Part shown: piece after piece, positions 1 to 64,000 of the stretch
Position numbering within the stretch: the stretch's first letter is position 1
How the letters are laid out: every line of letters starts with the position of its first letter
Assembly (NCBI RefSeq): GCF_964355755.1
Contig: NC_092674.1
Span: forward strand, 12,400,001-12,464,000
DNA: 64,000 nucleotides
Reading direction: 5' to 3'
Source: Antedon mediterranea
Lineage: Eukaryota; Animalia; Echinodermata
Made by a program: the position numbers and the translations under genes
Notes under the pieces: generated by a model
Database searches by the model: none
What the model saw: only the letters and a program-made list of their open reading frames with translations
What the model was told of the DNA's origin: nothing

Positions 1-2600
1 GAGAACATACACTGATCATAGATTAGTCAAGACAACCTTAACACTACAATGGTATAAATGAAATAGTTACGCTAAGAAAACCAAACAAATAGATGTGTCA
101 AAACTTCAAGCACAACAAAACAGACAAACATATCAAAGAGAGATGTATACAATCGGTAAACATCCAGGACCTGGAACCACAAGAGGAATGGACCAAATTA
201 ACGACAGTCTTTCAGAATGTAGCATTGGAAGTGGTTGGCCACCGGAAAGCAAAGTCTAAATCAAACAATAAATATATACAAGAGTTATCGAAGAAGCAGA
301 AACAGTTGAGGTGCGACATAAATTCATCAAATGACAAATCAAAGAAAACAAAACGAAAGAAAGAAATCAAATCATAAAGAATATTCATACTGAACTTAAT
401 AAAGAAAAAGAAGACACACTAAAAGAAAAGATAGCTGAAATTGAAAAATTCAAAGATGACTCAACAAGAATGTACCAAGCAGTAAAAAACCTAAAACTTA
501 ACGAAAATAAAAGACTTGTGGTAGAAACAGAGTTCGGTATAACAACAAACGAAGAAGAGCAGGTAGAAATAATTAGCAATTTCTTTGAAAACGTCTATCA
601 CAAATCACAAGAAAAACCTATAAACGAAAACATTAAACCTATTGAAATGAAGTCTCCCTTTACAAGTGATGAAGTTGCCAAAGCAGCGAAATGCTTAAAA
701 AATAATAAAAGCCCAGGAAGTGACCAAGTATACTCTGAAATGGTAAAATATGCACCTATAGAAGTTTTTAACCATATAGCAGAAATATATAACCAAAAAG
801 CTAAAACAGGAAACATACCTAAAGAAATCAACGAAGGCATATTGCATCCAATACCGAAACCAGGCAAGAAAAAAGCTCCACCAAAAAACATCCGACCCAT
901 CATCCTTCTGTCGGTTCTTAGGAAAATGCTAGCAATATGCTTACTAAATAGGATAAACGGCAGATTAGATGAACATTTCACAGGCCGCGTATCGCAGAGG
1001 ACGAGGCACTACCGAACATGTACATACATGCAAAATGTTAGCAGAAAAGGCAATTGCGTCATCTAACTACGAAATAATATTACTACTACTTGACATGACC
1101 AGTGCATTTGACACTGTGCGGAGGAATACTCTATTCGACATACTGACACATATATTACAAGATGATGAACTACACATGTTGAAAGTTTTGATAAACAATG
1201 TAAAATTAAGCGTTCGAATTGGAAAACAGACAGGAAAATTGTTTACTACTACACTAGGAGTACCACAAGGTGACTGTGTGTCTCCGATACTGTTCACACT
1301 ATACCTAAGGCACTCGAATAAGCAAACACAACACCACTGCCCCTACAACAGCTTAATATCCAGATGCAGTATGCAGATTTATTTATTTATTTATTTGTTC
1401 TTTCTTTAAACTGAAATACACTTTCAATACAAATGTACTGATTTCCAAAGTGGTTCAGTAAACATATTTACAACAAAAATAAAATATAAAAGAAAAACAA
1501 AAAGAAAGAAAACAGATATAAAACTATTTACAATTGTGAAGGCAAAAAGGTTAATACATATATGATTTCTATAGTGAAGATTTAAAAGTTGCCAAAGACA
1601 TATTATGGAGTTCTGATTTTATGTTATTTGGTAGAGAATTCCATAATTTAGTTGATCTATAAACAAAAGTTCTTTTACCCTGAGAGTTATTCCATAACGG
1701 AATAGATAAATCATTATTACTTTGGGAGCGAGTGCATTTATTATGGTTATCTACAGTAAATTGAAATAATATTGTTAAGTATCTTGGAGCTATTTCTTTT
1801 AAACATTTAAATAGCATTATAAGAATATTTCCATTCCATTTTTCTGTAAGTCTACTCCATCCAAGAGTATTTAAGATATCATTAATAGGAGTATACATGT
1901 CTACTGATGACATTTCATTTATTAGCGACTCAAAAAGAACACATAACTTAAATAAAGAAAAAAGTAACAGAGAAATTAGCAGAATTCAATCTAAAGATAA
2001 ACGAAAGTAAAACAGAAGAATACCTAATAGGAAGAAACACCGATAGTAAATGGGAAGAATGCAAATACCTCGGTAGAAACTTGGACACAGAAAAAGACAT
2101 TAAAAGAAGAAAATCACTAGCAGCTATGGCATATAACAAGCTGAAGTCGTCGCTAGAACACAAAACGATGTCTATAGACGTGAAATCCCGTTTGTTTGAC
2201 GCTTACATAGCAAGTATTTTCTTATATAACAGTGAACTCTGGGTACTATACAAAAAATTACAAGAGAGTATAGATATTATATCACAGGAATATGTTGCGA
2301 AAGATGATAGATATTAAATTAACAGATAGAGTATGTAACACAAAAATATACGAGATAACAAAACAAGAAGAATGGAGTAAAAGAATTAAACGAAGGAGAC
2401 TAAAATGGTATGGACACATATCAAATCAACAAACAATGAAGGAAACTAACAGGAAAGTAAAACGAGCCGTAGGAAGACCAAGAAATAACTGGATGAATCA
2501 AATAAAGAAAGACTTACAAGGACTAGTAGACACTAACACAATAACAAACCATCCTGCCATAAACAGAAAAAATGGAAACAAATTGTGGAAAGCGTAATGT
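1..2600 (+). mobile_element. Degenerate RTE/RTEX-type non-LTR retrotransposon (RT region, frameshifted)
   Basis: Consecutive ORF fragments carry LKNNKSPGSD, NIRPIILLS, LLLLDMTSAFDTV and GVPQGDCVSPILF, a YAD|D split by an insertion, then KYLG, FLYNSELW, RRLKWYGHI and GRPRNNW (RTE-type C-terminus). Confidence 0.85.
1379..1905 (-). mobile_element. 5'-truncated CR1/L2-type LINE 3' end nested in the RTE
   Basis: Minus ORF has LGW..L, APRYL, TRSQ and RTFVYRSTKLWNSLP. A (TAAA)n tail lies at about 1379-1395, and GAT flanks both sides (1376-1378, 1906-1908). Confidence 0.8.
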
Positions 2601-2630
2601 CGGAAGACGGAAAACGTTAACAACATTGTA

Positions 2631-3466
2631 ATTTGCATATTTCATATAACTTGTACTACTAATTGTCATACTTTAGAGGTGCTTGACATTTATAATTACT
2701 AAACGGTCCTATACTGGCTATATAAAACTTGTATCCAAGTCATTTGAGGCCAAAACAAGGTCTGTACATACATTTTAGTTGCATTATATGCAAATATTAA
2801 GAAATAGGGTCGATGGTCAAATGTCATACTTCTGATAATTAAATAATAACATGTTTCATTAGAGCGAATATAAATATGTACATTCTGAATAAGGCCTTGA
2901 CAAAATCAGCTCTCTATCATTGGTTTTCGAGATATGGGAAGACTGTAATTTCACTCCCTTATTTGCATATTTCATGTAATTTGTACTACTAATTAGCATA
3001 ATTTCGAAATGCGTGACAGAGGCGTGATTTAAGGAATTACAAAGCGGTCCTATGCTGACGATAGGAAACCTGTATCCGAGTCATTTGAGTGCAAAACAAA
3101 GTCTCTACAGACATTTTAGTCGCATTATGTATGCAAACATTGAGAAATGGGGTCGAGGGTCAAATTTTTTACTTCCAGTCATTTTTTTGTAAAATGTTTC
3201 ATTAGAGCAAATATAAATATATACATTTTTAATAAATCAGTGAAAAAATCAACTCTCTCGGACTAGTAGTTTTTTAGATATGATAACCCTGTAATTTCAA
3301 CCTAATTTGCATATTTAGGCTAATTTGCATACCATCGGGTTGAGTGACAGAGGTGTGATGTTCAAATCTTGATCTCCTCATCATATGTGACCATTTAAAA
3401 AAGAAAAATCTCTGTTTGCAATTTGTTTCACTTTGGGCTGTTTTTTTAGCTAGATTGACTAGCCTA
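2631..3466. repeat. DNA-transposon-like terminal fragment with about 330-bp internal tandem repeat (possibly Academ-like end)
   Basis: ATTTGCATATTT-led units start at about 2631, 2961 and 3305. The fragment ends in GCTAGATTGACTAGCCTA (TAG terminus on the minus strand). The family call is inference. Confidence 0.4.
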
Positions 3467-4274
3467 ATACTGCAAATAAAAGTGTGTATCCTCTAAGAGA
3501 CTAATGAAAAGACAGAATTTTTATTCTAAGGCTCTGTCTACATTATCCAACTTTATGTGAAAAGGAAATGTGATGTGCCCATATATGGACACAATGATAT
3601 CACTTCTCTACCATATTTGGGTATATCACTATCATATTTGGATGAATTGGTGGCGCTCTACTGTAGCGACACGGCCTTTTCAATTGCTCTGTGTCGATGT
3701 ACAACCTTTTGGCTGTTTTGGCTAGTTTTAGTTATATATTTTGTGTTGAGGTTTGGTGAACAATGTATAAAGTTATTATTTTATGGAACTATGCTAGGTT
3801 TGGTGTTTTAACTGTTTTAATATGGAGTATTAAGGAGAGCGTAGGTGCTAACAGGGAGGGGCGGTCATTGCTAACGTACAGTCAGAGAATTTCTCTTAAG
3901 TAGACGTGGCTCAAATACGACACATTCCTTTGCAACAGGTGCGTGTTCAAACATTAACAAAACAAAGAAAAGAAATCGAGGCCAAAAAGGAGGCGTTAGA
4001 GTTCGATTAAAGAAATTAAAGAATAAAACTCCACTGCCAACAGTTGATTTTGGTAATGCACAGAGTATAAGAAACAAAGTATATGAACTGAGAGCGAACG
4101 TAAAGTTCTTAAACGTTTTTCGCGAGTCGAGCATGATTTGTTTGTTAGAAACATGGCTAACGGATAATGATCCAGATTCCTCAGTTGATCTTGACGATTA
4201 TACATTGATTAGAATGGATAGAAATGAAAATTCAGGTAAAAACAAACGAGGTGGTGTGTGTGCTTATGTAAGTG

Positions 4275-4368
4275 AACAAGGCCAACAGCCGTAAGTCGCG
4301 TGCTAAAACGCATAGTGATACCGGGCCGACAGACAGACCGACAGACCGACCGACATATTGAACTATAG
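4275..4368 (-). mobile_element. Helentron-associated element (HINE/DINE-1-like) 3' fragment
   Basis: Reverse complement of the 3' end of the element at 61596-62366, with a (GACC/GACA)n microsatellite, AGTCGCGTG and a GGCC hairpin. It interrupts the LINE endonuclease region. Confidence 0.6.
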
Positions 4369-5638
4369 AAAAAATATTGCAAGCCATCGCATATCACTGT
4401 AAGGAGTGAAGTATGTACATTGTAAGGACATTGAATTGCTTGCGATTGATATGCGGCCATATTACCTCCCAAGGGAGATACATCAAGTGAAGGTATTTTT
4501 GGTCTATATCTCACCATCAACAGACATTATTATAGTAGCAAGCACAGTATATGATCTCATTTCTGAAGCAGAAAATATTTCACCTGAAGCAGCTAAATTC
4601 ATCATGGGGGATTTCAACTCATGTTTATTAAAAGAATATCTACCTACATACCAGCAATATGTTGATTATCCAACTCGCAACAATACGTGTATCGACCTTT
4701 TTTTATGGAAATGTTGATGGTGCATACAAGTGTAAAGCTATGGCGGGTCTTGGCAAATCTGACCACAATATGATCAGCCTCATTCTAATATATAAAACCC
4801 GTCTTCGTGATAAACCCTCAAAGAAAATAAAGGTAAAACGTTGGACTGAGGATGCCAGTGGGCCGCTTAAAGGGTGTTTTGAATGCACAAACTGGGATGT
4901 ATTAACGGAAAATGCAGAAAATTTGAGCAAAGCGACCCTCGTTGTATCCGAATACGTAAGATTCTGTGAGGAAATGATAATACCTGTATCAAGAATTAAA
5001 GTTTTTTCTAATAAAAAACCTTGGGTGTCCAAAAAACTCCTTAAAATGGATATGAAAGGATTTTAAAATTTCACAACAATGACTTTGTTTGAATCCTTTT
5101 AATGTTAATAAACAGCACACAAAAAATTAGATTAAAATACCTAGTAGAACTTGAGAAATAAACAAATTAAATGTTTGTATAAAACGTCCGCAAAATGGCC
5201 GACCAACTGGCACGCCATCTTAATTTTTATGAACGTTCTATACGCACGTACGAGATTGTCAAGTTTAGAGTTTGAAACACCCGGGATTGTAGCCACGGCA
5301 GCAGTCGTTTTGTGATTGGTTAATGCATTTTAATACAGTCCAATCACCGCCTTGCCTCGTTAGCGGACTGTGTGGTGTATACAAAATAAACAAACCCATC
5401 CTACACGAGACTCACGTGTTGCAAGCTCCCTGTTGCTGCAGTCGTAGAAAATATCGATATTTCACAAATCAATATAAAGTTATGTCTGCAAAGATTGTAC
5501 GTGAAAAGAAGAAAGGGTGTATTTGTACATCTCACACTAAACCACTCACGCAGACTACAAAGTAGGCTAGGTCTAGTAGACTATAGTTTCTTTTAAATTC
5601 GCTAGTACTATACTAGGCTAGGCCTACACATGGAGTTA

Positions 5639-5813
5639 TGCACTTGTCAATTGTATGACCCACTATACAACCCCCGGACGGACATTGACACACCTTGTTC
5701 ATTGATGTGACGTACCATCTAGGTTTTTTGACGCACCCCTGCGTCAGTAATTATTTGTAAATGACGCACCTCTCCCGGGGGTCGTATAGTGGGTCATACA
5801 ATTGACAAGTGCA
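5639..5813. mobile_element. 175-bp MITE with about 38-bp TIRs and TTA TSD
   Basis: TGCACTTGTCAATTGTATGACCCACTATAC... is inverted to ...GTATAGTGGGTCATACAATTGACAAGTGCA, with TTA on both sides. Confidence 0.85.
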
Positions 5814-6071
5814 TTACTCCATGGCCTACATACAGTACAAGAGAGTAGTAGTCGCCAGTCCACCGACGAACCTCCAGGAAGTGGACAAGGTGCGGGCGTA
5901 GACGTATGTAAAAGGCGACGTAAATAAGAAAGGTAAGCTTGTGTTGAACTTGTTTTTGGCTCTGACTTTTGTTATTGACTAATATAGTAATATAATAGTA
6001 CTAATAATTAAAGTAGAGCAGAGGTGAGTCAGAGAGGATTATTATAGTTTAGTTAGTAACTGTACTGTAAT

Positions 6072-6315
6072 GAAATGAAAATGAAAATGTGTGAACTATT
6101 TTAAAACGGGATAGATGATAATGATGATCCTGTCAAGTGTATAACAAAATATAAGAAAATTAATGAAAAAAGGAGTAATACAGAATTCATATATGTAAAA
6201 ATGTTACTTATGAACTGTAACGACATTTACAAGTTAAATAATACGATTTTATGTAATATGAGATAACATGAATGTGAATAAAAGTGGTGTTTGCGCCACA
6301 AAAGAGAAAAAAAAA
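6072..6315 (-). mobile_element. Short retroposed 3'-UTR fragment with 17-bp TSD
   Basis: AGTAACTGTACTGTAAT occurs at 6055-6071 and 6316-6332. A (TGAAA)n simple-repeat tail is at the left end. Confidence 0.55.
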
Positions 6316-7727
6316 AGTAACTGTACTGTAATTAAATAATAACCTCTTTCTGTTTGTTACCAAGTCATAAATATAATACTATAGGGCCTAGGTAGGATTG
6401 AATAAAAATAATAGTACATTGCCATCCATTTATTGGTCTTATCTTTGCAGATTTATGGAATCAACAGTACATGAGATGGCTTTGAAGAACTGTAATACAA
6501 TTGTAAACATCAACAAATTATATGGCAGAAATAGTGTGTGGAATGAATTTTATTGAACAAATGTATCGAAATGAGTTTGGAACAAGCAGGATTTTTCAAA
6601 CAGGACATAAATTACTTTTGAGACCTGAGTGATACATTTTAATTCTATCAACACCAGCCAGCTCCACCATATTCAAGAGATGGATTCTTTCATAAATGTC
6701 CATTGTACATAGTATTCGGCTAAATAAATAAAAAAAGAAGTACAGTAGTGGTTTATTTGTTTATATACCCAGACCCATTTAGATGGTTAAAAACAAACAC
6801 TATATGATACACTGCTACTAGTGTACTGTCTGGTAGTACATTACCATAGTTACAGTATGACTGTAACCATAGCATTCACGTCTAAAGCATTCTTTTATGT
6901 ATATTTTACTATTCTTCATAAATATTTAGTTCTGTAATTGTAATTGTCTAAGCTCATTCTATACTTGGTCTCTTAGTATACTGTATATGTATCGTGTAAC
7001 CATGATCCAAGTAGCATCTATTATAAAGTACGCTGGGCATCTTTCTATTCACCTGAAAAAAGGAAAATGAATAAGCACATGTTTATCTGCCCTCAAAACA
7101 AAATAATAATTTATTATAATGTATTATGTAGGTTTGATCAACAGTTTAAAATAGCAATGCTCAGTATCTGTTACCTTAATATTATAATTTTACTCTAACA
7201 TTTGCGCTTCCATTCCAATCAATAAATACATTTGCTTATCCCGTCCATCAATTATCAAAGTTGCACTCCAGTTATAGACCTGTAGGAAGGTAAAAATACA
7301 AACGAATTGTTTATTTATACTGTATTAATAATATATGATACAAGCTCAAATACCCCTAACTAGGCCTGGCCTGTTATACCCTTTATTACTACACTAGAGA
7401 AAATCCTCTATTCATTGTATTGGGAATCTTAATAATATTTAGTATTCAGTGTTGCCTAGCCTAGGCATGTATTAATAACAAAAACATATTTTAATAATGC
7501 GTTAATCAGAAACGAAGACTACAGCACACAACAGTATTAATAAACGTACTTATAAATAATGTGTATATACATAATACAGTAACACAATTGATTGTGCCTA
7601 CCATTAACACCCTCAACGATACATCAAGGAGCATACGCTCTCAGCTCACCTCTGGCCGGGCGACTACACACCGTATCCAGCAGTCATCACTACTAAAAAA
7701 GCCTAGCTAGCTCCTCCATGCTCCAGG

Positions 7728-10491
7728 TATGGAAAGCCAAACCCGCCAAAAATACATAATACATACCATCCACCAATAATTAATTCGTACAAAATTCAAA
7801 CCATCCAATATTATCTCATGCAGTTCAATGAAAACTTAAACCATTCACCTAGTATCTACACCATCCAATACAATGTGTGACCATCTACCACTAGCCCAAA
7901 CGACAATACGCCGAACAAACTACCCATAACACAAACCATCTAAAGAATGTTGAGCCCAGGCAGCAATAATTGAATTAATCTAACGTTAATACAAGTATAT
8001 ATTAGCCAACTCATTTATCAACATTTCATGTAGTTCATGAACATTTCAAACAAAGCATCTTAATTTTAGTTCATCGAATTATAATTCTAATTCATTGCCT
8101 GTTTTATACACCGTTCGTCTGTTCAACAGTTGAAACAACTGTTTTGCACACGATACGCCCGTTCGTGAGTTCAAACCATGATATTTGAAGCATCGACTTT
8201 CCAAACAGCGATTTTTCGCACCGAACGTATTTTCTTGAGTTAAAGTGGTTGCATTTCAATCACTTGCTTTTGATTGGCCAGTATTACACACCGTTCGCTT
8301 GTTCGTGATTTCAAACCATGATATTTGAAGCATCGACTTTCCAAATGGCGATTTTTCGCACCGAACGTATTTTCTTGAGTTAAAGTGGTTGCATTTCAAT
8401 CACCTACTTTCGATTGGCCAGTATTACACACCATTCGCTTGTTCGTGATTTCATGTGATAACATTTCATTCGACAATTTTTCAAACGTTAGTTTTTGACT
8501 CCGCTTACGTATATGTCAGTTGATATACTATTTTTTAATTTTCATACTTTCCATAGTCAGTTTTGTACATCATTCGCATTTACGCATGTAAAGTGTAGAT
8601 ATTCCACTCGACAAGTTTTAAAACGGTAGTTTTTTTTTTATTGTTTAATTGTAACTGTTGGCGCCGATTTTATATTGGGGGGGAGGGGGAGGTGTTCGGT
8701 ACTGAATTTGAACAGTACACATTTTTAAATATGGTACCTCTACACGTTGGGTTATTTAATGCATGATGAATAACAAAATAATTATGATTTAATAACAATA
8801 CACATGTTTTTATTTAATCCATGATAAATATTCGTAAAATATGTTTATTCGGATATTTATTAATTACGTCTCCACTATAGTCTATAAAACATAATGAATG
8901 TCATTATTTCAAAAAAATAGGCCTACCCCGTAAACAAATGGAAGCTTCTCAACAACAGTTAATTTATGCATCATAGAGAGCACAGAGCAGAAAATGGCTC
9001 TAGACCGGCCTCATCTAGCAGCCGCCGCACACGCCCGCCGCGTAGGGAGGGGAGAGAGAAGCACGACACCAGCTCTCTCTCTCCTCTGTCTCTCCCCCAC
9101 AGGCGGGCGAGGTGGGTGTTACCCAGGGAACATTTTCGCCAGTGTAGCGTAGCAAAAAGCTATAAAAAACAACCTTATTGCTACACATTTTGAAAATTGT
9201 GTAGCAAAAAATACAATACAAAACTATGTTTCTCGACTTAAAAATCAGTTTGATTAGCAATATTGCTAAACAAAATTTTAAAATGAAAATTTTCCCTGTT
9301 ACCCCGGGCCTAGTTGTGGGGCGTAAAATTGTAACAGGCCCACAAGCTAAATTATATTATTTCATTCTGTTTTTTTTCCATTATTTAAGTTTGTGATAAT
9401 GTGTGTAACCAGGGAGATGTAAAATAAATTTATAAATTAGTTTACATCTCCCTGACCTGTGTGTGTAACGTAGGCCTAGGCCTAAGTAAGTGTCATACAG
9501 TCGTAAAGTTGACATTCATCCCCCGCCCCTCAATATTAAATCGGCGCCAACAGTTACAATTTAACAATAAAACAATAAATGTGCGAAAAACTACCGTTTA
9601 AAACTTGTCGAGTGGAATATCTACACTTTACATGCGTAAATGCGAATGATGTACAAAACTGACTATGGAAAGTATGAAAATTAAAAAATAGTATATCAAC
9701 TGACATATACGTAAGCAGAGTCAAAAACTAACGTTTGAAAAATTGTCGAATGAAATGTTATCACATGAAATCACGAACAAGCGAACGGTGTGTAATACTG
9801 GCCAATCGAAAGTAGGTGATTGAAATGCAACCACTTTAACTCAAGAAAATACGTTCGGTGCGAAAAATCGCCATTTGGAAAGTCGATGCTTCAAATATCA
9901 TGGTTTGAAATCACGAACAAGCGAACGGTGTGTAATACTGGCCAATCAAAAGCAAGTGATTGAAATGCAACCACTTTAACTCAAGAAAATACGTTCGGTG
10001 CGAAAAATCGCTGTTTGGAAAGTCGATGCTTCAAATATCATGGTTTGAACTCACGAACGGGCGTATCGTGTGCAAAACAGTTGTTTCAACTGTTGAACAG
10101 ACGAACGGTGTATAAAACAGGCAATGAATTAGAATTATAATTCGATGAACTAAAATTAAGATGCTTTGTTTGAAATGTTCATGAACTACATGAAATGTTG
10201 ATAAATGAGTTGGCTAATATATACTTGTATTAACGTTAGATTAATTCAATTATTGCTGCCTGGGCTCAACATTCTTTAGATGGTTTGTGTTATGGGTAGT
10301 TTGTTCGGCGTATTGTCGTTTGGGCTAGTGGTAGATGGTCACACATTGTATTGGATGGTGTAGATACTAGGTGAATGGTTTAAGTTTTCATTGAACTGCA
10401 TGAGATAATATTGGATGGTTTGAATTTTGTACGAATTAATTATTGGTGGATGGTATGTATTATGTATTTTTGGCGGGTTTGGCTTTCCATA
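7728..10491. mobile_element. Non-autonomous IS3EU-like DNA transposon with about 950-bp TIRs
   Basis: Near-perfect inverted repeats at 7728-~8680 and ~9530-10491, with TATGG...CCATA termini and a 6-bp TSD TCCAGG (7722-7727, 10492-10497). Each arm contains a 140-bp tandem repeat. Confidence 0.8.
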
Positions 10492-12296
10492 TCCAGGCCA
10501 TGGCATTTTCAAACCATGGCATTTTCAAACCATTTACTCGTCCAACCGTTTCTTCAAAACGATGTTAACACCCGTGTTAACAAGACGATGTGGACGAATT
10601 TCCATCAATTTCAGTTAATTACAACGAAATAATAATAAAATGAATGTTTCAATAATACGTGTATAATAAAAATAGCGAAATAAACATCGCTCGCGAGAGA
10701 GGGTCGAGAGAGAGCCAAGGTGATTGACTCTGTGATTCTTACGCATGCGCAAAATAACTCCGTGTACCCAGCAAGATATGAATTTCGTGAAAGGTGGCCT
10801 TGAAAAACGAAATTAAAATCCGTTTTCAAAAAAACATGGTTGATAATATGAATTAATTTTATTCGATTATTAGCTAACATACTTTTCCAAGAATAAAAAT
10901 ATCAAAGCGATAAGTAAAATACTACCATGCTTTTGCATCAATCAATGATTTACGCCTAAATTCCTTTCTCTGTAATACAAAAATAACTTTTAGTGACGTC
11001 ACAAAAAGTTTTTCACAGGTTTCCCAGGGGCGTTTTGAGGGCGTTGTCGTCCTTCAAAACATTAAGTATGACTATGGCAAGCTTAAAACTGAATGATCTA
11101 CACGTTGAGCCAATAAAATGATATTGCTAGGAACTCTTTCATATCCATTTTAATGAGAAAAAGAAATGTTTTTTATGACGGATAGAAAGAGAAGCGGAAA
11201 GATATATAGAAGAAATCAATTTGCATATCCTCCAAACAAGTGTGTTGAGGATGCAGTGCTTCTACTCATTAGTAATGTTTCTGAGCACTTAGAGAAAACA
11301 GGTTGCTTTGCAAGAATTCTTTTTGTTGATTTCTCAAGTGCATTCAATAATATTCAACCATATGTTCTGGCTAACAAGCTTATCAATTTAGATGTTAACC
11401 CATTGATTATAAAATGGCTACTGAGAACAGCACGTTAAGCTAAATTACACGTTGTCCTCGTTGTTTAATGTTAACACGGGTGTTCCACAAGGTTGTCGCC
11501 TTATCAATATACACAAATGATTGTAAGTCAAATAATACAAAAACTGATATTATTAAATATGCAGACGATTGGTTATCTGAATTCAAAATTCAATGACGGG
11601 CTTCTTAGACAGTATTCATATTTTTCACGAATGGTGTAAAGATAATTTTTTAGATCTAAATGTGAATAAAACTAAAGAGATGGTTTTTGATTTTCAGAAG
11701 ATAAATTACCTTCTCAAGACCCAAACCAATTTGGAGACAGTTTTGGAAGTTAAAACTTACAAATATTTAGGGGTTGAATTTGATAATGAACTTAAATGTG
11801 ATGCAAATAGTAGGTGCATATACAATACATTACAAACACGTCTCTTCTTCTTTCTACGCAAATTAAACTCTTTCAAGATTGACCGTACTATAGTACAACT
11901 TTTTTATACTTCTATCTTAAACAGTGTACTTAGTTTTTGCCTAATATGTTATTATGGTAATTCACGTTTTAAAGATAGACTTTTACTTAATAAAACAGTT
12001 AAACAAGGCAGTAGAATAGTAGGCTCTGAACAAATTCAACCTAAAGTTTTATATAAGGAATTAGTAAATAAAAAATAAAAAATTATTTTAAAAGACCACG
12101 CTCACCCTATGCACTATAAATTTAACAAAAGTCAACGTAGTGACAGACTCCTTCAAAGAAAAATTAAAACAAATAGATATGGTAATTCATTCGTCCCTGC
12201 TGCAACACGATATTATAATGAATGACATGCGCTAGTTTTATTTATTAGTAGCATTTTAATCGACATTAGGATTTTATATTTATATTTTGTATATAA

Positions 12297-12592
12297 TATA
12301 ATAATAATATCCTGGATTTATACAGCGCCTAATGTTGTGAAACCTCTAAGCGCTGAACATTATTACCCCAGTCATTTTCCTGATCAAACACCAATGGAAA
12401 CATACTCCCATAATGCAGCTAGTAATCAAGTTGTGTCTTGATCATCTAACCGGGTTCCCAATTATACACCTGGGTGGAGAGAGGCAAACGTAAGTAAAGT
12501 ATCTTGCCGAAGGATACAAGCAATGCAGCGAGACATCGAACCTCGATCTCACGATCAGTAGTCGAACGTCCAACACACTGCGCCAAACGCCC
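12297..12592 (-). mobile_element. tRNA-derived SINE
   Basis: The minus strand begins GGGCGTTTGGCGCAGTGTG and has a B-box-like GGTTCGATGTC, a central GGCAAGATACTTTAC...CTCTCCACCCAGGTGTA block, an L2-like GCGCTGTATAAAT end and an (ATT)n tail. Confidence 0.7.
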
Positions 12593-15500
12593 ATGGCTTT
12601 TATATCGTAATTTATATATTTTATGTACTGTATCCATGTCATATTTGTATGTACTGTATTTTGAAAAGGCCAACAGAGTTTCTCCATGGGGATAATAAAG
12701 TTTTAATTGAATTGATTGAATTGAATTGATCACTATTATATTTGGTACATCACACTTTTTTGCCAAGCTAGTTTGATAGTGTAGACAGTAGTTGTATATG
12801 CTTTTTTGACATTACATACTATATATTTTTTTAATAACTTTTTTAACTTATTCTAAATGTTTTATGGTCTTTTTTTCCTTTTCAAATTATGTATTTTTTT
12901 TCAACTTTATTTATAGAGGTAACCCTTCCAGCTGAACCCGCAGGCCAGCTGATATTCAGGGGCCCTCTTAAAAATGACACAATATATAAAACTATACTTA
13001 ACTAATACGAATCTATATACATTTACATTTACAACAATTATATAAAAAAATAATTATCAAAAAAAAAAAAATTCAATTAGACAATTACGATAATATGTGT
13101 TTTTTTAAATTAAATTTAAACGAGTTAATATTGGTACATTCTTTTAAATCAGAAGGTAATACATTATATAAAATACTAGCAGAATAAATAAAAGAGCGCC
13201 GGAAACAGTCCAATTTAACTTTGGGTACTAGTAAGTCTCCCCTGGAAGCAGCCCTAGTCCTCATAGAGCGTATCGGAACAGTGGAAAATCGTTGGGTGAT
13301 GTATCGAGGGGCAATATTGTTCATAGCTTTAAAAGCTAGGCAGCCTACCTGGTATTGCACCCTCTGTGACACATTCATGATATGTAGAGATGTTAGAAGA
13401 AGGTGAGTGCTGGTGCGAGGCGGAGAATGAAGAACTACGCGCATAGCGCGATTTTGAAGTTTTTAAATCTTATTAATGTTTGTTTTACTTCCGGTGCCCC
13501 AGAGAAGAGCACCGTAGTCTATGTGTAGACAAATTAATGCGTTGTAAAATAAATGTGCTGTACGTTTGTCAAGATATTTTCTAATTCGTGCAAGTGTGTG
13601 GATTTTGAAAGAAAGTGTAGAGCTCAACTTACTGACATGGGTATGCCAGTTAAGTTGATTGCCAGTGTGTTTGTGGTTAGTTACTACTTTGATCGGTTGT
13701 GCAGCAATCGATACATCTATTGTTTTGTGTTTAAGCCGCTGAAGGACGCCAATTAACATCGCCTCAGTTTTGTCAGTGTGTAATGATAATCGGTAAGAGG
13801 TGAGCCATGTGTTAATTAGTGAGAGATCAGAGTTGATGTTTCTGTTAATTATTATGTATGTTAGAGTGCGAATAATATAGGGTGTAATCATCAGCATAAA
13901 GATCAAGAGTACCATGTTCTAGAACAGTGGCAAGATCACTGATGTAAATTGTGAATAATAAGGGTCCAAGAATGGACCCCTGAGGTATACCGTGTGTTAT
14001 GGTGAGAAAATTAGAATAGGTGTTTTTGAATTTAACTGTTTGTGTGCGGTTATTTAAATATGATGTAAACCACTCGATGCCAGATGAGGATACACCACAC
14101 CGAGTCAGTTTTCTAAGCATGATTTTGTGGTTGACCGTGTCAAAAGCTTTTCTTAAATCTATGAAAACTGGCCCGGTGAGGCGACCCCCATTCATAGCAT
14201 CGAGCCAGATGTCACATGTGTTAGTAAGTGCTGTAGTGGTAGAGAAGTGTTTCCTAAAGCCTGATTGGTTATCTGAGAGAATGTTCTGTGCTGTAAGATA
14301 GTCATAGAGTTGGATATGAGCAGCGCGTTTGATGATTTTAGAGAGGATCGGTAAAACGGATATAGGTCGATAATTGTTGAGTTCGTCCTTGGTCCCACTT
14401 TTATATATAGGAACAACGTTGGCGATTTTAAGGTCATTTGGAAAAATACCAGATGAAAGTGAAAGATTACAGATATATGTCACAGAAGGCGCAATAACAG
14501 GGGCTGCCAACTCGAGCAATTTGTTAGGGTAACAATTTACTCCAAGTGACGTTCCGCAGTTCAATCGACTAAGTTGCTCCAGGACAGACTCACAAGATAC
14601 CCTCTGAAAATCAAATTGAGAATCAAATAAAGGTAAGTAAGATCATGTATCAACATTATTAGCTGCAAGTGCATTGTCAAGATGAGTAGCTATATTTACA
14701 AAATAATCATTATATGCATTACTAATTTCATTTTCATTACAAGAAGAATGACCATTGATCCTAACAGAAGATGGCAACCAGTTAGACTTTGATGAGATCA
14801 AATGTTTCATTCCTTTCCACATCTTGCTGGTGTCATTTGCAGATTCAATTAAAAAGTTCCTATAATAATTAACTTTTGACTTTCTACACATTTTATTAAT
14901 CTGATTTCTAATTTTTTTAATTTTTAACCGTAGTTCAGCTTGAGCGCTTGGGTTTGCATTTGACTTTAATCTATCACGTTCGTGCATCAGAATAAATATG
15001 TCATCACGACCTTTTAACCACAAGGGCAAAGTTTTTTTTTAACGTTTCGTTTTTTCTGGAGCATGGACATTAATTACTCCACCAAGGAAATTGAGAAGAA
15101 CTTTTAAACAGACGTTCACGTCATCAAGTTGAGGAATTATGTTCCAAGGTAGTTTTTTTCAGGTCATTAATGAAGTTATCTTCATTGAAATTTCAGAAGT
15201 CCCTGAAGGTCCGCTGATCATGTTCATTCTTGGGGGGTTTGATACGTATTGATGTAAAAGTAAAGTTATGGTCACTTATGTCTGACAACAACGTTGCATT
15301 GTTGTCGTGTAATTCCTTGTTGGTTGTGAGTATAACATCAATTAACGTTTGAGAGTCTCTGGTCGTACGCGTTGCATTCGGGATAATCTGTGTCAGATTG
15401 AATAAGTCCATGATATGGATGAGACTGTTTCTATTCGTGTGTGGTTTCAGCATGTCCACATTAAGATCGCCTAACATGATAACATCCTTGGAATCACAAT

Positions 15501-15595
15501 AGTCTTCCAGGAAACTCTCAAGATGAGTAAAATATATCGCAGGTGAGTTTGGGGGTCTGTAGACAACTGATGCCCGTATTACGACTGAAGCCACA

Positions 15596-17826
15596 TGAAT
15601 AGCCTTCAAGGTGCGAACTTATCTGATTACACCATGCACGCCAAATGCAGATCTGATAATGGACGTCGAGGTGGTGGTGTAGCCTTTTATACACATAATG
15701 AAGTTAATATTAAAGTAAGTGATGTTTCTATGGATATCCATGATAATTGTGAATTTGAATGTTTGTGGAGAAAATTTGACTTCCGTAGTGTTGGTGTAGC
15801 AATTAAAACTATGTTCGTTGGCGTCATTTATTACCCTCCCAATTCGGCTAATGCCACTGAGCTTCTCAGTCACATTACGAGTACCGTTTATAGCATTATA
15901 ACTAGTAATTTTCCAGCAGGAATTATGGTATGTGGTGATTTCAATGATCTCAATACTTCAGAATTGGAGTCTAAGTTGTTTTTGAAACAGGTGGTTAACT
16001 TTCCTACTAGACAAATTGCGCACCTCGATAATATATTTGTTAACATTCCTAATATGTTTACTGAAGCTATGGAACTACCACCAGTTGGTCGAAGTGACCA
16101 TTGTTGTATTTTGTTGGAACCATCAACCAATCTTGCAGATGTAAATCACAAGCCAGCACATTTGCTGTTTCGTCCACTAAGAGACTCCTCGATCAGATCA
16201 TTTGGACAATGGATGTCTTTGCATAATTGGAATCATCTTAGTGCTTATGAAAACTCTTCAGATTTTTGGGAAATGTTTAATCAGTAGCTCAACAGTGCTT
16301 TTGAAAAGCATTTTCCTCAAATTTTCACTAACAAGAGATTGAATGACAAGCCCTGGTTTACAACTAATTTTAGAAGATTAATTTTGAAACGCCAGGTGGC
16401 TTACCGAAATGGACAGGATATCCAGTGGAAAAACTTACGTTGTAAGGTACAGCAGGAAGTCAAACGAGCGAAGGCTTCATTCTATGAAAGTCTATTGCTA
16501 CCTTCAAAGTGAACCAACCTGTAAAATGGCACCGCAGTGTCCAGAAGATCTGTAATATGAGGAAGAAATCAAGTCGTATTCCTGACTCGGATGTTGACCC
16601 TATAAACACCATTGAATGCATCAATAGCCATTTTGCACTTGTATGTAATCAGCTTCCGGCTTTGAATATCAACAAGCTACCAGCCTTCCTCCCAGCAAGT
16701 GAACCACCAGTTATACATGCATGGGAAGTTCGTAAGGCTTTGAATAAATTGAACTGTAATAAATCAAGCCACTCATCAGACTTACCAATTAAAATAATGA
16801 AGGAATTTGCTATTGAACTTGCTAACCCGCTAACTAAATTATTTAATACGTGTCTCAATGAGGGACACTTTCCACGTCAGTGGAAAACTGCTTCAATATT
16901 TCCAGTTCCAAAACAAAACAAGATCCGCTCTTTTGATGATCTTCGTCCAATATCATTGACGCCGGTCTTTGCTATGATTTTTGAGGCATTTATTGCCAAA
17001 TGGATTATTGAGGATATTGATAATAAATTAGACACTAAGCAGTATGGTAATACTAAAGGTTCATCTACTATACATTATCTTGTTATTGTTGGATATGTTA
17101 AATTATGTTTATGAAAGTCTTGACAAGCCCAAACAATCAGTTGAACTCTGTACAATTGATTTTACTAAGGCCTTTGATAGAGTTAATCATACAATCATTA
17201 TAGATAAATTAATTAAACTTGGAGTTAGGTCTTCCATTGTTTCCATCGTCTGCAGCTTTCTGTGTGAAAGAACTCGTACTACCAAACTTGGCACGCACAT
17301 TTCTTCCACCAAATCAATCTCTTGTCGGGTACCACAGGGAACCAAACTGGGACCCATACTATTCTTGGTTCTAGTAAACGATGCTGCCATTGAAAGTAGT
17401 AGGCGTTGGAAATTTGTGGATGACCTGACTCTAGAGGAAGTAACCAAATATGGTGCTTCCTCTAACTTACAAAGTGTCCTTAATAGTATCAGTGAGTGGT
17501 GTGCATCTAATGATGTTCTACCTAAACCAGCTAAATGCCAAGTAATTAAAATTAACTTGTTAAAGCAACGGCAGCTTAATTTAGTATACACTATTGATAA
17601 TTATAATCTTCTAATAGTTAGTAAGTTAAAACTGCTTGTTGTAATAATCCAAAATGACCTCAAATGGGGTTCAAATGTTAATGATATAACATCAAGAGCC
17701 TCGCGTAGACTATTCTCACTATGTATCCTGAAAAGGTCTAGTGCACCAGTCAGTGACCTGGTTAAAGTATTTACATCATATATCAGACCTGTGCTGGAAT
17801 ATGCCTGCCAGGTTTGGCATTCACGA
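15596..17826 (+). mobile_element. Second CR1/L2-clade LINE fragment (EN and RT), opposite orientation, nested
   Basis: Motifs: RRGGGVAFY, YYPP, CGDFND, GRSDH, LRPISLTP, IDFTKAFDRVNH, VPQGTKLGP, KFVDD, RPVLEYACQVWH. Confidence 0.9.
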
Positions 17827-18060
17827 TGCCTTAACAGTCGGAGTTGATCGATTTTGTCCGTTAAACTATTTATATTGATGTGCGCAATTCGTAATCCCTT
17901 ACATTGATTTATAAAATCAAACGTTGAGGATCTCCGGCTGCCACCTGCTTTCAAATCAAGCTGTGTATTCCCTCGAAGTACTTGAGCTTGATTGTTGTTG
18001 TTTGGTATGGTATTCGTTCCGGGTAGATGATTACTATTTCCGTAATGTCTGCCATTTTGG

Positions 18061-18087
18061 TGGACCAGGGTTTAATTCAATATCTCC
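18061..18087 (-). other. 2A-like ribosomal-skipping (StopGo) motif GDIELNPGP
   Basis: Exact D(V/I)ExNPGP consensus, preceded by SELCMC and located upstream of the LINE endonuclease. Confidence 0.85.
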
Positions 18088-18655
18088 ACACATACATAAT
18101 TCTGACATGTTAAATGTACTTTGAGAGTTATGATAGTATCGGATGGGCGCATTGAAAAATTTGCGTTTGAAAGTCCCGCTATACGTATTCATACGCTTCA
18201 GATCGTGTAGAGCATTATACGTATCCGGCCTTGCTGTCGCCTGCGACAACTCGACGTAGGAGAGCGACGATAATGAAATTGATATAGGCTTACCGATAAA
18301 ATCACTGTCGTATGTCCAATTTAATCCATTAAAACGGTCATTGTTCGCCAATCCATAAACAATATCATAATCATACTTCTTGTATCGGTAGGATTCATAA
18401 TATATGAACCCAGATACAGCAATTAATGAAAGTAATAATAGAGTATAAAGACTCATCGTGTTAACATGCATACAATAAAGTTATCTTGAATCTTAAGATC
18501 TTTACTCAGTATCATAATCCAGTATGCTCAATTGGATTGCAATAGAGATTTTTGTATTTATTGATCAAGTTTAAGAATTCTTTACCATGCTAACCTACTA
18601 AAATATTGTGATAATACATAACATATTGTACGGTTTATAAAACAAATATTCTTAC

Positions 18656-18793
18656 TTCTTCTTCTTTCTGATCAACTTTCCATTCCTGTTTTGATACTGT
18701 TACAGAAATTGTCATGTCCTTATACATAGATAGTATACCTACAGGTGCTATTAAAGGCTTCTCACCGATTTCTCTGTGGTCTTCTTTTACCTT
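18656..18793 (-). CDS. Exon of ANK-ZU5-UPA gene: UPA-like segment (KVKEDHREIGEKPLIAPVGILSMYKDMTISVTVSKQEWKVDQKEEE)
   Basis: TTTCAG acceptor, GTAAG donor, 138 nt open, phase 0-0, in frame with the ZU5 exon. It resembles the segment that follows ZU5 in UNC5-like proteins. Confidence 0.75.
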
Positions 18794-19249
18794 CTGAAAT
18801 AGGAATATGTACTGTTATTTGTGACTGTGTACATATTTGTTTTTTAACTACAGTATCTGAGGGAAGAGTACAGTGCATTCATCATGTTCACTTCTAAAAT
18901 AATTTTAACTGTAAATAGTTTAGGGAAATTTTGAATTTTCTGCCATAAATGTTAATTAATGTGTTATTATACGTTAGCTCAAATCTAGTGAGTGTCAATC
19001 CACAGGTATGAAGTAAGATGCATTTTTTCATACTGTACAAAAAGAGAATAAATATTATGCCAAGTTAACAAATTTAAAATAATATTATTATTGACCAAAT
19101 AAGATAAGAAGTAATAGTAACTTATTCAATCTTTCTAGAAACTGTGGCAGAGCAACTTTATATTATATCTATATTCTGAACAGTTAATTGATTGTAAGTA
19201 AAATAAGAACTACATTATTCAAATACAGTTTAAAAATTATAGTAATTAC

Positions 19250-19782
19250 CTTTACATCTGACGGCTTAAAAAGTCTTGTTTGAAGTTGATATTCATCATT
19301 TGCAAGCATCTTTCCAAAAACTCCTAACAACATTCTTTTCCTACCACGAAAGAAATTTCTTAGATGACCCATTAGTGCATACCAACAGAAATGATTTAAA
19401 GTTACATAACAATGACTGTTGTTTACAGTAAACTGTACATCCTTTTCATCACTTTTCAATGTTATTTGTTTCCATTCATCTTCAATGCGATCTTTAACAA
19501 GTAGAGTGAATTCCCAAAACTCTACATTTACAGCATCGTGTTGAAATGACAATGAAATGGGCTTGTTAAAGCTGGTGCCCTCTGGTCCACATTTAACAAT
19601 AGGTGATATAATGGTTTCACGAGGATGAGATACAGGCATGTCTGTTTCCTCAAAACAATTTTCTAGCGATATTTTAACTTTCTTCCCTTCAATTGCTTCA
19701 GAATGTATCTCCAACTTTATGTCTTCATCCTTAAGATGAAGCACTCCACCAGAAGATCCCACAACTATCTCCATAACTTGAT
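19250..19782 (-). CDS. Exon: ZU5 domain and start of UPA
   Basis: CTGCAG acceptor, AAG|GTAATT donor, 533 nt, phase 1-0. Motifs: GSSGGVL, LEIHSEAI, IISPIVKCGPEGTSFNKPISLSFQH, LNHFCWYALMG. Confidence 0.9.
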
Positions 19783-20427
19783 CTGCAGAACAGAAATACT
19801 CAATTCTATTGTAGATATTTACACAGTGTTTTAAAATTATGTTTATACTTTTTACTTTCTAGATTAACGTTAATGATTAACGTTAAATATATATTTAATA
19901 AGATTAATAAATTGATTAAATAGAACTTATGACTCTCCACATTCCAAATTAATTAGTGTTCCATGACCTTCTCATCAAAATTAACGTCACTCATTGTTGT
20001 GCTATGTCAACATAATGTCAATGACGGCGAAATGTCCCCAATAATGGGATAGCTATGCAAACAAGTAACAAGTAACATGATTGAACTACTTTTCATTGTA
20101 TTTATATGCAATTATATTTATTAAAAAACTGGTTTTATGTTTTTTATGAGACTTCTCCAATGGTGCCCACATTGAACAACATGATCTTATTGTAAATGGT
20201 TCCATAACATTCTCCAGCTGTCTAAGGTCTGTCTGATGGAACTCTAAGCAGTATAGTATCATCTGATGATCAAAGTGAGCAAGCTGGTTGATACAATATA
20301 AGATTTGACTCAAATAATAATTTTGAGCAATATTTTGTCATGATTTGAATGTGGTTAGGAGTAATTCATATTGAATCTAGAAGAGATCTATGAATTGAAA
20401 GTTCGTTTTAATCATTGGTGGTTCGTC

Positions 20428-20450
20428 CAGGGAAGAGTTAATCTTCCCTG
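20428..20450. repeat. 23-bp palindrome with 7-bp TSD (P-element-like footprint or micro-MITE)
   Basis: GTTCGTC-CAGGGAAGA-GTTAA-TCTTCCCTG-GTTCGTC. Confidence 0.6.
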
Positions 20451-20791
20451 GTTCGTCCTATAATCACCTATTGATTTTGTATGGAATCTCTTTTTTATTA
20501 TTATTTTTATTAGACTATCGGTTGTTTTTTAAGTATCAGAAACTTGCATTAATAACAATCATTGGCTAAGCATTTACTTATATTGTTATTTATTTTACTT
20601 TAACAAAAATTAAACAAGTAAAAACAAGACAATGTGAAACTAAACCTATTTTAGATAATAAGTAGTGTTTCACTTTTAGTTTTGTGATATTTAAGCTGGG
20701 CAATACACATACTGTTTCAATATTAGTTGTCAGTTGATATACACATATTTACAGCCTACCTGTTAGCCTACTTTGCATGCTATAAACTTAC

Positions 20792-20894
20792 CTTTCAATA
20801 TTTCAATTATCTCGGCTTTTTGACCTGCCCTTAATTCGTCGTCATATTTCTCACACGCATTTTCATTGTACAAATCTATTACAGATTTGCCATA
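20792..20894 (-). CDS. Exon: ankyrin C-cap/linker (YGKSVIDLYNENACEKYDDELRAGQKAEIIEILK)
   Basis: ATACAG acceptor, G|GTAAGT donor, 103 nt, phase 0-1. Its terminal G plus AT from the ZU5 exon makes an in-frame Asp codon. Confidence 0.85.
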
Positions 20895-21282
20895 CTGTAT
20901 AAATCAAAAATGAATATTTGATTTGATGAAGACATTTTATTTATGTTTTTTTATTTATTTTTTTTTACATTATTAATCAAAATAGGAATCGAGTCATACT
21001 GATACTGATTCTAATGTATTCTAAAAAACAGAAGACCACGTTCTGTAATAATTTCTGAACGCTTTGTTACATCTTCTAATTTGGTATATAAATATAATTT
21101 TCAATCGATTATACAAATTATTATGACAATTTTTAATATTGTTATTATTTTTATATTTGTAATTTATTTGCATTAATTATTACATTAGGCCTCCATATAA
21201 CAAAAACTGTATACACAATTTAACAAAAACAAATTGTCATTTTACTATTACGTAACGTTATTTGATTTAACATTAAACCAAC

Positions 21283-21405
21283 CTTATCTTCTTTTGAAAC
21301 GTAAGATTTACCAGAACATTCCTTCATTAGATACACAATGATGGCTATGTGTTCGCTGTACGTGAGATCTTGTGTGACACATACATGCAGAAGTGTGCGT
21401 TTGTT
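21283..21405 (-). CDS. Exon: divergent ankyrin repeat (NKRTLLHVCVTQDLTYSEHIAIIVYLMKECSGKSYVSKEDK)
   Basis: TACTAG acceptor, AAG|GTTGGT donor, 123 nt open, phase 0-0, with a TLLH...IIVYL...DK ankyrin pattern. Confidence 0.8.
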
Positions 21406-21654
21406 CTAGTAAATAATATATTATATTTTGTATAAAATATTATAAGTTTGATCTATATTAATGATTAAAATAAGTAACTTGTATCTTTGTCACATTAATA
21501 ACACACAATGACGTCAAATATGTGTTGTTGTCGATTTCCTCCTGCTATGAACGCAGTACGTTTTTAGCAGGAATTATTAAAAAAGTGTAGATAGATCTTT
21601 CTTTAGATATTTATATTCATAATGTTTACATGATTAATGTGATAAACACCATTA

Positions 21655-22785
21655 CCTGTCTACTCAATGTACCCCTTTCTGTTCATACAACTTTAGGCCT
21701 TCGGTTTTTTAAATTCACTATCAGATTGCAATCAACATATGGCTCATTTGCCTGTTGTAGAGTACCTATTGAGAAGACGCGTGTTACTCTTGTACTAACA
21801 TAGCGATTGGGGTGAACCACGTCTGGTTTATGTACCTTGTTATAAATTGTCACGCTGTTTTCTTATGTACCGGTATGGTAGGCGCTGTATCGCATACTAT
21901 GTAAAGCCTGGTTTCCTGTCGACGTAAGAACATCACTTTTGTTGCGACTACGTCGATTTGTCGTAAGAAATGCGGTATTTTCAGGAAACCGATTACGATC
22001 GAAAATTTATAAAATCGATGCAACGTAAGAAAAATGGTAACGACAAACGATTTTACAGGAAACCGATGACCTAACAATTGTTGCGTTACGACGTTTTCTT
22101 CCGATTTACAGGAAACCGGAATTTTTTATCTTACGCTTGAATGAACGCTCTTGCGTCACGTTTCTTACGTCTTTTACGAAAGTTGACTTGAAGTCAACTT
22201 TCGCAAGAGACGTAAGCGCAATCGTAACAATTTTTAACGCGAATTCAAATTGCTTTACCAACAGCAATACAACTTACTATTTATTTGATTTTACAACGAT
22301 TACAAACATAGTCCAACATCGTTACATGCGTTCTTACGGTAAAGGTTCCTTAGAAATAATATTGCATTATAATCGATGTCTTCAGCCGTTTTTTATACAG
22401 TACGATGAAGTTTGCTGTTAAAAAAAGCGATACTGCATGCAGATGTTCATGACATGATAGCGTAGGCCTACATGTATCGAGTGATACAGTATCATTATTA
22501 TTGCATTTGTTATGTTCTGAAACACGCAGAGATTAGGCTTGTATTTATACACTGAGCTTTACAACTTATTTTTTGTCTTAAACTTAAAGAAACATCTTTT
22601 CAAGCTTCTGTTGCATTCGTTACAATAAACCTCAGTAAGATGCATTCTCACTTCGTACATGCAATATTTAGATTTTATAGTTTATTAGATCGGCTTTAGA
22701 TTGAGCTAGGTGCCACCCGGAAAGAACACTAATGATACAATGTTTTCTTAGGTCCTTACATGTGTATGAACAGAAAGGTTACAGG
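21655..22785. mobile_element. Old TIR element with TA flanks, probably containing further repeats
   Basis: TA|CCTGT..CCTTTCTGTTCATACA is inverted to TGTATGAACAGAAAGG..ACAGG|TA. Confidence 0.45.
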
Positions 22786-23058
22786 TAAACGCACATGTTG
22801 GGGTGGGTTGGGGTGATTATCCAAAATGAAGGGCAAAATAGTAAAAAAAAATACATTGTTGTCAGTAAGTACTGCCTTGAAACAGAAATGAGACCATTAA
22901 TATGGTCACATACCCTCTATGGACTACCATCCCGCACATTTGCATAACGATACCATGTTTAAATTTAGTATGTGACCACCATTGAAGCAAAATTAAACGA
23001 AGTGGTTTGTAATAACACATATGACACTAAATATTACCGTATTGTGTAAATGACTTAC

Positions 23059-23157
23059 GTGGTTTAAATGATTTACGTCTGCTCCAACTTTGATGAGATA
23101 CGTACATGTACGCACGTGACCCATATCTGCAGCACACAAAAGAGGTGTATTCCCGTC
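23059..23157 (-). CDS. Ankyrin-repeat exon (DGNTPLLCAADMGHVRTCTYLIKVGADVNHLNH)
   Basis: 99 nt, TTTCAG acceptor, GTAAGT donor, phase 0-0, ankyrin consensus. Confidence 0.92.
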
Positions 23158-24239
23158 CTGAAAACAAGTTTATAATACTTCATATACAACATATTACAGG
23201 TTGCTGGTAGAAGATGCAATACTGCGATTTACACGCGATTCGCAGATAATTACCATAATAAGCACAGTTGTATTCTTATATGTTATATGCCTAATCTTGT
23301 CTAGTTTTGCTAACGTGTACCGGGAATAGTGGAGATATACATAATTAAACTATTAAAATGTAAAAACATTGCTTAAGATTCGTTAGCGCAAAGGCTGTTT
23401 ATGTTATTTATATTTAGCTAGCTTATAATGATGCATAACTTTAGTTAGAAATATAAATACAATAAAAAACATGAAAGACATGAAGCACTCGGGAATTACC
23501 AATCGTGATCTTAGAAATGATATGAATACTGTCTCTATGCTGATATTTGAAGTAATCTTTTCTTTTCTTTAATTCTATGGATTTTAACACACGGAGTCTC
23601 TGCAATCAAACATTTTACCTGATCAAACAAGTAAAATTATTTGCCAAAAAGACTACTAAGAAAATAGAAACTACTACTGATCAATGATCGGAGTATGTTT
23701 GTTTATTTTGCAGAAACCAGATATCATTTAATTTGCATCAGCTTAAAATTATTGTTTACTTGACAAAAATTACCATATTAACAATATCATCTTGGAATTA
23801 GCCGAATTAATTGTTTTATAATCAAATGCGCAATCGTTTTGTGTTCTGGCGGCTAAATTCCTGGAACATTAATTATAGGCGCTGTTTTTGCGACGGATTG
23901 ATATCAATTCTACTCCAGGCCACTGGATCACTTACTAATAATAATGTATTCCAATTAATCCTATGTTTGTCATAACATTGAACTTTGATTGTACTGGTTG
24001 GAATATTTGATCAGTATTAATTAGTCATTTCTAGCCTTCAATCCATTAGTTACACTGGAAACTCCTGATCCCAAGGATGCGATGTAAATCTACTCAACAA
24101 TGTTGAATAGCAAGAGAGGAGTCATTGGTCGTCTAATTCACTTGCTATTGTTGGTCTTTTTAACAACATTTTTGGTTTTGACGAGGTAACATTTACTGTA
24201 TAGTCAGAGTGCCAATATAAGTATTATTGTTTCAGATTT

Positions 24240-25480
24240 TATTATTTTATTTTTTAATTTTATATGGTTTCATCAAAACCAACAGCAACGAAAGTTTCCA
24301 CTGAAATGTATGAAACAGAAAACAGATACAATAATACTCTATATGAAGCAAACAAATTAGTCTATTGAGCACGATTATTTAAAAAAAGAATACACTGAGT
24401 CTTGAATGAAGAATTCAAATTTGACTCACTTAAATAGTTATACAAGGAAGGCAAGCGTATCTGAAACCCCCTTTTCGAGACATTTAATCTATTAAACGGA
24501 ACATAAAAAGTAGACTGGACTCTGGTTTTACGAGGAAGAGCATGTAAACTGAAAAGAGAGCAACAGTCGCAACTAAACATACAATTCACACTCTTATAAA
24601 GAAACATTAAATCAGACACACTTCTTCTAAACTTAAGAGCTTCAAGACAATTAACAACATCAAAACGTTTAAAAAGAAACCTAACAAACTTATTCTGAAC
24701 ACGTTGAAGCCTTGTGGCATGAATATCAGAAATTGAATTAACAATAACAAAGGTTTAACAAGCGTTTTGAAGAAATTAACAAGGGGTTTGGGGTAGCTAA
24801 TTCCCCTACAGTGAGAATAAAAGTTTGGAATCGAAGAATATTCTCAAATCCTTATGGTATTGGACTTTGTCCAAGTTCTGATTATTAATTTGATAAATAA
24901 ACGAAAAGGGTTTTGATTTAAGAGTACTATTCATTGACTTACATTTGAAGTCATTGAGTTTCATACCCCAAGGATTAGACCACTGTATTAGACCATCCAC
25001 ATTTAGGAATTGTTGTAAAATCGTTGATAAAAATGTTAAATAATAAAGTACCCAACAGTGAGCCATGCGGAACACCAGAAAGAATAGGTAACCAATGACA
25101 ATTGACCCTCAACAATAATTCTCTGCTGCCTTTCACTCAAGTAAGATGATAGTAGTTGGTGTAGTTTGCCAATGATACCAAATCTGTTCAACTTGTAGAG
25201 AAGAAACTCAAGTGACACCCCGTCAAAAAGCACGAGAGAAATCTGTATAAACAATATCACATTGATGTTTGTTGTCTATAGAAGAATACGCTGTGCTTAA
25301 TAAAGTAGCGAGATTAGTTTGGCATGATCTCCCCGGAGTAAAGCCGTGTTGAGACTCACTCAAAAAGGGAAAACATGCTAAGATATATGATTATAAATCT
25401 CAGTCTCTCAAATACTTTGGAAATAGTACAAAGGAGTCAAACTGGTCTGTAGTTCTTTACATTACTCTGAGCACCTCCTT
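24240..25480 (-). mobile_element. Degenerate CR1-type LINE 3' fragment
   Basis: Remnants include QHGFTPGRSC, SYLSERQQRIIVEG, MKLN..KCK, LQRVQNKFVRF and RLPSLYN. The tail is near 24240. Confidence 0.75.
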
Positions 25481-28400
25481 TGAATATATGCACGTTTAAA
25501 ACCGCCCAATATGACACCAACGCCAGCATACGGTACACTTAGTACGTAGATGGACCAATTTCATCTTGTAGCTGCTGTTTTCAGTAGTATGCTGTTATTT
25601 ACAATAAAGAGCAACGCCTTCCTGGCGATTATGTTTACGATACATGTATAATTAATGTTTAGCTATAAATTGCGTCATCAGTGTTGTCATTAGATACCCA
25701 GTGCTGACCACTACATCTGAACTATACTAATTGTAAATCAATTGGAATTCATCAGTCGTATACATTATAGTGATTGCGGATTTGAAAAAATAATCAAAAC
25801 TGATTACATTCCGATTTTCATGAAGCTTAAATGTTTCAATATTTACATCTCATTGAGACTGTGACTGTGATTTAAAAGATACAAGATACAATAGTTCAGT
25901 TCAGTCAGCTCAGTACATAAACAATTGTACGAAGACGTAAACTTACTGTGTGAGTTTTCATTTAAATTATACTAGTAAGAGGTTAATTAGTCCTCTATCA
26001 GATAACATTCTGATTAGGCGGATTTCGTTTTGCAGGTTCGCCCTACAATCGCGAAATGTTATTTTAACTAGGGTTAGATAAAACATGTTACTGAGAAAAG
26101 GCCAATTTTCAAGTTAAAATTTAATTCAACAAATTTTCACTATTTCTGTATCCTTTCATATATTTGCTGGGAATAAATAAATTCATATTCATATAAAATA
26201 TTTTCAAAATAGTGGTACACAACAATGACACCAAAAAAGAGGTGAAAACAAACTCTACTTTACGGTCTTGTCACTATAAATATGTGCAAAGCTAAATTAA
26301 AAAAAAATAAATTCTAAACCAGTGTTACACTGTAAAAAGGACTTCGGAAAATACATAGATAAAGCATAAATCAGCAATTTTCACTACCTACTCAAAAAAT
26401 GAATCTGACGAGGGTTAGTTTCACAGGAACAATAGTACTTCCTACTACAAGTGTATTAGTAATTGTCGTGGATACGCTAAACTTTCAACATATACACATG
26501 CAATGATTAATAGCCTACACATTTGTATAAGTTTTCTTTGTTGTTTATGTCAGTTTCATGTTTTTTGTCTTTTTTTGACAATTAGTACAATTAAAACGCA
26601 ATTAATTCAGCAATCGTCATACTCCATTCTGATTAGGCCTACTACCATACGTCCTGTAGTTAATGACTCTTGGTTGTATCGCGGCGCCTTTCCACATATC
26701 ATTTCATCATATCCCATAATATTACTATTGAAACCGAATTTAAAGATTTTTAAAAAGGTTTTTTGTTATAGTCTGAAAATTCCAAGATGCATTATGGAAC
26801 CATCATCGTCAGATCCATGTATTGTAATTGGAAATAATCAAACAATGATGTTGTTTTGATGTCAGTGGTGGGTGTTATAGGTGGCGGCGTTCATTCGAGG
26901 GACGCGTTTGTTGGTAACATTTCATAATAAAATAAATTCCCTAGATATGAACCAAGACAACACCGTTATTTTTTATTACTAACACCTTTTTGGTGAACGA
27001 GTTTTTTACCGTTGCAAAAATAAACATTTTATTATTATTTTAATATAATCAGAAGTGATAAATACAGTAAACAATTATATGAAAATGCATGGTAAATTGT
27101 AGATATAGCAGTCAATGAATTCTTCTACAAACAAAATTATGTGTGTGTTATAATACAATATTGTGTGTAGAAATAAATGTGGCGGGCCGTTTATTTGAGG
27201 GTGGAGGTTGAATATTCCAAAGATTTGTTATGGGGGAGGGGCGTTTATTCTAATAAATGCGGTAGGTCTAATTGGTATAATCAATACCTTAGTTAGTTTA
27301 AATCAAACACTAAACAATACAAATCACCATTGGTCTGTTTTGGAAAAAGAAATACGTTTTAAACGGCTTGCAACATGGGCCAAAGCATCCCGGGTCTCAA
27401 CGACGATACACGCAGATAGCGCGCAACCTGTTCAAACCTAACAGCCACTCGGCTACCATTCAGTTATATAGTGGTTTTACCTAATTTCAAGTAAATCTAT
27501 GATGGCTATAATCAGTTCTCCTGATATAGGACTTACGTAATGTTTACCCAATATCTGATATTTAAAATTGTATATACTGATTTTACAATTTCACCCGCAA
27601 TATACTTCGATGATGTTTTAATGTTATTTGATTTGATCGTTGTTTTTCGGTATAATAATAAGCTCAGACAACATTACCAGACTTTATGTGACAAGAGATG
27701 TGATGTGCCCATATGGACATGATGATGTCATATCACTACCATATTTGGGCAAATCACACTCTTTCTGTCAAACAAATTCTATACATTGAAAAAAGCAAAG
27801 TATGTATGTCGCCGCCAACGGCAAACATTGAACAGAAGCAAAAACTCGACAGGCAAGGGATTTCAGGGATTTAATTACATTACATTACGGAAATCACTTT
27901 TATCCCGCGGACGGTTTAGAACCCTTTATAATATCTTCCTAAGAAATATTGAACAATATCGTTATAGTGAACAGTAGTGTATTATTAAATCTGAGATAAA
28001 TAAAATAGTATCCAAGAGAAATATCTTTACACAAGTGTTTCCATTGTGCTCGCCTATGTCAGAATTATGCATAATTTGTATATAGACACGCTAACATTGA
28101 CCTCATGGAGCACATTTAGCTCGTAGTATCATGCCCTATGAATTCATAAAGGTTAAGATATAATTAAATTAAACAAGATAAGGTATGTCGATGACTACTT
28201 CAATATTCTTTACAGGTAATTTCAAGGATGTCTTAGAATGAACTAGACGATCGCCCACGTGCGTAAAATCTTACAACAGGCATAATGCCGACCCTAAATG
28301 AACATACACAGTAAATTCAATTACCGTGTTTAAAATGTTAATTTCATATAATTCTTAAAATGAAATTTGACATTGCATCTACGAGAAAAACATCAACAGT

Positions 28401-30051
28401 TTGTTATCAACCAACACGTATACCTTTCTTTAGCGCAAAACCGAAAGAACGAGTGATTATTTATACATAGATGGTGACCTCGCTTCGCTCGCTCCCTATC
28501 TAGGAAGTGTAGACGACGGTTCTCGGAATGATAATGACTCGGGTCAAAATGTTTTAGAAGAACGTTCTGGCTTGGTAGTTTTCGGTCGGTTACCATTATT
28601 GAAATACTTGATATTCGTAAAACCTACTCTGTTTCACCGTGCCTTAGATGATTAATAACATAGTATAGTGTTTATTGTTTGATAGGGCCCTTATAGAGTG
28701 GAGGTGGGAAGGCGGAGTTCATTTGAGGTAGGTCCTAATTCGAAGGATACGTTTAATTTTTGGTAATAAAGAATAACAAATTAATGCTTGGTAAATTTTT
28801 GATAACAGTCCGATAAATTGTACTACAAATAGTATAATTGTATTATAAATATAATACAATATTGTGTGTAAATGTGGATGGGCGTTTATTAGATTATTAG
28901 TCTATGTGATGTTTTATTGGGGAGGTGTTAGGAGTTTATTCAAGTAAATACCATCCTAATTGGTATAATTAATACGTTTAATTTAAACATCGTTTGAAAC
29001 TTCTGCGACACATTATGCCGTTTTGGCCTAAAAAAGAAGACGTTTTAGAGAGGGGGACTAACAGGACACAGATAGCGCACAGTTATACAGACGTCCTGTC
29101 AGCTTACACAACAACTCGGCTCTCGGGGTTTCACTCAATTACAGACAAAATGTCTTATCATCAGTTCTCCCTATGTAATGTTATATACTATTCCCTAAAA
29201 TATACTCAGATGCTTTATGAATATGTTTAATGTGATCTTTATTAATTTGCAGTATAATTTTTATTTTGATAACTACTACAACCTTCACACGCGCGGTCAG
29301 AAAATAAGCAAAAACTAAAATGGTTATCGCCACCAACGGCCAACTTAGTTGAAACTTTGTTTTTCCTAAAGACTTTCTCTGAAAGATACGTGAAAGATAG
29401 CCGAACTACTTCCTAAATATAGCTAAACCTAACCCTCTAAACAATCTCTCTGACTACAAAGTAACAATAAACAATAAAGCAAGTTGGTCATGGTATTTGA
29501 ACTCCATACATCGGCATGCAAAGTCTAAAGTCAAATCCATTCGACTACACAGACGGCTTGAAGGAAAGCCTATTAAAGTTCATTCAGAGGGCGAGCGCAG
29601 AGCAGATGAAACATGATGCATATTCATAATAATGCTTCCTAGAATGGGACGCCCTTTCTCGGATTTTCAGAGAAAGTTTTTATTGGGAAAAACATTTTCG
29701 CAACTCGGAACTAACTTTACTGCCGACGCTTAAAAATTTAACGATGAAACCCAACATTTCGTTTTAAACCCTCCATGATATCTTTCTAAGAGAGAAATAT
29801 GGAAAAATATCGTAATAGTGAGAACTAATGTTATCAAAACTACGTTTCGCAGCCTTATGTTAATTATGGAATAGGTAGACACAATGTAAAACGCATATCA
29901 CTAACTCCGTGTCGGTTCTCACTCTAGCTGTTCCATGAGGTAATGTCTTAGAAAGATATTATAGGCCTAAAGGGTTTTAAAACAAGATTTCTGATGTAAT
30001 GTTAATTCTGGATTCGTCATTCCTTTGCGATTTCCGGGTAGGTTGCAACTA

Positions 30052-31104
30052 CACTGTAAAAAATAATTCGGCATGGGTAAAGTCCGACGGTTACACTACC
30101 AATTGCGCGAGAATTGTATTACCCTGGAAGTGCGGAGGAAACCATGCGATATGACGACTGTCGCGTGGAACAAGTCCATATTTTTAATAATTATTTTTAT
30201 TTTGCATATAAGACCTATTTTTGTATCAGAAAATCCTACTGTTTAATATACAGCTGAAGTAGGTGTTATCAGTCACGGACTAAAAGATGAAAAAATAAGG
30301 TAAGCTTAAAAAGTAGGCCCTAGGCCTAGGGCCTAGTTAAGTTTAGTTCACTGCTCTGTATGTATGCGCCCAGTGCACGAGGATACTATGAAGTGTAATC
30401 AGCCTCGCCAAGTAGGCTTGGTCTAGGCCTGATGACATTGCTTAGTCTAAATTTCCGTATGAATACATTGTTTTTTAGTTATTTATTATTATTGCATGTC
30501 TAAATGTAGCCGAAATGAACTAGGTTGCTAGTTGATTACCCTTTATTTAAATTGTATCTTGCAGGTGACGGTTCAAGTAATTAATTGAAGAATGTTTAAA
30601 CAATTGGCCAGCTCATCTTACTGCAGACCACGTTAATTTCTGTGTTTTTTTATGCAAGTAGGCCTAATACATTTTCATTAAAAATAAAAGATTTTGAAAT
30701 AATATTTTTGAATAGAATAGTACGGTAGTACAGGTTAGGCTATATTTAATAAACATTTTTGTTAATTTGAATCAATGTTGTACCTCTGTAAATGTATCCA
30801 TCTGTTTCTATTTTTGAGGAAAACTAACTGAAACCGACATTTTGGTGTAACCAGATTACCCAAAATAGTTAGTTGCTACTTTGCTGCCACCAAAAACTGG
30901 TGTAAAAAAACATTTCATTAAAAGTTGGGTATTGTAACCCGAAATACCCGGGTAAACTTAGTTTTCCCTGCCCAAGGAAACATCCACTTTCCTAATTTTG
31001 GGTAACATTTCCCAAAGGGGGAAATCAGAGTTTACTCCACTAATTGGTGGCAGCCTGGTAGCACCCACTTTTAGGGGAAAACTAAGCATATATTTTTTAC
31101 AGTG
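30052..31104. mobile_element. Non-autonomous CACTA/EnSpm-like element
   Basis: CACTGTAAAAAATA ... TATTTTTTACAGTG TIRs with TA on both flanks (2-bp TSD). Confidence 0.75.
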
Positions 31105-31389
31105 TATAACGTGGCCGCTAGTGGCTGGAGTAACAATAAAATATCTGTACAAAACGCGTGTTTCTCTCTTTAAACGACAACATGAACTAATTATATAAAT
31201 TATAATGCAGAAAGTTATGGTTTGGCTATTTAGTTATTATTATAATTATTGTGAATCAGACTGTTTAAAACTTAGTGCGACAGACAGTTATTACAAAGTG
31301 CGACATCTCGATTACTACAAAGTAGGCCTATGACGATTATTACAAAGTGCGGCAGTACAAATAACGTGGTTTATAGATAGTAATTATAT

Positions 31390-31700
31390 TTTGTTTGTTT
31401 TATCTTTATACTGGGTAACCTCTTCAGTCAAAGACTGATCTCCCAGAGGGCCAAGTTGGTGATCAGTGGCTGTGATGTACTAATACACCGGGGTAACCCC
31501 CTACTCGTCTCGAAATATGTACTAGGTTCTTTAAAGTGCACACAAGCAAGTTGTGTACACTGGACCTACGGTTTATAGTCCTTATCCGAGAAGACTCGTT
31601 CTACCACCAGAACCATGGAGTGAGTGAGCCTCGAACCCCTGCCGATGTTATGGCTACGTGATTAAGGTTCCATTGTCTTAACCGCTCGGCCACTCACTCA
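31390..31700 (-). mobile_element. tRNA-derived SINE with Deu/Nin-like central domain and CR1/L2-type tail
   Basis: A-box TGGCCGAGCGGTTAAG and B-box GGTTCGAGGC. The centre reads CGGATAAGGACTATAAACCGTAGGTCC...AAAGAACC...GAGTAGGGG..CCCCGGTGT, and the 3' end GGCCCTCTGGGAGATCAG...GAGGTTACC. Confidence 0.75.
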
Positions 31701-31974
31701 CGAAGTGCGATGTGCTTTTTTTTCCAAGACAGTACCTATCAGGAAACAACCCTTATTTTAATGGCCTTACTTGAGTTTCGGGATCATATTTTTTTTTAAA
31801 TATTATTAAGTTCTTTAGTGAGATCTGGCTGGAAGGTATCCAGGTCCAGGGAGTTAAATGGCCGCGACTTATAAACTATCTTTTGATTGATCTGACTTCC
31901 CAAAGTCAAGATTAACCTTGATGAAGGAGTAGTGCTCTGAACCATGCGATGGGTACAATCGTGCAGTTCTCTAC

Positions 31975-33015
31975 AATACAGTAATCCTCGCTAGGTTCTA
32001 TTCTGGGTCCTCTTTTCTTTAGCATGTTTATTAATGATTTTTCGTCTGTTCCACATCATTCTAATTTTTGTATTATTTGCTGATGACATTAAACTTTTTC
32101 GGACTATTACAACTGATAATGATATGTTGCTTCTGCAGGCAGATTTGGATGGTCTTCTTCACTAGTGTTACAACTGGGGTATATATGTAATGTCTCCAAA
32201 TGTAAATCTATGTCTGTTACTTTCAAGAAAAAACCCATTTAATTTGATTTCAAGATTAATAATATTGTTCTTGAAAAAATGTCTGTTCATAAGGATTTAG
32301 GCGTTCTTTAAATTTTTGTAAACATGTTTAATATGTTGTAGCTAAGAGTAACAAACTCCTGGGATTCATTTGCAGAAATTGCAGACATATCAATGGTAGT
32401 AAGGCATTGATTCTTATGTATAAATCTTTAATTCGGTCTAATCTTGAGTTTTGCTCTGTTATTTTTAATTCAATTTCTTTTTCTCAGTCTATTATGTTAC
32501 AACGTCTTCAAAATAAGTTTTGTAGGTTTTATTTCCGTAAATTTGGTAAAACTCCCAAGTTAGTTCTACTTAAAGATAGAAGGAATGTATTTTATTTAAT
32601 TTTCTTGTATAAATGTATGAACTCTGTTGTTGATGGTAACTTTATTTCTTATTTTCACCTTTCCGTTCCTGTTTATAGATTAAGAAATCCGGGGTTATTT
32701 TTTGTTCCACCGGGAAGGGTTAAAGTAACTAGGGATGGTTGGATCTGTCGTCTTCCTAGATTATTTAATTATATTGGCTATTGTAATCTGTTTTTTGATA
32801 TTTTTTGTGATACAATTTATTGTTTTTGGTTGTAAGATTACTGTTGCTATTACTTCTATTTAATTACTTTCTTTATGATAATTTGCTATGGTATTGATAT
32901 ACCTGTAATTTTAGCTAATTGTGTTGTTTAATTATCTACATAAATTACATTTATTGATTCAATCCTGTTATAGGCGACTTTGGTCGCTGTTGGATGAAGA
33001 TGAAATAAAAAAAAA
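31975..33015 (+). mobile_element. Degenerate CR1-type LINE 3' fragment
   Basis: Motifs GSILGPLFFSMFIND, FADDIKLF, LLQADLD, YKSLIRSNLEFCS and RLQNKF, followed by a 3' A-rich tail. Confidence 0.8.
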
Positions 33016-33170
33016 TATAAAGTAGGTCTTTTTGATCTATAATAATGACCCGCAATGTTAATTGGTTCATTTAGGTATGTTATTACCGGCACGCCATTTA
33101 AATTAAAAACTCTTTAAAAATCAAACTGAATTATGTAGCACCCCTTATAATTAATGTTTGTAAAACTTAC

Positions 33171-33269
33171 ATTGTCTGGAAGATCCAATTTAGCACCTGC
33201 CTTGAGCAAAATAGTGCAAACATATGTGTGGCCGTGATATGCAGCCAAAAGTAAAGGTGTCGATCCATC
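33171..33269 (-). CDS. Ankyrin-repeat exon (DGSTPLLLAAYHGHTYVCTILLKAGAKLDLPDN)
   Basis: 99 nt, TTTCAG acceptor, GTAAGT donor, phase 0-0. Confidence 0.92.
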
Positions 33270-33829
33270 CTGAAAGATTACAAACATTATGGTATAGTAT
33301 TTTTCACTCTACAACATATTTAATCTTTTACTGAAATCAATTCGGTGTGATCAATTAAAAATAACTTTATGTAAATAAATAATGCCAAATAAGATTTTTC
33401 AGATGATGTATTGTGGCGTATACATCTATTTTGCTTGTATAATATTCTTTTTTTATAGTACTGTACAAAATAAATGTTTCTTAGCTTTGCCTGAAATGTA
33501 AACATTTCCAGTAGTGCTAATGTATCTGAATGTAAATTATGATACAGAGTGGTGTTTGCGTTTAAACAGGCAGTTACGACTGAAAACGTATCCAGGCTCC
33601 AAAAGGTTCAGGTAACACATTTTGACTGCTAACTTCTTACTAGGCCCATTGGTTTCATTTTGCCGTCACGGGGAGGAGATAAATGAATTACCAAATCAAA
33701 TGGATATCTCGATTCATATCCTTTTTTTTGTGTATATATCACTTGTACAAAACAATAACAAAAACACGACACACCTTACCATTCTGTGCTCTAAAGGCAA
33801 ATGGTAAACACTATTACGGAATCTACAAT

Positions 33830-35770
33830 GCTAAAAGTGAGAATACTTTCAATGACAGATTTATAAAACAAAACAGACGTAGACAAAATGTAAGTCTATG
33901 CAAGAAGTAAAAACGTTGAGCATGAGGCTTTTTGATAGTCTTAGTAATAATACTTATTGTTGTGCCATTTAAAATCTCTAGTGATTTATTTACAATGTCA
34001 ATTTCTCAGTGGGTATTTCATATTGTAGGTGATTCACATTTTGTGTTATAATTATTTCGAGTGTTTCACCTGCTGTGATAGAAACAATACTGTAATGAGT
34101 TGAAAATGTAAGCATATTAGTGTATTGGTAAACACATGGTGTACTGCAAACCAAAATAGTGTATTTGTGCACATAATAGGAGGTGACATTTGTAAATGAG
34201 ACCGTTTTATTTGACACGAAAAAGCATGTAAACTCCTAAAAAACGTACGTAATCATATAATGTAGTACATTTTGAATGTTGACATGTTACTTCTAACAGA
34301 GTTCAACTTAGATTTTTCTCGGGTTACTTGGATTTGGTTCTTAAATACGGTGTATTGTTGTATTTATTGTAATGCCATGTGTTTTCTACATTGCGAAATT
34401 ACATAGTTAGGGTACGGACATTTCTCTTAGTATTATAGGGTAACACCGTGGCTTAAACATATATTGTTTATTATAAAACATAGACCTTTGCAAAAACACT
34501 ACTTAGTTTATTAATGAAAAATATATTAATTAAAATATACATTTGAATTAGCTGTACGTGAGTCCAAAACATCTAAATGAATATGTATTTACAAAAAGCT
34601 ACAATTATTGTTTTCGAGAATTGTTGTTTTTTTTAGACCACACAAAGTGGCTGTGTAACTTCACATTAATGATATATTGAAACAATATGTTAATTAGTCA
34701 CCTAATCTTGCCATATACGATGATTTAAAATTCTGAGTTTAATATTATAGTATTACAGTTGAACCTACGTAAGAGGCCGCCCCCCTCCCCCCCTTAACGG
34801 CCGTACTTTCAAAAGCCTGTTTGTTCTTCATCTAATGAGTGGACTTCATGTAAGCAGCCATCTCATGTGAGCGGCCACAGGCAAATTTGTTTACAACACA
34901 TTATATTGTTTGTATGGTAAATTACCTCCCTGTAAGCGGTTACCCAAAACAAAAATCGTATTGACTATTGACAACAAGACCATATACATGGCTGCATTCG
35001 CGCGCACAAATTGTAGTTAGTTTTTACTGACCGACCAACCGACCGACCGACATATTGAGCTGTAGAGTCGCGTTTTGCACGCGACTAAAAATACAATTTT
35101 TATACTAATATTGTGCTTTATATATTAGGTTTATTTCGAAGCGGTTTTAAAAATATTTCTGTGAAGAACATTCCTGTGTTTTTTTTAGATGAGATGAGAA
35201 AACTACACAGATTTTTACCAACCAATTTGTCTGAAAATCATACATAATTCTAAACTATCTGATTATAAATTAAATGGAGAATAAAGAGGCTAGTTGCGTT
35301 CAGAAAGCCGAAAAATATCGTGCTTTTGGCCCTCTATAGGCAGAACCTCCCGTAATCGGCCACTTTTCAATTCCATGAAATAAGGCAATTAATAGTAGTT
35401 GATACCTTAGTGGTTATAACAGCCCAGGGCTAAACTTTAACTCATCAAGCCCAAAGACGTTCATTTTTGTCGCAAATACTGTAGGAGTAAATGTAAGCGT
35501 AAGCAACTGAAGAAAAGATATTTAGGGCTAGCCTAGATGTCACAGGGAAGCGCATTAATTACAATTGTCACGGCTGCTCTCTTTATAAAATAGTGAACCT
35601 GCGAACCCCACCTGCTATGGGCTTGCACTTCACCGTGAGTTATCCTCGTTAACGCACACCCTGTAACTAACATGAAATACACATACTCTATGACCCGAAA
35701 AAATCATAGTGTACTAAATTGTGTCTATTCTGTGTCATACAATATTAAGCGCGAATAACCAATAAGTAAA
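33830..35770. repeat. Intronic block paralogous to 60320-63068
   Basis: Colinear similarity from AAAGTGAGAATACTTTCAATGAC through GCGAATAACCAATA..GTAAAG. Confidence 0.85.
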
Positions 35771-36578
35771 GGTTAATATTATATTGTATTCCGTTTAATC
35801 AGCAAGGCCTACATTTCATTTTCCATGTGTTAATTTTCACTATGATCACACGATTACGAAATCAGCAACAGTTGACCACATACGAATGACAATCGGTTCT
35901 TTTTAGTGGGCTGAATTATTAACATTAATTGACTTAAACGGCCACCAACTGTTATTATTCAGTTTAATAAAACCAAGTCTCACTTGTACAGAGAATATGT
36001 CTTGAAAACTTTTACAGATACAATATCATTTCACTATAAATCTTTGATATCATGTGTATATAAACAACACTTGATGTGTTTACAATTGCCATGTCACGGG
36101 AATACGGTTGAGTTTCATAGGAAACAAAGTTGTAGAGATTATAAGTTTCTGAAATATACTGTAGTGCTGCTGTGTTATCGGAGAAAGTATTTTATAATCT
36201 AATCACAGTATGTATTCAATTATCTCAACACAAATACCAATTGAAATGCCATAGTTTCTGTGATTAGTTCTTTAGTTCTTTTAAATATGTCTACTATAAT
36301 CTTTCCATCTCTTCTGAAACTTGTTTTCAATACAATCAATTGCCTGTTGTAGATACAAACAAGGAAAACGTTTATTCATCATTACTAACAAGTAAGTTAT
36401 CAGGGATAGTTATTTTTTCAGGTTGATGTACTTACATTTCCATCACATAACCCTTACCTTTTATCACGTAACGTATTAAGAGTACACGCCTGTTCATGTG
36501 CGCCATATTATTGCTCATATATTCTTTACCAAAATAATTGTGCAAGCACTGTTAACGTAGTTTACCTAGTTTACCAAT

Positions 36579-37424
36579 AGAGAGAAATGGCGAACCGCGA
36601 TGACGTCACTCAAATTTCACCGAGTGGGTATATATTGTAAACAAACCATTTCGCCACATGTTTTTGTATGGGAAATTCCGATGGGTTGAGTTAAAAAGGA
36701 AGGTAGAAAAGAACGTTTAAAACACACATAATAGCAGTATCTTTTTTTTTTGCAACACCCTTAACAATTTTAATGTTATATGGGCAAATCTTAACATATT
36801 TTATTTTAATTTGGATTGAATTAAGATGCGTTTTTGTTATATACTGTACCCAGCTCTAGGCCCTAGATAGTTGGCCTGTATGCTGTAGTACCTCGGATTA
36901 TCGGTTATTATAATAATAATAATATTGGAAATTCGTTATTGCATACTGTACTACTACTACTACTACTACTACTTTAGCTAGGGTGCTGCTGGCCTCTCCT
37001 AGCTAGGTAGTAAGACTAAATAGAGCATCTCTAGTAGATGTAGGCCTAGCATTAGTTTCAGCTTGACAACTGCCATTTTGTTATGTGGCTAGTGATGCTT
37101 CATGCAGGGAGGGGGGGGGGGGGGCTACCGCCAGTAGATAACACCATTCTATATAATACTATATAGGCATAGTCTAATGTAGACCTACAGATATGAGATA
37201 TTTTTAGGAATATGATTGTGAATGATGGATGACTTTTATACATATTTCATTGTTTTATTGTGTAAGTACACAAATACAACAAGAATTATGAGCGTTACAG
37301 CAACAACATTGGTTAGACGAAACCATGATTCACGTGTATAAACATAGGAAATGTGTCGCCCTCAACGGTTTGTTATGATTTTATACCCACTCGGATTTTA
37401 GACGTCGGTTCGCCATTTCTCTCT
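36579..37424. mobile_element. ISL2EU/PHIS-like MITE (second copy at 42295-43131)
   Basis: AT|AGAGAGAAATGGCGAACCG ... CGGTTCGCCATTTCTCTCT|AT. It is absent from the paralogous site at about 47973. Confidence 0.7.
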
Positions 37425-40400
37425 ATTGGGATTGTATATTTATGTAAAGTAATACTATTAAAACAAGGTCAATACTCGGGAAAATGGATTAGATACTGCA
37501 TGACATTTTTTTCTGTTATTAACCATATTAGGAAGTAAAAATAAAATTTCAATTATTGCTTTATTTTGGGGTTAAAGGTCACCAAATACAGGCCAAAAAT
37601 ACCCTAAAATCTTATTTTAAAAATAAAACTATTAAAATAGTTTAGATTCACTGTGATTCTAGAAAAAATTGAACAGCGAATTTATCAAAACTGTTGTTGT
37701 TGCTCTTTTAAAGGGAAATTTCATGGTTTCTCCCAGTTTACATGTTTACAAGACACTATTAAAATTTACCAAATATAACATTATTAGTGGATTTATATAA
37801 TTTAAGATGTCTTCTTTCTAAACAATATTAAAAAGTTTCGATTGTCACATTTACCATTTTTGGACTTTTGCCACACTTTGAATTGGTTCTGGTCCACTGT
37901 GCCACGGGCCAAGAGCTATTCTTTTATTATTCTAATTTTTTTTAATCGGCAATCATGACCCTTTATAACTTGTTGTTGTATATGATGTGCCAGCGTGTGC
38001 GATATTGGTACATGTTACGTTCTAGGCGTTGTAGTAGTAAACAACCTGATGAAAGTGACATTGGGTAGACTTGTGAATGGTAGTTGTGAATGAATTGCCG
38101 TTTCTTACACAGGGAGCATACCGCCTCTCGTAACTACGGATTTTGGTCCCTGGATGTGTATCGCATGGCCCCCGGATGTTGACGCGTGAGCTTGGCCAAC
38201 TTAACTTCTAAATATAGTTACTGTATAAATGTTTCTTACAAAGACAAGTGCGTCCTATCACTAGTACAGTTAGTAACTTGATTCATATTTTGGTTCCTCT
38301 AACTTTGATACAGCACAGATATCGACGCGTGAACAGCAATGAAAATGAGTTCGTTAATTAGTCGTTTTACTGTAATAATATATATATATATATTTGTTAT
38401 ACTAGAAAATTAGTTTGATGAAATGTATTCTACAAAATTAGAAGGCCTAATAATTGTTTTCCCTCAGAAATGAAGTGGGGGGAGGTCACGTGTCTGTTTA
38501 TGAGTGATAATCAATAAGGCATTTAATTAAAATGCAGAGTGTCTTAAAATTAGGCCTACTTGACTGAATCAGAGTAGACCTACTACACAGTTGCATTTAA
38601 ATGAGTCAATAATTAGCATGATAATTTATGTAATTAATACACAGTGAAAGAGCTTATTTTAGTATCCTATAGTAATACATTTTTCTATATAATTTAAAGA
38701 GAAGATGGAATTTAAAATCAGTTACAAAAGCCGACGATAAGAGAGAATTACATGTTTCAAAAAACACCCACTTGTTATTAAAAAAAAAACATTGCACATC
38801 GGCGAGGCTCGATGTCATGCGTGACTGACGAAAACTTGCATGTTTTGTTGTACTGTAGGCCTATCAGTTAATCAGCATACAATGAAACGTGTATCTTGTA
38901 CCCCATCATGGTACAAAGTGTCATACAAATCGTACATTTAATAATTCGAACAGCCTAGAACGTGAACATAATTCGTAGCGTACGTATACACAGTACACGA
39001 CTACGCGTCGGTAAACTTCGCCAGGGAAGTAAGCCTAACTATAATATACGCATTTTGATTCCTGGATGGAACATGATGTATATATTACGCGTAAACCGTG
39101 TATTTCACGATGCCACTAGATCGGTCACTTAATAATAATAATTACTTTAATTTTCCAATTCATCATGCGTTTGTCGTTACTATGAACTTTAATTGTACTG
39201 ATTGGAATAATTAATCAGTAAAATAATGCTTGCCTTCTGATCAATGTTAGTTACATTGAAAACCTCATCCCAAGGATGCGATGTAAATCAACAGTTGAAT
39301 AGCAAGAGAAGACATGGGTTGGCTAATTCACTTGCAATTGTTTGTCTTTTTTTTAACAATATTTTGATGACGAAGTAACAGTTACTGTATAGTCAGAGTG
39401 GCAATAGTTATACGAATTATTGTTTCAGATTTGTAATAATTACGTCAAGTATAGCCTCTTCTCTAGTAGCCATGTCAGCCTCTTGACTTAGCTATTGGGC
39501 ATGGAAAAGTGCACTGATATTTGCACGTTAAAATCGCCTATGACACCAACGCAAGCATAAAACAACTATATTCTACAAATAAACATGATCAGAAATAGAC
39601 AATGTAGTCGCTTAGTATACCAATTTCATCATGTAACTGCTGTGTTCAGTCTTCTGTTATTTACGTATATTATGCAGCAACACCTTCCCCGTGATGATGT
39701 TTAACGATGACTATGTAAAATTAATGTTAAACATCAGAGATGTTATCTCTAGGGTTGCTAGTTATAATGTAGTAAAAACAAATAATACTAGAATATAAAA
39801 AGTACATAATGAAAAAAGAAAACCTGGATAACCCAATTTCGTTAACTATACTAACTTTAGATAAATTGGTGGTCACATATTGAAGTAATTTCGGATTTGA
39901 CAAAAGTATGAGTATGTATGAGGTTAATTAGGCCTATTTCAGAAAACAGTTTAGGGGATTTTTTTTTCTCAGCCCCACTCTGCAGTCACGATCTCTTTTC
40001 GCGAATTCTAATTTCACATAAACGGGCAATGAAATCATTATTAAAAACATGTAAGCTTATACGGTAGGTATATATTTATATTATTTATTTATTTATTTTT
40101 GTTTATCCTTTTCGTGGATACTATTTAAAAATACAAACAGAAGGTTTGTATTTTTTCCGATTGTTTCGCTGTATACAGTAAATAAGTTGCTGATGAATTT
40201 TATGATGATTTTGAAGAATAAAATGAATAATTAAAAATATGAGGCGTATAAAAATCATTTTGCATGATTGATTTCTGTAATATAAATTCTGTAAAAGCGT
40301 TGTTTCCAGTTTTAATTGTTTAGGCCGACAGATCGAGTATGTTGTTACACAGGCCATGATTGTTATTATAAAAATCTGATATGAAAATAACTATTGTTCT

Positions 40401-40606
40401 TATGTTGTACCATGTGGAGTTGAAGTTTAACAGAACAATATAAATAGTTCTAATGGTTCTGCTAATTTAGTATTATTTATATAATGTAGTGACAGTACTT
40501 TAGGTATGTTATTACCGGTTCGCCCTTAAATTTGAAAATTAAACCATTTATTTTAATCACACTGAACTATATAGCACCCTTATTAATAATGTTATGTAAA
40601 ACTTAC

Positions 40607-40705
40607 ATTTGTTGTAAGATCCAAATTAGCACCTGCCTTGAGCAAAATAGTGCAAATATCTGTTTGGCCATTACTTGCAGCATAATGCAAAGGTGTCCAT
40701 CCGTC
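40607..40705 (-). CDS. Ankyrin-repeat exon (DGWTPLHYAASNGQTDICTILLKAGANLDLTTN)
   Basis: 99 nt, TTTCAG acceptor, GTAAGT donor, phase 0-0. Confidence 0.92.
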
Positions 40706-40951
40706 CTGAAATATTACAAACATTATGTTATAGTATTTTTCACTTCACATCAAACTATCTAATATTGTACTAAAATCAATTAGATGTGATCATGTGTATA
40801 TACAAATTCAATTAAATAATTAAATTTATATAATAATTTAAAGTATGTGTAATCAGTGCTACTAAGCGCCTTTGATGATTACATTGTTTACTTAATTATG
40901 GCAACACAAACACAATATAAGTATATGAAAGTTACTTGTTGAAACTTAAAA

Positions 40952-41260
40952 TTCAGCACCCGTCTATTTACAGGAACTAATTCAGAAGTATAACCCTGGT
41001 CGCCAGGGACTCGGATCTACACAAGATATTACTCGTCTTGTTGTTCCTAAAACTAATAGACTATTTAGTGATAAATCATTTTCTGTCATTGGACCTAAGT
41101 TATGGAACAATTTACCTATTAATGAGCGTATTGCTCCAAGTGTACAGTGTTTTAAAAAATTGTTAAAGAGTTTTCTTTTCCCTAAGGAATAATTTAGATA
41201 TGTACTGCTCTAATTAATATACAACTTTTGGGAAAAGCGCTTTATAAATCTCTATAGTAT
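40952..41260 (+). mobile_element. L2 LINE 3' fragment (duplicated at about 46621-46929)
   Basis: Encodes APVYLQELI..LVVPKT..DKSFSVIGPKLWNNLP..FKKLLKSFLF and ends in AAAGCGCTTTATAAAT. Empty paralogous sites lie at about 52095 and 55005. Confidence 0.8.
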
Positions 41261-41534
41261 AAAATAAATTGCCATAAATAGATTGTTAAATGATACTGGT
41301 ATGTACTTCTTGTATCTAATTTATAAACAAAAAATATTATTTTAATTATAAATTTGTAATATTAAACCATTGGACAGTGTGTGTGTGAAATATGTAATGT
41401 ACTTCCTCTATCTAATTTATAAAAAAAAAATAAAATATTTTAATTAGATTTGTCTTTATTCATTAGGCATAATGTGTATGTACCAGTTCCAGAAACGAAT
41501 GAATCACGATTATTAATAAAAAGTATGAAAGCAC

Positions 41535-41919
41535 ACATAAAACGAACAATTCGTCGCTGCAGAACTGAATCTTCTTTTCAATCATATATCCCACGTGTTA
41601 CCAGAATTTGGAATAACTTATCCAGTGAAATCAGCAACTTAAATATTTATGTTAGGTGTTTTAAAACCAAATTACTTAATTATCTCAATATTTATTTTTT
41701 AAATAATTTTGATATTGAAAAAGTGTGTAGTTGGTCGCTTTCTTGTAGATGCTTTAATATTGTAGAACGTAATTTATTTATTTTTCTTATATGTTTCTGT
41801 TCTGGTTTGACCAACTAGCATAGTTGTAGCACCTGTTTGGTCTTTCCATGCCTCCTTTTATAATTGTTTTGTCTTCTTTGTTATGTATATGGCAGAAATT
41901 GAATAAATAAATAAATAAA
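41535..41919 (+). mobile_element. CR1-type LINE 3' fragment (duplicated at about 47204-47588)
   Basis: Encodes RCRTESSFQSYIPRVTRIWNNL..FKTKL..CSWSLSCRC and ends in a (TAAA)n tail. Confidence 0.75.
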
Positions 41920-44900
41920 CACAGTATGTATTCAATTATCTCAACACAAATACCAATTGAAATGCCATGGTTTCTGTGATTAGTTCTTTAGTTCTTTTAA
42001 ATATGTCTACTATAATCTTTCCATCTCTTCTGAAAACTGTTTTCAATACAATCAATTGCCTGTTGTAGATACAAACAAGGAAAACGTTTATTCATCATTA
42101 CTAACAATTAAGTTATCAGGGATAGTTATTTTTTCAGGTTGATGTACTTACATTTCCATCACATAACCCTTACCTTTTATCACGTAACGTATTAAGAGTA
42201 CACGCCTGTTCATGTGCGCCATATTATTGCTCATATATTCTTTACCAAAATAATTGTGCAAGCACTGTTAACGTAGTTTACCTAGTTTACCAATAGAGAG
42301 AAATGGCGAACCGCGATGACGTCACTCAAATTTCACCGAGTGGGTATATATTGTAAACAAACCATTTCGCCACATGTTTTTGTATGGGAAATTCCGATGG
42401 GTTGAGTTAAAAAGGAAGGTAGAAAAGAACGTTTAAAACACACATAATAGCAGTATCTTTTTTTTTTTGCAACACCCTTAACAATTTTAATGTTATATGG
42501 GCAAATCTTAACATATTTTATTTTAATTTGGATTGAATTAAGATGCGTTTTTGTTATATACTGTACCCAGCTCTAGGCCCTAGATAGTTGGCCTGTATGC
42601 TGTAGTACCTCGGATTATCGGTTATTATAATAATAATAATATTGGAAATTCGTTATTGCATACTGTACTACTACTACTACTACTTTAGCTAGGGTGCTGC
42701 TGGCCTCTCCTAGCTAGGTAGTAAGACTAAATAGAGCACCTCTAGTAGATGTAGGCCTAGCATTAGTTTCAGCTTGACAACTGCCATTTTGTTATGTGGC
42801 TAGTGATGCTTCATGCAGGGGGGGGGGGGGGCTACCGCCAGTAGATAACACCATTCTATATAATACTATATAGGCATAGTCTAATGTAGACCTACAGATA
42901 TGAGATATTTTTAGGAATATGATTGTGAATGATGGATGACTTTTATACATATTTCATTGTTTTATTGTGTAAGTACACAAATACAACAAGAATTATGAGC
43001 GTTACAGCAACAACATTGGTTAGACGAAACCATGATTCACGTGTATAAACATAGGAAATGTGTCGCCCTCAACGGTTTGTTATGATTTTATACCCACTCG
43101 GATTTTAGACGTCGGTTCGCCATTTCTCTCTATTGGGATTGTATATTTATGTAAAGTAATACTATTAAAACAAGGTCAATACTCGGGAAAATGGATTAGA
43201 TACTGCATGACATTTTTTTCTATTATTAACCATATTAGGAAGTAAAAATAAAATTTCAATTATTGCTTTATTTTGGGGTTAAAGGGCACCAAATACAGGC
43301 CAAAAATACCCTAAAATCTTATTTTAAAAATAAAACTATTAAAATAGTTTAGATTCACTGTGATTCTAGAAAAAATTGAACAGCGAATTTATCAAAACTG
43401 TTGTTGTTGCTCTTTTAAAGGGAAATTTCATGGTTTCTCCCAGTTTACATGTTTACAAGACACTATTAAAATTTACCAAATATAACATTATTAGTGGATT
43501 TATATAATTTAAGATGTCTTCTTTCTAAACAATATTAAAAAGTTTCGATTGTCACATTTACCATTTTTGGACTTTTGGCACACTTTGAATTGGTTCTGGT
43601 CCACTGTGCCACGGGCCAAGAGCTATTCTTTTATTATTCTAATTTTTTTTAATCGGCAATCATGACCCTTTATAACTTGTTGTTGTATATGATGTGCCAG
43701 CGTGTGCGATATTGGTACATGTTACGTTCTAGGCGTTGTAGTAGTAAACAACCTGATGAAAGTGACATTGGGTAGACTTGTGAATGGTAGTTGTGAATGA
43801 ATTGCCGTTTCTTACACAGGGAGCATACCGCCTCTCGTAACTACGGATTTTGGTCCCTGGATGTGTATCGCATGGCCCCCGGATGTTGACGCGTGAGCTT
43901 GGCCAACTTAACTTCTAAATATAGTTACTGTATAAATGTTTCTTACAAAGACAAGTGCGTCCTATCACTAGTACAGTTAGTAACTTGATTCATATTTTGG
44001 TTCCTCTAACTTTGATACAGCACAGATATCGACGCGTGAACAGCAATGAAAATGAGTTCGTTAATTAGTCGTTTTACTGTAATAATATATATATATATAT
44101 ATTTGTTATACTAGAAAATTAGTTTGATGAAATGTATTCTACAAAATTAGAAGGCCTAATAATTGTTTTCCCTCAGAAATGAAGTGGGGGGAGGTCACGT
44201 GTCTGTTTATGAGTGATAATCAATAAGGCATTTAATTAAAATGCAGAGTGTCTTAAAATTAGGCCTACTTGACTGAATCAGAGTAGACCTACTACACAGT
44301 TGCATTTAAATGAGTCAATAATTAGCATGATAATTTATGTAATTAATACACAGTGAAAGAGCTTATTTTAGTATCCTATAGTAATACATTTTTCTATATA
44401 ATTTAAAGAGAAGATGGAATTTAAAATCAGTTACAAAAGCCGACGATAAGAGAGAATTACATGTTTCAAAAAACACCCACTTGTTATTAAAAAAAAAAAC
44501 ATTGCACATCGGCGAGGCTCGATGTCATGTGTGACTGACGAAAACTTGCATGTTTTGTTGTACTGTAGGCCTATCAGTTAGGCATACAATGAAACGTGTA
44601 TCTTGTACCCCATCATGGTACAAAGTGTCATACAAATCGTACATTTAATAATTCGAACAGCCTAGAACGTGAACATAATTCGTAGCGTACGTATACACAG
44701 TACACGACTACGCGTCGGTTTGATTCCTGGATGGAACATGATGTATATATTACGCGTAAACCGTGTATTTCACGATGCCACTAGATCGGTCACTTAATAA
44801 TAATAATTACTTTAATTTTCCAATTCATCATGCGTTTGTCGTTACTATGAACTTTAATTGTACTGATTGGAATATTTATTCAGTAAAATAATGCTTGCCT

Positions 44901-47588
44901 TCTGATCAATGTTAGTTACATTGAAAACCTCATCCCAAGGATGCGATGTAAATCAACAGTTGAATAGCAAGAGGAGACATGGGTTGGCTAATTCACTTGC
45001 AATTGTTTGTCTTTTTTTTAACAATATTTTGATGACGAAGTAACAGTTACTGTATAGTCAGAGTGGCAATAGTTATACGAATTATTGTTTCAGATTTGTA
45101 ATAATTACGTCAAGTATAGCCTCTTCTCTAGTAGCCATGTCAACCTCTTGACTTAGCTATTGGGCATGGAAAAGTGCACTGATATTTGCACGTTAAAATC
45201 GCCTATGACACCAACGCAAGCATAAAACAACTATATTCTACAAATAAACATGATCAGAAATAGACAATGTAGTCGCTTAGTATATATACCAATTTCATCA
45301 TGTAACTGCTGTGTTCAGTCTTCTGTTATTTACGTACATTATGCAGCAACACCTTCCCCGTGATGATGTTTAACGATGACTATGTAAAATTAATGTTAAA
45401 CATCAGAGATGTTATCTCTAGGGTTGCTAGTTATAATGTAGTAAAAACAAATAATACTAGAATATAAAAAGTACATAATGAAAAAAGAAAACCTGGATAA
45501 CCCAATTTCGTTAACTATACTAACTGTAGATAAATTGGTGGTCACATATTGAAGTAATTTCGGATTTGACAAAAGTATGAGTATGTATGAGGTTAATTAG
45601 GCCTATTTCAGAAAACAGTTTAGGGGATTTTTTTTTCTCAGCCCCACTCTGCAGTCACGATCTCTTTTCGCGAATTCTAATTTCACATAAACGGGCAATG
45701 AAATCATTATTAAAAACATGTAAGCTTATACGGTAGGTATATATTTATATTATTTATTTATTTATTTTTGTTTATCCTTTTCGTGGATACTATTTAAAAA
45801 TACAAACAGAAGGTTTGTATTTTTTCCGATTGTTTCGCTGTATACAGTAAATAAGTTGCTGATGAATTTTATGATGATTTTGAAGAATAAAATGAATAAT
45901 TAAAAATATGAGGCGTATAAAAATCATTTTGCAGGATTGATTTCTGTAATATAAATTCTGTAAAAGCGTTGTTTCCAGTTTTAATTGTTTAGGCCGACAG
46001 ATCGAGTATGTTGTTACACAGGCCATGATTGTTATTATAAAAATCTGATATGAAAATAACTATTGTTCTTATGTTGTACCATGTGGAGTTGAAGTTTAAC
46101 AGAACAATATAAATAGTTCTAATGGTTCTGCTAATTTAGTATTATTTATATAATGTAGTGACAGTACTTTAGGTATGTTATTACCGGTTCGCCCTTAAAT
46201 TTGAAAATTAAACCATTTATTTTAATCACACTGAACTATATAGCACCCTTATTAATAATGTTATGTAAAACTTACATTTGTTGTAAGATCCAAATTAGCA
46301 CCTGCCTTGAGCAAAATAGTGCAAATATCTGTTTGGCCATTACTTGCAGCATAATGCAAAGGTGTCCATCCGTCCTGAAATATTACAAACATTATGTTAT
46401 AGTATTTTTCACTTCACATCAAACTATCTAATATTGTACTAAAATCAATTAGATGTGATCATGTGTATATACAAATTCAATTAAATAATTAAATTTATAT
46501 AATAATTTAAAGTATGTGTAATCAGTGCTACTAAGCGCCTTTGATGATTACATTGTTTACTTAATTATGGCAACACAAACACAATATAAGTATATGAAAG
46601 TTACTTGTTGAAACTTAAAATTCAGCACCCGTCTATTTACAGGAACTAATTCAGAAGTATAACCCTGGTCGCCAGGGACTCGGATCTACACAAGATATTA
46701 CTCGTCTTGTTGTTCCTAAAACTAATAGACTATTTAGTGATAAATCATTTTCTGTCATTGGACCTAAGTTATGGAACAATTTACCTATTAATGAGCGTAT
46801 TGCTCCAAGTGTACAGTGTTTTAAAAAATTGTTAAAGAGTTTTCTTTTCCCTAAGGAATAATTTAGATATGTACTGCTCTAATTAATATACAACTTTTGG
46901 GAAAAGCGCTTTATAAATCTCTATAGTATAAAATAAATTGCCATAAATAGATTGTTAAATGATACTGGTATGTACTTCTTGTATCTAATTTATAAACAAA
47001 AAATATTATTTTAATTATAAATTTGTAATATTAAACCATTGGACAGTGTGTGTGTGAAATATGTAATGTACTTCCTCTATCTAATTTATAAAAAAAAAAT
47101 AAAATATTTTAATTAGATTTGTCTTTATTCATTAGGCATAATGTGTATGTACCAGTTCCAGAAACGAATGAATCACGATTATTAATAAAAAGTATGAAAG
47201 CACACATAAAACGAACAATTCGTCGCTGCAGAACTGAATCTTCTTTTCAATCATATATCCCACGTGTTACCAGAATTTGGAATAACTTATCCAGTGAAAT
47301 CAGCAACTTAAATATTTATGTTAGGTGTTTTAAAACCAAATTACTTAATTATCTCAATATTTATTTTTTAAATAATTTTGATATTGAAAAAGTGTGTAGT
47401 TGGTCGCTTTCTTGTAGATGCTTTAATATTGTAGAACGTAATTCATTTATTTTTCTTATATGTTTCTGTTCTGGTTTGACCAACTAGCATAGTTGTAGCA
47501 CCTGTTTGGTCTTTCCATGCCTCCTTTTATAATTGTTTTGTCTTCTTTGTTATGTATATGGCAGAAATTGAATAAATAAATAAATAAA
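41920..47588. repeat. Tandem duplication unit 2 (5669 bp, contains one ankyrin exon)
   Basis: Begins CACAGTATGTATTCAATTATC, as do 36204 and 47589. It differs from unit 1 by scattered SNPs, microsatellite lengths and an indel of about 40 bp. Confidence 0.95.
46276..46374 (-). CDS. Ankyrin-repeat exon identical to 40607-40705
   Basis: 99 nt with the same sequence and splice sites. Confidence 0.9.
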
Positions 47589-50500
47589 CACAGTATGTAT
47601 TCAATTATCTCAACACAAATACCAATTGAAATGCCATGGTTTCTGTGATTAGTTCTTTAGTTCTTTTAAATATGTCTACTATAATCTTTCCATCTCTTCT
47701 GAAAACTGTTTTCAATACAATCAATTGTTTGTAGATACAAACAAGGAGAACGCTTATTCATCATTACTAACACGTAAGTTATCAATGATAGTTATTTCTT
47801 CAGGTTGATGTACTTACATTTCCATCACATAACCCTTACCTTCTATCACGTAAAGTATTAAGAGTACACACCTGTTCATGTGCGCCATATTATTGCTCAT
47901 ATATTCTTTACTAAAAATAATTTTGCAAGCACGTTAAATGTATTGATTCAAGATCAACATTACTTTGTTTATCAATATTGGGGTTGTATATTCATATGAA
48001 GTAATAATATTAACAAGGTCAACACTCGGTAAACCAAATTTTTTGGAAAAAAGCAATGGATTTGATACTGCATGACATTGTTTTTCTGTTATTAACCATA
48101 ATAGAAAGTAAAAATAAATGTCAACTATTGCTATATTTTGGGGTTAAAGATCAACAAATACAGGTCAAAATACCAAAAATCATATTTTTAAAATAAAACC
48201 ATTATAATGGTTTAGATTCACGGTGATTCTAGAAACAGCAGAGAATTTATCAAAACTGTTGTTTTTGCTCTTTTAAATTGAAATTTCATGGTTTCTCCCA
48301 GTTTCCATGGTTACAAGACACTATTAAAATTTACCAAACATAACATTATTAGTGGACAAACAATATTAAAAAATTTGGATTGACAAATTTACCATTTTTG
48401 GACTTTTGGCACACTTTGAATTGATTCTGTCCCACTGTGCCATGGGCCAAGAGCTATTCCTTTATTATTCTATTTTTTTAAATCGGTAATCGTGACCCTT
48501 TATAAGTAATGTTGTATATGATGTGCCAGCGTGCTACGTTCTAGACATTGGAATAGTAAACAACTAATAGTAAAAAAAAGTTGAAACGAATTGTAAACGT
48601 CTGTCCAGCATTAGAGATAATCTTAAAAATGTCTCTTCTGGAAAGAGGTAATAGATGCATGGAGTAATTTTATTTCTATTCATTATCCAAAGTTTGTTGA
48701 CGAGCTATTACGAATGCAAATTTGGAATAATGAAGTAATAAGAATAGGCAACGAATGTATAAGATATGGAAATTGGGGAAAAGCAGGTATTCTGTTTGTT
48801 AATGATTTGTTTAACAGCAATGGGCAATTTATGAATAAAAAAGAAGTCGAAGATACCTATGGAATTAAGATAAATTATAAAAAATTAATAGGAGTAAGAA
48901 GGCTTCTTATGGAAAAATTTAACAATTTAATTATATGTGAAATTTTAAAAAACAGTTTTGCCAGATATTCCATTTCATATAAAAAGTACTCTTTCAACAA
49001 AGAAAGGGATGTCGTATTTTTTATGATGTTTTAAATAACTCAATGTTTACATCATGGAAAGCACAAAAGAAATGGGCAGAGAATACATTTGTATTCAATA
49101 ACGAACAATTGAAAACAATCTACCTAGATCCACATACGTGTACAATGAATATTGTTTTAATATATTTTCAATATAAAATTGTAAACAGAATAATTGCAAC
49201 AAATGAACAATTATTTAAAATGAATATAAAAGAAACTTCAATGTGCTCATTTAGAGATGGTAAAATCGAAACCATTTAGCATTTGTTCTGTAATTGTCCA
49301 ATAGTAAAAAGGATATGGAACCTTTTCCAGGAAAAAATTTCAGAAAAAAACTGGAGTGCAATTTATTTTTAGTAAAGAGAGCATAATTTTCGGATACCAA
49401 GATGCGCATCAGTTTTTTAATTTAAAAGCCATTAATGCAATTATTCTAATTGTAAAATCATTTATTTATAAATGTAAACTAGTTAAATGTAAGTCAAATA
49501 TCAAAATGGTTATGAACGAGTTAAAAAGGTTTTATGAAACGGAAAAAAGTATTTATCATCAGAATTTTCAGGACAGTATTTTAAATAGAAAATGGATAAA
49601 ATTAGAAGCATTTATAAATCAAATATGAAATTGTTAGAGATTAGAATAATTTTTATGAACCTTTATTTAATTTGTTTGTTGTTTTTGTTTGATTTTTATT
49701 TTTTATTTGATTATGTTTTTCCTTTGTAATGTATTATTATGATGAAAAAAATAAATAAATAAAAAAATAAAAAAATAGTAAACAACCAAATAAAAGTGAC
49801 ATTGGGTAGACTTGTAAATGGTAGTTTCTTACAAAGGGAGCATACCGCCTCTCGAAGCTACGTATTTTGGTACCTGTATGTGTATAGCATGGCCCCCGGT
49901 TATCGACGCGTGAGCTGGGCCAACTTCTAAATATATTCACTCTATAAATATTTCTTACAGAGGGACACCTCCAGATTAAGTGCGTCCTATCACTAGTAAG
50001 TAACTTGATTCAGATTTCTAACTACATGACAGATATTGACGCGTAAACCACAAAGAAAATGAGTTTGTCAATTAGTAGACGTTTTACTGTAATATTAAAT
50101 ATATTTGTTACTAGAAATTAGTTTGATAAAATATATTCTACAAAATCAGTAGGCCTAATCGTTTTCCCCTAATAAATTAAGGGGGTGGGGGGAGGGACAC
50201 GTGTTTGTTTATGAGTGAGAATCAAAAAGGCATTTAGTTAAAATGCAGACCGTCTTAAATTACTTGACATGTTCCGATAAATATATTCGCATCATCAGAA
50301 TTGTAATCAAAGCATAGGATACTTGTATACGTACAAAGTTGCGTTTAAATGAGTCAATCATAGCATGAGAATAGATTTATCGAAACATGTCACCTAATTT
50401 TAAGACGGCCCACATTTTCATTAAATGCCTTATGATATTATTGATTATCAATCGTAATTAGGTGGTATTATACATGATGTGCCTGTTTATGTACAATGAA

Positions 50501-50900
50501 AGAGCTTATTTTAGTATCCTATATTAATATATTTTCTATATAAGAGAATATGTTATTTCAAATCAGGTACAAAAGCCGACGATCCAAGCGAATTACATGT
50601 TTAAAAAAAATCGGAAAACACTCATTTGTTATTTTCAAAACACATTGAAAATCGGCGCGGTCCGATGGCATTCGTGACTGGCGGAAAAACGCAACAAAAA
50701 TGAAAAACGAAAATGGCATGTTGTGTTTTCTGTAGGGCTACAGTAATTAGTGTTTCAGATACCACCATTGACAGTAGCAGAATTGGGTGTTTATTTCAAG
50801 CTCACATAAACGGGCAAAGAAATCCTCGTGAAACATTATTTAAGCTTATTCTCTATAGTATATTTAAGTTATCTACTTATTCATTTATTTATATATTGTT
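47589..50900. repeat. Older, diverged third paralog of the duplicated intronic unit
   Basis: Colinear with about 36204-38870 but has many substitutions. It lacks the MITE and carries an L1/Tx1 insertion. Confidence 0.85.
48565..49773 (+). mobile_element. 5'-truncated L1/Tx1-clade LINE
   Basis: Encodes IWNNEVIRIG..W..AGILFVNDL, FQYKIVNRIIATN and CSF....ETI.HLFC.C. It has a poly(A)-rich tail and a 13-bp TSD AATAGTAAACAAC (48552-48564, 49774-49786). Confidence 0.85.
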
Positions 50901-51119
50901 TTCTCTTTTTACTTGGTTAGATGAAACATGTTACCGAGAAACAACAAACATTCTAGTTGAAATTGTTTATGTATACCCACAGATTGCACTATTTTCTGTA
51001 TACTTAATTAGGTACTCTTTTCGTACATGTGTTGCTGTTGGAAATAGATAAATATTTCACTTCAATTATTTTCCAAAAATAGTGGTACACAACAATGAAA
51101 GAAAATGTGAAAACTATTA

Positions 51120-54100
51120 TTACTATTGGTTTCATTTTACCGTTACTTAGAGGGGATATGTTTTTTTTTAATGTTTTATAAAATCAAATGAAAATCTTGA
51201 TTCATATCAATTTATTGTATCATTTTGCATAAAATACAATCTTGCTCTACAGCACAACACAATGCAAAAACAGAAAACTGAAAAAACCACGACATATCAT
51301 TCTCTAACATTCAGTGCCCTAAAGACATATGGAAACAATGATTACGGAATCTATTACGAGAGGTGATGGACCTTTTTTTTAACGTCAAATGAGTGCATTG
51401 GATAGGTTAGGTCTTGCAAAATTGAATGTGTTTCCTCAGTAAAGTATCTTATAAAAAGAATCGAAATGAGATTTGCTTAATTATAACTACTAAAGTCCTA
51501 TACGTGAAGCATAACTAATAATACGTTGCAGCTAATTCTTACATGTGGTACAGGTAAACTATAAAATAAAGAATAATGAGAATACTTTCAATGACAGATT
51601 TATAAAAAAAAGACGTAGGCCTATGTCTAATGGGAGGGTTAACTCGAAAGATGTGAGTCTATGTAACAGTAAAGCCTATTTGATACTCTCAGAGCCATAG
51701 TAATTATTTCATTGACATGCATACTTGTCTTGGACAAAATCTGAAAAGAGGCATAGAAATCAGATAGGGGAAGTGGAATGTTACAAGTAGTCAATATAGT
51801 CATTATATCCTAATAATTCCTTCTGATCACTCTTAAGCGTGGTTGACACTGAATTGTTTGCATAGACTATACCCCACTTCAAGTATTATTAAATTATAAT
51901 AATTATGACCTACAGTATCCACGTTATATCACCATATTAAATAATTTGTCATTGTTTAAAGAAAACATTAATCATGATGTTTTGAAAGTGTAATAAGTGC
52001 TACTAAGCGCCTTTGATGTTTACATTGGTAGTTAATTACTGTAATACAAACTTATCAATATAAGTATATGCAAGTTACTTTTGGGTAACTTAAAATTAAT
52101 TGTCATAAACATTTTTTTTAATGATACTGGTATGTACTTTTGTATCTAATTTATCCAAAACAATATTATTTTAATTATAAAATTTTAACATTCAATCATT
52201 GGAGATTTTGTGTGATGTACTTCCTAAATAAAAAAAAATAAGTATGAAAGCAAACATAACAACAGACAATGATTACTAGTTTCCCGAATAATTGTTGAAT
52301 TAAACTAACATTTTGAACTCAACCATCACCGTGATGATATCGGGATATCCGTGTTAACGCACACAGTGTAACAAACATCTTGAAATACACTCATACTCTA
52401 TAAACTGAAAAAAATATATAGTGCTGAATTATGTCTATTATGTGTCATACAGTACTAAATGCGAATAACCAATAAAGTAGTGATTTTTTTCCCTTGGGGA
52501 AAAAACAATGCATTTAATTTGATATTTTTCTTGATAGTATAATATTCAATTGTTTGGTGTATGTCACTGTTATGAGTCCAGGTAAGCACAACTGTGGCAT
52601 CTATTGTCTATAAACGTCTATAAATTTCAAAACCTTTATTGTCTGAATTCGTTTTGAATGAAGTTGTAGGCCTTCAAATTCAAATGTCAAATGAATACTA
52701 ATATTGGTGTCCTTTCTACATGATCTCAAGCTCTTCCGCTAGTCACCTAATCGACCAAAAATATTGGTATGCATACAGAGAGTCATGTCAGGAATAAACA
52801 ATGTAAGTCGCTTATTACGAAGATGGACCTATTTCATTATGTAACTGCTGTTGTCACTATGATGTTATTTACGTACATAATTTGTATAATTAAAGTTTAT
52901 CTATTGCGTAATCAGTTATGTTTTCTGATTGAACTTAACTGATTTTAAATCAATGGGAGCTCATCAGTTATATACATTATAATCATTTCAGATTTGACAA
53001 AATAATTAAAACTGATTACTTTCCGATTATCAGAAAGCTTAAATATGTTAATATTTACATAAACAATGGTACGAAGACGTAAACTTACTGTGAGCTTCTG
53101 CATGTAAATTAAGAGGCTAATTATGCATTTTCAAATAACAGTTCGGAATAGTTGGATTTTGTTGCTTATGTTCGCGAAATTGTCTTTTATTTCAAACTCA
53201 CAAAAACGGGAAATGAAAATTTCGTTATTAAAAACATTATTTAAAGCTTATTCAGTATAGTTAAATTATTCAATTTATTCATTTATTTATATGTGTTGTT
53301 CCTTTTTTTTCTTTTTACTTGGTTAGATAAAACATGTTAGTGATAAAATGCCAATATTCTAGTTAACATTCTTCATTTAATGATAATCCCACAAATTGCA
53401 CTATTTGTGTATACTTAAATAGGTAGCTCTTTTCGTATATTTGTTGCTGTTAGGAAAATAAATATTTCACTTCAAAAACTTTCCAAAAATAGTGGTACAC
53501 AACAATGACAACAAAAAAGAGGGGAAAAAACTCTATTTTACGTTCTTGTTATATAAATATTATGAACGACTGAATTATATAGCACATAATATTTATGTGG
53601 GTAACACTTACTTTTGCCTGAAGATCCAATTTAGCACCTTCCTTGAGCAAAATAGTGCAAACATCTGTGTGGCCGTTTTGTGCAGCCACATGTAAAGGTG
53701 ACGCTCCATCCTGAAATATTACAAACATTATGTTATAGTATTTTCTATCTCTAAACAAAGTAGTAAAATATTGTCCTGAAATCAAAACGATGTGATCAAT
53801 TAAAAATGACGGTATAGTTTTAAATAATGCTACATAGTTAAATTAAATAAAGAGTATTAGGCCTAACCCTTTTTTTAAAGATAATGTATTGTATACATAT
53901 ACATTTGTATTTCTTGTAGACCTATAACATTTGTTTATAGTGCTTTATAAATTTATAAAACAAATAAGTGGTTTTTTTTTGGCCTGAAAAGTAAAACTTC
54001 ATCCGGTAGTGCTAACTAGTCTGAGTGTAAACTGGCAGTTACAGCTAAAATATATCTAGCCTCCAAATTCTGTTCAGGTAACACATTTTGACTGCTAAAT

Positions 54101-56360
54101 TGTTACTATTGGTTTCAATTTACCGTTACCCGGAGGGTATATTTTTTTTTTAATGTTTTATAACATCAAATGAAAATCTTGATTCATATCCATTTATTGT
54201 ATCATTTAGCATAAAATACATTGTTGCTCTACAGCACAATACAATGCAAAAACAGATAACTGAAAAAACCACGACATATCATTCTCTAACATTCAGTGCC
54301 TTAAAGGCATATGGTAACAATGATTACGGATCTATTACGAGAGCTGATGTACCATTTCTTTGAACGTCAAAATAGTGCATTGGATTGGTTGGGTCTTGCA
54401 AAATTGAATGTGTTTCCTCAGTAAAGTCTCTTATAAAAATGAATCAAAATGAGATTTGCTTAATTATAAGTACTGTAGTCCTATACGTGAAGTATAACTA
54501 ATAATACGTTCCAGTCAATTCTTACATGTGGTACAGGTAAACTATAAATAAAGAATAATGAGAATACTTTCAATGACAGATTTATCTGAAAAGAGGCCTA
54601 GAAATCAGATAGTGGAAGTGGAATGTTACAGGTAGTCAATATAGCCATTATATCCTATTATTCCCTTATGATCACTCTTAAGCCTGGTTGACACATAATT
54701 GTTTGCATAGACTATACCCCACTTCAAGTATTATTATAAATATATTATATAATATATTATAAATAATAATAAATAATATAATTATAAATAATATATTATA
54801 AATATTATAATAATTATGACCTATCCACGTTCTATCACCATATTAAATAAGTTGTCATTGTTTAAAGAAAACATTAATCATGATGTTTTTAAAGTGTAAT
54901 AAGTGCTACTAAGCGCCTTTGATGTTTACATTGGTAGTTAATTACTGCAATACAAATACCTACTTATCAATATAAGTATATGCAAGTTACTTTTTGGTAA
55001 CTTAAAATTAATTGTCATAAACAGGTTGTTAAATGATACTGGTATGTACTTTTGTTTCTAATTTATCCAAAACAATATTATTTAAATTATAAACTTTTAA
55101 TATTAAATCATTGGACAGTTTGTGTGATATGTGTAATGTACTTCCTAATTAAAAAAAAAAGTATGAAAGCAAACATAACAACAGACAATGATTACTAGTT
55201 TCCCGAATAATTGTTGAATTAAACTAAAATTTGAACTCAACCATCACCGTGATGATATCGGGATATCCGCGTTAACGCACACAGTGTAACAAACATCTTG
55301 AAATACACTCATACTCTATAAACTGAAAACATGTATAGTGCTGAATTATGTCTATTATGTGTCATATGGTACTGTACTAAGTGCGAATAACCAATAAAGT
55401 AGTGGTTTTTTTTTTCGTAAAGAAAACAATTCATTTAATTTGATATTTTTCTTGATAGTATAGGCCTAATATTCAATTGTTTGGTGTATATCACTGTTAT
55501 AAGGTAAGCACAACTGTGACATCTATTGTCTATAAACGTCTATAAATTTCAAGTCCTTTATTGTCTGACTTCGTTTTGAATGAAGTTATAGGCCTTCAAA
55601 TTCAAATGTCAAATGAATACTAATATTGGTATCCTTTCTACATGATCTCAAGCTCTTCCGCTAGTCACCTAATCCACCACAAATATTGGTATGCATACAG
55701 AGAGTCATGTCAGGAATAAACAATGTAAGTCGCTTATTACGAAGATGGACCTATTTCATTATGTAACTGCTGTTGTCACTATGATGTTATTACGTACATA
55801 ATTTGTATAATTAATTTTTATCTATTTTGTAATCAGTTATGTTTTCTGATTGAACTTAACTGATTGTCAGAAACCTTAATGTGTTAATATTTACATAAAC
55901 AATGGTACGAAGACGTAAACTTACTGTGAGCTTCTGCATTTAATATATACTATTAAGAGGCTAATTATGCCTATTTCAAATAACAGTTCGGAATAGTTGG
56001 ATTTTGTTGCTTATGTTCGAAATTGTCTTTTATTTCAAACTCACAAAAACGGGCAATGAAAATTTCGTTATTAAAAACATTATTTAAAGCTTATTCAGTA
56101 TAGTTAAATTATTCAATTATTCATTTATTTATATGTGTTGTTCTATTTTTTTTCTTTTTACTTCGTTAGATAAAACATGTTAGTGATAAAATGCTAATAT
56201 TCTAGTTAACATTCTTCATTTAATGATATTCCCACAAATTGCACTGTTTATGTATACTTAAATAGGACGGTAGCTCTTTTTGTATATTTGTTGCTGTTAG
56301 GATAATAACTATTTCACTTCAAAAACTTTCAAAAAATAGTGTTACACAACAATGACAACG
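51120..56360. repeat. Second tandem duplication (about 51120-53510 vs 54105-56360) bracketing an ankyrin exon
   Basis: Colinear blocks run from TACTATTGGTTTCA..TTACCGTTAC to AAAAATAGTG.TACACAACAATGACAAC. Confidence 0.9.
53612..53710 (-). CDS. Ankyrin-repeat exon (DGASPLHVAAQNGHTDVCTILLKEGAKLDLQAK)
   Basis: 99 nt, TTTCAG acceptor, GTAAGT donor, phase 0-0. It is visible inside ORF 53549-53785. Confidence 0.92.
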
Positions 56361-57709
56361 TGTCGCCATAAAGCAAATATTCAATTCACAGGAATTCAGT
56401 ACATTATTGTTTTATATTATTGTAATTCGATGTTTTCTTCACTTCAATTATTATCCTATTGGAAAAAAGGGTTTAGTCAAGTCAACTTTAGATCTGCAAG
56501 TGACAGAGAAGCTTTTCTCTTGTCCGATGTCAGGTAGTGATTGAATCTGAGTTAAACGTTTTTAATAAAGCATTTATTAGATTTTCGTAATACTTTACGT
56601 CACCCTTCATAGGTATTAAATGTGATTTTAATATGCATTTTCGACTTATAGTATATTCAATAATTATTTCATTCTTGTGTTTGATTTGTTTAGTCTGTAA
56701 ATCAACAATGTAATTATTATTACTCTGAAAGGGTCTTACGTGACAAGATTTTTTATCTTCTAGTATTGATCCTATTATGGTTTCTTTATATCAATTCTAT
56801 TTTTATCTTTTTACTATTTGTTTGTTATACTGAGCCATTTATGAAATACATGTTGTTGAATTAAATTGATTTGAATGAATATTATTATGAATAGTTTGTC
56901 TTGAATGAAGTTTAATTTAATTTGAATTGCATGTTTATTGTATTAACATTTGTCTGTAATTGCAGTATTACTTTGTTTAAAATGAATCTTATAGAAACAA
57001 TCGTAATTCTTACTAGTAGTAGGCCTAGTATTGTCGTGGATGCCATTCCATTTTCATATTGTTATTTGTAAATTAAAGTGCAATTAACCCAGCAATTGTC
57101 ATATTTCATTTAGAGTAGTACGTCCTGTACGCCCTCTATAATGTTCCCTATTATGTCATAATTAATCATGAATTATTATTATATTATATGCCCACATTCG
57201 TCCTGAAAAAAAAAAAATTACCCGTCCTGTACTTAGAATTTACTTTGACGGCGCCCTTCCACATAACCTTTTATCCCATCCCATCCTATTGAAACTGAAT
57301 TTAGACATTTTTAAATAGATTTGATTTGGTACGCTACCAATAATACTACTGTTTTAATAATACAGTAGAAAGATTTCTCGCCTATGTAAACAAAAGAAGG
57401 GTTACTTCTTGACACTCTCAAAAGGCTTTATAGATTGTTGCTATTAATTCGGTTCGAACGTAAATGAGTTGGCAGTAAATGAATAGAAGTTTTAAAAGGA
57501 AGTTAAAGAGAGGCGTATGAATGAAGGTGAGCGAATAAGGCCTATTCCACATCTTTGTATGTGATTGATGCGTTTATACCTATAGACACTGTTATATACA
57601 TTCTGTAAAAGCATGTTTCATTGTTGTTGCCGACGGATCGATTATGATGTTATGTATAATACAGGTCATGATTATTGTTATTAAAATAGGAAAATAAACT
57701 ACTAAATTA

Positions 57710-58560
57710 GGAGACCTATGCTCGAGGGCTATTCATAGACTTTTCATCTGCATTTAATTTGATGCAGCCTCATATTTTAATGAATAAAATGTCTGAATGG
57801 AAGGTTAATCCTTACCTGCTCTATGGGTTGGTGATTTTCTTACAAATCGGCTACAGTATGTTAAAGTATAGTCAATGATCAGACAATTGAACGTGTTCAT
57901 GAAACCAAATATCTTGGTACACATATTGATGATCAACTTAGTTTTGAAAAAAATACGGCCGAGATAATTAAGAAAGGTCACCAAAGGTTATATTTCCTAA
58001 GAAAGCTAAATAAATTGAATGTTAGCTGTGGTACTTATTATAATTATTCTATGAAACAGTTATTCAATCAGTACTAGTTATCTCTTTTATTGCTTGGTTC
58101 GAGAGAAAGGTCTCATTAGAATTACTAAGATAGCATCAAATATAATTGGTTGTACGGTTAATGATTTAAAATATCTTTATGAAAAACAGGTCCTAAGTAA
58201 ATTAAGTAAAATTTTAGAAGATAAGACACATCCATTACATATGAGATTTTTTAAGAACAAGTCAGGCCGGTTACGGGCTCCTAGAGCTGATACGTCACGA
58301 AACCGACTGTCTTTTGTACCAAATTCAACTCGTACTTTTAACTCAAAGATTGTTAGATCATAATAGCGCACATGCAATATATATTTTAAAGTTTTACCGT
58401 TGATGGATGTTTTAATTAATGTTTTTAAATTGTAAATTTGTTTTATGTATGATGTAATTATGAATGTTTTACCATATTTTTCTGTCGAGGAAAACAATTT
58501 TTCCATGTACAATTTATTTTATATGGAACGAATAAAGATTTGATTTGATTTGATTTGATT
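57710..58560 (+). mobile_element. Rex1/Babar-like LINE 3' fragment
   Basis: Encodes TYARGLFIDFSSAF, KYLGTHIDDQLSF, QRLYFLRKL, DKTHPLH and SFVPNS, and ends in an (ATTTG)n tail. Confidence 0.8.
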
Positions 58561-60319
58561 CATACTTTATAATAATATTTATTAAAAATGTGCTTATATA
58601 GAATACAATTTTGCTTATGTATCCCTGTTTCACATTGATTAAAGCGATTGACATTATTATTACAATGTAGTAGCAGTTAACAATATATATCTCAATTATG
58701 TATTGAATGAAATTTAAAATTACTTTATTTTTTATTAATACGTTCATTTTAATAATGCTTTTAAACCAAAATTCAGATTTAACCAGTCTAATTTGTGCTG
58801 GAGAAAGAGCAGTTCAGAGCACAGGATCGGCTAAATGCATGACAATCACCTGAAACTAGTAATTGGATTGTACAGACGCCTATTAATCGGATTGTACAGA
58901 CGCCTGGTGTCATTCTCACACCGAAGTCCCTTTCTGTTAAAACCATAGGGTCTAGTAAAATCTCGAAGGTACTCTGACGCCAGATTATCGAGACAATTAT
59001 GAACATTCAAATGTCTTACATTGAATTCTACAATGTAATGGAAGCCAATGAAGCTCAAAAGGAAGTAATATAAGTCTAGCGTTTTGTAATATTTTCATTT
59101 TTTTACCAAAGATACCAACAAACTCTGTGTTACATTAGCCCAGTCCACAAAGGGACCATTGGCATTAGCGCACGTCGTATTAACGTAAAACTTTCTAATT
59201 CTGCATAGACCTTTCGCTCACCCTCTATAAGTAAGTGTGGACGATGGATTGTTTAAAAAAAAAACCCTGTTACCATATAATTATTGCAAATTACAATTTG
59301 TAAAATAAACCTAATCTGGTTGTCAGTGCCATTTTTAGACTAAATAAGATGAGGAATATAACAGTTTAAAGTACCATGCTTATTATTCGGGGCGGGTGTG
59401 TTTTAGGGATTGGGGCGTTCATTTGTGAGAGGCGTTTTTTGATCAAATTTCATATTTGTATATATAGATATAAACAAACCTGTCTTTAGATATAAAGAAT
59501 ATTAACACAAAGACTAATTTTTTTTAACACAACAGAATTTGTATTATCAAGATACTGATTTATGGTGGCCCATCTATTGTCCTTTTGTTGTTTTACATCC
59601 TTTATTACTGTATGTTAATTTCATTGTTATGTATTGCTTTTGCTATTTTTGAGTGTTTAGTAAATGTATTTGTTAGTATGGGGCAAACCTCTAACTATCG
59701 AAATCTTTTTTTCTTTTTTGCTCCAATTTGCTTTTGCTATTGGTGAATAAAGAAGAATATAAAATACAATTGTATTTAATATAATGATAGAGTAAACGAT
59801 TGTATCAAATGCTTGGTATTATTATTATTATTATTATATTCTGGAGAGTTTGACACCAATTACAACTTTCTGTGTCAAGTAGTTACGGAGATATGATATC
59901 TGTTGGATATTGGATCAAAGGGCAATAGAGGTATTTCCGGCCATTTTCGGACAAAATGTGCTATTACATCAAATAGGAACATGTACATTCCAAACATTTT
60001 GATACCGTAATTAACTCTCTATGACCAGTGGTTGCCAAGATATCATAGTCTACTGTAACTGGCGACCATTTTGAAAAAAAGCGCATTCACGCAAAATTAC
60101 TGCCCGTTTACCCAATATATTTGGATTCCCCAGAAATAACTGGTCTAGAAAAGTCATATGAGAATTTCTACCTCTCCGGGTGGCACCTACCTCATTCATA
60201 GTTTCTTAGTAAAGTGATCTCTAATCAATCAAATTGAAAGTATACGTGAAACATAATTAACAATACATTTGAGTTCCAACTTATCCTTACATGTGGTCCC
60301 GGTAAACCATGCAACAATG

Positions 60320-63068
60320 ATAAAAGTGAGAATACTTTCAATGACCGATTTATAAAAAAGATGTAGGCCTGATGGGAGGTTTAACTTCAAAATATTTAAG
60401 TCTATGCAAAAAGTAAAAACGTTGAGCATGGGCCTTAGTAATAATACTTATTGTCGTGCCATTTAAGATCTCTAGTGATTTATTTACAATGTCAATTCAA
60501 GAGGGGGTATTTCATATTGTAGGTGATTTACATTTTTTTTATAAAATGTCGAGTGTTTCACCTGCTTTGATAGAAACTATACTGTAATGAGTTGAAAATA
60601 TAAACATATTAGTATATTAGTAAACACATGATGTACTGCAAACCAAACTAGTGTATTTGTGCACATAATAGTAGGTGACATTTGTAATCGAGACCGTTTT
60701 ATTTGACACGAAAACATGTGAACTCATAAAAAACGTACATAATCATATAATGTAGTACATTTTGAATGTTGACATGACATGATAAACATTAAACATGTTC
60801 CTTCTAACATAGATTTTTCTCAGCTAACTTAGATTTCGTTTTTAAATACGGTATATTGTTTTATTTATTGTAATGCCATGTGTTCTCTACACATGTCGAT
60901 ATAGTTAGGGTACGGACATTTATCTTAGTATTACAGGGTAACACCGTGGCTTAAAAATATATTGTTTATTATAAAATATAGACCTTTGCAAAAACACTAC
61001 TTAGTTTATTAATGAAAAAGATCTTAATTGAAATATACATTTCAATTAGATGTACGCGAGTGCAAATAAAACATCTAAATGAATATGTATTTGCAAAAAG
61101 CTAAAATTGTTGTTGAATTGTTGTTTTTTTAGAACACACTACTAAGTGGTTGGTGTAACTTCACATTTATGATATATTGAAACATTATATGTTAATTTGT
61201 CACCTTAATATGGACCTTTGCCATATACGATGATTTAAAATTCAGAGTTTTAGTATTATAGTATTACAGTTAAACCCCCATGAGTACTTTCGAAAAGCCT
61301 GTTTGTTCTTCATCTAAATACTGGACCATCTCACGTGAGCGCCATCTCACGTGAGCGGCCGCGGAACATTTGATTACAGCACATTATATTATTTGTATGG
61401 TAAATTACCTCCCGTAAGCGGCCAAACAACAACAATAAATGGATGCAGTCGCGTGCGCAAATTTCAGTTAGTGTTTACCGACCGACCGAAGTATCAAAAT
61501 ACAATTTTCATACTTATATTGTGCTTTAGGTTATATAATAATTAGCTTTATTTCGAAGCGGTTTTAAAATATTTATGTGAAGAACATTCCTATATTTTTA
61601 GTCGCGTGGAAGCGACTCTATAGTTCACTAAGTCGGTCGGTCGGTCTGTCGGTCTGTCGGTCCGGTATCACTATGCGTTTTATCGCTTTCTAACCTTATC
61701 TTGATATCAGTTTAATCTAGCTAGGTCAATTTTTCACAGTATATTCCTGATGGCCAGGAATCGATGTGGTTATGTTTTCACGGTGCGCAATAAAAAATTA
61801 CGCGGTCTACGCACGATTTAACGAAATCACGTTTGTAATCATATCTTCACAACCATGAATCAAAATTAAATAAAATTTGGTACTCATAAATTTCAGGGCA
61901 TAAATCATCATATGGCAATACAATTACGTGCGTAGCGCATGTAACGCATGCGTACGCGCGCTTAAAATTTTCAAAATTTTCTATGAAATAAGAGTACGTT
62001 TCAGGCAATTTTAAGCGTTTACAAAATTGCCATGAGTGCGCATATTTTTGCGCGCGCACTGCGCGTTAAATGTTGTTACCCACTCTTTTTGCCCGATTTC
62101 TGTTTTCTTGACTTACTTTTCAACTCAAAATTACGTTATACGAGCACGTCAAAAGTGACAGGCTACGCACGTGTAAATTAAAAAATATAAATGTTTTTAA
62201 ACATTTCAACATTTTTAAACATGTTCAGTAATTTCGGTCAGTATAGTTCACTATGTCGGTCGGTCGGTCTATCTGTCGGTCTGTCTGTCGGTCTGTCTGT
62301 CGCTCTGTCTGTCAGTCCGGTATCACTATGCATTGTAGCACGCGACTTAATGGCCGTTGGCCTTGTTTTAGATGAGATAACTACACTTTTTGATTTTGAC
62401 CGACCGGTTTGTCTGAAAATCATAAATAATACTAAACCACCTGATCATAAACAATACAATACAATTAACTAGAGACTGTAGCGGCCCGTTGTGTTAAGAA
62501 AGCCGAAAAATATCGTGCATAGCCATAATACGTGATTTTGGCCTTCTATCGACAGAACCTCCCGTAATCGGCCACTTTTCAATTTCATAAAATAAGGCAA
62601 TTAATAGGAATTGATACCTTAGTGGTTATAAAAGCCCAGGTCTATAGTCTACTTTATTTAAGTGTGGTCAACAACATGAATTCCAGAAAAGTGAGTGCTA
62701 AATTAAACTAAATTTGAACTCATCAAGCCCACATTTTTGTCGCAAATACTGTAGGAGCAAATCCAAGCGTAAGCAACTAAAGAAAAGATATATAGGCCTA
62801 GCATAGATGTGATAAGTAAGCCCATCAATTACAATTTCCACGGTTGGTCCCTTTCGGAAAATAGAGAACCCTACGAACCCCTCTTGCTATGAGCTTGACC
62901 TTCACCGTGACGAGTTCGAGTTATCCTCGTTAACGCATACCCTGCAACTAACATGAAATACACATACAGTACTCTATGACGCGAAAAAATAATGTTCATA
63001 GTGTTCTGAATTGTGTCGATCTATTCTGTGTCATACAATATTAAGTGCGAATAACCAATATAGTAAAG
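60320..63068. repeat. Intronic block paralogous to 33830-35770, with HINE insertion, cut off by an LTR
   Basis: Colinear similarity to 33830-35770 ends at the TG that starts the LTR. Confidence 0.85.
61596..62366 (+). mobile_element. Helentron-associated interspersed element (HINE/DINE-1-like)
   Basis: Inserted in a T-run, with the empty paralogous site at about 35179-35186. Subterminal IRs AGTCGCGTG / CACGCGACT, (GTCG/GTCT)n microsatellites and a 3' GGCCGTTGGCC hairpin. Confidence 0.75.
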
Positions 63069-63470
63069 TGTAGTGAATTTATCTTTAGTTGGTTCCGAGC
63101 TTTCTCAGGCGTATATATTTTCACGCGACGTACACTGCTGTCACTGAATGATAACTCATACAAAAAGTATATTTAACTCAACTAGAACATTTATTCCTTG
63201 TAATTCGATTAATACATCTTTCTACCACTACCAGTCAAGCCTTAATATTTTCTTTATCATCTTTCCGTTTATCTACTCTGATCTTATTCTCTCTTCTCCT
63301 CTAATATCTATTACATTCTACTTTTATACTGGATATGCAAATTTTAGGCTTCAGAGGAGGATAACATTTTCCCTCCGAAAATTATACGATTTTGATTGGC
63401 TAATAATAAGGCGGACCTGGTCTAAAGCATCCTTCTCTAAACACAGAGAATCACAACATTTAATATGACA
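63069..63470 (-). mobile_element. 3' LTR (402 bp) of a Ty3/Gypsy element
   Basis: TG...CA termini. On the minus strand the polypurine tract AAAAGGGGAA (63471-63480) immediately precedes TGTCAT. Confidence 0.8.
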
Positions 63471-63569
63471 TTCCCCTTTTTGGGAAAAAGATTGTGTCAA
63501 TCTTTCCAAAAATTTAACATTTAAAACCATTTTACTATAAACTATCTACAAATAACACCTCTATAATAA

Positions 63570-64000
63570 TTATGCACGGCTTAATCCATCTGCATTTCCA
63601 TTTAATGACCCTTTCTTGTAAATAACTTTAAATTTATATCCTTGTAAAAACAGAGCCCATCTCATAAGTCTAACATTGGCACCCTTCATTGAGTCCATCC
63701 ATCTCAATGCCTGGTGGTCAGTATGAACTTGAAATTCACAACCATACAGATAATACTTAAGTTTATTGATAGCCCAAACAATAGAGAGGCACTCTTTTTC
63801 TGGCACAGAATATCTCTGCTCATACAGATAACTTTCTACTTAAGTACACAATGGGATAATCATTACCCTCACCATCTATTTGGCTCAGCACTGCACCTAT
63901 GCCATAATTTGAGGCATCGGTTTGCAATATAAACATCTTATCAAAATTTGGGGCTTTTAATACATTATCATCAGTAAGCCGTTTCTTTAAAGTTACAAAG
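63570..64000 (-). pseudogene. Gypsy pol RNase H region, C-terminal in pol (Gmr1-like order), frameshifted
   Basis: Motifs LKAPNFDKMFILQTDASNYGIGAVLSQ, EKECLSIVWA, YLYG, TDHQAL, RLMRWAL and NADGLSRA-stop. Confidence 0.9.

What the first reader, a model, noticed from the sequence alone, without database searches (positions are those of the whole stretch)
18656..53710. Candidate variable sensor gene: one-repeat-per-exon ankyrin array fused to a ZU5-UPA (FIIND/PIDD-like) module
Seen: nine minus-strand exons with canonical splice sites join in frame as ANK(53.6k)-ANK(46.3k)-ANK(40.6k)-ANK(33.2k)-ANK(23.1k)-divergent ANK-cap-ZU5-UPA. Only one ZU5 follows the repeats, unlike canonical ankyrins, which have two. 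Known: ZU5-UPA is the module of UNC5, PIDD1 and the NLRP1/CARD8 FIIND, and is usually followed by a death-fold domain. Inference: this is a lineage-specific intracellular sensor or adaptor whose recognition surface is an expandable ankyrin array, analogous to the LRRs of PIDD or NLRs. The gene start and any death domain were not found in this window.
Basis: partly seen in the sequence, partly recalled or inferred. Interest (0 to 1): 0.9.

Follow-up and report, generated by a model that had tools for sequence, protein, structure and literature searches.

The report
Feather-star ankyrin-cassette self-cleaving sensor gene
Nine in-frame exons, likely from a feather star, would join a recently expanded array of one-repeat ankyrin exons, of a type that leads into a GTPase in a related species, to a module predicted to cut itself; the gene is likely a fast-changing intracellular sensor, but its two ends lie outside the window and no transcript was seen.

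Summary
In detail: nine minus-strand AG/GT exons join into a 464-codon open frame. Five are 99-nt ankyrin exons, two are a divergent repeat and a cap, and two give one ZU5 plus two-thirds of UPA.

The closest proteins are from the crinoid Antedon mediterranea. There the same ankyrin and cap exons (cap 89% identical) lead into a Roc-type GTPase, with or without a death domain. The ZU5-UPA module sits in other genes, often before tandem DEDs. So this looks like an exon-shuffled chimera joined at a phase-1 intron.

The array grew by unequal crossover: exons 2 and 3 are identical and lie in a 5.7-kb tandem duplication whose middle repeat is a clean chimera. Differences between repeats cluster on the binding face. 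The ZU5 has His-Phe-Cys at the CARD8/PIDD self-cleavage position, and 15 of 16 crinoid modules keep Ser, Thr or Cys there.

Not shown: splicing, gene start, last UPA exon, any effector, ligand or immune role. The 18 kb downstream is largely transposon DNA, so a truncated copy is a real possibility. Verdict: a new variant of known kinds (brown-algal ROCO cassettes, PIDD/FIIND), not a new class.

The parts
53612..53710 (-). Exon E1: one ankyrin repeat, 99 nt, phase 0-0; not the gene start
   Evidence: Pfam Ank E 2.4e-9; splice sites; N-terminal part of homologues P0215/P0224 not found in the window
46276..46374 (-). Exon E2: one ankyrin repeat, 99 nt, phase 0-0
   Evidence: Pfam Ank E 9.7e-12
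40607..40705 (-). Exon E3: identical copy of E2
   Evidence: 0 nt differences from E2
33171..33269 (-). Exon E4: one ankyrin repeat, 99 nt, phase 0-0
   Evidence: Pfam Ank E 7.6e-8
23059..23157 (-). Exon E5: older, distinct ankyrin repeat next to the cap
   Evidence: Pfam Ank E 9.2e-9; 28 of 33 residues match the fourth repeat of P0181 (alignment)
21283..21405 (-). Exon E6: divergent ankyrin-like repeat, phase 0-0, weak donor; optional for the frame
   Evidence: 31% over 35 aa to P0217 105-139; helix pair at pLDDT above 90 in the P0217 model; absent from the P0181 model
20792..20894 (-). Exon E7: C-terminal ankyrin cap, phase 0-1; in A. mediterranea it is followed by a linker and (death domain-)Roc
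   Evidence: 88.6% to P0181 139-173 and 61.8% to P0217 145-174
19250..19782 (-). Exon E8: complete ZU5 domain and first strands of UPA, phase 1-0
   Evidence: Pfam ZU5 E 4.7e-18; UNC5B 3g5b E 2.3e-8; 61-75% to seven A. mediterranea proteins
19385..19393 (-). His-Phe-Cys codons at the ZU5 autoproteolysis position (predicted cut F|C)
   Evidence: Phe aligns to UNC5B Leu-677, the equivalent of CARD8 Phe-296 in PMC3210808; family motif counts
18656..18793 (-). Exon E9: middle third of UPA, phase 0-0; the next exon is not in the window
   Evidence: tblastn to 8 of 8 homologues; last-exon profile has no hit better than E 0.19
36200..47937 (.). 5.7-kb tandem duplication (36200-41915 and 41916-47584, 98.4%) carrying E3 and E2, bounded by three copies of a ~355-bp repeat
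   Evidence: self-BLAST; difference list
41916..42276 (.). Chimeric middle repeat: the first 4 diagnostic sites match the right-hand copy and the following ones the left-hand copy; crossover at about 42037-42059
   Evidence: three-way alignment; the repeat has only these three copies in the window
12880..18472 (.). Block of LINE-type retroelement remains starting 184 bp past the E9 donor
   Evidence: Pfam RVT_1 and Exo_endo_phos_2 hits; a DNA contig joins 12880 to 18472 with only 23 letters on the short side

Best explanation
The window holds the middle of a likely crinoid gene in which an array of one-repeat ankyrin exons and its cap would be spliced, across a 1-kb phase-1 intron, to a single ZU5-UPA module predicted to cleave itself, likely making a fast-evolving intracellular sensor that signals through tandem death effector domains encoded beyond the window. 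SHOWN in DNA: the exon chain and frame; array growth by unequal crossover between intronic repeats; repeat differences concentrated at binding-face positions; His-Phe-Cys at the FIIND cleavage position. SHOWN in a relative's gene models: these ankyrin and cap exons precede a Roc-type GTPase, while the ZU5-UPA module occurs in other genes with DED pairs, Roc-COR or membrane helices. INFERRED: the gene arose by exon shuffling at the phase-1 intron; the protein cuts itself at F|C by an N-to-S acyl shift and the halves stay associated; binding of a ligand to the ankyrin face, or destruction of the N-terminal half, frees a UPA-DED-DED fragment that oligomerises and recruits a caspase-8-like or FADD-like partner, as the UPA-CARD of NLRP1/CARD8 and PIDD-CC do.
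For: Open 464-codon chain with canonical sites; E7 is the only phase 0-to-1 link and lies 1009 bp from E8. P0181 is ANK x4-cap-Roc and P0217 is ANK x3-E6-like-cap-Death-Roc. No Roc, COR, death-domain or post-cap linker exon was found in the window. Chimeric middle repeat. Binding-face codons differ at 11/18, 7/18 and 7/18 nt in the three exon pairs, against 23/129, 22/130 and 27/126 in flanking intron (p 0.0002, 0.036, 0.09). The same positions vary among 10 distinct A. mediterranea repeats (1.47 vs 0.54 bits, p 0.0012). Ser, Thr or Cys follows the Phe in 15 of 16 crinoid modules, this one included (C 6, S 5, T 4); PMC3210808 and PMC9162469 (passages read) name these three as the autoproteolysis nucleophiles. 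The P0006 model matches UNC5B (Z 25.3, rmsd 2.4, 274 aligned), CARD8 (Z 16.5, rmsd 3.7, 244) and NLRP1 (Z 16.1, rmsd 3.9, 245); its tail matches caspase-10 and caspase-8 tandem DEDs (TM 0.76, 0.72). 5 of 10 close homologues have that tail after UPA and 0 of 10 have Roc after UPA.
Against: No annotated protein with this ankyrin array joined to ZU5 was found: 0 of 154 ZU5 hits match the local ankyrin profile, and only 1 of the 120 listed ankyrin hits has ZU5, a canonical flatworm ankyrin. The last UPA exon and any DED are missing from the 18.6 kb downstream, although the neighbouring introns are only 0.4-1.7 kb. pN/pS at face codons is above 1 in only 1 of 3 pairs, with 3-4 synonymous sites each. 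The three pairs are not independent, the face positions were recalled from DARPin design, and any ankyrin set varies most there. The Roc hits in P0181 and P0217 are partial and below Pfam's cut-off (25.4 and 16.9 bits against 27), and no COR is in those two models. The DED hits are below cut-off too. A Ser/Thr/Cys at this site is common in other ZU5 hits (90 of 110 ungapped rows), so it is not special to this family, and cleavage at Cys is untested. Nothing here bears on ligand or immune function.
Confidence: 0.45

Rival explanations
1. Truncated or dead copy: a real ANK-to-ZU5 junction whose 3' end was cut off or inactivated by nested retroelement insertions, as is common in birth-and-death families.
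For: LINE remains begin 184 bp past the E9 donor, and RT or endonuclease fragments occur at about 1, 11, 14, 15 and 17 kb. No last UPA or DED exon in 18.6 kb. Reading through the E9 donor stops after 7 codons. Several A. mediterranea models are fragments.
Against: All nine exons keep frame and splice sites. Introns 1-4 are 5.6-10 kb and carry repeat-derived DNA, so a long intron 9 is possible. Framework codons diverge less than flanking intron in E1-E4 (7/81 vs 27/126, p 0.011), though not significantly in the other two pairs.
Confidence: 0.25
2. The ZU5-UPA module was inserted into an otherwise complete ankyrin-Roco gene, so the protein is ANK-ZU5-UPA-Roc-COR and self-cleavage would separate the sensor from the GTPase.
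For: In P0217 a death domain sits in exactly this slot, between cap and Roc. The module starts in phase 1 here, and homologue sequences suggest it also ends in phase 1 (tandem copies in P0002 and P0003; inferred from protein only). P0005 shows that Roc-COR and this ZU5 clade share genes.
Against: In 0 of 10 close homologues does Roc follow UPA; in P0005 the module is downstream of Roc-COR. No post-cap linker or Roc exon is in the window.
Confidence: 0.17
3. The exons are real but are not one transcript, or the protein is a non-immune scaffold like ankyrin or UNC5; part of the array (E2/E3) could also be an assembly duplication of two haplotypes.
For: The junctions are predicted from DNA only. 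No listed contig bridges E7-E8 or the chimeric repeat. The two 5.7-kb units differ at an allele-like level. UNC5B is the best structural match.
Against: E8 has no start of its own and needs a phase-1 upstream exon, and E7 is 1 kb away. The middle repeat switches parent once, as a crossover product would. Contigs of one sample show a third variant of the unit that neither window copy has. UNC5B has Gln-Leu-Gly at the site where this family has His-Phe-Ser/Thr/Cys.
Confidence: 0.13

Closest known systems
Brown-algal LRR-ROCO and NB-ARC-TPR candidate receptors (Zambounis 2012, PMC3341825: abstract and section 15 read; Teng 2024, PMC11378527: passages read)
   Same: One repeat per symmetric exon in front of a Roc GTPase family; repeat number changed by recombination; variation on the binding face; no ligand known.
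   Different: Ankyrin (99 nt, phase 0) instead of LRR (72 nt, phase 2); an animal; here the array is joined to ZU5-UPA with no Roc-COR in the window; no inverted or orphan repeat exons were found in the introns.
PIDD1 (LRR-ZU5-ZU5-UPA-DD; PMC9162469, section 6 read)
   Same: Repeat domain, then ZU5-UPA with a His-Phe-nucleophile motif, then probably a death fold.
   Different: Ankyrin instead of LRR; one ZU5; Cys instead of Ser; probable tandem DED instead of DD; a multigene family with variable repeat number.
NLRP1 / CARD8 FIIND (PMC3210808, passages read; PDB 7crw, 7jn7)
   Same: Single ZU5 plus UPA with the cleavage-position Phe conserved; a homologue's model matches at Z about 16.
   Different: Sequence is closer to UNC5-type ZU5 (6-8% identity to the FIINDs against 24% to UNC5B); no NACHT, LRR or CARD seen.
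UNC5B cytoplasmic ZU5-UPA-DD (3g5b) and UNC5CL
   Same: Best sequence and structure match. UNC5CL is reported to self-cleave (passage in PMC7883297).
   Different: No Ig, TSP or membrane segment in the modelled part; N-terminal ankyrin array; UNC5B lacks the nucleophile.
Antedon mediterranea uncharacterised RefSeq models XP_071950050.1 (P0181), XP_071950764.1 (P0217), XP_071965522.1 (P0005), XP_071947633.1 (P0275)
   Same: Source families of both halves: 54-91% identity for repeats, 61-75% for ZU5.
   Different: None joins ankyrin to ZU5. The ankyrin models lie on a 31.9-Mb contig and the ZU5 models on 36.2-, 28.6- and 22.3-Mb contigs.
Canonical ankyrins (ANK1-3)
   Same: Ankyrin repeats N-terminal to ZU5/UPA.
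   Different: Canonical ankyrins have two ZU5 domains and a fixed 24-repeat array (count recalled); here there is one ZU5 and a young, near-identical, variable array.

Membership tests
Canonical ankyrin | Tandem ZU5-ZU5 before UPA | tested here: not met
   One ZU5 runs directly into UPA within E8; no second ZU5 exon between E7 and E9
Canonical ankyrin | Conserved array of 24 distinct repeats (recalled) | tested here: inconclusive
   5 repeats plus a divergent repeat and cap in the window, two of them identical; the 5' end is outside the window
Roco (Roc-COR) proteins | Roc GTPase followed by COR | tested here: inconclusive
   None in the window by tblastn and phmmer with P0005, P0181, P0217; could lie beyond the left end
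Roco (Roc-COR) proteins | N-terminal repeat array homologous to that of Roc-bearing proteins | tested here: met
   E1-E7 match P0181 and P0217, whose Roc hits are partial and below Pfam's cut-off
PIDD1 orthologues | LRRs plus two ZU5 domains | tested here: not met
   Ankyrin repeats and one ZU5
Self-cleaving ZU5-UPA (FIIND/PIDD/UNC5CL type) | ZU5-UPA fold | tested here: met
   Pfam ZU5 on E8; homologue P0006 model against 3g5b Z 25.3, 7jn7 Z 16.5; the window's UPA lacks its last exon
Self-cleaving ZU5-UPA (FIIND/PIDD/UNC5CL type) | (H/S)-F-(S/T/C) motif before the last ZU5 strand | tested here: met
   HFC at 19393-19385; Phe aligns to UNC5B Leu-677 = CARD8 Phe-296
Self-cleaving ZU5-UPA (FIIND/PIDD/UNC5CL type) | Actual autoproteolysis | not testable with these tools
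   Needs expression and a Cys-to-Ala control
Self-cleaving ZU5-UPA (FIIND/PIDD/UNC5CL type) | C-terminal death-fold domain | tested here: inconclusive
   Not in the window; a DED pair follows UPA in 5 of 10 close homologues
NLRP1/CARD8 | Pfam FIIND with CARD (and NACHT-LRR for NLRP1) | tested here: inconclusive
   E8 hits ZU5, not FIIND, at E up to 1; the C-terminus is outside the window
UNC5 netrin receptors | Ig-Ig-TSP-TSP-TM before ZU5 | tested here: not met
   The exons upstream of ZU5 are ankyrin repeats and a cap
Exon-cassette variable receptors (Ectocarpus ROCO type) | One repeat per symmetric exon | tested here: met
   Five 99-nt phase 0-0 exons
Exon-cassette variable receptors (Ectocarpus ROCO type) | Recombination changing repeat number | tested here: met
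   5.7-kb duplication with a chimeric junction repeat; not confirmed by spanning reads
Exon-cassette variable receptors (Ectocarpus ROCO type) | Diversifying selection on exposed residues | tested here: inconclusive
   Face codons exceed the intron rate in 2 of 3 pairs at p<0.05; pN/pS above 1 in 1 of 3
Exon-cassette variable receptors (Ectocarpus ROCO type) | Alternative splicing of repeat exons | not testable with these tools
   Needs raw or long RNA reads

The most novel reading that the evidence does not exclude
Crinoids run a mix-and-match intracellular receptor kit. Ankyrin cassette arrays that expand by unequal crossover and diversify on their binding face are swapped, through a shared phase-1 intron, between Roc GTPase, death-domain and self-cleaving ZU5-UPA-tandem-DED outputs. 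This gene is a working ankyrin-sensor 'DED inflammasome' that cuts itself with a cysteine and activates a caspase-8-like protease without any NLR ATPase.
Probability: 0.25. Interest if true: 0.85.

Novelty: new variant of a known kind. Interest (0 to 1): 0.55.

Why it matters
Crinoid immunity is little described: I found no paper on these families in ten searches (open-access library only). If expressed, the gene would carry the brown-algal 'one repeat, one exon, shuffled' receptor design into a deuterostome and tie it to PIDD/NLRP1-type self-cleavage with a DED output. It would also offer a natural test of Cys and Thr nucleophiles in ZU5 autoproteolysis. The duplication gives a base-resolved crossover that can be genotyped in populations, so repeat-number variation is directly testable.

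Tried and rejected
No whole genome is held for this window, so paralogue counts and contig extension could not be done.

Sequencing runs: no RNA holder listed. Run X1 was only guessed to be RNA and showed no exon-exon joints among the rows displayed. This is not used for or against expression. Contig depths were higher in the duplicated block than in the ZU5-region contigs, but depth is no copy number and is not used as one. No listed contig bridged E7-E8 or the chimeric repeat, and the tables were cut.

A homologue search with E6 alone found nothing (1 candidate). A profile of the four ankyrin exons did not detect E6 or E7, so their ankyrin nature rests on homologues. Searches for further ankyrin exons, the gene start, the last UPA exon, DED, death, Roc or COR exons in the window were negative. 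The DED profiles were built from the same homologues they were scored on, so those hits only map the domain.

The ZU5-UPA tree (15 rows; P0009 and the N-terminal fragment of P0003 dropped as under 150 aligned residues, P0004 replaced by its longer cluster-mate P0275) puts the window with P0275, P0003 and P0005 (98/96). It does not decide between deletion of a Roc-COR-DED block and recombination between two genes.

Pfam scans of the 145 further ZU5 representatives listed no Ank family: complete for 71, cut at 25 of 54 families for 74. The Atlas gave ZU5 and FIIND clusters but none with ankyrin among the families shown. Our-findings look-ups by sequence and place were empty.

Rejected: canonical ankyrin, PIDD orthologue, UNC5 receptor, chance ORF chain. 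The spliced protein itself was not folded or searched; homologues P0006 and P0217 stood in. No complex prediction was run. No supplements were read; those of PMC8195603 (domain-architecture tables) might list similar echinoderm proteins.


Full report
OBSERVATION. The window is AT-rich eukaryotic DNA (33% GC). Five ankyrin exons lie on the minus strand at 53710-53612, 46374-46276, 40705-40607, 33269-33171 and 23157-23059. Each is 99 nt, flanked by TTTCAG and GTAAGT, phase 0-0. Four distinct ones were scanned and all pass the Pfam Ank cut-off; nhmmer finds no sixth. Four more exons follow: 21405-21283, 20894-20792, 19782-19250 and 18793-18656. The chain is open for 464 codons, and introns are 7237, 5570, 7337, 10013, 1653, 388, 1009 and 456 bp. 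E8 is ZU5 (Pfam E 4.7e-18; UNC5B E 2.3e-8). E8's tail and E9 are the first two-thirds of UPA by homology.

ORGANISM AND FAMILY. All 8 hits of a search with E8 among longer proteins are Antedon mediterranea models, seven of them at 61-75% identity. In the exhaustive search of 50%-cluster representatives, the nine hits at E up to 1e-30 are all Antedon or Anneissia. I infer a crinoid close to Antedon. These ZU5-UPA proteins have mixed layouts: ZU5-UPA twice plus a DED pair (P0002), Roc-COR-DED pair-ZU5-UPA-DED pair (P0005), ZU5-UPA-DED pair with or without a membrane helix (P0006, P0008), DED pair-ZU5-UPA (P0275), and others. A model of P0006 (mean pLDDT 80.9) matches UNC5B (Z 25.3), ankyrin-B (Z 20.1), CARD8 (Z 16.5) and NLRP1 (Z 16.1) over ZU5-UPA. 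Its helical tail matches caspase-10 and caspase-8 tandem DEDs (TM 0.76 and 0.72 on the Atlas's own model; Z 7.7 to the FADD/caspase-8/cFLIP assembly). Pfam DED hits are below cut-off. Of 10 close A. mediterranea clusters, 5 carry the DED pair after UPA and none carries Roc there.

WHERE THE ANKYRIN HALF COMES FROM. A profile of E1, E2 and E4 returned 312 hits among 463 candidates, 120 listed. Five short A. mediterranea models on one 31.9-Mb contig stand out, up to 91% identical. P0181 has four repeats, the cap (88.6% identical to E7 over 35 aa) and then a linker and the start of a Roc domain. P0217 has three repeats, an E6-like repeat, the cap, a death domain (E 1e-10) and the start of Roc. 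The Roc hits are partial and below cut-off, and COR is not in these two models. P0215, P0224 and P0234 show the array's N-terminal start, which is not in the window. A model of P0217 shows its first 170 residues, including the E6-like and E7-like parts, as a five-unit ankyrin stack (pLDDT mostly above 88; about 164 columns at rmsd 1.6-2.1 A to DARPins). No Roc, COR, death or post-cap linker exon is in the window. I found no annotated protein that joins this array to ZU5 (0 of 154 ZU5 hits; 1 of 120 listed ankyrin hits has ZU5 and it is a canonical flatworm ankyrin). The cap exon ends in phase 1 and the ZU5 exon starts in phase 1. In six of the seven homologue proteins with sequence there, a ZU5 copy is preceded by Asp-Gln or Asp-Arg, and in P0003 by Tyr-Gln, as a phase-1 junction onto 'AT' would give (inference). 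The simplest reading is exon shuffling at this intron, by recombination between an ankyrin-Roc gene and a ZU5-UPA-DED gene or by loss of a Roc-COR-DED block. The tree does not separate these.

HOW THE ARRAY GROWS. E2 and E3 are identical and sit in a tandem duplication, 36200-41915 and 41916-47584, 98.4% alike. Three copies of a ~355-bp repeat bound the units. The middle copy matches the right-hand copy at its first 4 diagnostic sites and the left-hand copy at the following ones, apart from one private base and the ragged end, which puts a crossover at about 42037-42059. That is the expected product of unequal crossing-over. DNA contigs of one sample carry unit-specific stretches and a third variant that neither window copy has. 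This argues against a mere two-haplotype artefact, although no listed contig spans the junction. Older duplications are visible too: E1, E2 and E4 share flanking intron at about 80%.

WHAT VARIES. Among E1, E2 and E4, helix 2 is nearly fixed, and three different residues occur at consensus positions 5, 10, 13, 33 and 1. At the six positions randomised in DARPins (2, 3, 5, 13, 14, 33; recalled), nucleotide differences are 11/18, 7/18 and 7/18 for E1-E2, E2-E4 and E1-E4. Flanking intron gives 23/129, 22/130 and 27/126 (p 0.0002, 0.036, 0.09). Adding position 10, chosen after seeing the data, strengthens this slightly. Ten distinct A. mediterranea repeats vary at the same places. Against: the pairs are not independent, pN/pS at face codons exceeds 1 in only one of three pairs with 3-4 synonymous sites, and ankyrin repeats in general vary most there. 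Diversifying selection is suggested, not shown.

SELF-CLEAVAGE SITE. E8 encodes His-Phe-Cys at 19393-19385. In the alignment to 3g5b the Phe pairs with the Leu that is residue 677 when the chain is numbered so that His-624 and Cys-663/670 agree with PMC3210808. That paper equates Leu-677 with CARD8 Phe-296, the residue before the cut (passages). PIDD1 uses His-Phe-Ser, and Ser, Cys or Thr serve as nucleophiles in such reactions (PMC9162469 section 6). In 16 crinoid rows, this one included, the residue is Cys 6, Ser 5, Thr 4 and Asn 1, the last from a fragmentary model start. In 147 other rows, 37 are gapped and 90 of the remaining 110 have Ser, Thr or Cys. So the motif is of the cleaving type and widely kept; cleavage itself is untested.

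THE MISSING 3' END. Profiles of the homologues' last UPA exon and DED pair find nothing in the window (best E 0.19 and 1.0). Retroelement remains start 184 bp after the E9 donor; RT or endonuclease hits occur in 5 of 12 frames tested between 0.3 and 18 kb. The next exon is therefore more than 18.6 kb away or gone. This is the main reason for caution.

MECHANISM, COMMITTED. An intracellular protein with a variable ankyrin face cuts itself at F|C, and the halves stay together. Ligand binding or loss of the N-terminal half frees UPA-DED-DED, which oligomerises and recruits a DED-caspase. UPA-assisted filament formation is described for NLRP1/CARD8, and tandem-DED filaments for caspase-8 (PMC11874512, passages). 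Everything after the exon structure is inference (0.45). Rivals: truncated copy (0.25); module inserted into a full Roco gene, in the slot where P0217 has a death domain (0.17); not one transcript, or a non-immune scaffold (0.13).

COMPARISON AND NOVELTY. The cassette design matches brown-algal ROCO-LRR genes (PMC3341825, abstract and section 15; PMC11378527, passages). The C-terminal logic matches PIDD1 and NLRP1/CARD8. Repeat instability in fungal HNWD receptors is a further parallel (PMC2873952, listing and start of abstract only). Lineage-specific shuffling of death folds, ankyrins, ZU5-UPA and GTPases in marine invertebrates is described in general terms (PMC8195603, passages). PMC4104024, PMC9573974 and PMC7883297 (passages) added only background. 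It is not a canonical ankyrin, PIDD orthologue or UNC5 receptor; Roco membership cannot be settled without the 3' end. Ten literature searches found no description of crinoid ankyrin-ZU5 or ankyrin-Roc families, in an open-access library only. Unchecked notes from this scan report similar layouts in sea urchins, a mussel and a choanoflagellate, so the theme is recurrent. What is particular here is the traceable swap of one ankyrin array between Roc and ZU5-UPA outputs, the resolved crossover, and the Cys motif. Verdict: real, a new variant of known kinds, interest 0.55.

Noticed in passing
window 51116-53512 and 54099-56359: Two 92%-identical intron blocks flank E1. The lower copy joins its neighbouring repeat (50790-51105) directly with no ankyrin exon, so an exon was lost or was never copied.
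   Followed up: partly
window 33825-35771 and 60314-63068: The intron upstream of E4 has a 77-81% copy at 60-63 kb, with no ankyrin exon at the matching place.
   Followed up: partly
window 38664-38714 and 44373-44423: DNA contigs show a third variant of the 5.7-kb unit, with 49 bases replaced by 7, absent from both window copies.
   Followed up: no
window 21347, 21356: Six to eight different DNA contigs carry other letters inside E6, suggesting several close paralogues or alleles of this exon.
   Followed up: no
window 7728-8688 and 9520-10491: 973-bp inverted repeat (97.8%) with 140-bp tandem units; contigs join 7706 to 10492, as for a non-autonomous DNA transposon insertion.
   Followed up: no
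window 3875-5039 and 11150-12075: A plus-strand LINE-like element appears split by a 6.1-kb insertion; a contig joins 5039 to 11150.
   Followed up: partly
window about 18060-18090, minus strand: A frame ending in GDIELNPGP precedes the LINE remains; it resembles the 2A-like motifs of some non-LTR elements (recalled).
   Followed up: no
window 63576-63839, minus strand: RT-associated RNase H fragment of an LTR retrotransposon (Pfam RT_RNaseH E 2.3e-22).
   Followed up: no
proteins P0002, P0005-P0009, P0275 (A. mediterranea): A crinoid-type tandem DED pair, below Pfam cut-off, occurs once or twice per protein on either side of ZU5-UPA, in some models with a membrane helix; it looks like a mobile module of its own.
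   Followed up: partly
ZU5 representatives P0014-P0154: His-Phe-Thr is the commonest motif at the cleavage position (51 of 110 ungapped rows), so self-cleaving-type ZU5 domains may be widespread and under-recognised.
   Followed up: no

What the first reader, a model, noticed from the sequence alone, without database searches (positions are those of the whole stretch)
19385..19393. HF|C at the end of ZU5: possible cysteine-nucleophile autoproteolysis site
Seen: YVTLNHFCWYALMG at the ZU5/UPA boundary. Known: PIDD1 self-cleaves at HF|S, NLRP1/CARD8 at F|S at the equivalent position, and inteins and Hedgehog use Cys for the same acyl-shift chemistry. Inference: the protein may self-cleave into ANK-ZU5 and UPA-(effector) fragments, which would allow NLRP1-style release of the C-terminal part when the ankyrin region is bound or degraded.
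Basis: partly seen in the sequence, partly recalled or inferred. Interest (0 to 1): 0.72.

Follow-up and report, generated by a model that had tools for sequence, protein, structure and literature searches.

The report
Cysteine-type self-cleavage motif in crinoid ZU5
A feather-star (crinoid) exon encodes a ZU5 domain that ends in His-Phe-Cys exactly where related proteins carry the His-Phe-Ser/Thr self-cutting site, so the protein would likely cut itself using cysteine; this is a conservative variant of a known mechanism, and this gene copy may be incomplete.

Summary
CAT-TTC-TGT (His-Phe-Cys) lies at 19385-19393 on the minus strand, in a 533-nt exon (19250-19782) encoding a ZU5 domain plus the first UPA strands.

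The site is homologous to the known ZU5 self-cleavage site. In 88 of 88 aligned relatives that keep His-Phe, the next residue is Thr (53), Ser (22) or Cys (13). Canonical non-cleaving UNC5 receptors have QLG-type sequences there. Within one well-supported clade of four close crinoid paralogs all three residues occur: the window and P0005 have HFC, P0003 has HFT, P0004 has HFS. A confident model (pLDDT 93.6) puts HFC in the turn between two strands. Alignment to UNC5b plus published numbering equates Phe129/Cys130 with CARD8 Phe296/Ser297.

Not supported:
- The ankyrin link: the nearest ankyrin exon cannot splice in frame, and 0 of 69 scanned relatives carry ankyrin repeats.
- Any effector: the last third of UPA and a death-fold domain were not found in the 18.6 kb downstream, which is full of retrotransposons.

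Cleavage is untested. This scan earlier noted the same HFC variant in a sea urchin.

The parts
19385..19393 (-). His128-Phe129-Cys130 codons (CAT TTC TGT). This is the predicted scissile Phe|Cys bond with Cys as nucleophile. Numbering starts from Met at 19774.
   Evidence: sequence; column is HF+S/T/C in 88 of 88; turn between strands 121-128 and 131-138.
19250..19782 (-). ZU5 exon, 533 nt. It has a phase-1 acceptor ttctgcag|AT and a phase-0 donor AAG|GTAATT. It encodes the whole ZU5 sandwich plus the first strands after the site (WYALMG..., RMLLGVFGKM, YQLQTRLF).
   Evidence: The AF2 model has pLDDT 93.6. It matches UNC5b 545-724 at Z 14.4, rmsd 2.4, with 172 of 174 residues aligned. Contigs of run X1 at 90-95% likeness (paralog transcripts) break exactly at 19250 and continue as a paralog's next exon.
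19772..19774 (-). In-frame ATG (caagttATGG), a possible start codon. Paralog P0009 begins at the equivalent Met (MELIVGSTGG...).
   Evidence: (P0009 residues 1-169 align to query 1-170).
18656..18793 (-). UPA exon 2, 138 nt and 46 codons (KVKEDHREIGEKPLIAPVGILSMYKDMTISVTVSKQEWKVDQKEEE). Acceptor tttcag|AAG, donor GAA|GTAAGA.
   Evidence: sequence; tblastn of 6 of 7 paralog queries, E 1e-12 to 8e-3.
13107..18480 (.). Nested non-LTR retrotransposons that begin about 175 bp downstream of the exon-2 donor. No further UPA or death-fold coding sequence was found in or beyond them, down to window position 1. They may have cut the gene short, or may simply fill a long intron.
   Evidence: RVT_1 and endonuclease domains; an X1 contig joins 15600 to 17823, showing nesting.
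23059..23157 (-). Nearest upstream ankyrin-repeat exon (99 nt, phase 0/0). It is the last of five on this strand; the others start near 33269, 40705, 46374 and 53710. Membership of the same gene as the ZU5 exon is not shown.

Best explanation
The exon encodes a ZU5 domain of the UNC5CL/PIDD1-like self-processing type, and its His-Phe-Cys would likely serve as the cleavage site, with the Cys130 thiol predicted to attack the Phe129-Cys130 peptide bond. Shown: the motif is in the sequence. It sits in the family's HF+[S/T/C] column, in the turn between the last ZU5 strand and the strand that follows. It corresponds by alignment to UNC5b Leu677/Gly678, and therefore to CARD8 Phe296/Ser297. Inferred from the PIDD1, Nup98 and CARD8 chemistry: the buried Phe strains the bond and His128 helps activate the nucleophile. 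An N-to-S acyl shift would then give a thioester, and water would resolve it. That would leave a ZU5 fragment ending in ...NHF and a UPA fragment beginning with Cys, probably still held together because the post-site strand is part of the ZU5 sandwich. In complete paralogs the C-terminal fragment carries UPA plus a helical DED-like region, in some with a tail anchor. In this window that part was not found, so this copy may be a short or truncated member.
For: 1. Family and fold. Pfam ZU5 scores 65 bits. The AF2 model has pLDDT 93.6 and pTM 0.86. VIA Z is 15.4 to ankyrin ZU5, 14.4 to UNC5b, 9.9 to rat NLRP1 FIIND and 10.3 to the BAI3 GAIN domain. Foldseek gives E 1.6e-8 to UNC5b.
2. Site column. 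Of 119 aligned domains, 88 have HF, and all 88 are followed by T (53), S (22) or C (13). The 18 domains without Phe include canonical UNC5B (QLG) and carry no T or C there. A shark UNC5C-like protein has HFS in this column.
3. Turnover among close paralogs. A clade supported at 98/95 holds the window (HFC), P0005 (HFC), P0003 (HFT) and P0004 (HFS). A second clade supported at 100/98 holds P0006 and P0009 (HFC) and P0008 (HFS). The site columns were left out of the tree.
4. Positional equivalence. The phmmer alignment puts F129/C130 on chain positions 137/138 of 3g5b. With the offset fixed by Cys663 and Cys670, these are Leu677/Gly678. D'Osualdo 2011 states that CARD8 Phe296 corresponds to UNC5b Leu677 (passages read).
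5. HFC recurs elsewhere: Acanthaster planci (two domains in one protein), Ptychodera flava, RFC in Amphiura filiformis, and five unnamed records.
6. The HFC paralog P0006 models as ZU5-UPA. It matches UNC5b (E 9.8e-24), rat NLRP1 FIIND (E 1.4e-8) and CARD8 FIIND (E 1.1e-4).
7. The copy is not decayed. Both exons are open with canonical splice sites. All 10 near-invariant residues of alignment A2 are present. Its end branch (0.15) is like its neighbours' (0.13-0.18).
Against: - No cleavage has been shown for this protein or for any HFC-type ZU5.
- I found no paper testing Cys at a ZU5 or FIIND site.
- S, T and C are chemically close, so part of the pattern could be conservative drift. However, A, G and N never follow HF in the set.
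- Five of the 13 HFC domains are close crinoid paralogs, and the 150 relatives were chosen by likeness to the query.
- A model cannot show backbone strain or reactivity.
- The gene looks incomplete. The last ~50 residues of UPA and any C-terminal domain are missing from the 18.6 kb downstream, and retrotransposons start ~175 bp after exon 2.
- The exact protein is not in the protein collections; the best identity is 75%.
Confidence: 0.58

Rival explanations
1. The locus is a truncated gene fragment or young pseudogene. The HFC motif would be inherited from a functional paralog, but no working ZU5-UPA protein would be made here, because retrotransposon insertion removed or displaced the 3' exons.
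For: No third UPA exon or death-fold domain was found anywhere downstream in the window by tblastn at E up to 50 or by a family HMM with filters off. The best hit (13488-13568, E 0.037) lies inside a reverse-transcriptase tail in another frame. Nested non-LTR elements occupy 13107-18480, and further RT fragments lie at 969-1406 and 11157-11435. No identical protein is in the collections.
Against: The two exons (223 codons) have no stops or frameshifts, and their splice sites are canonical. All near-invariant family residues are kept, and the branch length is ordinary. Introns in this window are long, so exon 3 could lie beyond the window start. Short paralog models exist, for example P0009 at 285 aa.
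Confidence: 0.3
2. The ZU5 is of the non-cleaving scaffold type, like those of UNC5 receptors, ankyrins and ZO-1. On this reading Cys is only a tolerated small residue, or even a deliberately slow or uncleaved variant.
For: The closest solved structures (UNC5b, ankyrin ZU5, ZO-1 ZU5) are non-cleaving. Some GAIN domains with intact motifs remain uncleaved (PMC13062082, passages read). No experiment exists for Cys at this site.
Against: Non-cleaving relatives have lost HF as well (QLG, QLM, HLA, EPG and others, 18 domains), whereas this copy keeps both His and Phe. No HF domain has a non-nucleophilic residue next (0 of 88). S/T/C interchange among 70-75% identical paralogs points to selection for a nucleophile.
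Confidence: 0.1
3. One gene would encode ankyrin repeats, ZU5, UPA and an effector. After self-cleavage, binding or degradation of the ankyrin part would free the C-terminal fragment, as in NLRP1.
For: Five 99-nt ankyrin exons lie upstream on the same strand, the nearest 3.3 kb away. Relatives with sensor-like N-termini exist: TPR-, NACHT- and Roc/COR-ZU5.
Against: There is a phase mismatch between ankyrin donors (phase 0) and the ZU5 acceptor (phase 1). The only phase-0 AG nearby (gag|TAT) lacks a pyrimidine tract. Paralog transcripts in run X1 use the cag|AT acceptor. None of 69 scanned relatives has ankyrin repeats. No effector domain is present in the window.
Confidence: 0.12

Closest known systems
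UNC5CL (ZUD) and the UNC5 cytoplasmic ZU5-UPA-death supramodule
   Same: Best sequence and structure match. UNC5b 3g5b gives E 2.5e-8 by sequence, 1.3e-16 by profile, Z 14.4 with 172 of 174 residues aligned. NCBI names several paralogs 'UNC5C-like' or 'netrin receptor UNC5B-like'. A shark UNC5C-like protein has HFS in the same column. UNC5CL is reported to keep the autoproteolytic activity (PMC10084454, passage read; Heinz 2012 seen only as a citation).
   Different: The nucleophile is Cys instead of Ser. Crinoid paralogs end in DED-like helical regions or tail anchors rather than a Pfam Death domain. Canonical UNC5 receptors have lost the motif (QLG).
PIDD1 (LRR-ZU5-ZU5-UPA-death, two HF|S sites)
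   Same: An H-F-nucleophile tripeptide at the end of a ZU5, with an acyl-shift mechanism helped by the His (PMC9162469, passages read). Some crinoid paralogs also carry two modules in tandem (P0002).
   Different: There are no LRRs. The tandem units here are ZU5-UPA pairs, not ZU5-ZU5. Cys would give a thioester rather than an ester. No PIDD1 was identified among the 30 relatives whose names I looked up.
FIIND of NLRP1 and CARD8 (SF|S)
   Same: Same ZU5-UPA fold. Rat NLRP1 7crw_A gives Z 9.9 with 153 aligned residues for the window model. For paralog P0006, NLRP1 gives E 1.4e-8 and CARD8 7jn7_B gives E 1.1e-4. Phe129/Cys130 map to CARD8 Phe296/Ser297 through UNC5b Leu677.
   Different: No sequence-level match. 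The window has His where FIIND has Ser at -2. There is no CARD, and no evidence of DPP9-type or degradation-based control.
GAIN/GPS and Nup98 autoproteolytic domains; HINT domains of inteins and Hedgehog
   Same: GAIN domains are structural relatives (BAI3 Z 10.3, CD97 Z 9.8) with an H-x-S/T site. Cis-autoproteolysis by Ser, Thr or Cys through N-to-O or N-to-S acyl shift is general chemistry (PMC13062082 and PMC3210808, passages read). Inteins and Hedgehog use Cys.
   Different: HINT is an unrelated fold, so the likeness is in chemistry only. GAIN domains are extracellular and disulfide-rich.

Membership tests
ZU5 domain (Pfam PF00791) | Profile match above the curated cutoff | tested here: met
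   E 7.8e-18, 65 bits against a cutoff of 21, residues 31-121 of the ORF.
ZU5 domain (Pfam PF00791) | ZU5 beta-sandwich fold | tested here: met
   Model pLDDT 93.6. Z 15.4 to ankyrin ZU5 (rmsd 2.7, 133 aligned) and Z 14.4 to UNC5b (rmsd 2.4, 172 aligned).
Self-cleaving ZU5-UPA modules (PIDD1 / UNC5CL type) | His-Phe-(Ser/Thr/Cys) in the turn after the last ZU5 strand | tested here: met
   H128-F129-C130 lies between strands 121-128 and 131-138. The column is HF+S/T/C in 88 of 88 HF domains.
Self-cleaving ZU5-UPA modules (PIDD1 / UNC5CL type) | Site equivalent to an experimentally mapped cleavage site | tested here: met
   F129 aligns to UNC5b Leu677 (with the offset checked on Cys663 and Cys670). 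Leu677 corresponds to CARD8 Phe296 according to PMC3210808. The route is indirect: a sequence alignment plus a published statement.
Self-cleaving ZU5-UPA modules (PIDD1 / UNC5CL type) | Complete UPA domain after the site | tested here: inconclusive
   The first strands and exon 2 are present. The last ~50 residues were not found in the window and may lie beyond the window's start.
Self-cleaving ZU5-UPA modules (PIDD1 / UNC5CL type) | C-terminal death-fold domain | tested here: inconclusive
   None was detected on the minus strand of 1-18600. Paralogs have weak DED matches, below cutoff. Absence within one window does not settle the question.
Self-cleaving ZU5-UPA modules (PIDD1 / UNC5CL type) | Observed autoproteolysis that depends on the nucleophile | not testable with these tools
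   Needs protein expression and mutants.
FIIND (NLRP1/CARD8) | SF|S motif followed by UPA-CARD; sequence membership | tested here: not met
   The motif is HFC, not SFS. No CARD is present. PDB sequence searches do not reach NLRP1 or CARD8. Only the fold is shared.
Canonical ankyrin (ANK repeats-ZU5-ZU5-UPA-death) | Ankyrin repeats and ZU5 in one reading frame and one transcript | tested here: inconclusive
   Ankyrin exons lie on the same strand upstream, but the phases do not fit for direct splicing. No transcript of this copy was seen. Ankyrin ZU5 sequences match only weakly, E 0.2-0.9.

The most novel reading that the evidence does not exclude
The thiol nucleophile is not a neutral swap. HFC-type ZU5 modules would form a thioester that makes cleavage redox-gated: an oxidised Cys cannot attack. 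The thioester could also be resolved by a nucleophile other than water, as in Hedgehog. The rapid S/T/C turnover in this ambulacrarian paralog array would then tune cleavage rate or trigger among death-fold signalling sensors.
Probability: 0.1. Interest if true: 0.75.

Novelty: new variant of a known kind. Interest (0 to 1): 0.4.

Why it matters
ZU5 and FIIND self-cleavage is the licensing step for PIDDosome, NLRP1 and CARD8 signalling. All characterised cases use Ser. Here the nucleophile position alternates between Ser, Thr and Cys among close paralogs while His-Phe stays fixed. That acts as a natural mutagenesis series. It argues that a large invertebrate deuterostome expansion of ZU5-UPA-death-fold proteins really self-processes, and that a thioester route exists in this fold. 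It offers ready-made natural variants for comparing cleavage kinetics and redox sensitivity. The chemistry is conservative, the same variant was already noted in a sea urchin by this scan, and this copy may be truncated, so the finding is of moderate rather than high interest.

Tried and rejected
- Whole-genome search of the window's own assembly: no genome is held.
- RNA evidence: no RNA holder is listed for the stretch. Runs X2, X3 and X5 are collinear with the genome across the intron, so they are DNA-like. X1 showed no cover of exon 2 or the intron, and only contigs at 90-95% likeness on the ZU5 exon. Nothing can therefore be said about expression of this copy.
- Search for UPA exon 3 or a death fold: tblastn with the C-terminal parts of 7 paralogs at E up to 50, and an HMM of 9 paralog UPA tails with filters off. 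The best hit, 13488-13568 at E 0.037, sits inside a retrotransposon RT tail read in another frame and was rejected as chance.
- Pfam scans of the window's ORFs found only ZU5, ankyrin repeats and retroelement domains. They covered 201 minus-strand ORFs of 45 aa or more and 40 of the 79 plus-strand ORFs of 60 aa or more.
- The 'near'-length protein search added only P0009.
- PDB sequence and profile searches do not reach NLRP1, CARD8 or PIDD1.
- Literature: no paper links ZU5 with an HFC site; the 3 papers with both words use hFc for human Fc. No paper names a Ser-to-Cys mutant at the NLRP1, CARD8, PIDD1, Nup98 or rat NLRP1 sites (23 unrelated hits). Liao 2014, Heinz 2012 and Rosenblum & Blobel 1999 are not held. 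I recall that Ser-to-Cys or Ser-to-Thr replacement was tested in Nup98 or PIDD, but I could not check this and do not use it.
- Zhang 2012 speaks of a 'C-terminal CxH thiol autopeptidase' motif for the ZU5 superfamily. The window has no CxH at the site (C122 and H128 are six residues apart), so I did not build on that statement.
- Notes of this scan by place and by sequence: nothing.

Full report
WHAT IS THERE.
The window is AT-rich eukaryotic DNA, 28-39% GC, with introns and many retroelements. Every close protein match is to the crinoid Antedon mediterranea at 60-75% identity. The best match from another crinoid, Anneissia, reaches only 40%. The exact protein is not in the collections.

On the minus strand, 19385-19393 reads CAT TTC TGT, which is His-Phe-Cys, within ...NNSHCYVTLNHFCWYALMGHLRN....

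The codons lie in an exon that I place at 19250-19782:
- The acceptor is ttctgttctgcag|AT, phase 1.
- The donor is AAG|GTAATT, phase 0.
- An in-frame ATG at 19774 matches the first residue of paralog P0009.

A second exon, 18656-18793 (tttcag|AAG ... GAA|GTAAGA), continues the UPA domain.

Pfam calls ZU5 at E 7.8e-18.

IS THE SITE THE CLEAVAGE SITE?
I searched the 174-residue exon product against 1.84 billion representative proteins. There were 231 hits at E<=1e-3, of which the best 150 were returned. I re-aligned all 152 stored relatives to the query with phmmer.

Of 168 aligned domains, 119 cover all three positions:
- 88 have His-Phe, followed by Thr in 53, Ser in 22 and Cys in 13. No other residue follows HF.
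- 13 have another residue before Phe (SFT, YFS, RFC, RFA, SFN, AFG and others).
- 18 lack Phe altogether (QLG, QLM, HLA, EPG and others). These include a canonical UNC5B.

A shark UNC5C-like protein carries HFS in this column. A review states that UNC5CL keeps the autoproteolytic activity that canonical UNC5 lacks (PMC10084454, passage).

Fourteen further domains end exactly at HF. Both of those whose names I looked up are ZO-1-like proteins.

PARALOGS.
The annotated Antedon paralogs show HFS (P0004, P0008, P0002 second module), HFT (P0003), HFC (P0005, P0006, P0007, P0009, P0011) and SFT (P0002 first module).

I built a maximum-likelihood tree of 19 domains with the three site columns removed:
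- The window falls in a clade of four (support 98/95) holding HFC, HFC, HFT and HFS.
- Another clade (100/98) holds two HFC and one HFS.

So the nucleophile residue changes repeatedly between proteins 60-75% identical, while His and Phe do not.

Outside crinoids, Cys occurs in Acanthaster planci (both ZU5 domains of one protein), in Ptychodera flava, as RFC in Amphiura filiformis, and in five unnamed records.

STRUCTURE AND EQUIVALENCE.
AlphaFold2 on the exon product with a 48-row alignment gave pLDDT 93.6 and pTM 0.86. HFC (128-130) falls in the two-residue turn between strands 121-128 and 131-138.

Matches of this model:
- Foldseek: UNC5b E 1.6e-8; ankyrin and ZO-1 ZU5 domains; rat NLRP1 FIIND E 2.4e-3; several GAIN domains.
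- VIA-align: ankyrin ZU5 Z 15.4; UNC5b Z 14.4 (172 of 174 aligned, rmsd 2.4); BAI3 GAIN Z 10.3; rat NLRP1 Z 9.9 (153 aligned).

The complete HFC paralog P0006 models as follows (pLDDT 80):
- ZU5 at 15-154 and UPA at 161-291.
- A helical region at 305-477 and a terminal hydrophobic helix.
- It matches UNC5b (E 9.8e-24), NLRP1 FIIND (1.4e-8) and CARD8 FIIND (1.1e-4).

For residue-level equivalence I used the phmmer alignment to UNC5b 3g5b. Query F129/C130 align to chain positions 137/138.
- Chain positions 123 and 130 are cysteines. D'Osualdo et al. name the UNC5b disulfide Cys663-Cys670, which sets the offset at 540.
- Position 137 is therefore Leu677, which the same paper equates with CARD8 Phe296 of the SF|S site (PMC3210808, passages).
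- Hence Cys130 corresponds to the CARD8 nucleophile Ser297.

MECHANISM (INFERRED).
In PIDD1 and Nup98 the His and Ser side chains start an N-to-O acyl shift at the Phe-Ser bond, and water hydrolyses the ester. Ser, Cys or Thr act as nucleophile across self-processing proteins generally (PMC9162469, passages; PMC3210808; PMC13062082).

Here the same steps with a thiol would give a thioester and then a Phe129 C-terminus and a Cys130 N-terminus. The strand after the site is modelled as part of the sandwich, so the fragments would probably stay associated, as reported for CARD8. None of this is shown for any HFC protein.

WHAT IS NOT SUPPORTED.
(a) The ankyrin link.
- Five 99-nt ankyrin exons lie upstream on the same strand. 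The nearest is 23059-23157.
- Their donors are phase 0 and the ZU5 acceptor is phase 1, so at least one unseen exon would be needed.
- Contigs of run X1 at 90-95% likeness, evidently from paralogs, leave the genome exactly at the cag|AT acceptor and at the AAG| donor. At the donor they continue with a sequence that I translate as TIEEDHREVG, the start of a paralog's UPA exon 2.
- So these splice sites are used in the family and that run contains spliced RNA, but it says nothing about this copy.
- Of the 152 relatives I scanned 69 with Pfam. None has ankyrin repeats. The architectures seen are ZU5-UPA-Death, TPR-..., ubiquitin-NACHT-..., Roc/COR-DED-... and FN3-....
I did not check it, and it only keeps the possibility open.

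(b) The effector.
- The last third of UPA and any death-fold domain were not found between window position 1 and 18655.
- A nested pair of non-LTR retrotransposons starts about 175 bp after exon 2.
- The copy may be truncated, or exon 3 may lie beyond the window.

NOVELTY AND VERDICT.
ZU5 and FIIND autoproteolysis is well known. Bacterial ZU5 'autopeptidases' and lineage-specific expansions in sponges have been described (PMC3482391, PMC8195603, passages).

I found no report of a Cys at this site of a ZU5-UPA module. Several key papers are not held, so this is not proof of absence. This scan has already noted HFC in a sea urchin protein (e1-7810301). My data add sea star, brittle star, hemichordate and crinoid cases.

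I class it as a new variant of a known kind. It is real as an observation, well supported as the homologue of the cleavage site, chemically conservative, untested, and located in a possibly incomplete gene.

Noticed in passing
window 18034-18480 (-): The first ORF of a minus-strand non-LTR retrotransposon ends ...MCGDIELNPGPPKWQTLRK. That is a 2A-like D-x-E-x-NPGP ribosome-skipping motif, just before the endonuclease/RT part (EN 15196-15618, RT 13848-14642). The meaning of the motif is recalled, not tested.
   Followed up: no
window 13107-18254: The retrotransposon above is split by a second, plus-strand RT element at 15598-17823. One X1 contig joins 15600 directly to 17823, which is the uninterrupted form.
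   Followed up: partly
window 36200-47884: A tandem segmental repeat of about 5.7 kb with units at 36.2, 41.9 and 47.6 kb. The first two units are 98-100% identical. Two units each carry an identical 33-residue ankyrin exon (about 40607-40705 and 46276-46374, minus strand), so ankyrin repeats are being added by genomic duplication.
   Followed up: partly
relatives P0016, P0043, P0051, P0053, P0072, P0075, P0077, P0089, P0098, P0124, P0126, P0129, P0130, P0131: Fourteen aligned proteins end exactly at His-Phe, the residue before the would-be nucleophile. P0043, one of these, is named ZO-1-like, as is the related P0032, which continues past HF with S. In the structural alignment the ZO-1 ZU5 chain 2kxr ends at model residue 129 (Phe). 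The peptide-fused 2kxs runs on to residue 138, filling the post-site strand. ZO-1 thus looks like a genetically 'pre-cut' ZU5 completed by a partner peptide.
   Followed up: partly
relative P0137 (Amphiura filiformis, 1512 aa): Architecture is three ubiquitin-like domains, NACHT, then ZU5 with HFT. This is an NLRP1-like layout (NACHT followed by a self-cleaving-type ZU5) in a brittle star.
   Followed up: no
relative P0003 (Antedon mediterranea, 324 aa): The RefSeq model appears to join the UPA tail of one module to the ZU5 of the next. It ends ...KPSDNQVITIC, reading into the intron just as the window's ORF does (...SDVKVITIIF). It is probably a mis-predicted piece of a tandem ZU5-UPA array.
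   Followed up: partly
window 18560-19900, run X1: Run X1, labelled only 'RNA?', holds contigs at 90-95% likeness that break at both borders of the ZU5 exon and continue as spliced sequence of paralogs. Genomic contigs of X2, X3 and X5 at about 92% likeness show that closer paralogs exist in this genome than any annotated protein.
   Followed up: partly
window 63573-63999 (-): RNase H domains of an LTR-type retroelement (RT_RNaseH E 2.3e-22, RT_RNaseH_2 E 2.6e-19) at the window's end.
   Followed up: no

Follow-up and report, generated by a model that had tools for sequence, protein, structure and literature searches.

The window analysed here, a stretch of 64,000 nucleotides, holds what is predicted from its letters to be a minus-strand, crinoid-like gene with one ankyrin repeat per exon, which continues in frame into a ZU5 exon. 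Its features, in minus-strand order, are the following:

53612-53710, minus strand: ANK1 exon, 99 nt, phase 0-0, DGASPLHVAAQNGHTDVCTILLKEGAKLDLQAK
46276-46374, minus strand: ANK2' exon, an exact copy of the 40607-40705 exon
40607-40705, minus strand: ANK2 exon, 99 nt, DGWTPLHYAASNGQTDICTILLKAGANLDLTTN
33270-33305, minus strand: 36 nt of conserved intron flank just before ANK3, with a counterpart upstream of ANK1 and ANK2
33171-33269, minus strand: ANK3 exon, 99 nt, DGSTPLLLAAYHGHTYVCTILLKAGAKLDLPDN
23059-23157, minus strand: ANK4 exon, 99 nt, an older divergent repeat, DGNTPLLCAADMGHVRTCTYLIKVGADVNHLNH
20792-20894, minus strand: capping/linker exon, 103 nt, end phase 1, YGKSVIDLYNENACEKYDDELRAGQKAEIIEILK
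19250-19782, minus strand: ZU5 exon, 533 nt, entry phase 1, frame-compatible with the capping exon
18656-18793, minus strand: exon after ZU5, in frame, 138 nt, phase 0-0

ANK1, ANK2 and ANK3 are all phase 0, each lying between an upstream TTTCAG and a downstream GTAAGT. All five ankyrin exons (three close types, one exact duplicate and one older type) have AG as acceptor and GTAAGT as donor, and none of them shows a frameshift, an internal stop or the loss of a splice site. The open reading frame containing ANK1 scores 34 bits against Pfam Ank (PF00023; cut-off 21.1), and ANK4 is so distant from ANK1-3 that dS is saturated (dN 0.55-0.72). A blastn search at sensitive settings, with four exon units as queries, recovered from the window only the five known exons, with no further or relic copy, antisense ones included, and none at 53711-64000. 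The initial annotation had described the segment encoding CTILLK as invariant at the nucleotide level and placed it in helix 2. A 19-mer from this segment has four exact occurrences (0.01 expected), the fourth lying inside ANK2', and the placement agrees with the predicted structure of the paralogue P0008. Copies of the 36-nt intron flank differ at only 2-4 of 36 nucleotides and carry an in-frame ATG (ATGTTTGTAAT[AC]TTTCAG), whose translation, MFV[IM]FQ, is the annotated N-terminus of the paralogues P0008 and P0009.

Downstream, the capping exon matches residues 138-173 of P0008 (tblastn, 86%), a part modelled as two helices with moderate to low confidence. The ZU5 exon is recognised by Pfam (E=7.8e-18) and is 58-70% identical to six Antedon mediterranea proteins, while the exon at 18656-18793 has tblastn matches to P0001, P0004 and P0006. 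Ankyrin exons, capping exon, ZU5 exon and this last exon are all frame-compatible. A search of the window past it for a second ZU5, a UPA or a death domain gave a single match, at chance level (E=3.8), in 1-18,600, a region that also has LINE relics. Such domains could be located beyond the window.

Antedon mediterranea is the species named for six of six ZU5 matches and for the closest two of seven ankyrin matches. Its paralogues have these repeat types in an identical order, and in them the cassette is attached to Roc, Death or ZU5/DED modules. P0008 scores 106.6 bits for Pfam Ank over four stretches, and P0002 has a COR-A domain; Roc falls below the Pfam cut-off in both. Repeat by repeat, ANK1 is closest to repeat 1 of P0009 (27/33), ANK2 to repeat 2 of P0008 (30/33, the repeat-2 clade having support of 96/96) and ANK3 to repeat 3 of P0008 (26/33), and ANK4 shares 28/33 residues with repeat 4 of P0008; identity among ANK1-3 is 22/33 (67%). 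Since the repeats of the window best match paralogue repeats at the same position, the repeat types are old and predate the gene duplications. Furthermore, the distinguishing residues W3/TTN, QAK and PDN are common to same-position repeats of two paralogous genes, and the exon differences are therefore old ones that were retained, not recent divergence within the locus. The P0008 model is a stack of helix-turn-helix and hairpin units (block-mean pLDDT 64-91, residues 1-150, for the paralogue only), with CTILLK in helix 2; in all four repeats, exon positions 5-12 and 15-23 are helical.

The ankyrin exons are located in nested tandem duplications:

36200-47937: two tandem 5.7-kb units, 99% identical, with one ANK2 exon each, then the beginning of a third, older unit that has no exon
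50790-56359: tandem units of ~2.9 kb that are 92-93% identical and run colinear to a portion of the 5.7-kb unit

The ANK2 and ANK2' exons lie within a 1,509-nt stretch that is identical between both 5.7-kb copies. The 99%-identical duplicate could be an assembly artefact; it is also compatible with repeat-number polymorphism between individuals. Only the middle copy of the ~2.9-kb units contains an exon (ANK1), and blastn found no relic exon in the others.

Contig depth hints at many copies. In run X1, summed contig depth on the exon core reached 3,707-16,625, against 76 for the single contig spanning the whole stretch, a figure that is a hint and not a copy number. As a similar hint, exon core and flank were ~40-200 times deeper than the spanning contig in DNA runs from two organisms. 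These values hint that the genome holds some 100 copies or more of this ankyrin-exon type. The ratio of exon core to intron flank was ~44-fold in run X8 as compared with 2.2-fold in DNA run X1. Contigs of X8 cross from the predicted exon end directly into other coding sequence, or connect the end of an ankyrin exon to the start of a different one. Spliced transcripts of the family are the likely source, although these come from paralogues and the RNA label of X8 is a guess. These contigs also bear on the idea that the exons are mutually exclusive alternatives, one used per transcript to vary the binding surface. Equal lengths, symmetric phase and a conserved sequence block upstream of every exon would suit such a design; the exon-to-exon contigs, the three repeat types carried in series by the P0008 model and an exon spacing of 5.7-7.4 kb do not, and we regard it as scarcely credible.

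The initial annotation held that the exons diverge almost only by amino-acid changes, mostly at binding-face positions, and read this as diversifying selection. Its codon counts were reproduced: exons 53612 and 33171 differ at 14 nucleotides, with 11 amino-acid-changing codons and no purely synonymous one, and exons 40607 and 33171 at 18, with 11 and 2. The third pair, 53612 and 40607, differs at 21 nucleotides (11 changing codons, 3 synonymous). The residues that it named are also correct (A/W/S at position 3, HV/HY/LL at 7-8, QN/SN/YH at 11-12 and QAK/TTN/PDN at 31-33), and they represent only 8 of the 14 variable residues (3, 4, 7, 8, 11, 12, 14, 16, 17, 24, 27, 31, 32 and 33).

The tests of selection rest on three distinct 99-nt sequences (ANK1-3). 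Under a null of random, unselected hits, a mean of 2.6-4.2 purely synonymous codons is expected, and the probability of a synonymous count as low as that observed is 0.03-0.06, 0.25-0.43 and 0.38-0.59 for the three pairs. Only the absence of synonymous codons between 53612 and 33171 gives the lowest of these ranges (P=0.03-0.06), and the null reproduces the scarcity in two of three pairs. The scarcity of synonymous changes is hence no more than chance. Nei-Gojobori dN/dS was 0.99, 1.31 and 2.8 (dN 0.19-0.25, dS 0.07-0.25), none of them significant (one-sided Fisher P=0.28-0.65), and variable nucleotide sites were spread over codon positions as 9/7/10. The changes are nevertheless clustered above chance: the 26 variable sites are confined to 16 codons (P=0.011), and one run of 21 nt, the longest, is free of changes (P=0.018). 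Comparison with the homologous flanking intron went against the selective reading, with an exon p-distance of 14-21%, below the 27-31% of the distal intron (-95 to -37). What stood of that reading is thus that the changes are clustered and fall at predicted binding-face positions; diversifying selection did not follow from non-significant pairwise dN/dS. Three short sequences cannot tell positive selection from what is likely relaxed constraint in an old, conserved scaffold.

DARPin-library positions were picked as the least conserved in natural ankyrin repeats. At the equivalent positions, 5 of 6 residues vary among ANK1-3, compared with 9 of 27 elsewhere (one-sided Fisher P=0.037). At the nucleotide level, variable sites amount to 12/18 in library-position codons and 14/81 in the remaining ones; for the flanking intron as a whole the figure is 37/134. 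Library codons (12-13/18) exceed the whole flanking intron (P=0.002 and 0.0003) and, weakly, the distal intron alone (23/55; P=0.10, falling to 0.03 when the ANK-N5C set is used). Positions that vary in ANK1-3 are also generically variable (2.54 versus 1.56 bits across 70 unrelated ankyrin repeats, P=0.010). Positions 15, 19, 20, 23 and 30, although at 2.8-3.8 bits in unrelated repeats, are invariant here, which makes the variation in ANK1-3 more face-specific than the generic pattern.

The excess at library positions and the invariance here of helix-2 positions that vary generically favour the view that, in repeats duplicated recently, positive diversifying selection on ligand specificity drives replacements at the concave face, which would make the locus a natural counterpart of a DARPin library. 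Further support comes from the codons changed at two or three positions (3, 8, 11, 31 and 32), a pooled dN/dS above 1, and the fact that same-type repeats of paralogues differ most often, again, at positions 11, 7, 8, 12 and 3. A dip in X1 depth to 574 at codons 3-8, between an intron flank at 2,933-7,670 and helix 2 at up to 16,625, is a hint only. Precedents exist in fungal NLR ankyrin repeats (PMC4986451) and Ectocarpus ROCO LRR exons (PMC3341825). Against it stand the small sample and the non-significant pairwise tests, a dN not above the distal-intron p-distance (0.27-0.31), the conservation of repeat-defining residues between paralogous genes, and the fact that every ankyrin family is least conserved at precisely these positions. 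We consider this explanation possible, with the balance of evidence leaning away from it.

At the other extreme, the exons could be unused pseudo-exons left by segmental duplication and drifting neutrally. A dN/dS near 1, the even distribution over codon positions and the loss of the exon from one duplicated unit would fit. However, an open frame, an acceptor and a donor are kept in five of five exons, changes avoid scaffold positions and are clustered, and the order of repeat types is that of the annotated paralogue P0008. The contrast in core-to-flank depth between X8 and X1 goes in the same direction, coming from paralogues and with a guessed RNA label. Neutral drift of unused exons is therefore very improbable.

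Another possibility is concerted evolution, in which gene conversion among the many copies keeps helix 2 and the proximal splice flanks alike and binding-face codons retain older divergence, because selection would reject converted variants. The proximal flank (-36 to -1) is indeed far more conserved than the distal intron (15-18 differences in 55-58 nucleotides), dS is below distal-intron divergence, the raised depth of core and flank hints at many copies, and fungal NLR repeats are described under the same regime (PMC4986451). Splice signals alone can nonetheless explain the conserved proximal flanks, and the low dS is weakly measured because each pair offers only ~23 synonymous sites. No mosaic or conversion tract can be demonstrated from three sequences without an outgroup, and internal identity is lower than the 85% that defines the fungal class. 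We deem conversion as the main cause unlikely.

The explanation that we favour, and hold to be somewhat probable, is that the repeats arose by tandem duplication of exon-plus-intron units, and that their differences are old, repeat-type-specific binding surfaces whose rate of change is close to neutral, borne by a scaffold under constraint, with positive selection unestablished. The duplication of a unit would add a new repeat in frame, because every unit retains its own splice sites. Purifying selection would keep helix 2 and the splice flanks constant, possibly aided by gene conversion among the many genomic copies, and β-turn and helix-1 residues would be free or repeat-specific. The scaffold is taken as constrained because changes avoid generically conserved positions and cluster in 16 codons, and because the exons are intact. 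Several results count against this explanation. Plain relaxed constraint predicts variation at or below the intron level, and library codons exceed it (weakly for the distal intron); the variation is more face-specific than the generic pattern; the pair 53612/33171 lacks synonymous codons; and differences among same-type repeats of paralogues recur at positions 11, 7, 8, 12 and 3. The cassette would serve as a protein-binding module in a modular family that includes death-fold and ROCO-type domains.

In canonical ankyrins, 24 repeats precede ZU5-ZU5-UPA-death. The predicted gene resembles them (ankyrin-1/2/3) in having a ZU5 after its ankyrin repeats, and the best solved-structure matches of these repeats are ankyrin-1 and ankyrin-2. 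It differs in having 4-5 repeats plus a cap (20792-53710, within the window), and no second ZU5 or death domain was found within the window. Compared with DARPins and ANK-N5C (PMC4308713), natural variation occurs here at 5 of 6 equivalent library positions; repeats of the DARPin chain 6mol_A differ mutually at exon positions 3, 8, 11, 12, 15 and 24. Contrary to DARPins, 9 of the 14 variable residues fall outside library positions (4, 7, 8, 14, 16, 17, 24, 27 and 32).

The brown-algal ROCO family of Ectocarpus (2012, PMC3341825) is similar in its single phase-0 exon of constant length per repeat and in exon-plus-intron duplication. ROCO-type partners occur among the paralogues as well (COR-A with sub-cut-off Roc in P0002, sub-cut-off Roc in P0008). 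Its repeats are LRR (72 nt) or TPR instead of ankyrin, and brown-algal introns contain relics of exons, both inactivated and in antisense orientation, of which none was found in the window. The window's own gene shows ZU5 and not Roc-COR, which Pfam and tblastn did not find in the window.

In fungal NLRs, according to a 2014 study (PMC4986451), the scaffold of the ankyrin repeats is constant and the variable sites lie on the inner helix and β-hairpin; positive selection and repeat-number polymorphism were demonstrated there. To belong to that class, repeats must be at least 85% identical to one another across 100 residues or more, whereas ANK1-3 stand at 67% and only ANK2 and ANK2' are identical; nor are the fungal repeats one per exon, as those of the window are. 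Both systems share a constant scaffold with a variable face, modular signalling and death-related domains, and partners swapped between paralogues. A broader proposal, which we hold doubtful, is a crinoid germline repertoire of the order of 100 ankyrin-exon copies, duplicated as exon-plus-intron, with a scaffold and flanks homogenised by conversion, a positively selected concave face, and wiring to Roc-COR, Death, DED and ZU5. If true, this repertoire would be an equivalent, in an animal, of the recognition families known as NLRs in fungi and ROCO proteins in brown algae.

Three ankyrin exons (ANK1, ANK2 and ANK3) lie on the minus strand where the initial annotation had placed them. Each is 99 nt long, is in phase 0 at both ends, lies between TTTCAG and GTAAGT, and encodes a single 33-residue ankyrin repeat with an N-terminal DG.TPL. 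The invariant 19-mer encoding CTILLK occurs four times in the window (0.01 expected), and its fourth copy sits in a fourth exon, ANK2′, identical to ANK2 over all 99 nt. The coding elements of this gene model are the following.

Coding elements of the gene model
53612-53710, minus strand: ANK1
46276-46374, minus strand: ANK2′
40607-40705, minus strand: ANK2
33171-33269, minus strand: ANK3
23059-23157, minus strand: ANK4, a fifth and more divergent ankyrin exon
20792-20894: 103-nt exon matching the segment of a paralogue that lies C-terminal to its repeats
19250-19782: 533-nt ZU5 exon (Pfam E=7.8e-18)
18656-18793: further in-frame exon

The entry phase of the ZU5 exon is the exit phase of the 103-nt exon. 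The latter follows ANK4 and looks like a C-terminal capping repeat: alignments of P0008, a paralogous protein, with DARPins reach P0008 residues 150-151, and the matching region forms two helices in the P0008 model. The intron flank upstream of each close exon is also conserved (33270-33305, 40706-40741, 46375-46410 and 53711-53746, minus strand) and holds an in-frame ATG, ATGTTTGTAAT[AC]TTTCAG, whose translation, MFV[IM]FQ, is the annotated N-terminus of the models of both P0008 and a second paralogue, P0009. These database models may begin artificially within an intron; alternatively, first exons may use the flank as a start.

All six ZU5 matches are named Antedon mediterranea (58-70% identity, with one short piece at 90%), and the two closest ankyrin matches (seven proteins from 17 candidates) are P0008 (85%) and P0009 (84%), both from the same species. 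The gene in the window is a paralogue of the annotated proteins found, identical to none of them. P0008 carries ANK and a Roc match just under the Pfam cut-off, P0009 carries ANK and Death, and a third paralogue, P0002, carries COR-A and ZU5 over the cut-off with Roc and DED under it. On this domain content, the ankyrin cassette is one module among the death-fold, ROCO-type and ZU5 domains that this family recombines. A protein search with P0008 residues 1-175 yielded 3,170 proteins at E<=1e-10 among 5,390 candidates; among the 120 listed matches the only family members were P0008 and P0009, the rest being generic ankyrin proteins. Six metagenome loci that contain the 19-mer lie in unrelated sequence (41-56% GC, no ankyrin exons) and were rejected as chance matches. 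Among the papers listed by literature searches (10 of 57 and 15 of 120 matches), no title or abstract opening describes this crinoid family.

Self-comparison of the window revealed nested tandem duplications. Two units of 5.7 kb, 36200-41916 and 41916-47630, share 99% identity and hold one ANK2 exon each, within a 1,509-nt span that is identical in both, and an older, partial third unit adjoins them. Three further units of ~2.9 kb (50790-56359) share 92-93% identity and align colinearly with part of the 5.7-kb unit, the exon (ANK1) being present in the middle one only. The units of ANK1, ANK2 and ANK3 are 80-82% identical in a block of ~240-300 nt around the exon. A search of the window turned up no degraded relic exons. 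The nesting of these duplications indicates that the exons arose by copying of exon-plus-intron units, and the locus is best read as a product of tandem exon duplication within a modular family that joins ANK to ZU5, Roc or Death.

The duplication that makes two identical adjacent ANK2 exons (36200-47937, 5.7 kb at 99%) may reflect an exon gained very recently, or a haplotype put in tandem by the assembler. About 1.9 kb of the intron upstream of ANK3 (33885-35771) recurs at 60390-63068 (82-91%), ~7 kb upstream of ANK1, and this exon-less copy may be a remnant of yet another duplicated unit. Downstream of the ZU5 exons, 11-18 kb is filled by LINE-type reverse transcriptase and endonuclease relics; broken LINE-type ORFs lie on both strands (969-1406, 11581-12075, 13848-14642, 15196-16284 and 17032-17844), matching RVT_1 up to E=1e-28 as well as Exo_endo_phos and Exo_endo_phos_2. 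A 975-nt inverted repeat (7728-8690 and 9519-10491, 98% identity) with internal tandem repeats of ~70-140 nt (8161-8453, 9766-10058) looks like a foldback-type element.

The initial annotation had stressed that the exons differ almost only by amino-acid changes. Its counts for ANK1-ANK3 and ANK2-ANK3 are exact; we added the third pair, ANK1-ANK2. Nonsynonymous sites make up ~76 of the 99 in each exon. As a null, the observed number of hits was placed randomly on the exon (kappa 1, 2 and 4; stops excluded); purely synonymous codons then average 2.6-4.2.

Pairwise codon differences, Nei-Gojobori estimates with one-sided Fisher P, and probability under the random null of no more purely synonymous codons than observed
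ANK1-ANK2: 21 nt differences; 11 amino-acid-changing and 3 purely synonymous codons; dN 0.249, dS 0.251, dN/dS 0.99; Fisher P=0.65; null P 0.38-0.59
ANK2-ANK3: 18 nt differences; 11 amino-acid-changing and 2 purely synonymous codons; dN 0.221, dS 0.169, dN/dS 1.31; Fisher P=0.55; null P 0.25-0.43
ANK1-ANK3: 14 nt differences; 11 amino-acid-changing and 0 purely synonymous codons; dN 0.187, dS 0.067, dN/dS 2.8; Fisher P=0.28; null P 0.03-0.06

First, second and third codon positions hold 9, 7 and 10 variable sites. Taken with the null, this distribution means that divergence by almost only amino-acid changes is the expectation at an overall omega near 1. The scarcity of synonymous codons is nominally unusual for ANK1-ANK3 only, uncorrected for three pairs, and the other pairs behave as the null. 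Almost no synonymous change in a 99-nt exon is, in other words, to be expected from unselected mutation.

Pairwise differences were also taken from an alignment of the ANK1, ANK2 and ANK3 units.

Pairwise differences along the aligned units
Intron -95 to -37: 15-18 of 55-58 differ (27-31%)
Intron -36 to -1: 2-4 of 36 differ (6-11%)
Exon: 14-21 of 99 differ (14-21%)
Intron +1 to +47: 5-8 of 43-45 differ (11-19%)

In the comparison of exon with flanking intron, which the initial annotation had put forward as a check, the divergence of the exon as a whole does not exceed that of the least constrained flank. The striking features of these units are a low dS and proximal flanks that are very much alike, rather than high dN. 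Concerted evolution of scaffold and flanks would account for both features; it is compatible with either a selective or a neutral reading and could coexist with them. The neutral yardstick itself is ambiguous, with a threefold gap between distal and proximal intron.

Among the three distinct exons, 14 of the 33 residues vary (3, 4, 7, 8, 11, 12, 14, 16, 17, 24, 27, 31, 32 and 33); the initial list of variable positions covered eight of these and missed the other six. The changes are indeed clustered, with 26 variable sites in 16 codons (P=0.011) and a longest invariant run of 21 nt (P=0.018). In the P0008 model (block-mean pLDDT 64-91 over the ankyrin part), helix 1 corresponds to exon positions 5-12 and helix 2 to 15-23. 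The variable residues therefore fall in the hairpin (3, 4, 31-33), helix 1 (7, 8, 11, 12), the inter-helix turn (14), the first turn of helix 2 (16, 17) and the following loop (24, 27), and CTILLK (18-23) lies within helix 2, as claimed. We take the library positions of the DARPin module to be exon positions 33, 1, 3, 11, 12 and 31; as a partial check of this register, repeats within one DARPin chain differ at exon positions 3, 8, 11, 12, 15 and 24. Five of these six library positions vary, against nine of the 27 others (P=0.037), bearing out the proposed concentration of changes on the binding face. Their codons are variable at 12 of 18 nt sites, compared with 14/81 in the other codons, 23/55 in the distal intron (P=0.10) and 37/134 in all flanks (P=0.002). 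For the ANK-N5C set (positions 2, 3, 5, 10, 13 and 33 of PMC4308713, in what is assumed to be the same register), 13/18 sites vary (P=0.03 against the distal intron, 0.0003 against all flanks).

Library positions that exceed the flanks in variation, codons with multiple hits and an invariant outer helix all point towards positive diversifying selection on ANK1-3, as first proposed. The clustering on the binding face holds, but no test of such selection reaches significance on three 99-nt sequences and the flanks offer no single neutral rate; we consider it a live rival reading, though a less likely one. The generic ankyrin proteins matched by P0008 residues 1-175 supplied a control (122 unrelated proteins), in which 70 near-full-length repeats were kept out of 779 domain hits and 709 partial ones dropped. 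Mean entropy in these repeats is 2.54 bits at the window-variable positions versus 1.56 bits at the window-invariant ones (Mann-Whitney P=0.010), and thus much of the pattern in the window is the ordinary conservation profile of ankyrin repeats. The library positions, according to section 12 of PMC4308713, were picked by this same generic profile. Positions 15, 19, 20, 23 and 30 are invariant in the window exons though generically variable (2.8-3.8 bits), and the generically variable positions as a set are variable at 17/42 sites, on a par with the distal intron. Variation in this family is more confined to the hairpin/helix-1 side than it is in ankyrin repeats generally.

The repeat types of the window recur in P0008 and P0009, where their order is unchanged. 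The closest repeats are P0009 repeat 1 for ANK1 (27/33), and P0008 repeats 2, 3 and 4 for ANK2 (30/33), ANK3 (26/33) and ANK4 (28/33), whereas identity among ANK1-3 is only 22/33; the three repeat-2 sequences form one clade (support 96/96). Given these same-position matches and this clade, the residues that tell the exons apart (W3 and TTN; QAK; PDN) are older than the gene duplications and have been retained. Their age argues against ongoing diversification between exons at this locus. Against this stands the comparison of same-type repeats from different genes, where differences are once more commonest at position 11 (5/8 comparisons), at 7, 8 and 12 (4 each) and at 3 and 14 (3 each).

Eight public sequencing runs from three studies were available, none on record as RNA (the RNA label of one of them, X8, is our guess), and contigs of four runs were mapped to 32990-33480. 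In run X1, one 757-nt contig covers this whole stretch at depth 76 with two differences, and elsewhere many 50-90-nt unitigs pile up.

Summed contig depth in X1
33177-33244, exon core: 3,707-16,625
33262-33312, upstream intron flank: 2,933-7,670
33245-33261, codons 3-8: 574
More distal intron, past the conserved flanks: 76-583

A profile of the same shape is seen in a second organism (runs X5 and X7). Because summed contig depth is no copy number, this profile is a hint only, suggesting an exon type in the order of a hundred copies, alike in scaffold and proximal flanks and diverse in the hairpin/helix-1 part. In that second organism short paralogue contigs crowd the stretch around ANK3, and no contig of X5 or X7 covers the unique flank 32990-33057. 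An A>T difference at 33250, present at 88% likeness and no longer listed at 90%, was put down to cross-mapping of paralogues rather than to an allele. Two segments of the ANK4-ANK3 intron (27390-28056 and 31392-32058) reach X1 summed depths of 360,000-425,000, compared with tens to hundreds nearby, and look like very high-copy repeats.

The ratio of core to upstream-flank depth is ~44x in X8 versus 2.2x in X1. Several X8 contigs depart from the window sequence <=8 bases from the predicted exon end and continue in frame as D-G-W-S-P-L, the start of another repeat; others continue as R-N then D-G, the junction of P0008 repeats 1 and 2, or as another coding-like segment. These paralogue sequences point to transcription of family members and to splicing at the predicted donor, and say nothing direct on this locus. 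No splice joint between exons was present among the joints listed (15 of 432) for contigs mapped to 20720-40710.

In the best-supported account, tandem exon duplication in this family, the scaffold and splice flanks are constrained, and the binding-face residues, which are repeat-type-specific and old, change close to the neutral rate or a little faster. On present evidence the locus is a tidy case of repeat growth through such duplication. If its binding-face codons prove to be positively selected, it would represent an echinoderm candidate recognition family built on ankyrin repeats, not LRRs, and the genome would show how that family grew, with every phase-0 exon carrying its own splice sites. 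Fungal NLR-like ankyrin/TPR repeats, as described in PMC4986451, combine high internal conservation, repeat-number polymorphism and positively selected concave-face sites; repeats in the window fall below the 85% repeat identity given there for this type. The Ectocarpus ROCO type (PMC3341825) has the exon architecture seen in the window, although no relic exons like those of that type were found here. With selection established, the crinoid family would parallel these fungal and brown-algal systems, as an animal example of that kind rather than a new kind.

Follow-up and report, generated by a model that had tools for sequence, protein, structure and literature searches.

The 64-kb window (the whole stretch of DNA that was analysed, 64,000 nucleotides) carries, as assembled, a young tandem duplication, and the reading that we favour, with a probability of roughly 0.78, is that a 5.7-kb intronic cassette with a 99-nt ankyrin exon was doubled by homology-driven unequal exchange between two 352-bp blocks, A1 and A3. 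What is directly observed is the structure A1-B-A2-B-A3, the hybrid nature of the middle block A2, and an exon that is in frame. We infer that the ancestral order was A1-B-A3, that A3 of one chromatid would have paired with A1 of the other in a misaligned exchange, and that the product would have been A1-B-A3/1-B-A3, whose middle block begins as A3 and ends as A1. Exchange between sister chromatids, exchange between homologues, and break-induced replication lead to the same product and are indistinguishable here. With an exon of 99 nt and phase 0 that was duplicated along with kilobases of its intron on each side, the gene is predicted to have gained one ankyrin repeat, in frame and the same as the one next to it.

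Two tandem units and their divergence

Unit 1 (36200-41915, 5716 bp) and unit 2 (41916-47584, 5669 bp) were delimited with a repeat finder, a BLAST self-comparison, and a global alignment of the two, and the self-comparison thereby bears out the duplicated 5.7-kb cassette that a preliminary description of this DNA had proposed. In the BLAST self-comparison of the 64-kb window, 36200-42271 matches 41916-47937 with 98.4% identity over 6081 columns, and 36200-36555 matches 47585-47937 with 94.1%; beyond the two full units, the third copy is limited to the first ~352 bp, which is block A. The global alignment of unit 1 with unit 2 contains 19 substitutions and 8 indels of 1-42 bp. This corresponds to a substitution divergence of 0.34%, or 0.27% (15 in 5594 bp) without the first 118 bp of A, and the differences, which include a 42-bp indel and microsatellite lengths, are scattered along the unit. 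Because the unit copies differ only by 0.27-0.34% in substitutions, the duplication event is young as judged from its sequence, and the low divergence suggests that the parents were near-identical and the event recent. The window is AT-rich eukaryotic DNA with 0 N in 64,000 bases; there is no gap at the joint, and the junction is seamless.

The differences between the units are unevenly placed: the last 1650 bp (40266-41915 versus 45935-47584) hold 1 differing site and the preceding 3944 bp hold 14, a contrast that is not significant (Poisson P ~0.07, hand arithmetic). The low difference at the unit ends could hint at homogenisation or at constraint near the exon.

The hybrid junction block

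Block A is 352 bp long and has only three occurrences in the 64 kb. The left parental homology block, A1 (36204-36555), lies in the intron between the exons at 40.6k and 33.2k, the right parental block, A3 (47589-47937), lies in the intron between the exons at 53.6k and 46.3k, and the hybrid junction block, A2 (41920-42271), lies between them. A3 is followed by an older cassette, and only this first part of the supposed third unit resembles the young units. A1 and A2 are 98.9% identical, whereas A1 and A3 are 94-95% identical, compared with 99.7% for the units; together with the position of A1 and A3 in colinear older cassettes, this marks the two as paralogues that had diverged before the event.

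Three-way alignments of A1, A2, and A3 contain 25 variable columns. A2 agrees with A3 and not with A1 at three of them, namely 41969 (G vs A) and 42036-37 (AC vs CT). It agrees with A1 and not with A3 at 21, the first of which is 42059 (C/T with a 3-bp gap in A3), followed by 42082, 42087, 42107, 42119-20, 42132, 42177, 42188, 42204, 42246 (2 columns), and 42256, and by 42266-67, 42269, 42272, and 42276 at the decaying edge. The one column left, 42108, is private to A2. A2 is thus A3-type up to 42037 and A1-type from 42059, with 0 columns as exceptions to this order. The flanks follow the same pattern: the left flank of A2 is identical to that of A3 and its right flank to that of A1, and the upstream flank of A1 is unlike that of A2 and A3. 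In a random order, so clean a partition would have a chance of 2/C(16,2)=0.017 when 2 events are set against 14, or of 0.003 if the three positions are counted singly.

The preliminary description had read unit-3 alleles at the start of unit 2 and unit-1 alleles from 42059 onward, had placed the switch in 42038-42058, and had attributed it to non-allelic recombination between older paralogous intron blocks. The three-way alignment reproduces its coordinates and letters, and the three copies of A, with the hybrid in the middle and in the predicted orientation, agree with the cause that it named. The switch interval (42038-42058, 21 nt, TGTTTTCAATACAATCAATTG) is identical in A1, A2, and A3, and the switch most probably lies within it. 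The claim that the breakpoint is mappable to about 20 bp therefore stands for the most likely interval of 21 nt, but it is too narrow as a bound: widening it to 42038-42086 makes the 3' side safe, and full caution on both sides gives 41920-42086. The 5' bound comes from two mutational events only (41969; 42036-37), and the probability of at least two later events in these 118 bp at the divergence of the units is 0.011 if only the A1 lineage is considered and 0.041 for either lineage. The 3' bound depends on letters (42059-62 and 42082) that only the A3 of the window has among the three blocks; if these private letters were younger than the event, the 3' bound would move to 42086.

Older cassettes and the edges of block A

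Unit 1 is colinear with the older cassette that starts at A3, with six ordered blocks, the exon among them, that are 77-83% alike, and A1 and A3 are found at matching positions of these two older colinear cassettes. When the ancestral unit 1 is compared with the older cassette, the four longest exact matches measure 66, 49, 44, and 41 nt and are all within A, the next one elsewhere being 36 nt long. The switch interval begins 2 nt past the 66-nt match, the longest between A1 and A3, and since it adjoins the longest identity, its position fits an exchange that requires identity. A search of 30000-58000 against Rfam gave 0 matches, so that the high conservation of A is unexplained by a known RNA.

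The 3' edge of A is formed by an element bounded by perfect terminal inverted repeats of 24 nt (CCAATAGAGAGAAATGGCGAACCG), which occurs in both young units (36574-37429 in unit 1; 42290-43136, 847 bp, in unit 2) and is absent from the older cassette; the older homology restarts directly after it. The element is ~850 bp long, has a second inner inverted pair and no long ORF, and looks like a member of a MITE-type non-autonomous DNA transposon family. Its two copies have diverged at a (TAC)n and a poly-G run, and the bins at 42328-43247, over the unit 2 copy, reach 10-50 times the depth of unique bins. In A2 and A3, the 5' edge of A is formed by a very high-copy repeat in the tail of the preceding unit; it ends in (AAAT)n and occupies 41592-41915 in unit 1, its unit 2 copy ending at 47584. 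The bins with by far the highest word depth, 41592-41959 and 47210-47611, are those of this tail repeat.

A further, older duplication layer joins 51116-53512 with 54099-56359 (~92%), and a block of ~320 bp occurs three times in it (50790, 53186, and 56029). The ankyrin exon at 53.6k sits in a stretch of ~580 bp between the copies of this layer, and the left copy, which is without this stretch, may represent a cassette from which the exon was lost.

The duplicated exon and its gene

Gene and exons are both on the minus strand, a point absent from the preliminary description. The ankyrin-repeat exon occupies 40607-40705 in unit 1 and 46276-46374 in unit 2, is 99 nt long with phase 0, and encodes 33 aa (DGWTPLHYAASNGQTDICTILLKAGANLDLTTN). 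The two copies are identical including their splice-site context, with the acceptor ...TAATGTTTGTAATATTTCAG (TTTCAG), the donor GTAAGT, and AG/GT intact, as expected for the in-frame addition of an ankyrin repeat that had been proposed earlier. The 33-aa repeat matches Pfam Ank (PF00023) over positions 1-33 of 33 (E 9.7e-12, 44.9 bits versus a cut-off of 21.1). Three other minus-strand exons hold one repeat each and share the design of the duplicated exon: the upstream exon of the older cassette (53612-53710, DGASPLHVAAQ...), the downstream exon (33171-33269, DGSTPLLLAAYH...), and the last ankyrin exon (23059-23157, DGNTPLLCAADM...). They are followed on the same strand by a linker exon (20792-20894, YGKSVIDLYNEN...), which is 86% identical to the crinoid protein P0003, and by the ZU5-domain exon of the same gene (19250-19782, PF00791, E 7.8e-18). 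By its exon content, the gene is of the ankyrin-ZU5 kind and was put together from older copies of the cassette.

Among named proteins, two from a crinoid, P0003 and P0005 (source name Antedon mediterranea), come closest, and the DNA of the window itself probably also belongs to a crinoid or some close relative of one. The repeats of P0003 have the same order as those of the window, namely DGASPL..., DGWTPLH...TTN, ...STPL...PDN, DGETPLMCAA...VNHLNH, and YGKSVIDLYNEN. The DGW...TTN repeat occurs once in P0003 and twice in the gene of the window, and its single occurrence in P0003 fits a single copy as the older state. A tblastn search of the window with P0005, which has a Death domain, found no Death domain, and tblastn gave nothing credible in the window for the Roc or Death parts of P0003 and P0005. 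Retrotransposon ORFs fill the region below 19 kb, and the gene may continue beyond the window.

The space downstream of the ZU5 exon is occupied by fragments of non-LTR retrotransposons on both strands within 1-18500 (RVT_1 at 13845-14642, minus, and 17032-17847, plus; an endonuclease at 15193-15618, minus) and by an inverted pair of 970 bp (7728-8688 / 9520-10491, 97.8%). We also observed that the last 18 nt of the intron before the ankyrin exons read ATG TTT GTA ATA TTT CAG, in frame with the exon; such intron ends are found on the minus strand at 40706-40723, 46375-46392, 53711-53728, and 33270-33287. The gene models P0003 and P0005 begin with MFVMFQ and MFVIFQ, and their annotated starts may be intron ends taken as coding sequence, in which case the models would be truncated.

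Contigs from sequencing runs

Sequencing data came from a set of eight runs of three studies, none of them recorded as RNA, in the form of Logan contigs, which show presence and not absence, drop variants, and have a depth that is not a copy number. The contigs, which are short and broken at repeats, were aligned to 39200-44700 (X1-X4) and to 45200-49200 (X1, X3, X4, and X5), and the microsatellite stretches 41893-41931 and 47562-47600 were skipped in this alignment.

In two samples (S1 and S2), abundant contigs in the context of A3 have three extra letters behind 47727 and 47728, like A1, and carry A, A, and G at 47748, 47773, and 47870, again like A1; they keep the A3 letters at the places that match 42087, 42119-20, 42132, 42177, and 42188. 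This abundant sequence has ~5 times the word depth of the unique contigs of the unit, and in X1 a minority of the depth carries the A3 letters of the window (140/3637 at 47748, 530/3637 at 47773, and 688/3131 at 47870). Because of the ~5-fold depth and the X1 minority, the abundant A3-like form probably represents close paralogues rather than an allele. Over 350 bp, the A3 of the window shows at least five private events; only ~0.5 should have arisen after the duplication, which indicates that most of them predate it. A 559-nt contig of X3 was considered as an allele of the unit without the inverted-repeat element, and this was rejected, as the contig is contiguous on 47601-48164. Its interpretation as the A3 allele of the samples is weakened by a depth of ~5 times that of the unit and by the X1 minority with the letters of the window.

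No piece bridges the tail repeat into A in the contig alignment, in which the microsatellite at the joint was skipped. Among the contigs listed in X1-X3, which drop variants, none is of A1/A2 type at 42087-42188. The S1 contigs, which also drop variants, show one letter only at each site that differs between the units: the unit-2 letter at two sites (39309 and 39668) and the unit-1 letter at five (42739, 43222, 44530, 45526, and, by inference, 45934), a mosaic that fits both copies drifting from one ancestor. There is no two-fold step in the contig depths, which give no copy number. The missing A1/A2-type contigs, the single letters, and the flat depth are as popped bubbles together with paralogues would give. 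The best S1 contigs differ from the window within the unit by 5 letters in the 1678 nt of X1 pieces listed (~0.3%), and with such a difference inside the unit we dropped the idea that the divergence of the units is far below heterozygosity.

One contig of X5 (depth 9.6) joins the end of the exon to its start with one changed letter, although its locus and RNA nature are uncertain, and in other X5 contigs the exon passes directly into a next repeat with no intron between them. X5 thus seems to include ankyrin sequence that is spliced or intronless, and the joins come either from spliced RNA with tandem DGW-like repeats or from intronless paralogues. In every run, the exon bins (46272-46405 and 40488-40855) have 10-50 times the word depth of the neighbouring intron, and in two samples 47.6-49.2 kb has ~5 times the depth of the unique parts of the unit. 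Many close copies of the exon and several of the older cassette seem to be present in the genome, and with so many copies of the exon family the X5 contig is not assignable to the present locus.

Alternative explanations

The duplication may be real and driven by homology while the exchange took place elsewhere in 41920-42086, the observed pattern having been sharpened afterwards, either by point mutations of A1 or A3 or through gene conversion over a short tract. We regard this as improbable, though it is the strongest competitor of an exchange at the switch interval. It is favoured by the two events that alone set the 5' bound, with a probability of later A1 mutation of 0.011-0.041, by the A3 letters at 47727-28 and 47748, which are absent from the abundant A3-like contigs of S1 and S2 and could be recent, and by the private change of A2 at 42108, which shows that block A does mutate. 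However, all three positions at which A2 equals A3 lie 5' of all 21 columns at which it equals A1, the excess of private A3 events over the ~0.5 expected places most of them before the duplication, and the minority depth of X1 carries the A3 letters of the window. A different suggestion, that block A is a mobile element with three independent insertions and that the near-identity of the units has nothing to do with it, would account for the sharp edges on both sides and for A-like contigs at ~5 times the depth of the unique parts of the unit. Yet the edges are explained by the tail repeat on the 5' side and by the inverted-repeat element on the 3' side, with the older homology restarting after the element, and A1 and A3 stand at matching places in colinear old cassettes. 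Moreover, there are only three copies in 64 kb, and the 5.7-kb units are contiguous with A. An independent insertion of A at each place is therefore highly improbable.

An assembly artefact, in which there is one real unit and two haplotypes or read sets were placed in tandem, is in our estimation unlikely, somewhat more so than an exchange at another point of block A. The single letter of the S1 contigs at each unit-differing site and the lack of an A1/A2-type contig among those listed would be expected of it, and the divergence of the units (0.3%) is about that between the window and the best S1 contigs (5 letters/1678 nt). On the other hand, contigs drop variants by design, and the S1 mosaic of letters is what is expected of two copies that drift from one ancestor. 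A genome with one unit has no DNA in which the tail repeat is followed by A and then by the inverted-repeat element, so that such an artefact would need reads joined through a 352-bp overlap at 95% identity; the joint contains neither an N nor a gap, and the hybrid switch is oriented as in a true exchange. The 42-bp indel and the differences in microsatellite length are spread along the unit. On balance, homology-driven unequal exchange between A1 and A3 is the reading that we retain.

Discussion

Non-allelic homologous recombination between direct repeats in introns gives rise to tandem exon duplications, for example the Alu-mediated ones in human genes, and hybrid repeats at the junction are its classical signature. 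The present locus resembles these cases in that direct homology blocks flank the unit, three blocks are present afterwards with a hybrid in the middle, the exchange falls in the longest stretch of identity, and an in-frame exon is gained. Unlike in Alu-type cases, the blocks are remnants of an older cassette duplication and not dispersed mobile elements, and the event is known only from one assembly, as a fixed state. The mechanism belongs to the textbooks, and the locus is a clean further instance of it rather than a new kind; no paper on this locus was among the titles listed in a literature search.

Unequal crossing over has been named as a cause of changes in repeat number, and ankyrin repeats are described as often tolerating added units (Schueler and Bornberg-Bauer 2016, PMC5100051). 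In that study, gains are inferred from protein alignments, whereas here the DNA junction itself is preserved. The repeats of the window are encoded by one exon each, with introns of 5-10 kb between them.

Proteins that combine ankyrin repeats with ZU5, with or without a death domain, include the ankyrins and UNC5-like proteins. The gene described here is like them in having a run of 33-aa Ank repeats followed by ZU5, but unlike ankyrin-ZU5-death proteins it has no Death, UPA, or Roc domain that could be found in the window. Compared with P0003, repeat order and linker are colinear, with 84-91% identity in three exons, but P0003 and P0005 carry Roc or Death, and not ZU5, after the linker.

Of note, the blocks that supplied the homology are left over from earlier rounds of duplication. 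The known view of the mechanism is unchanged by this locus, which provides a tidy, datable case of the growth of a repeat protein in which the exchange point can be read to a few tens of bases. It is usable for teaching and for annotation, since an exon with an identical neighbour may be skipped in gene models or merged with that neighbour. We consider it possible, though rather doubtful, that the additional cassette segregates as a copy-number variant, within an ankyrin-ZU5 gene family that is growing fast in a crinoid-like animal. If this were true, the growth of a repeat protein would have been caught in the act, with the parental blocks and the hybrid still readable, and the layers of 77-83% and 92% that lie side by side would offer a natural series for the identity that such an exchange needs.
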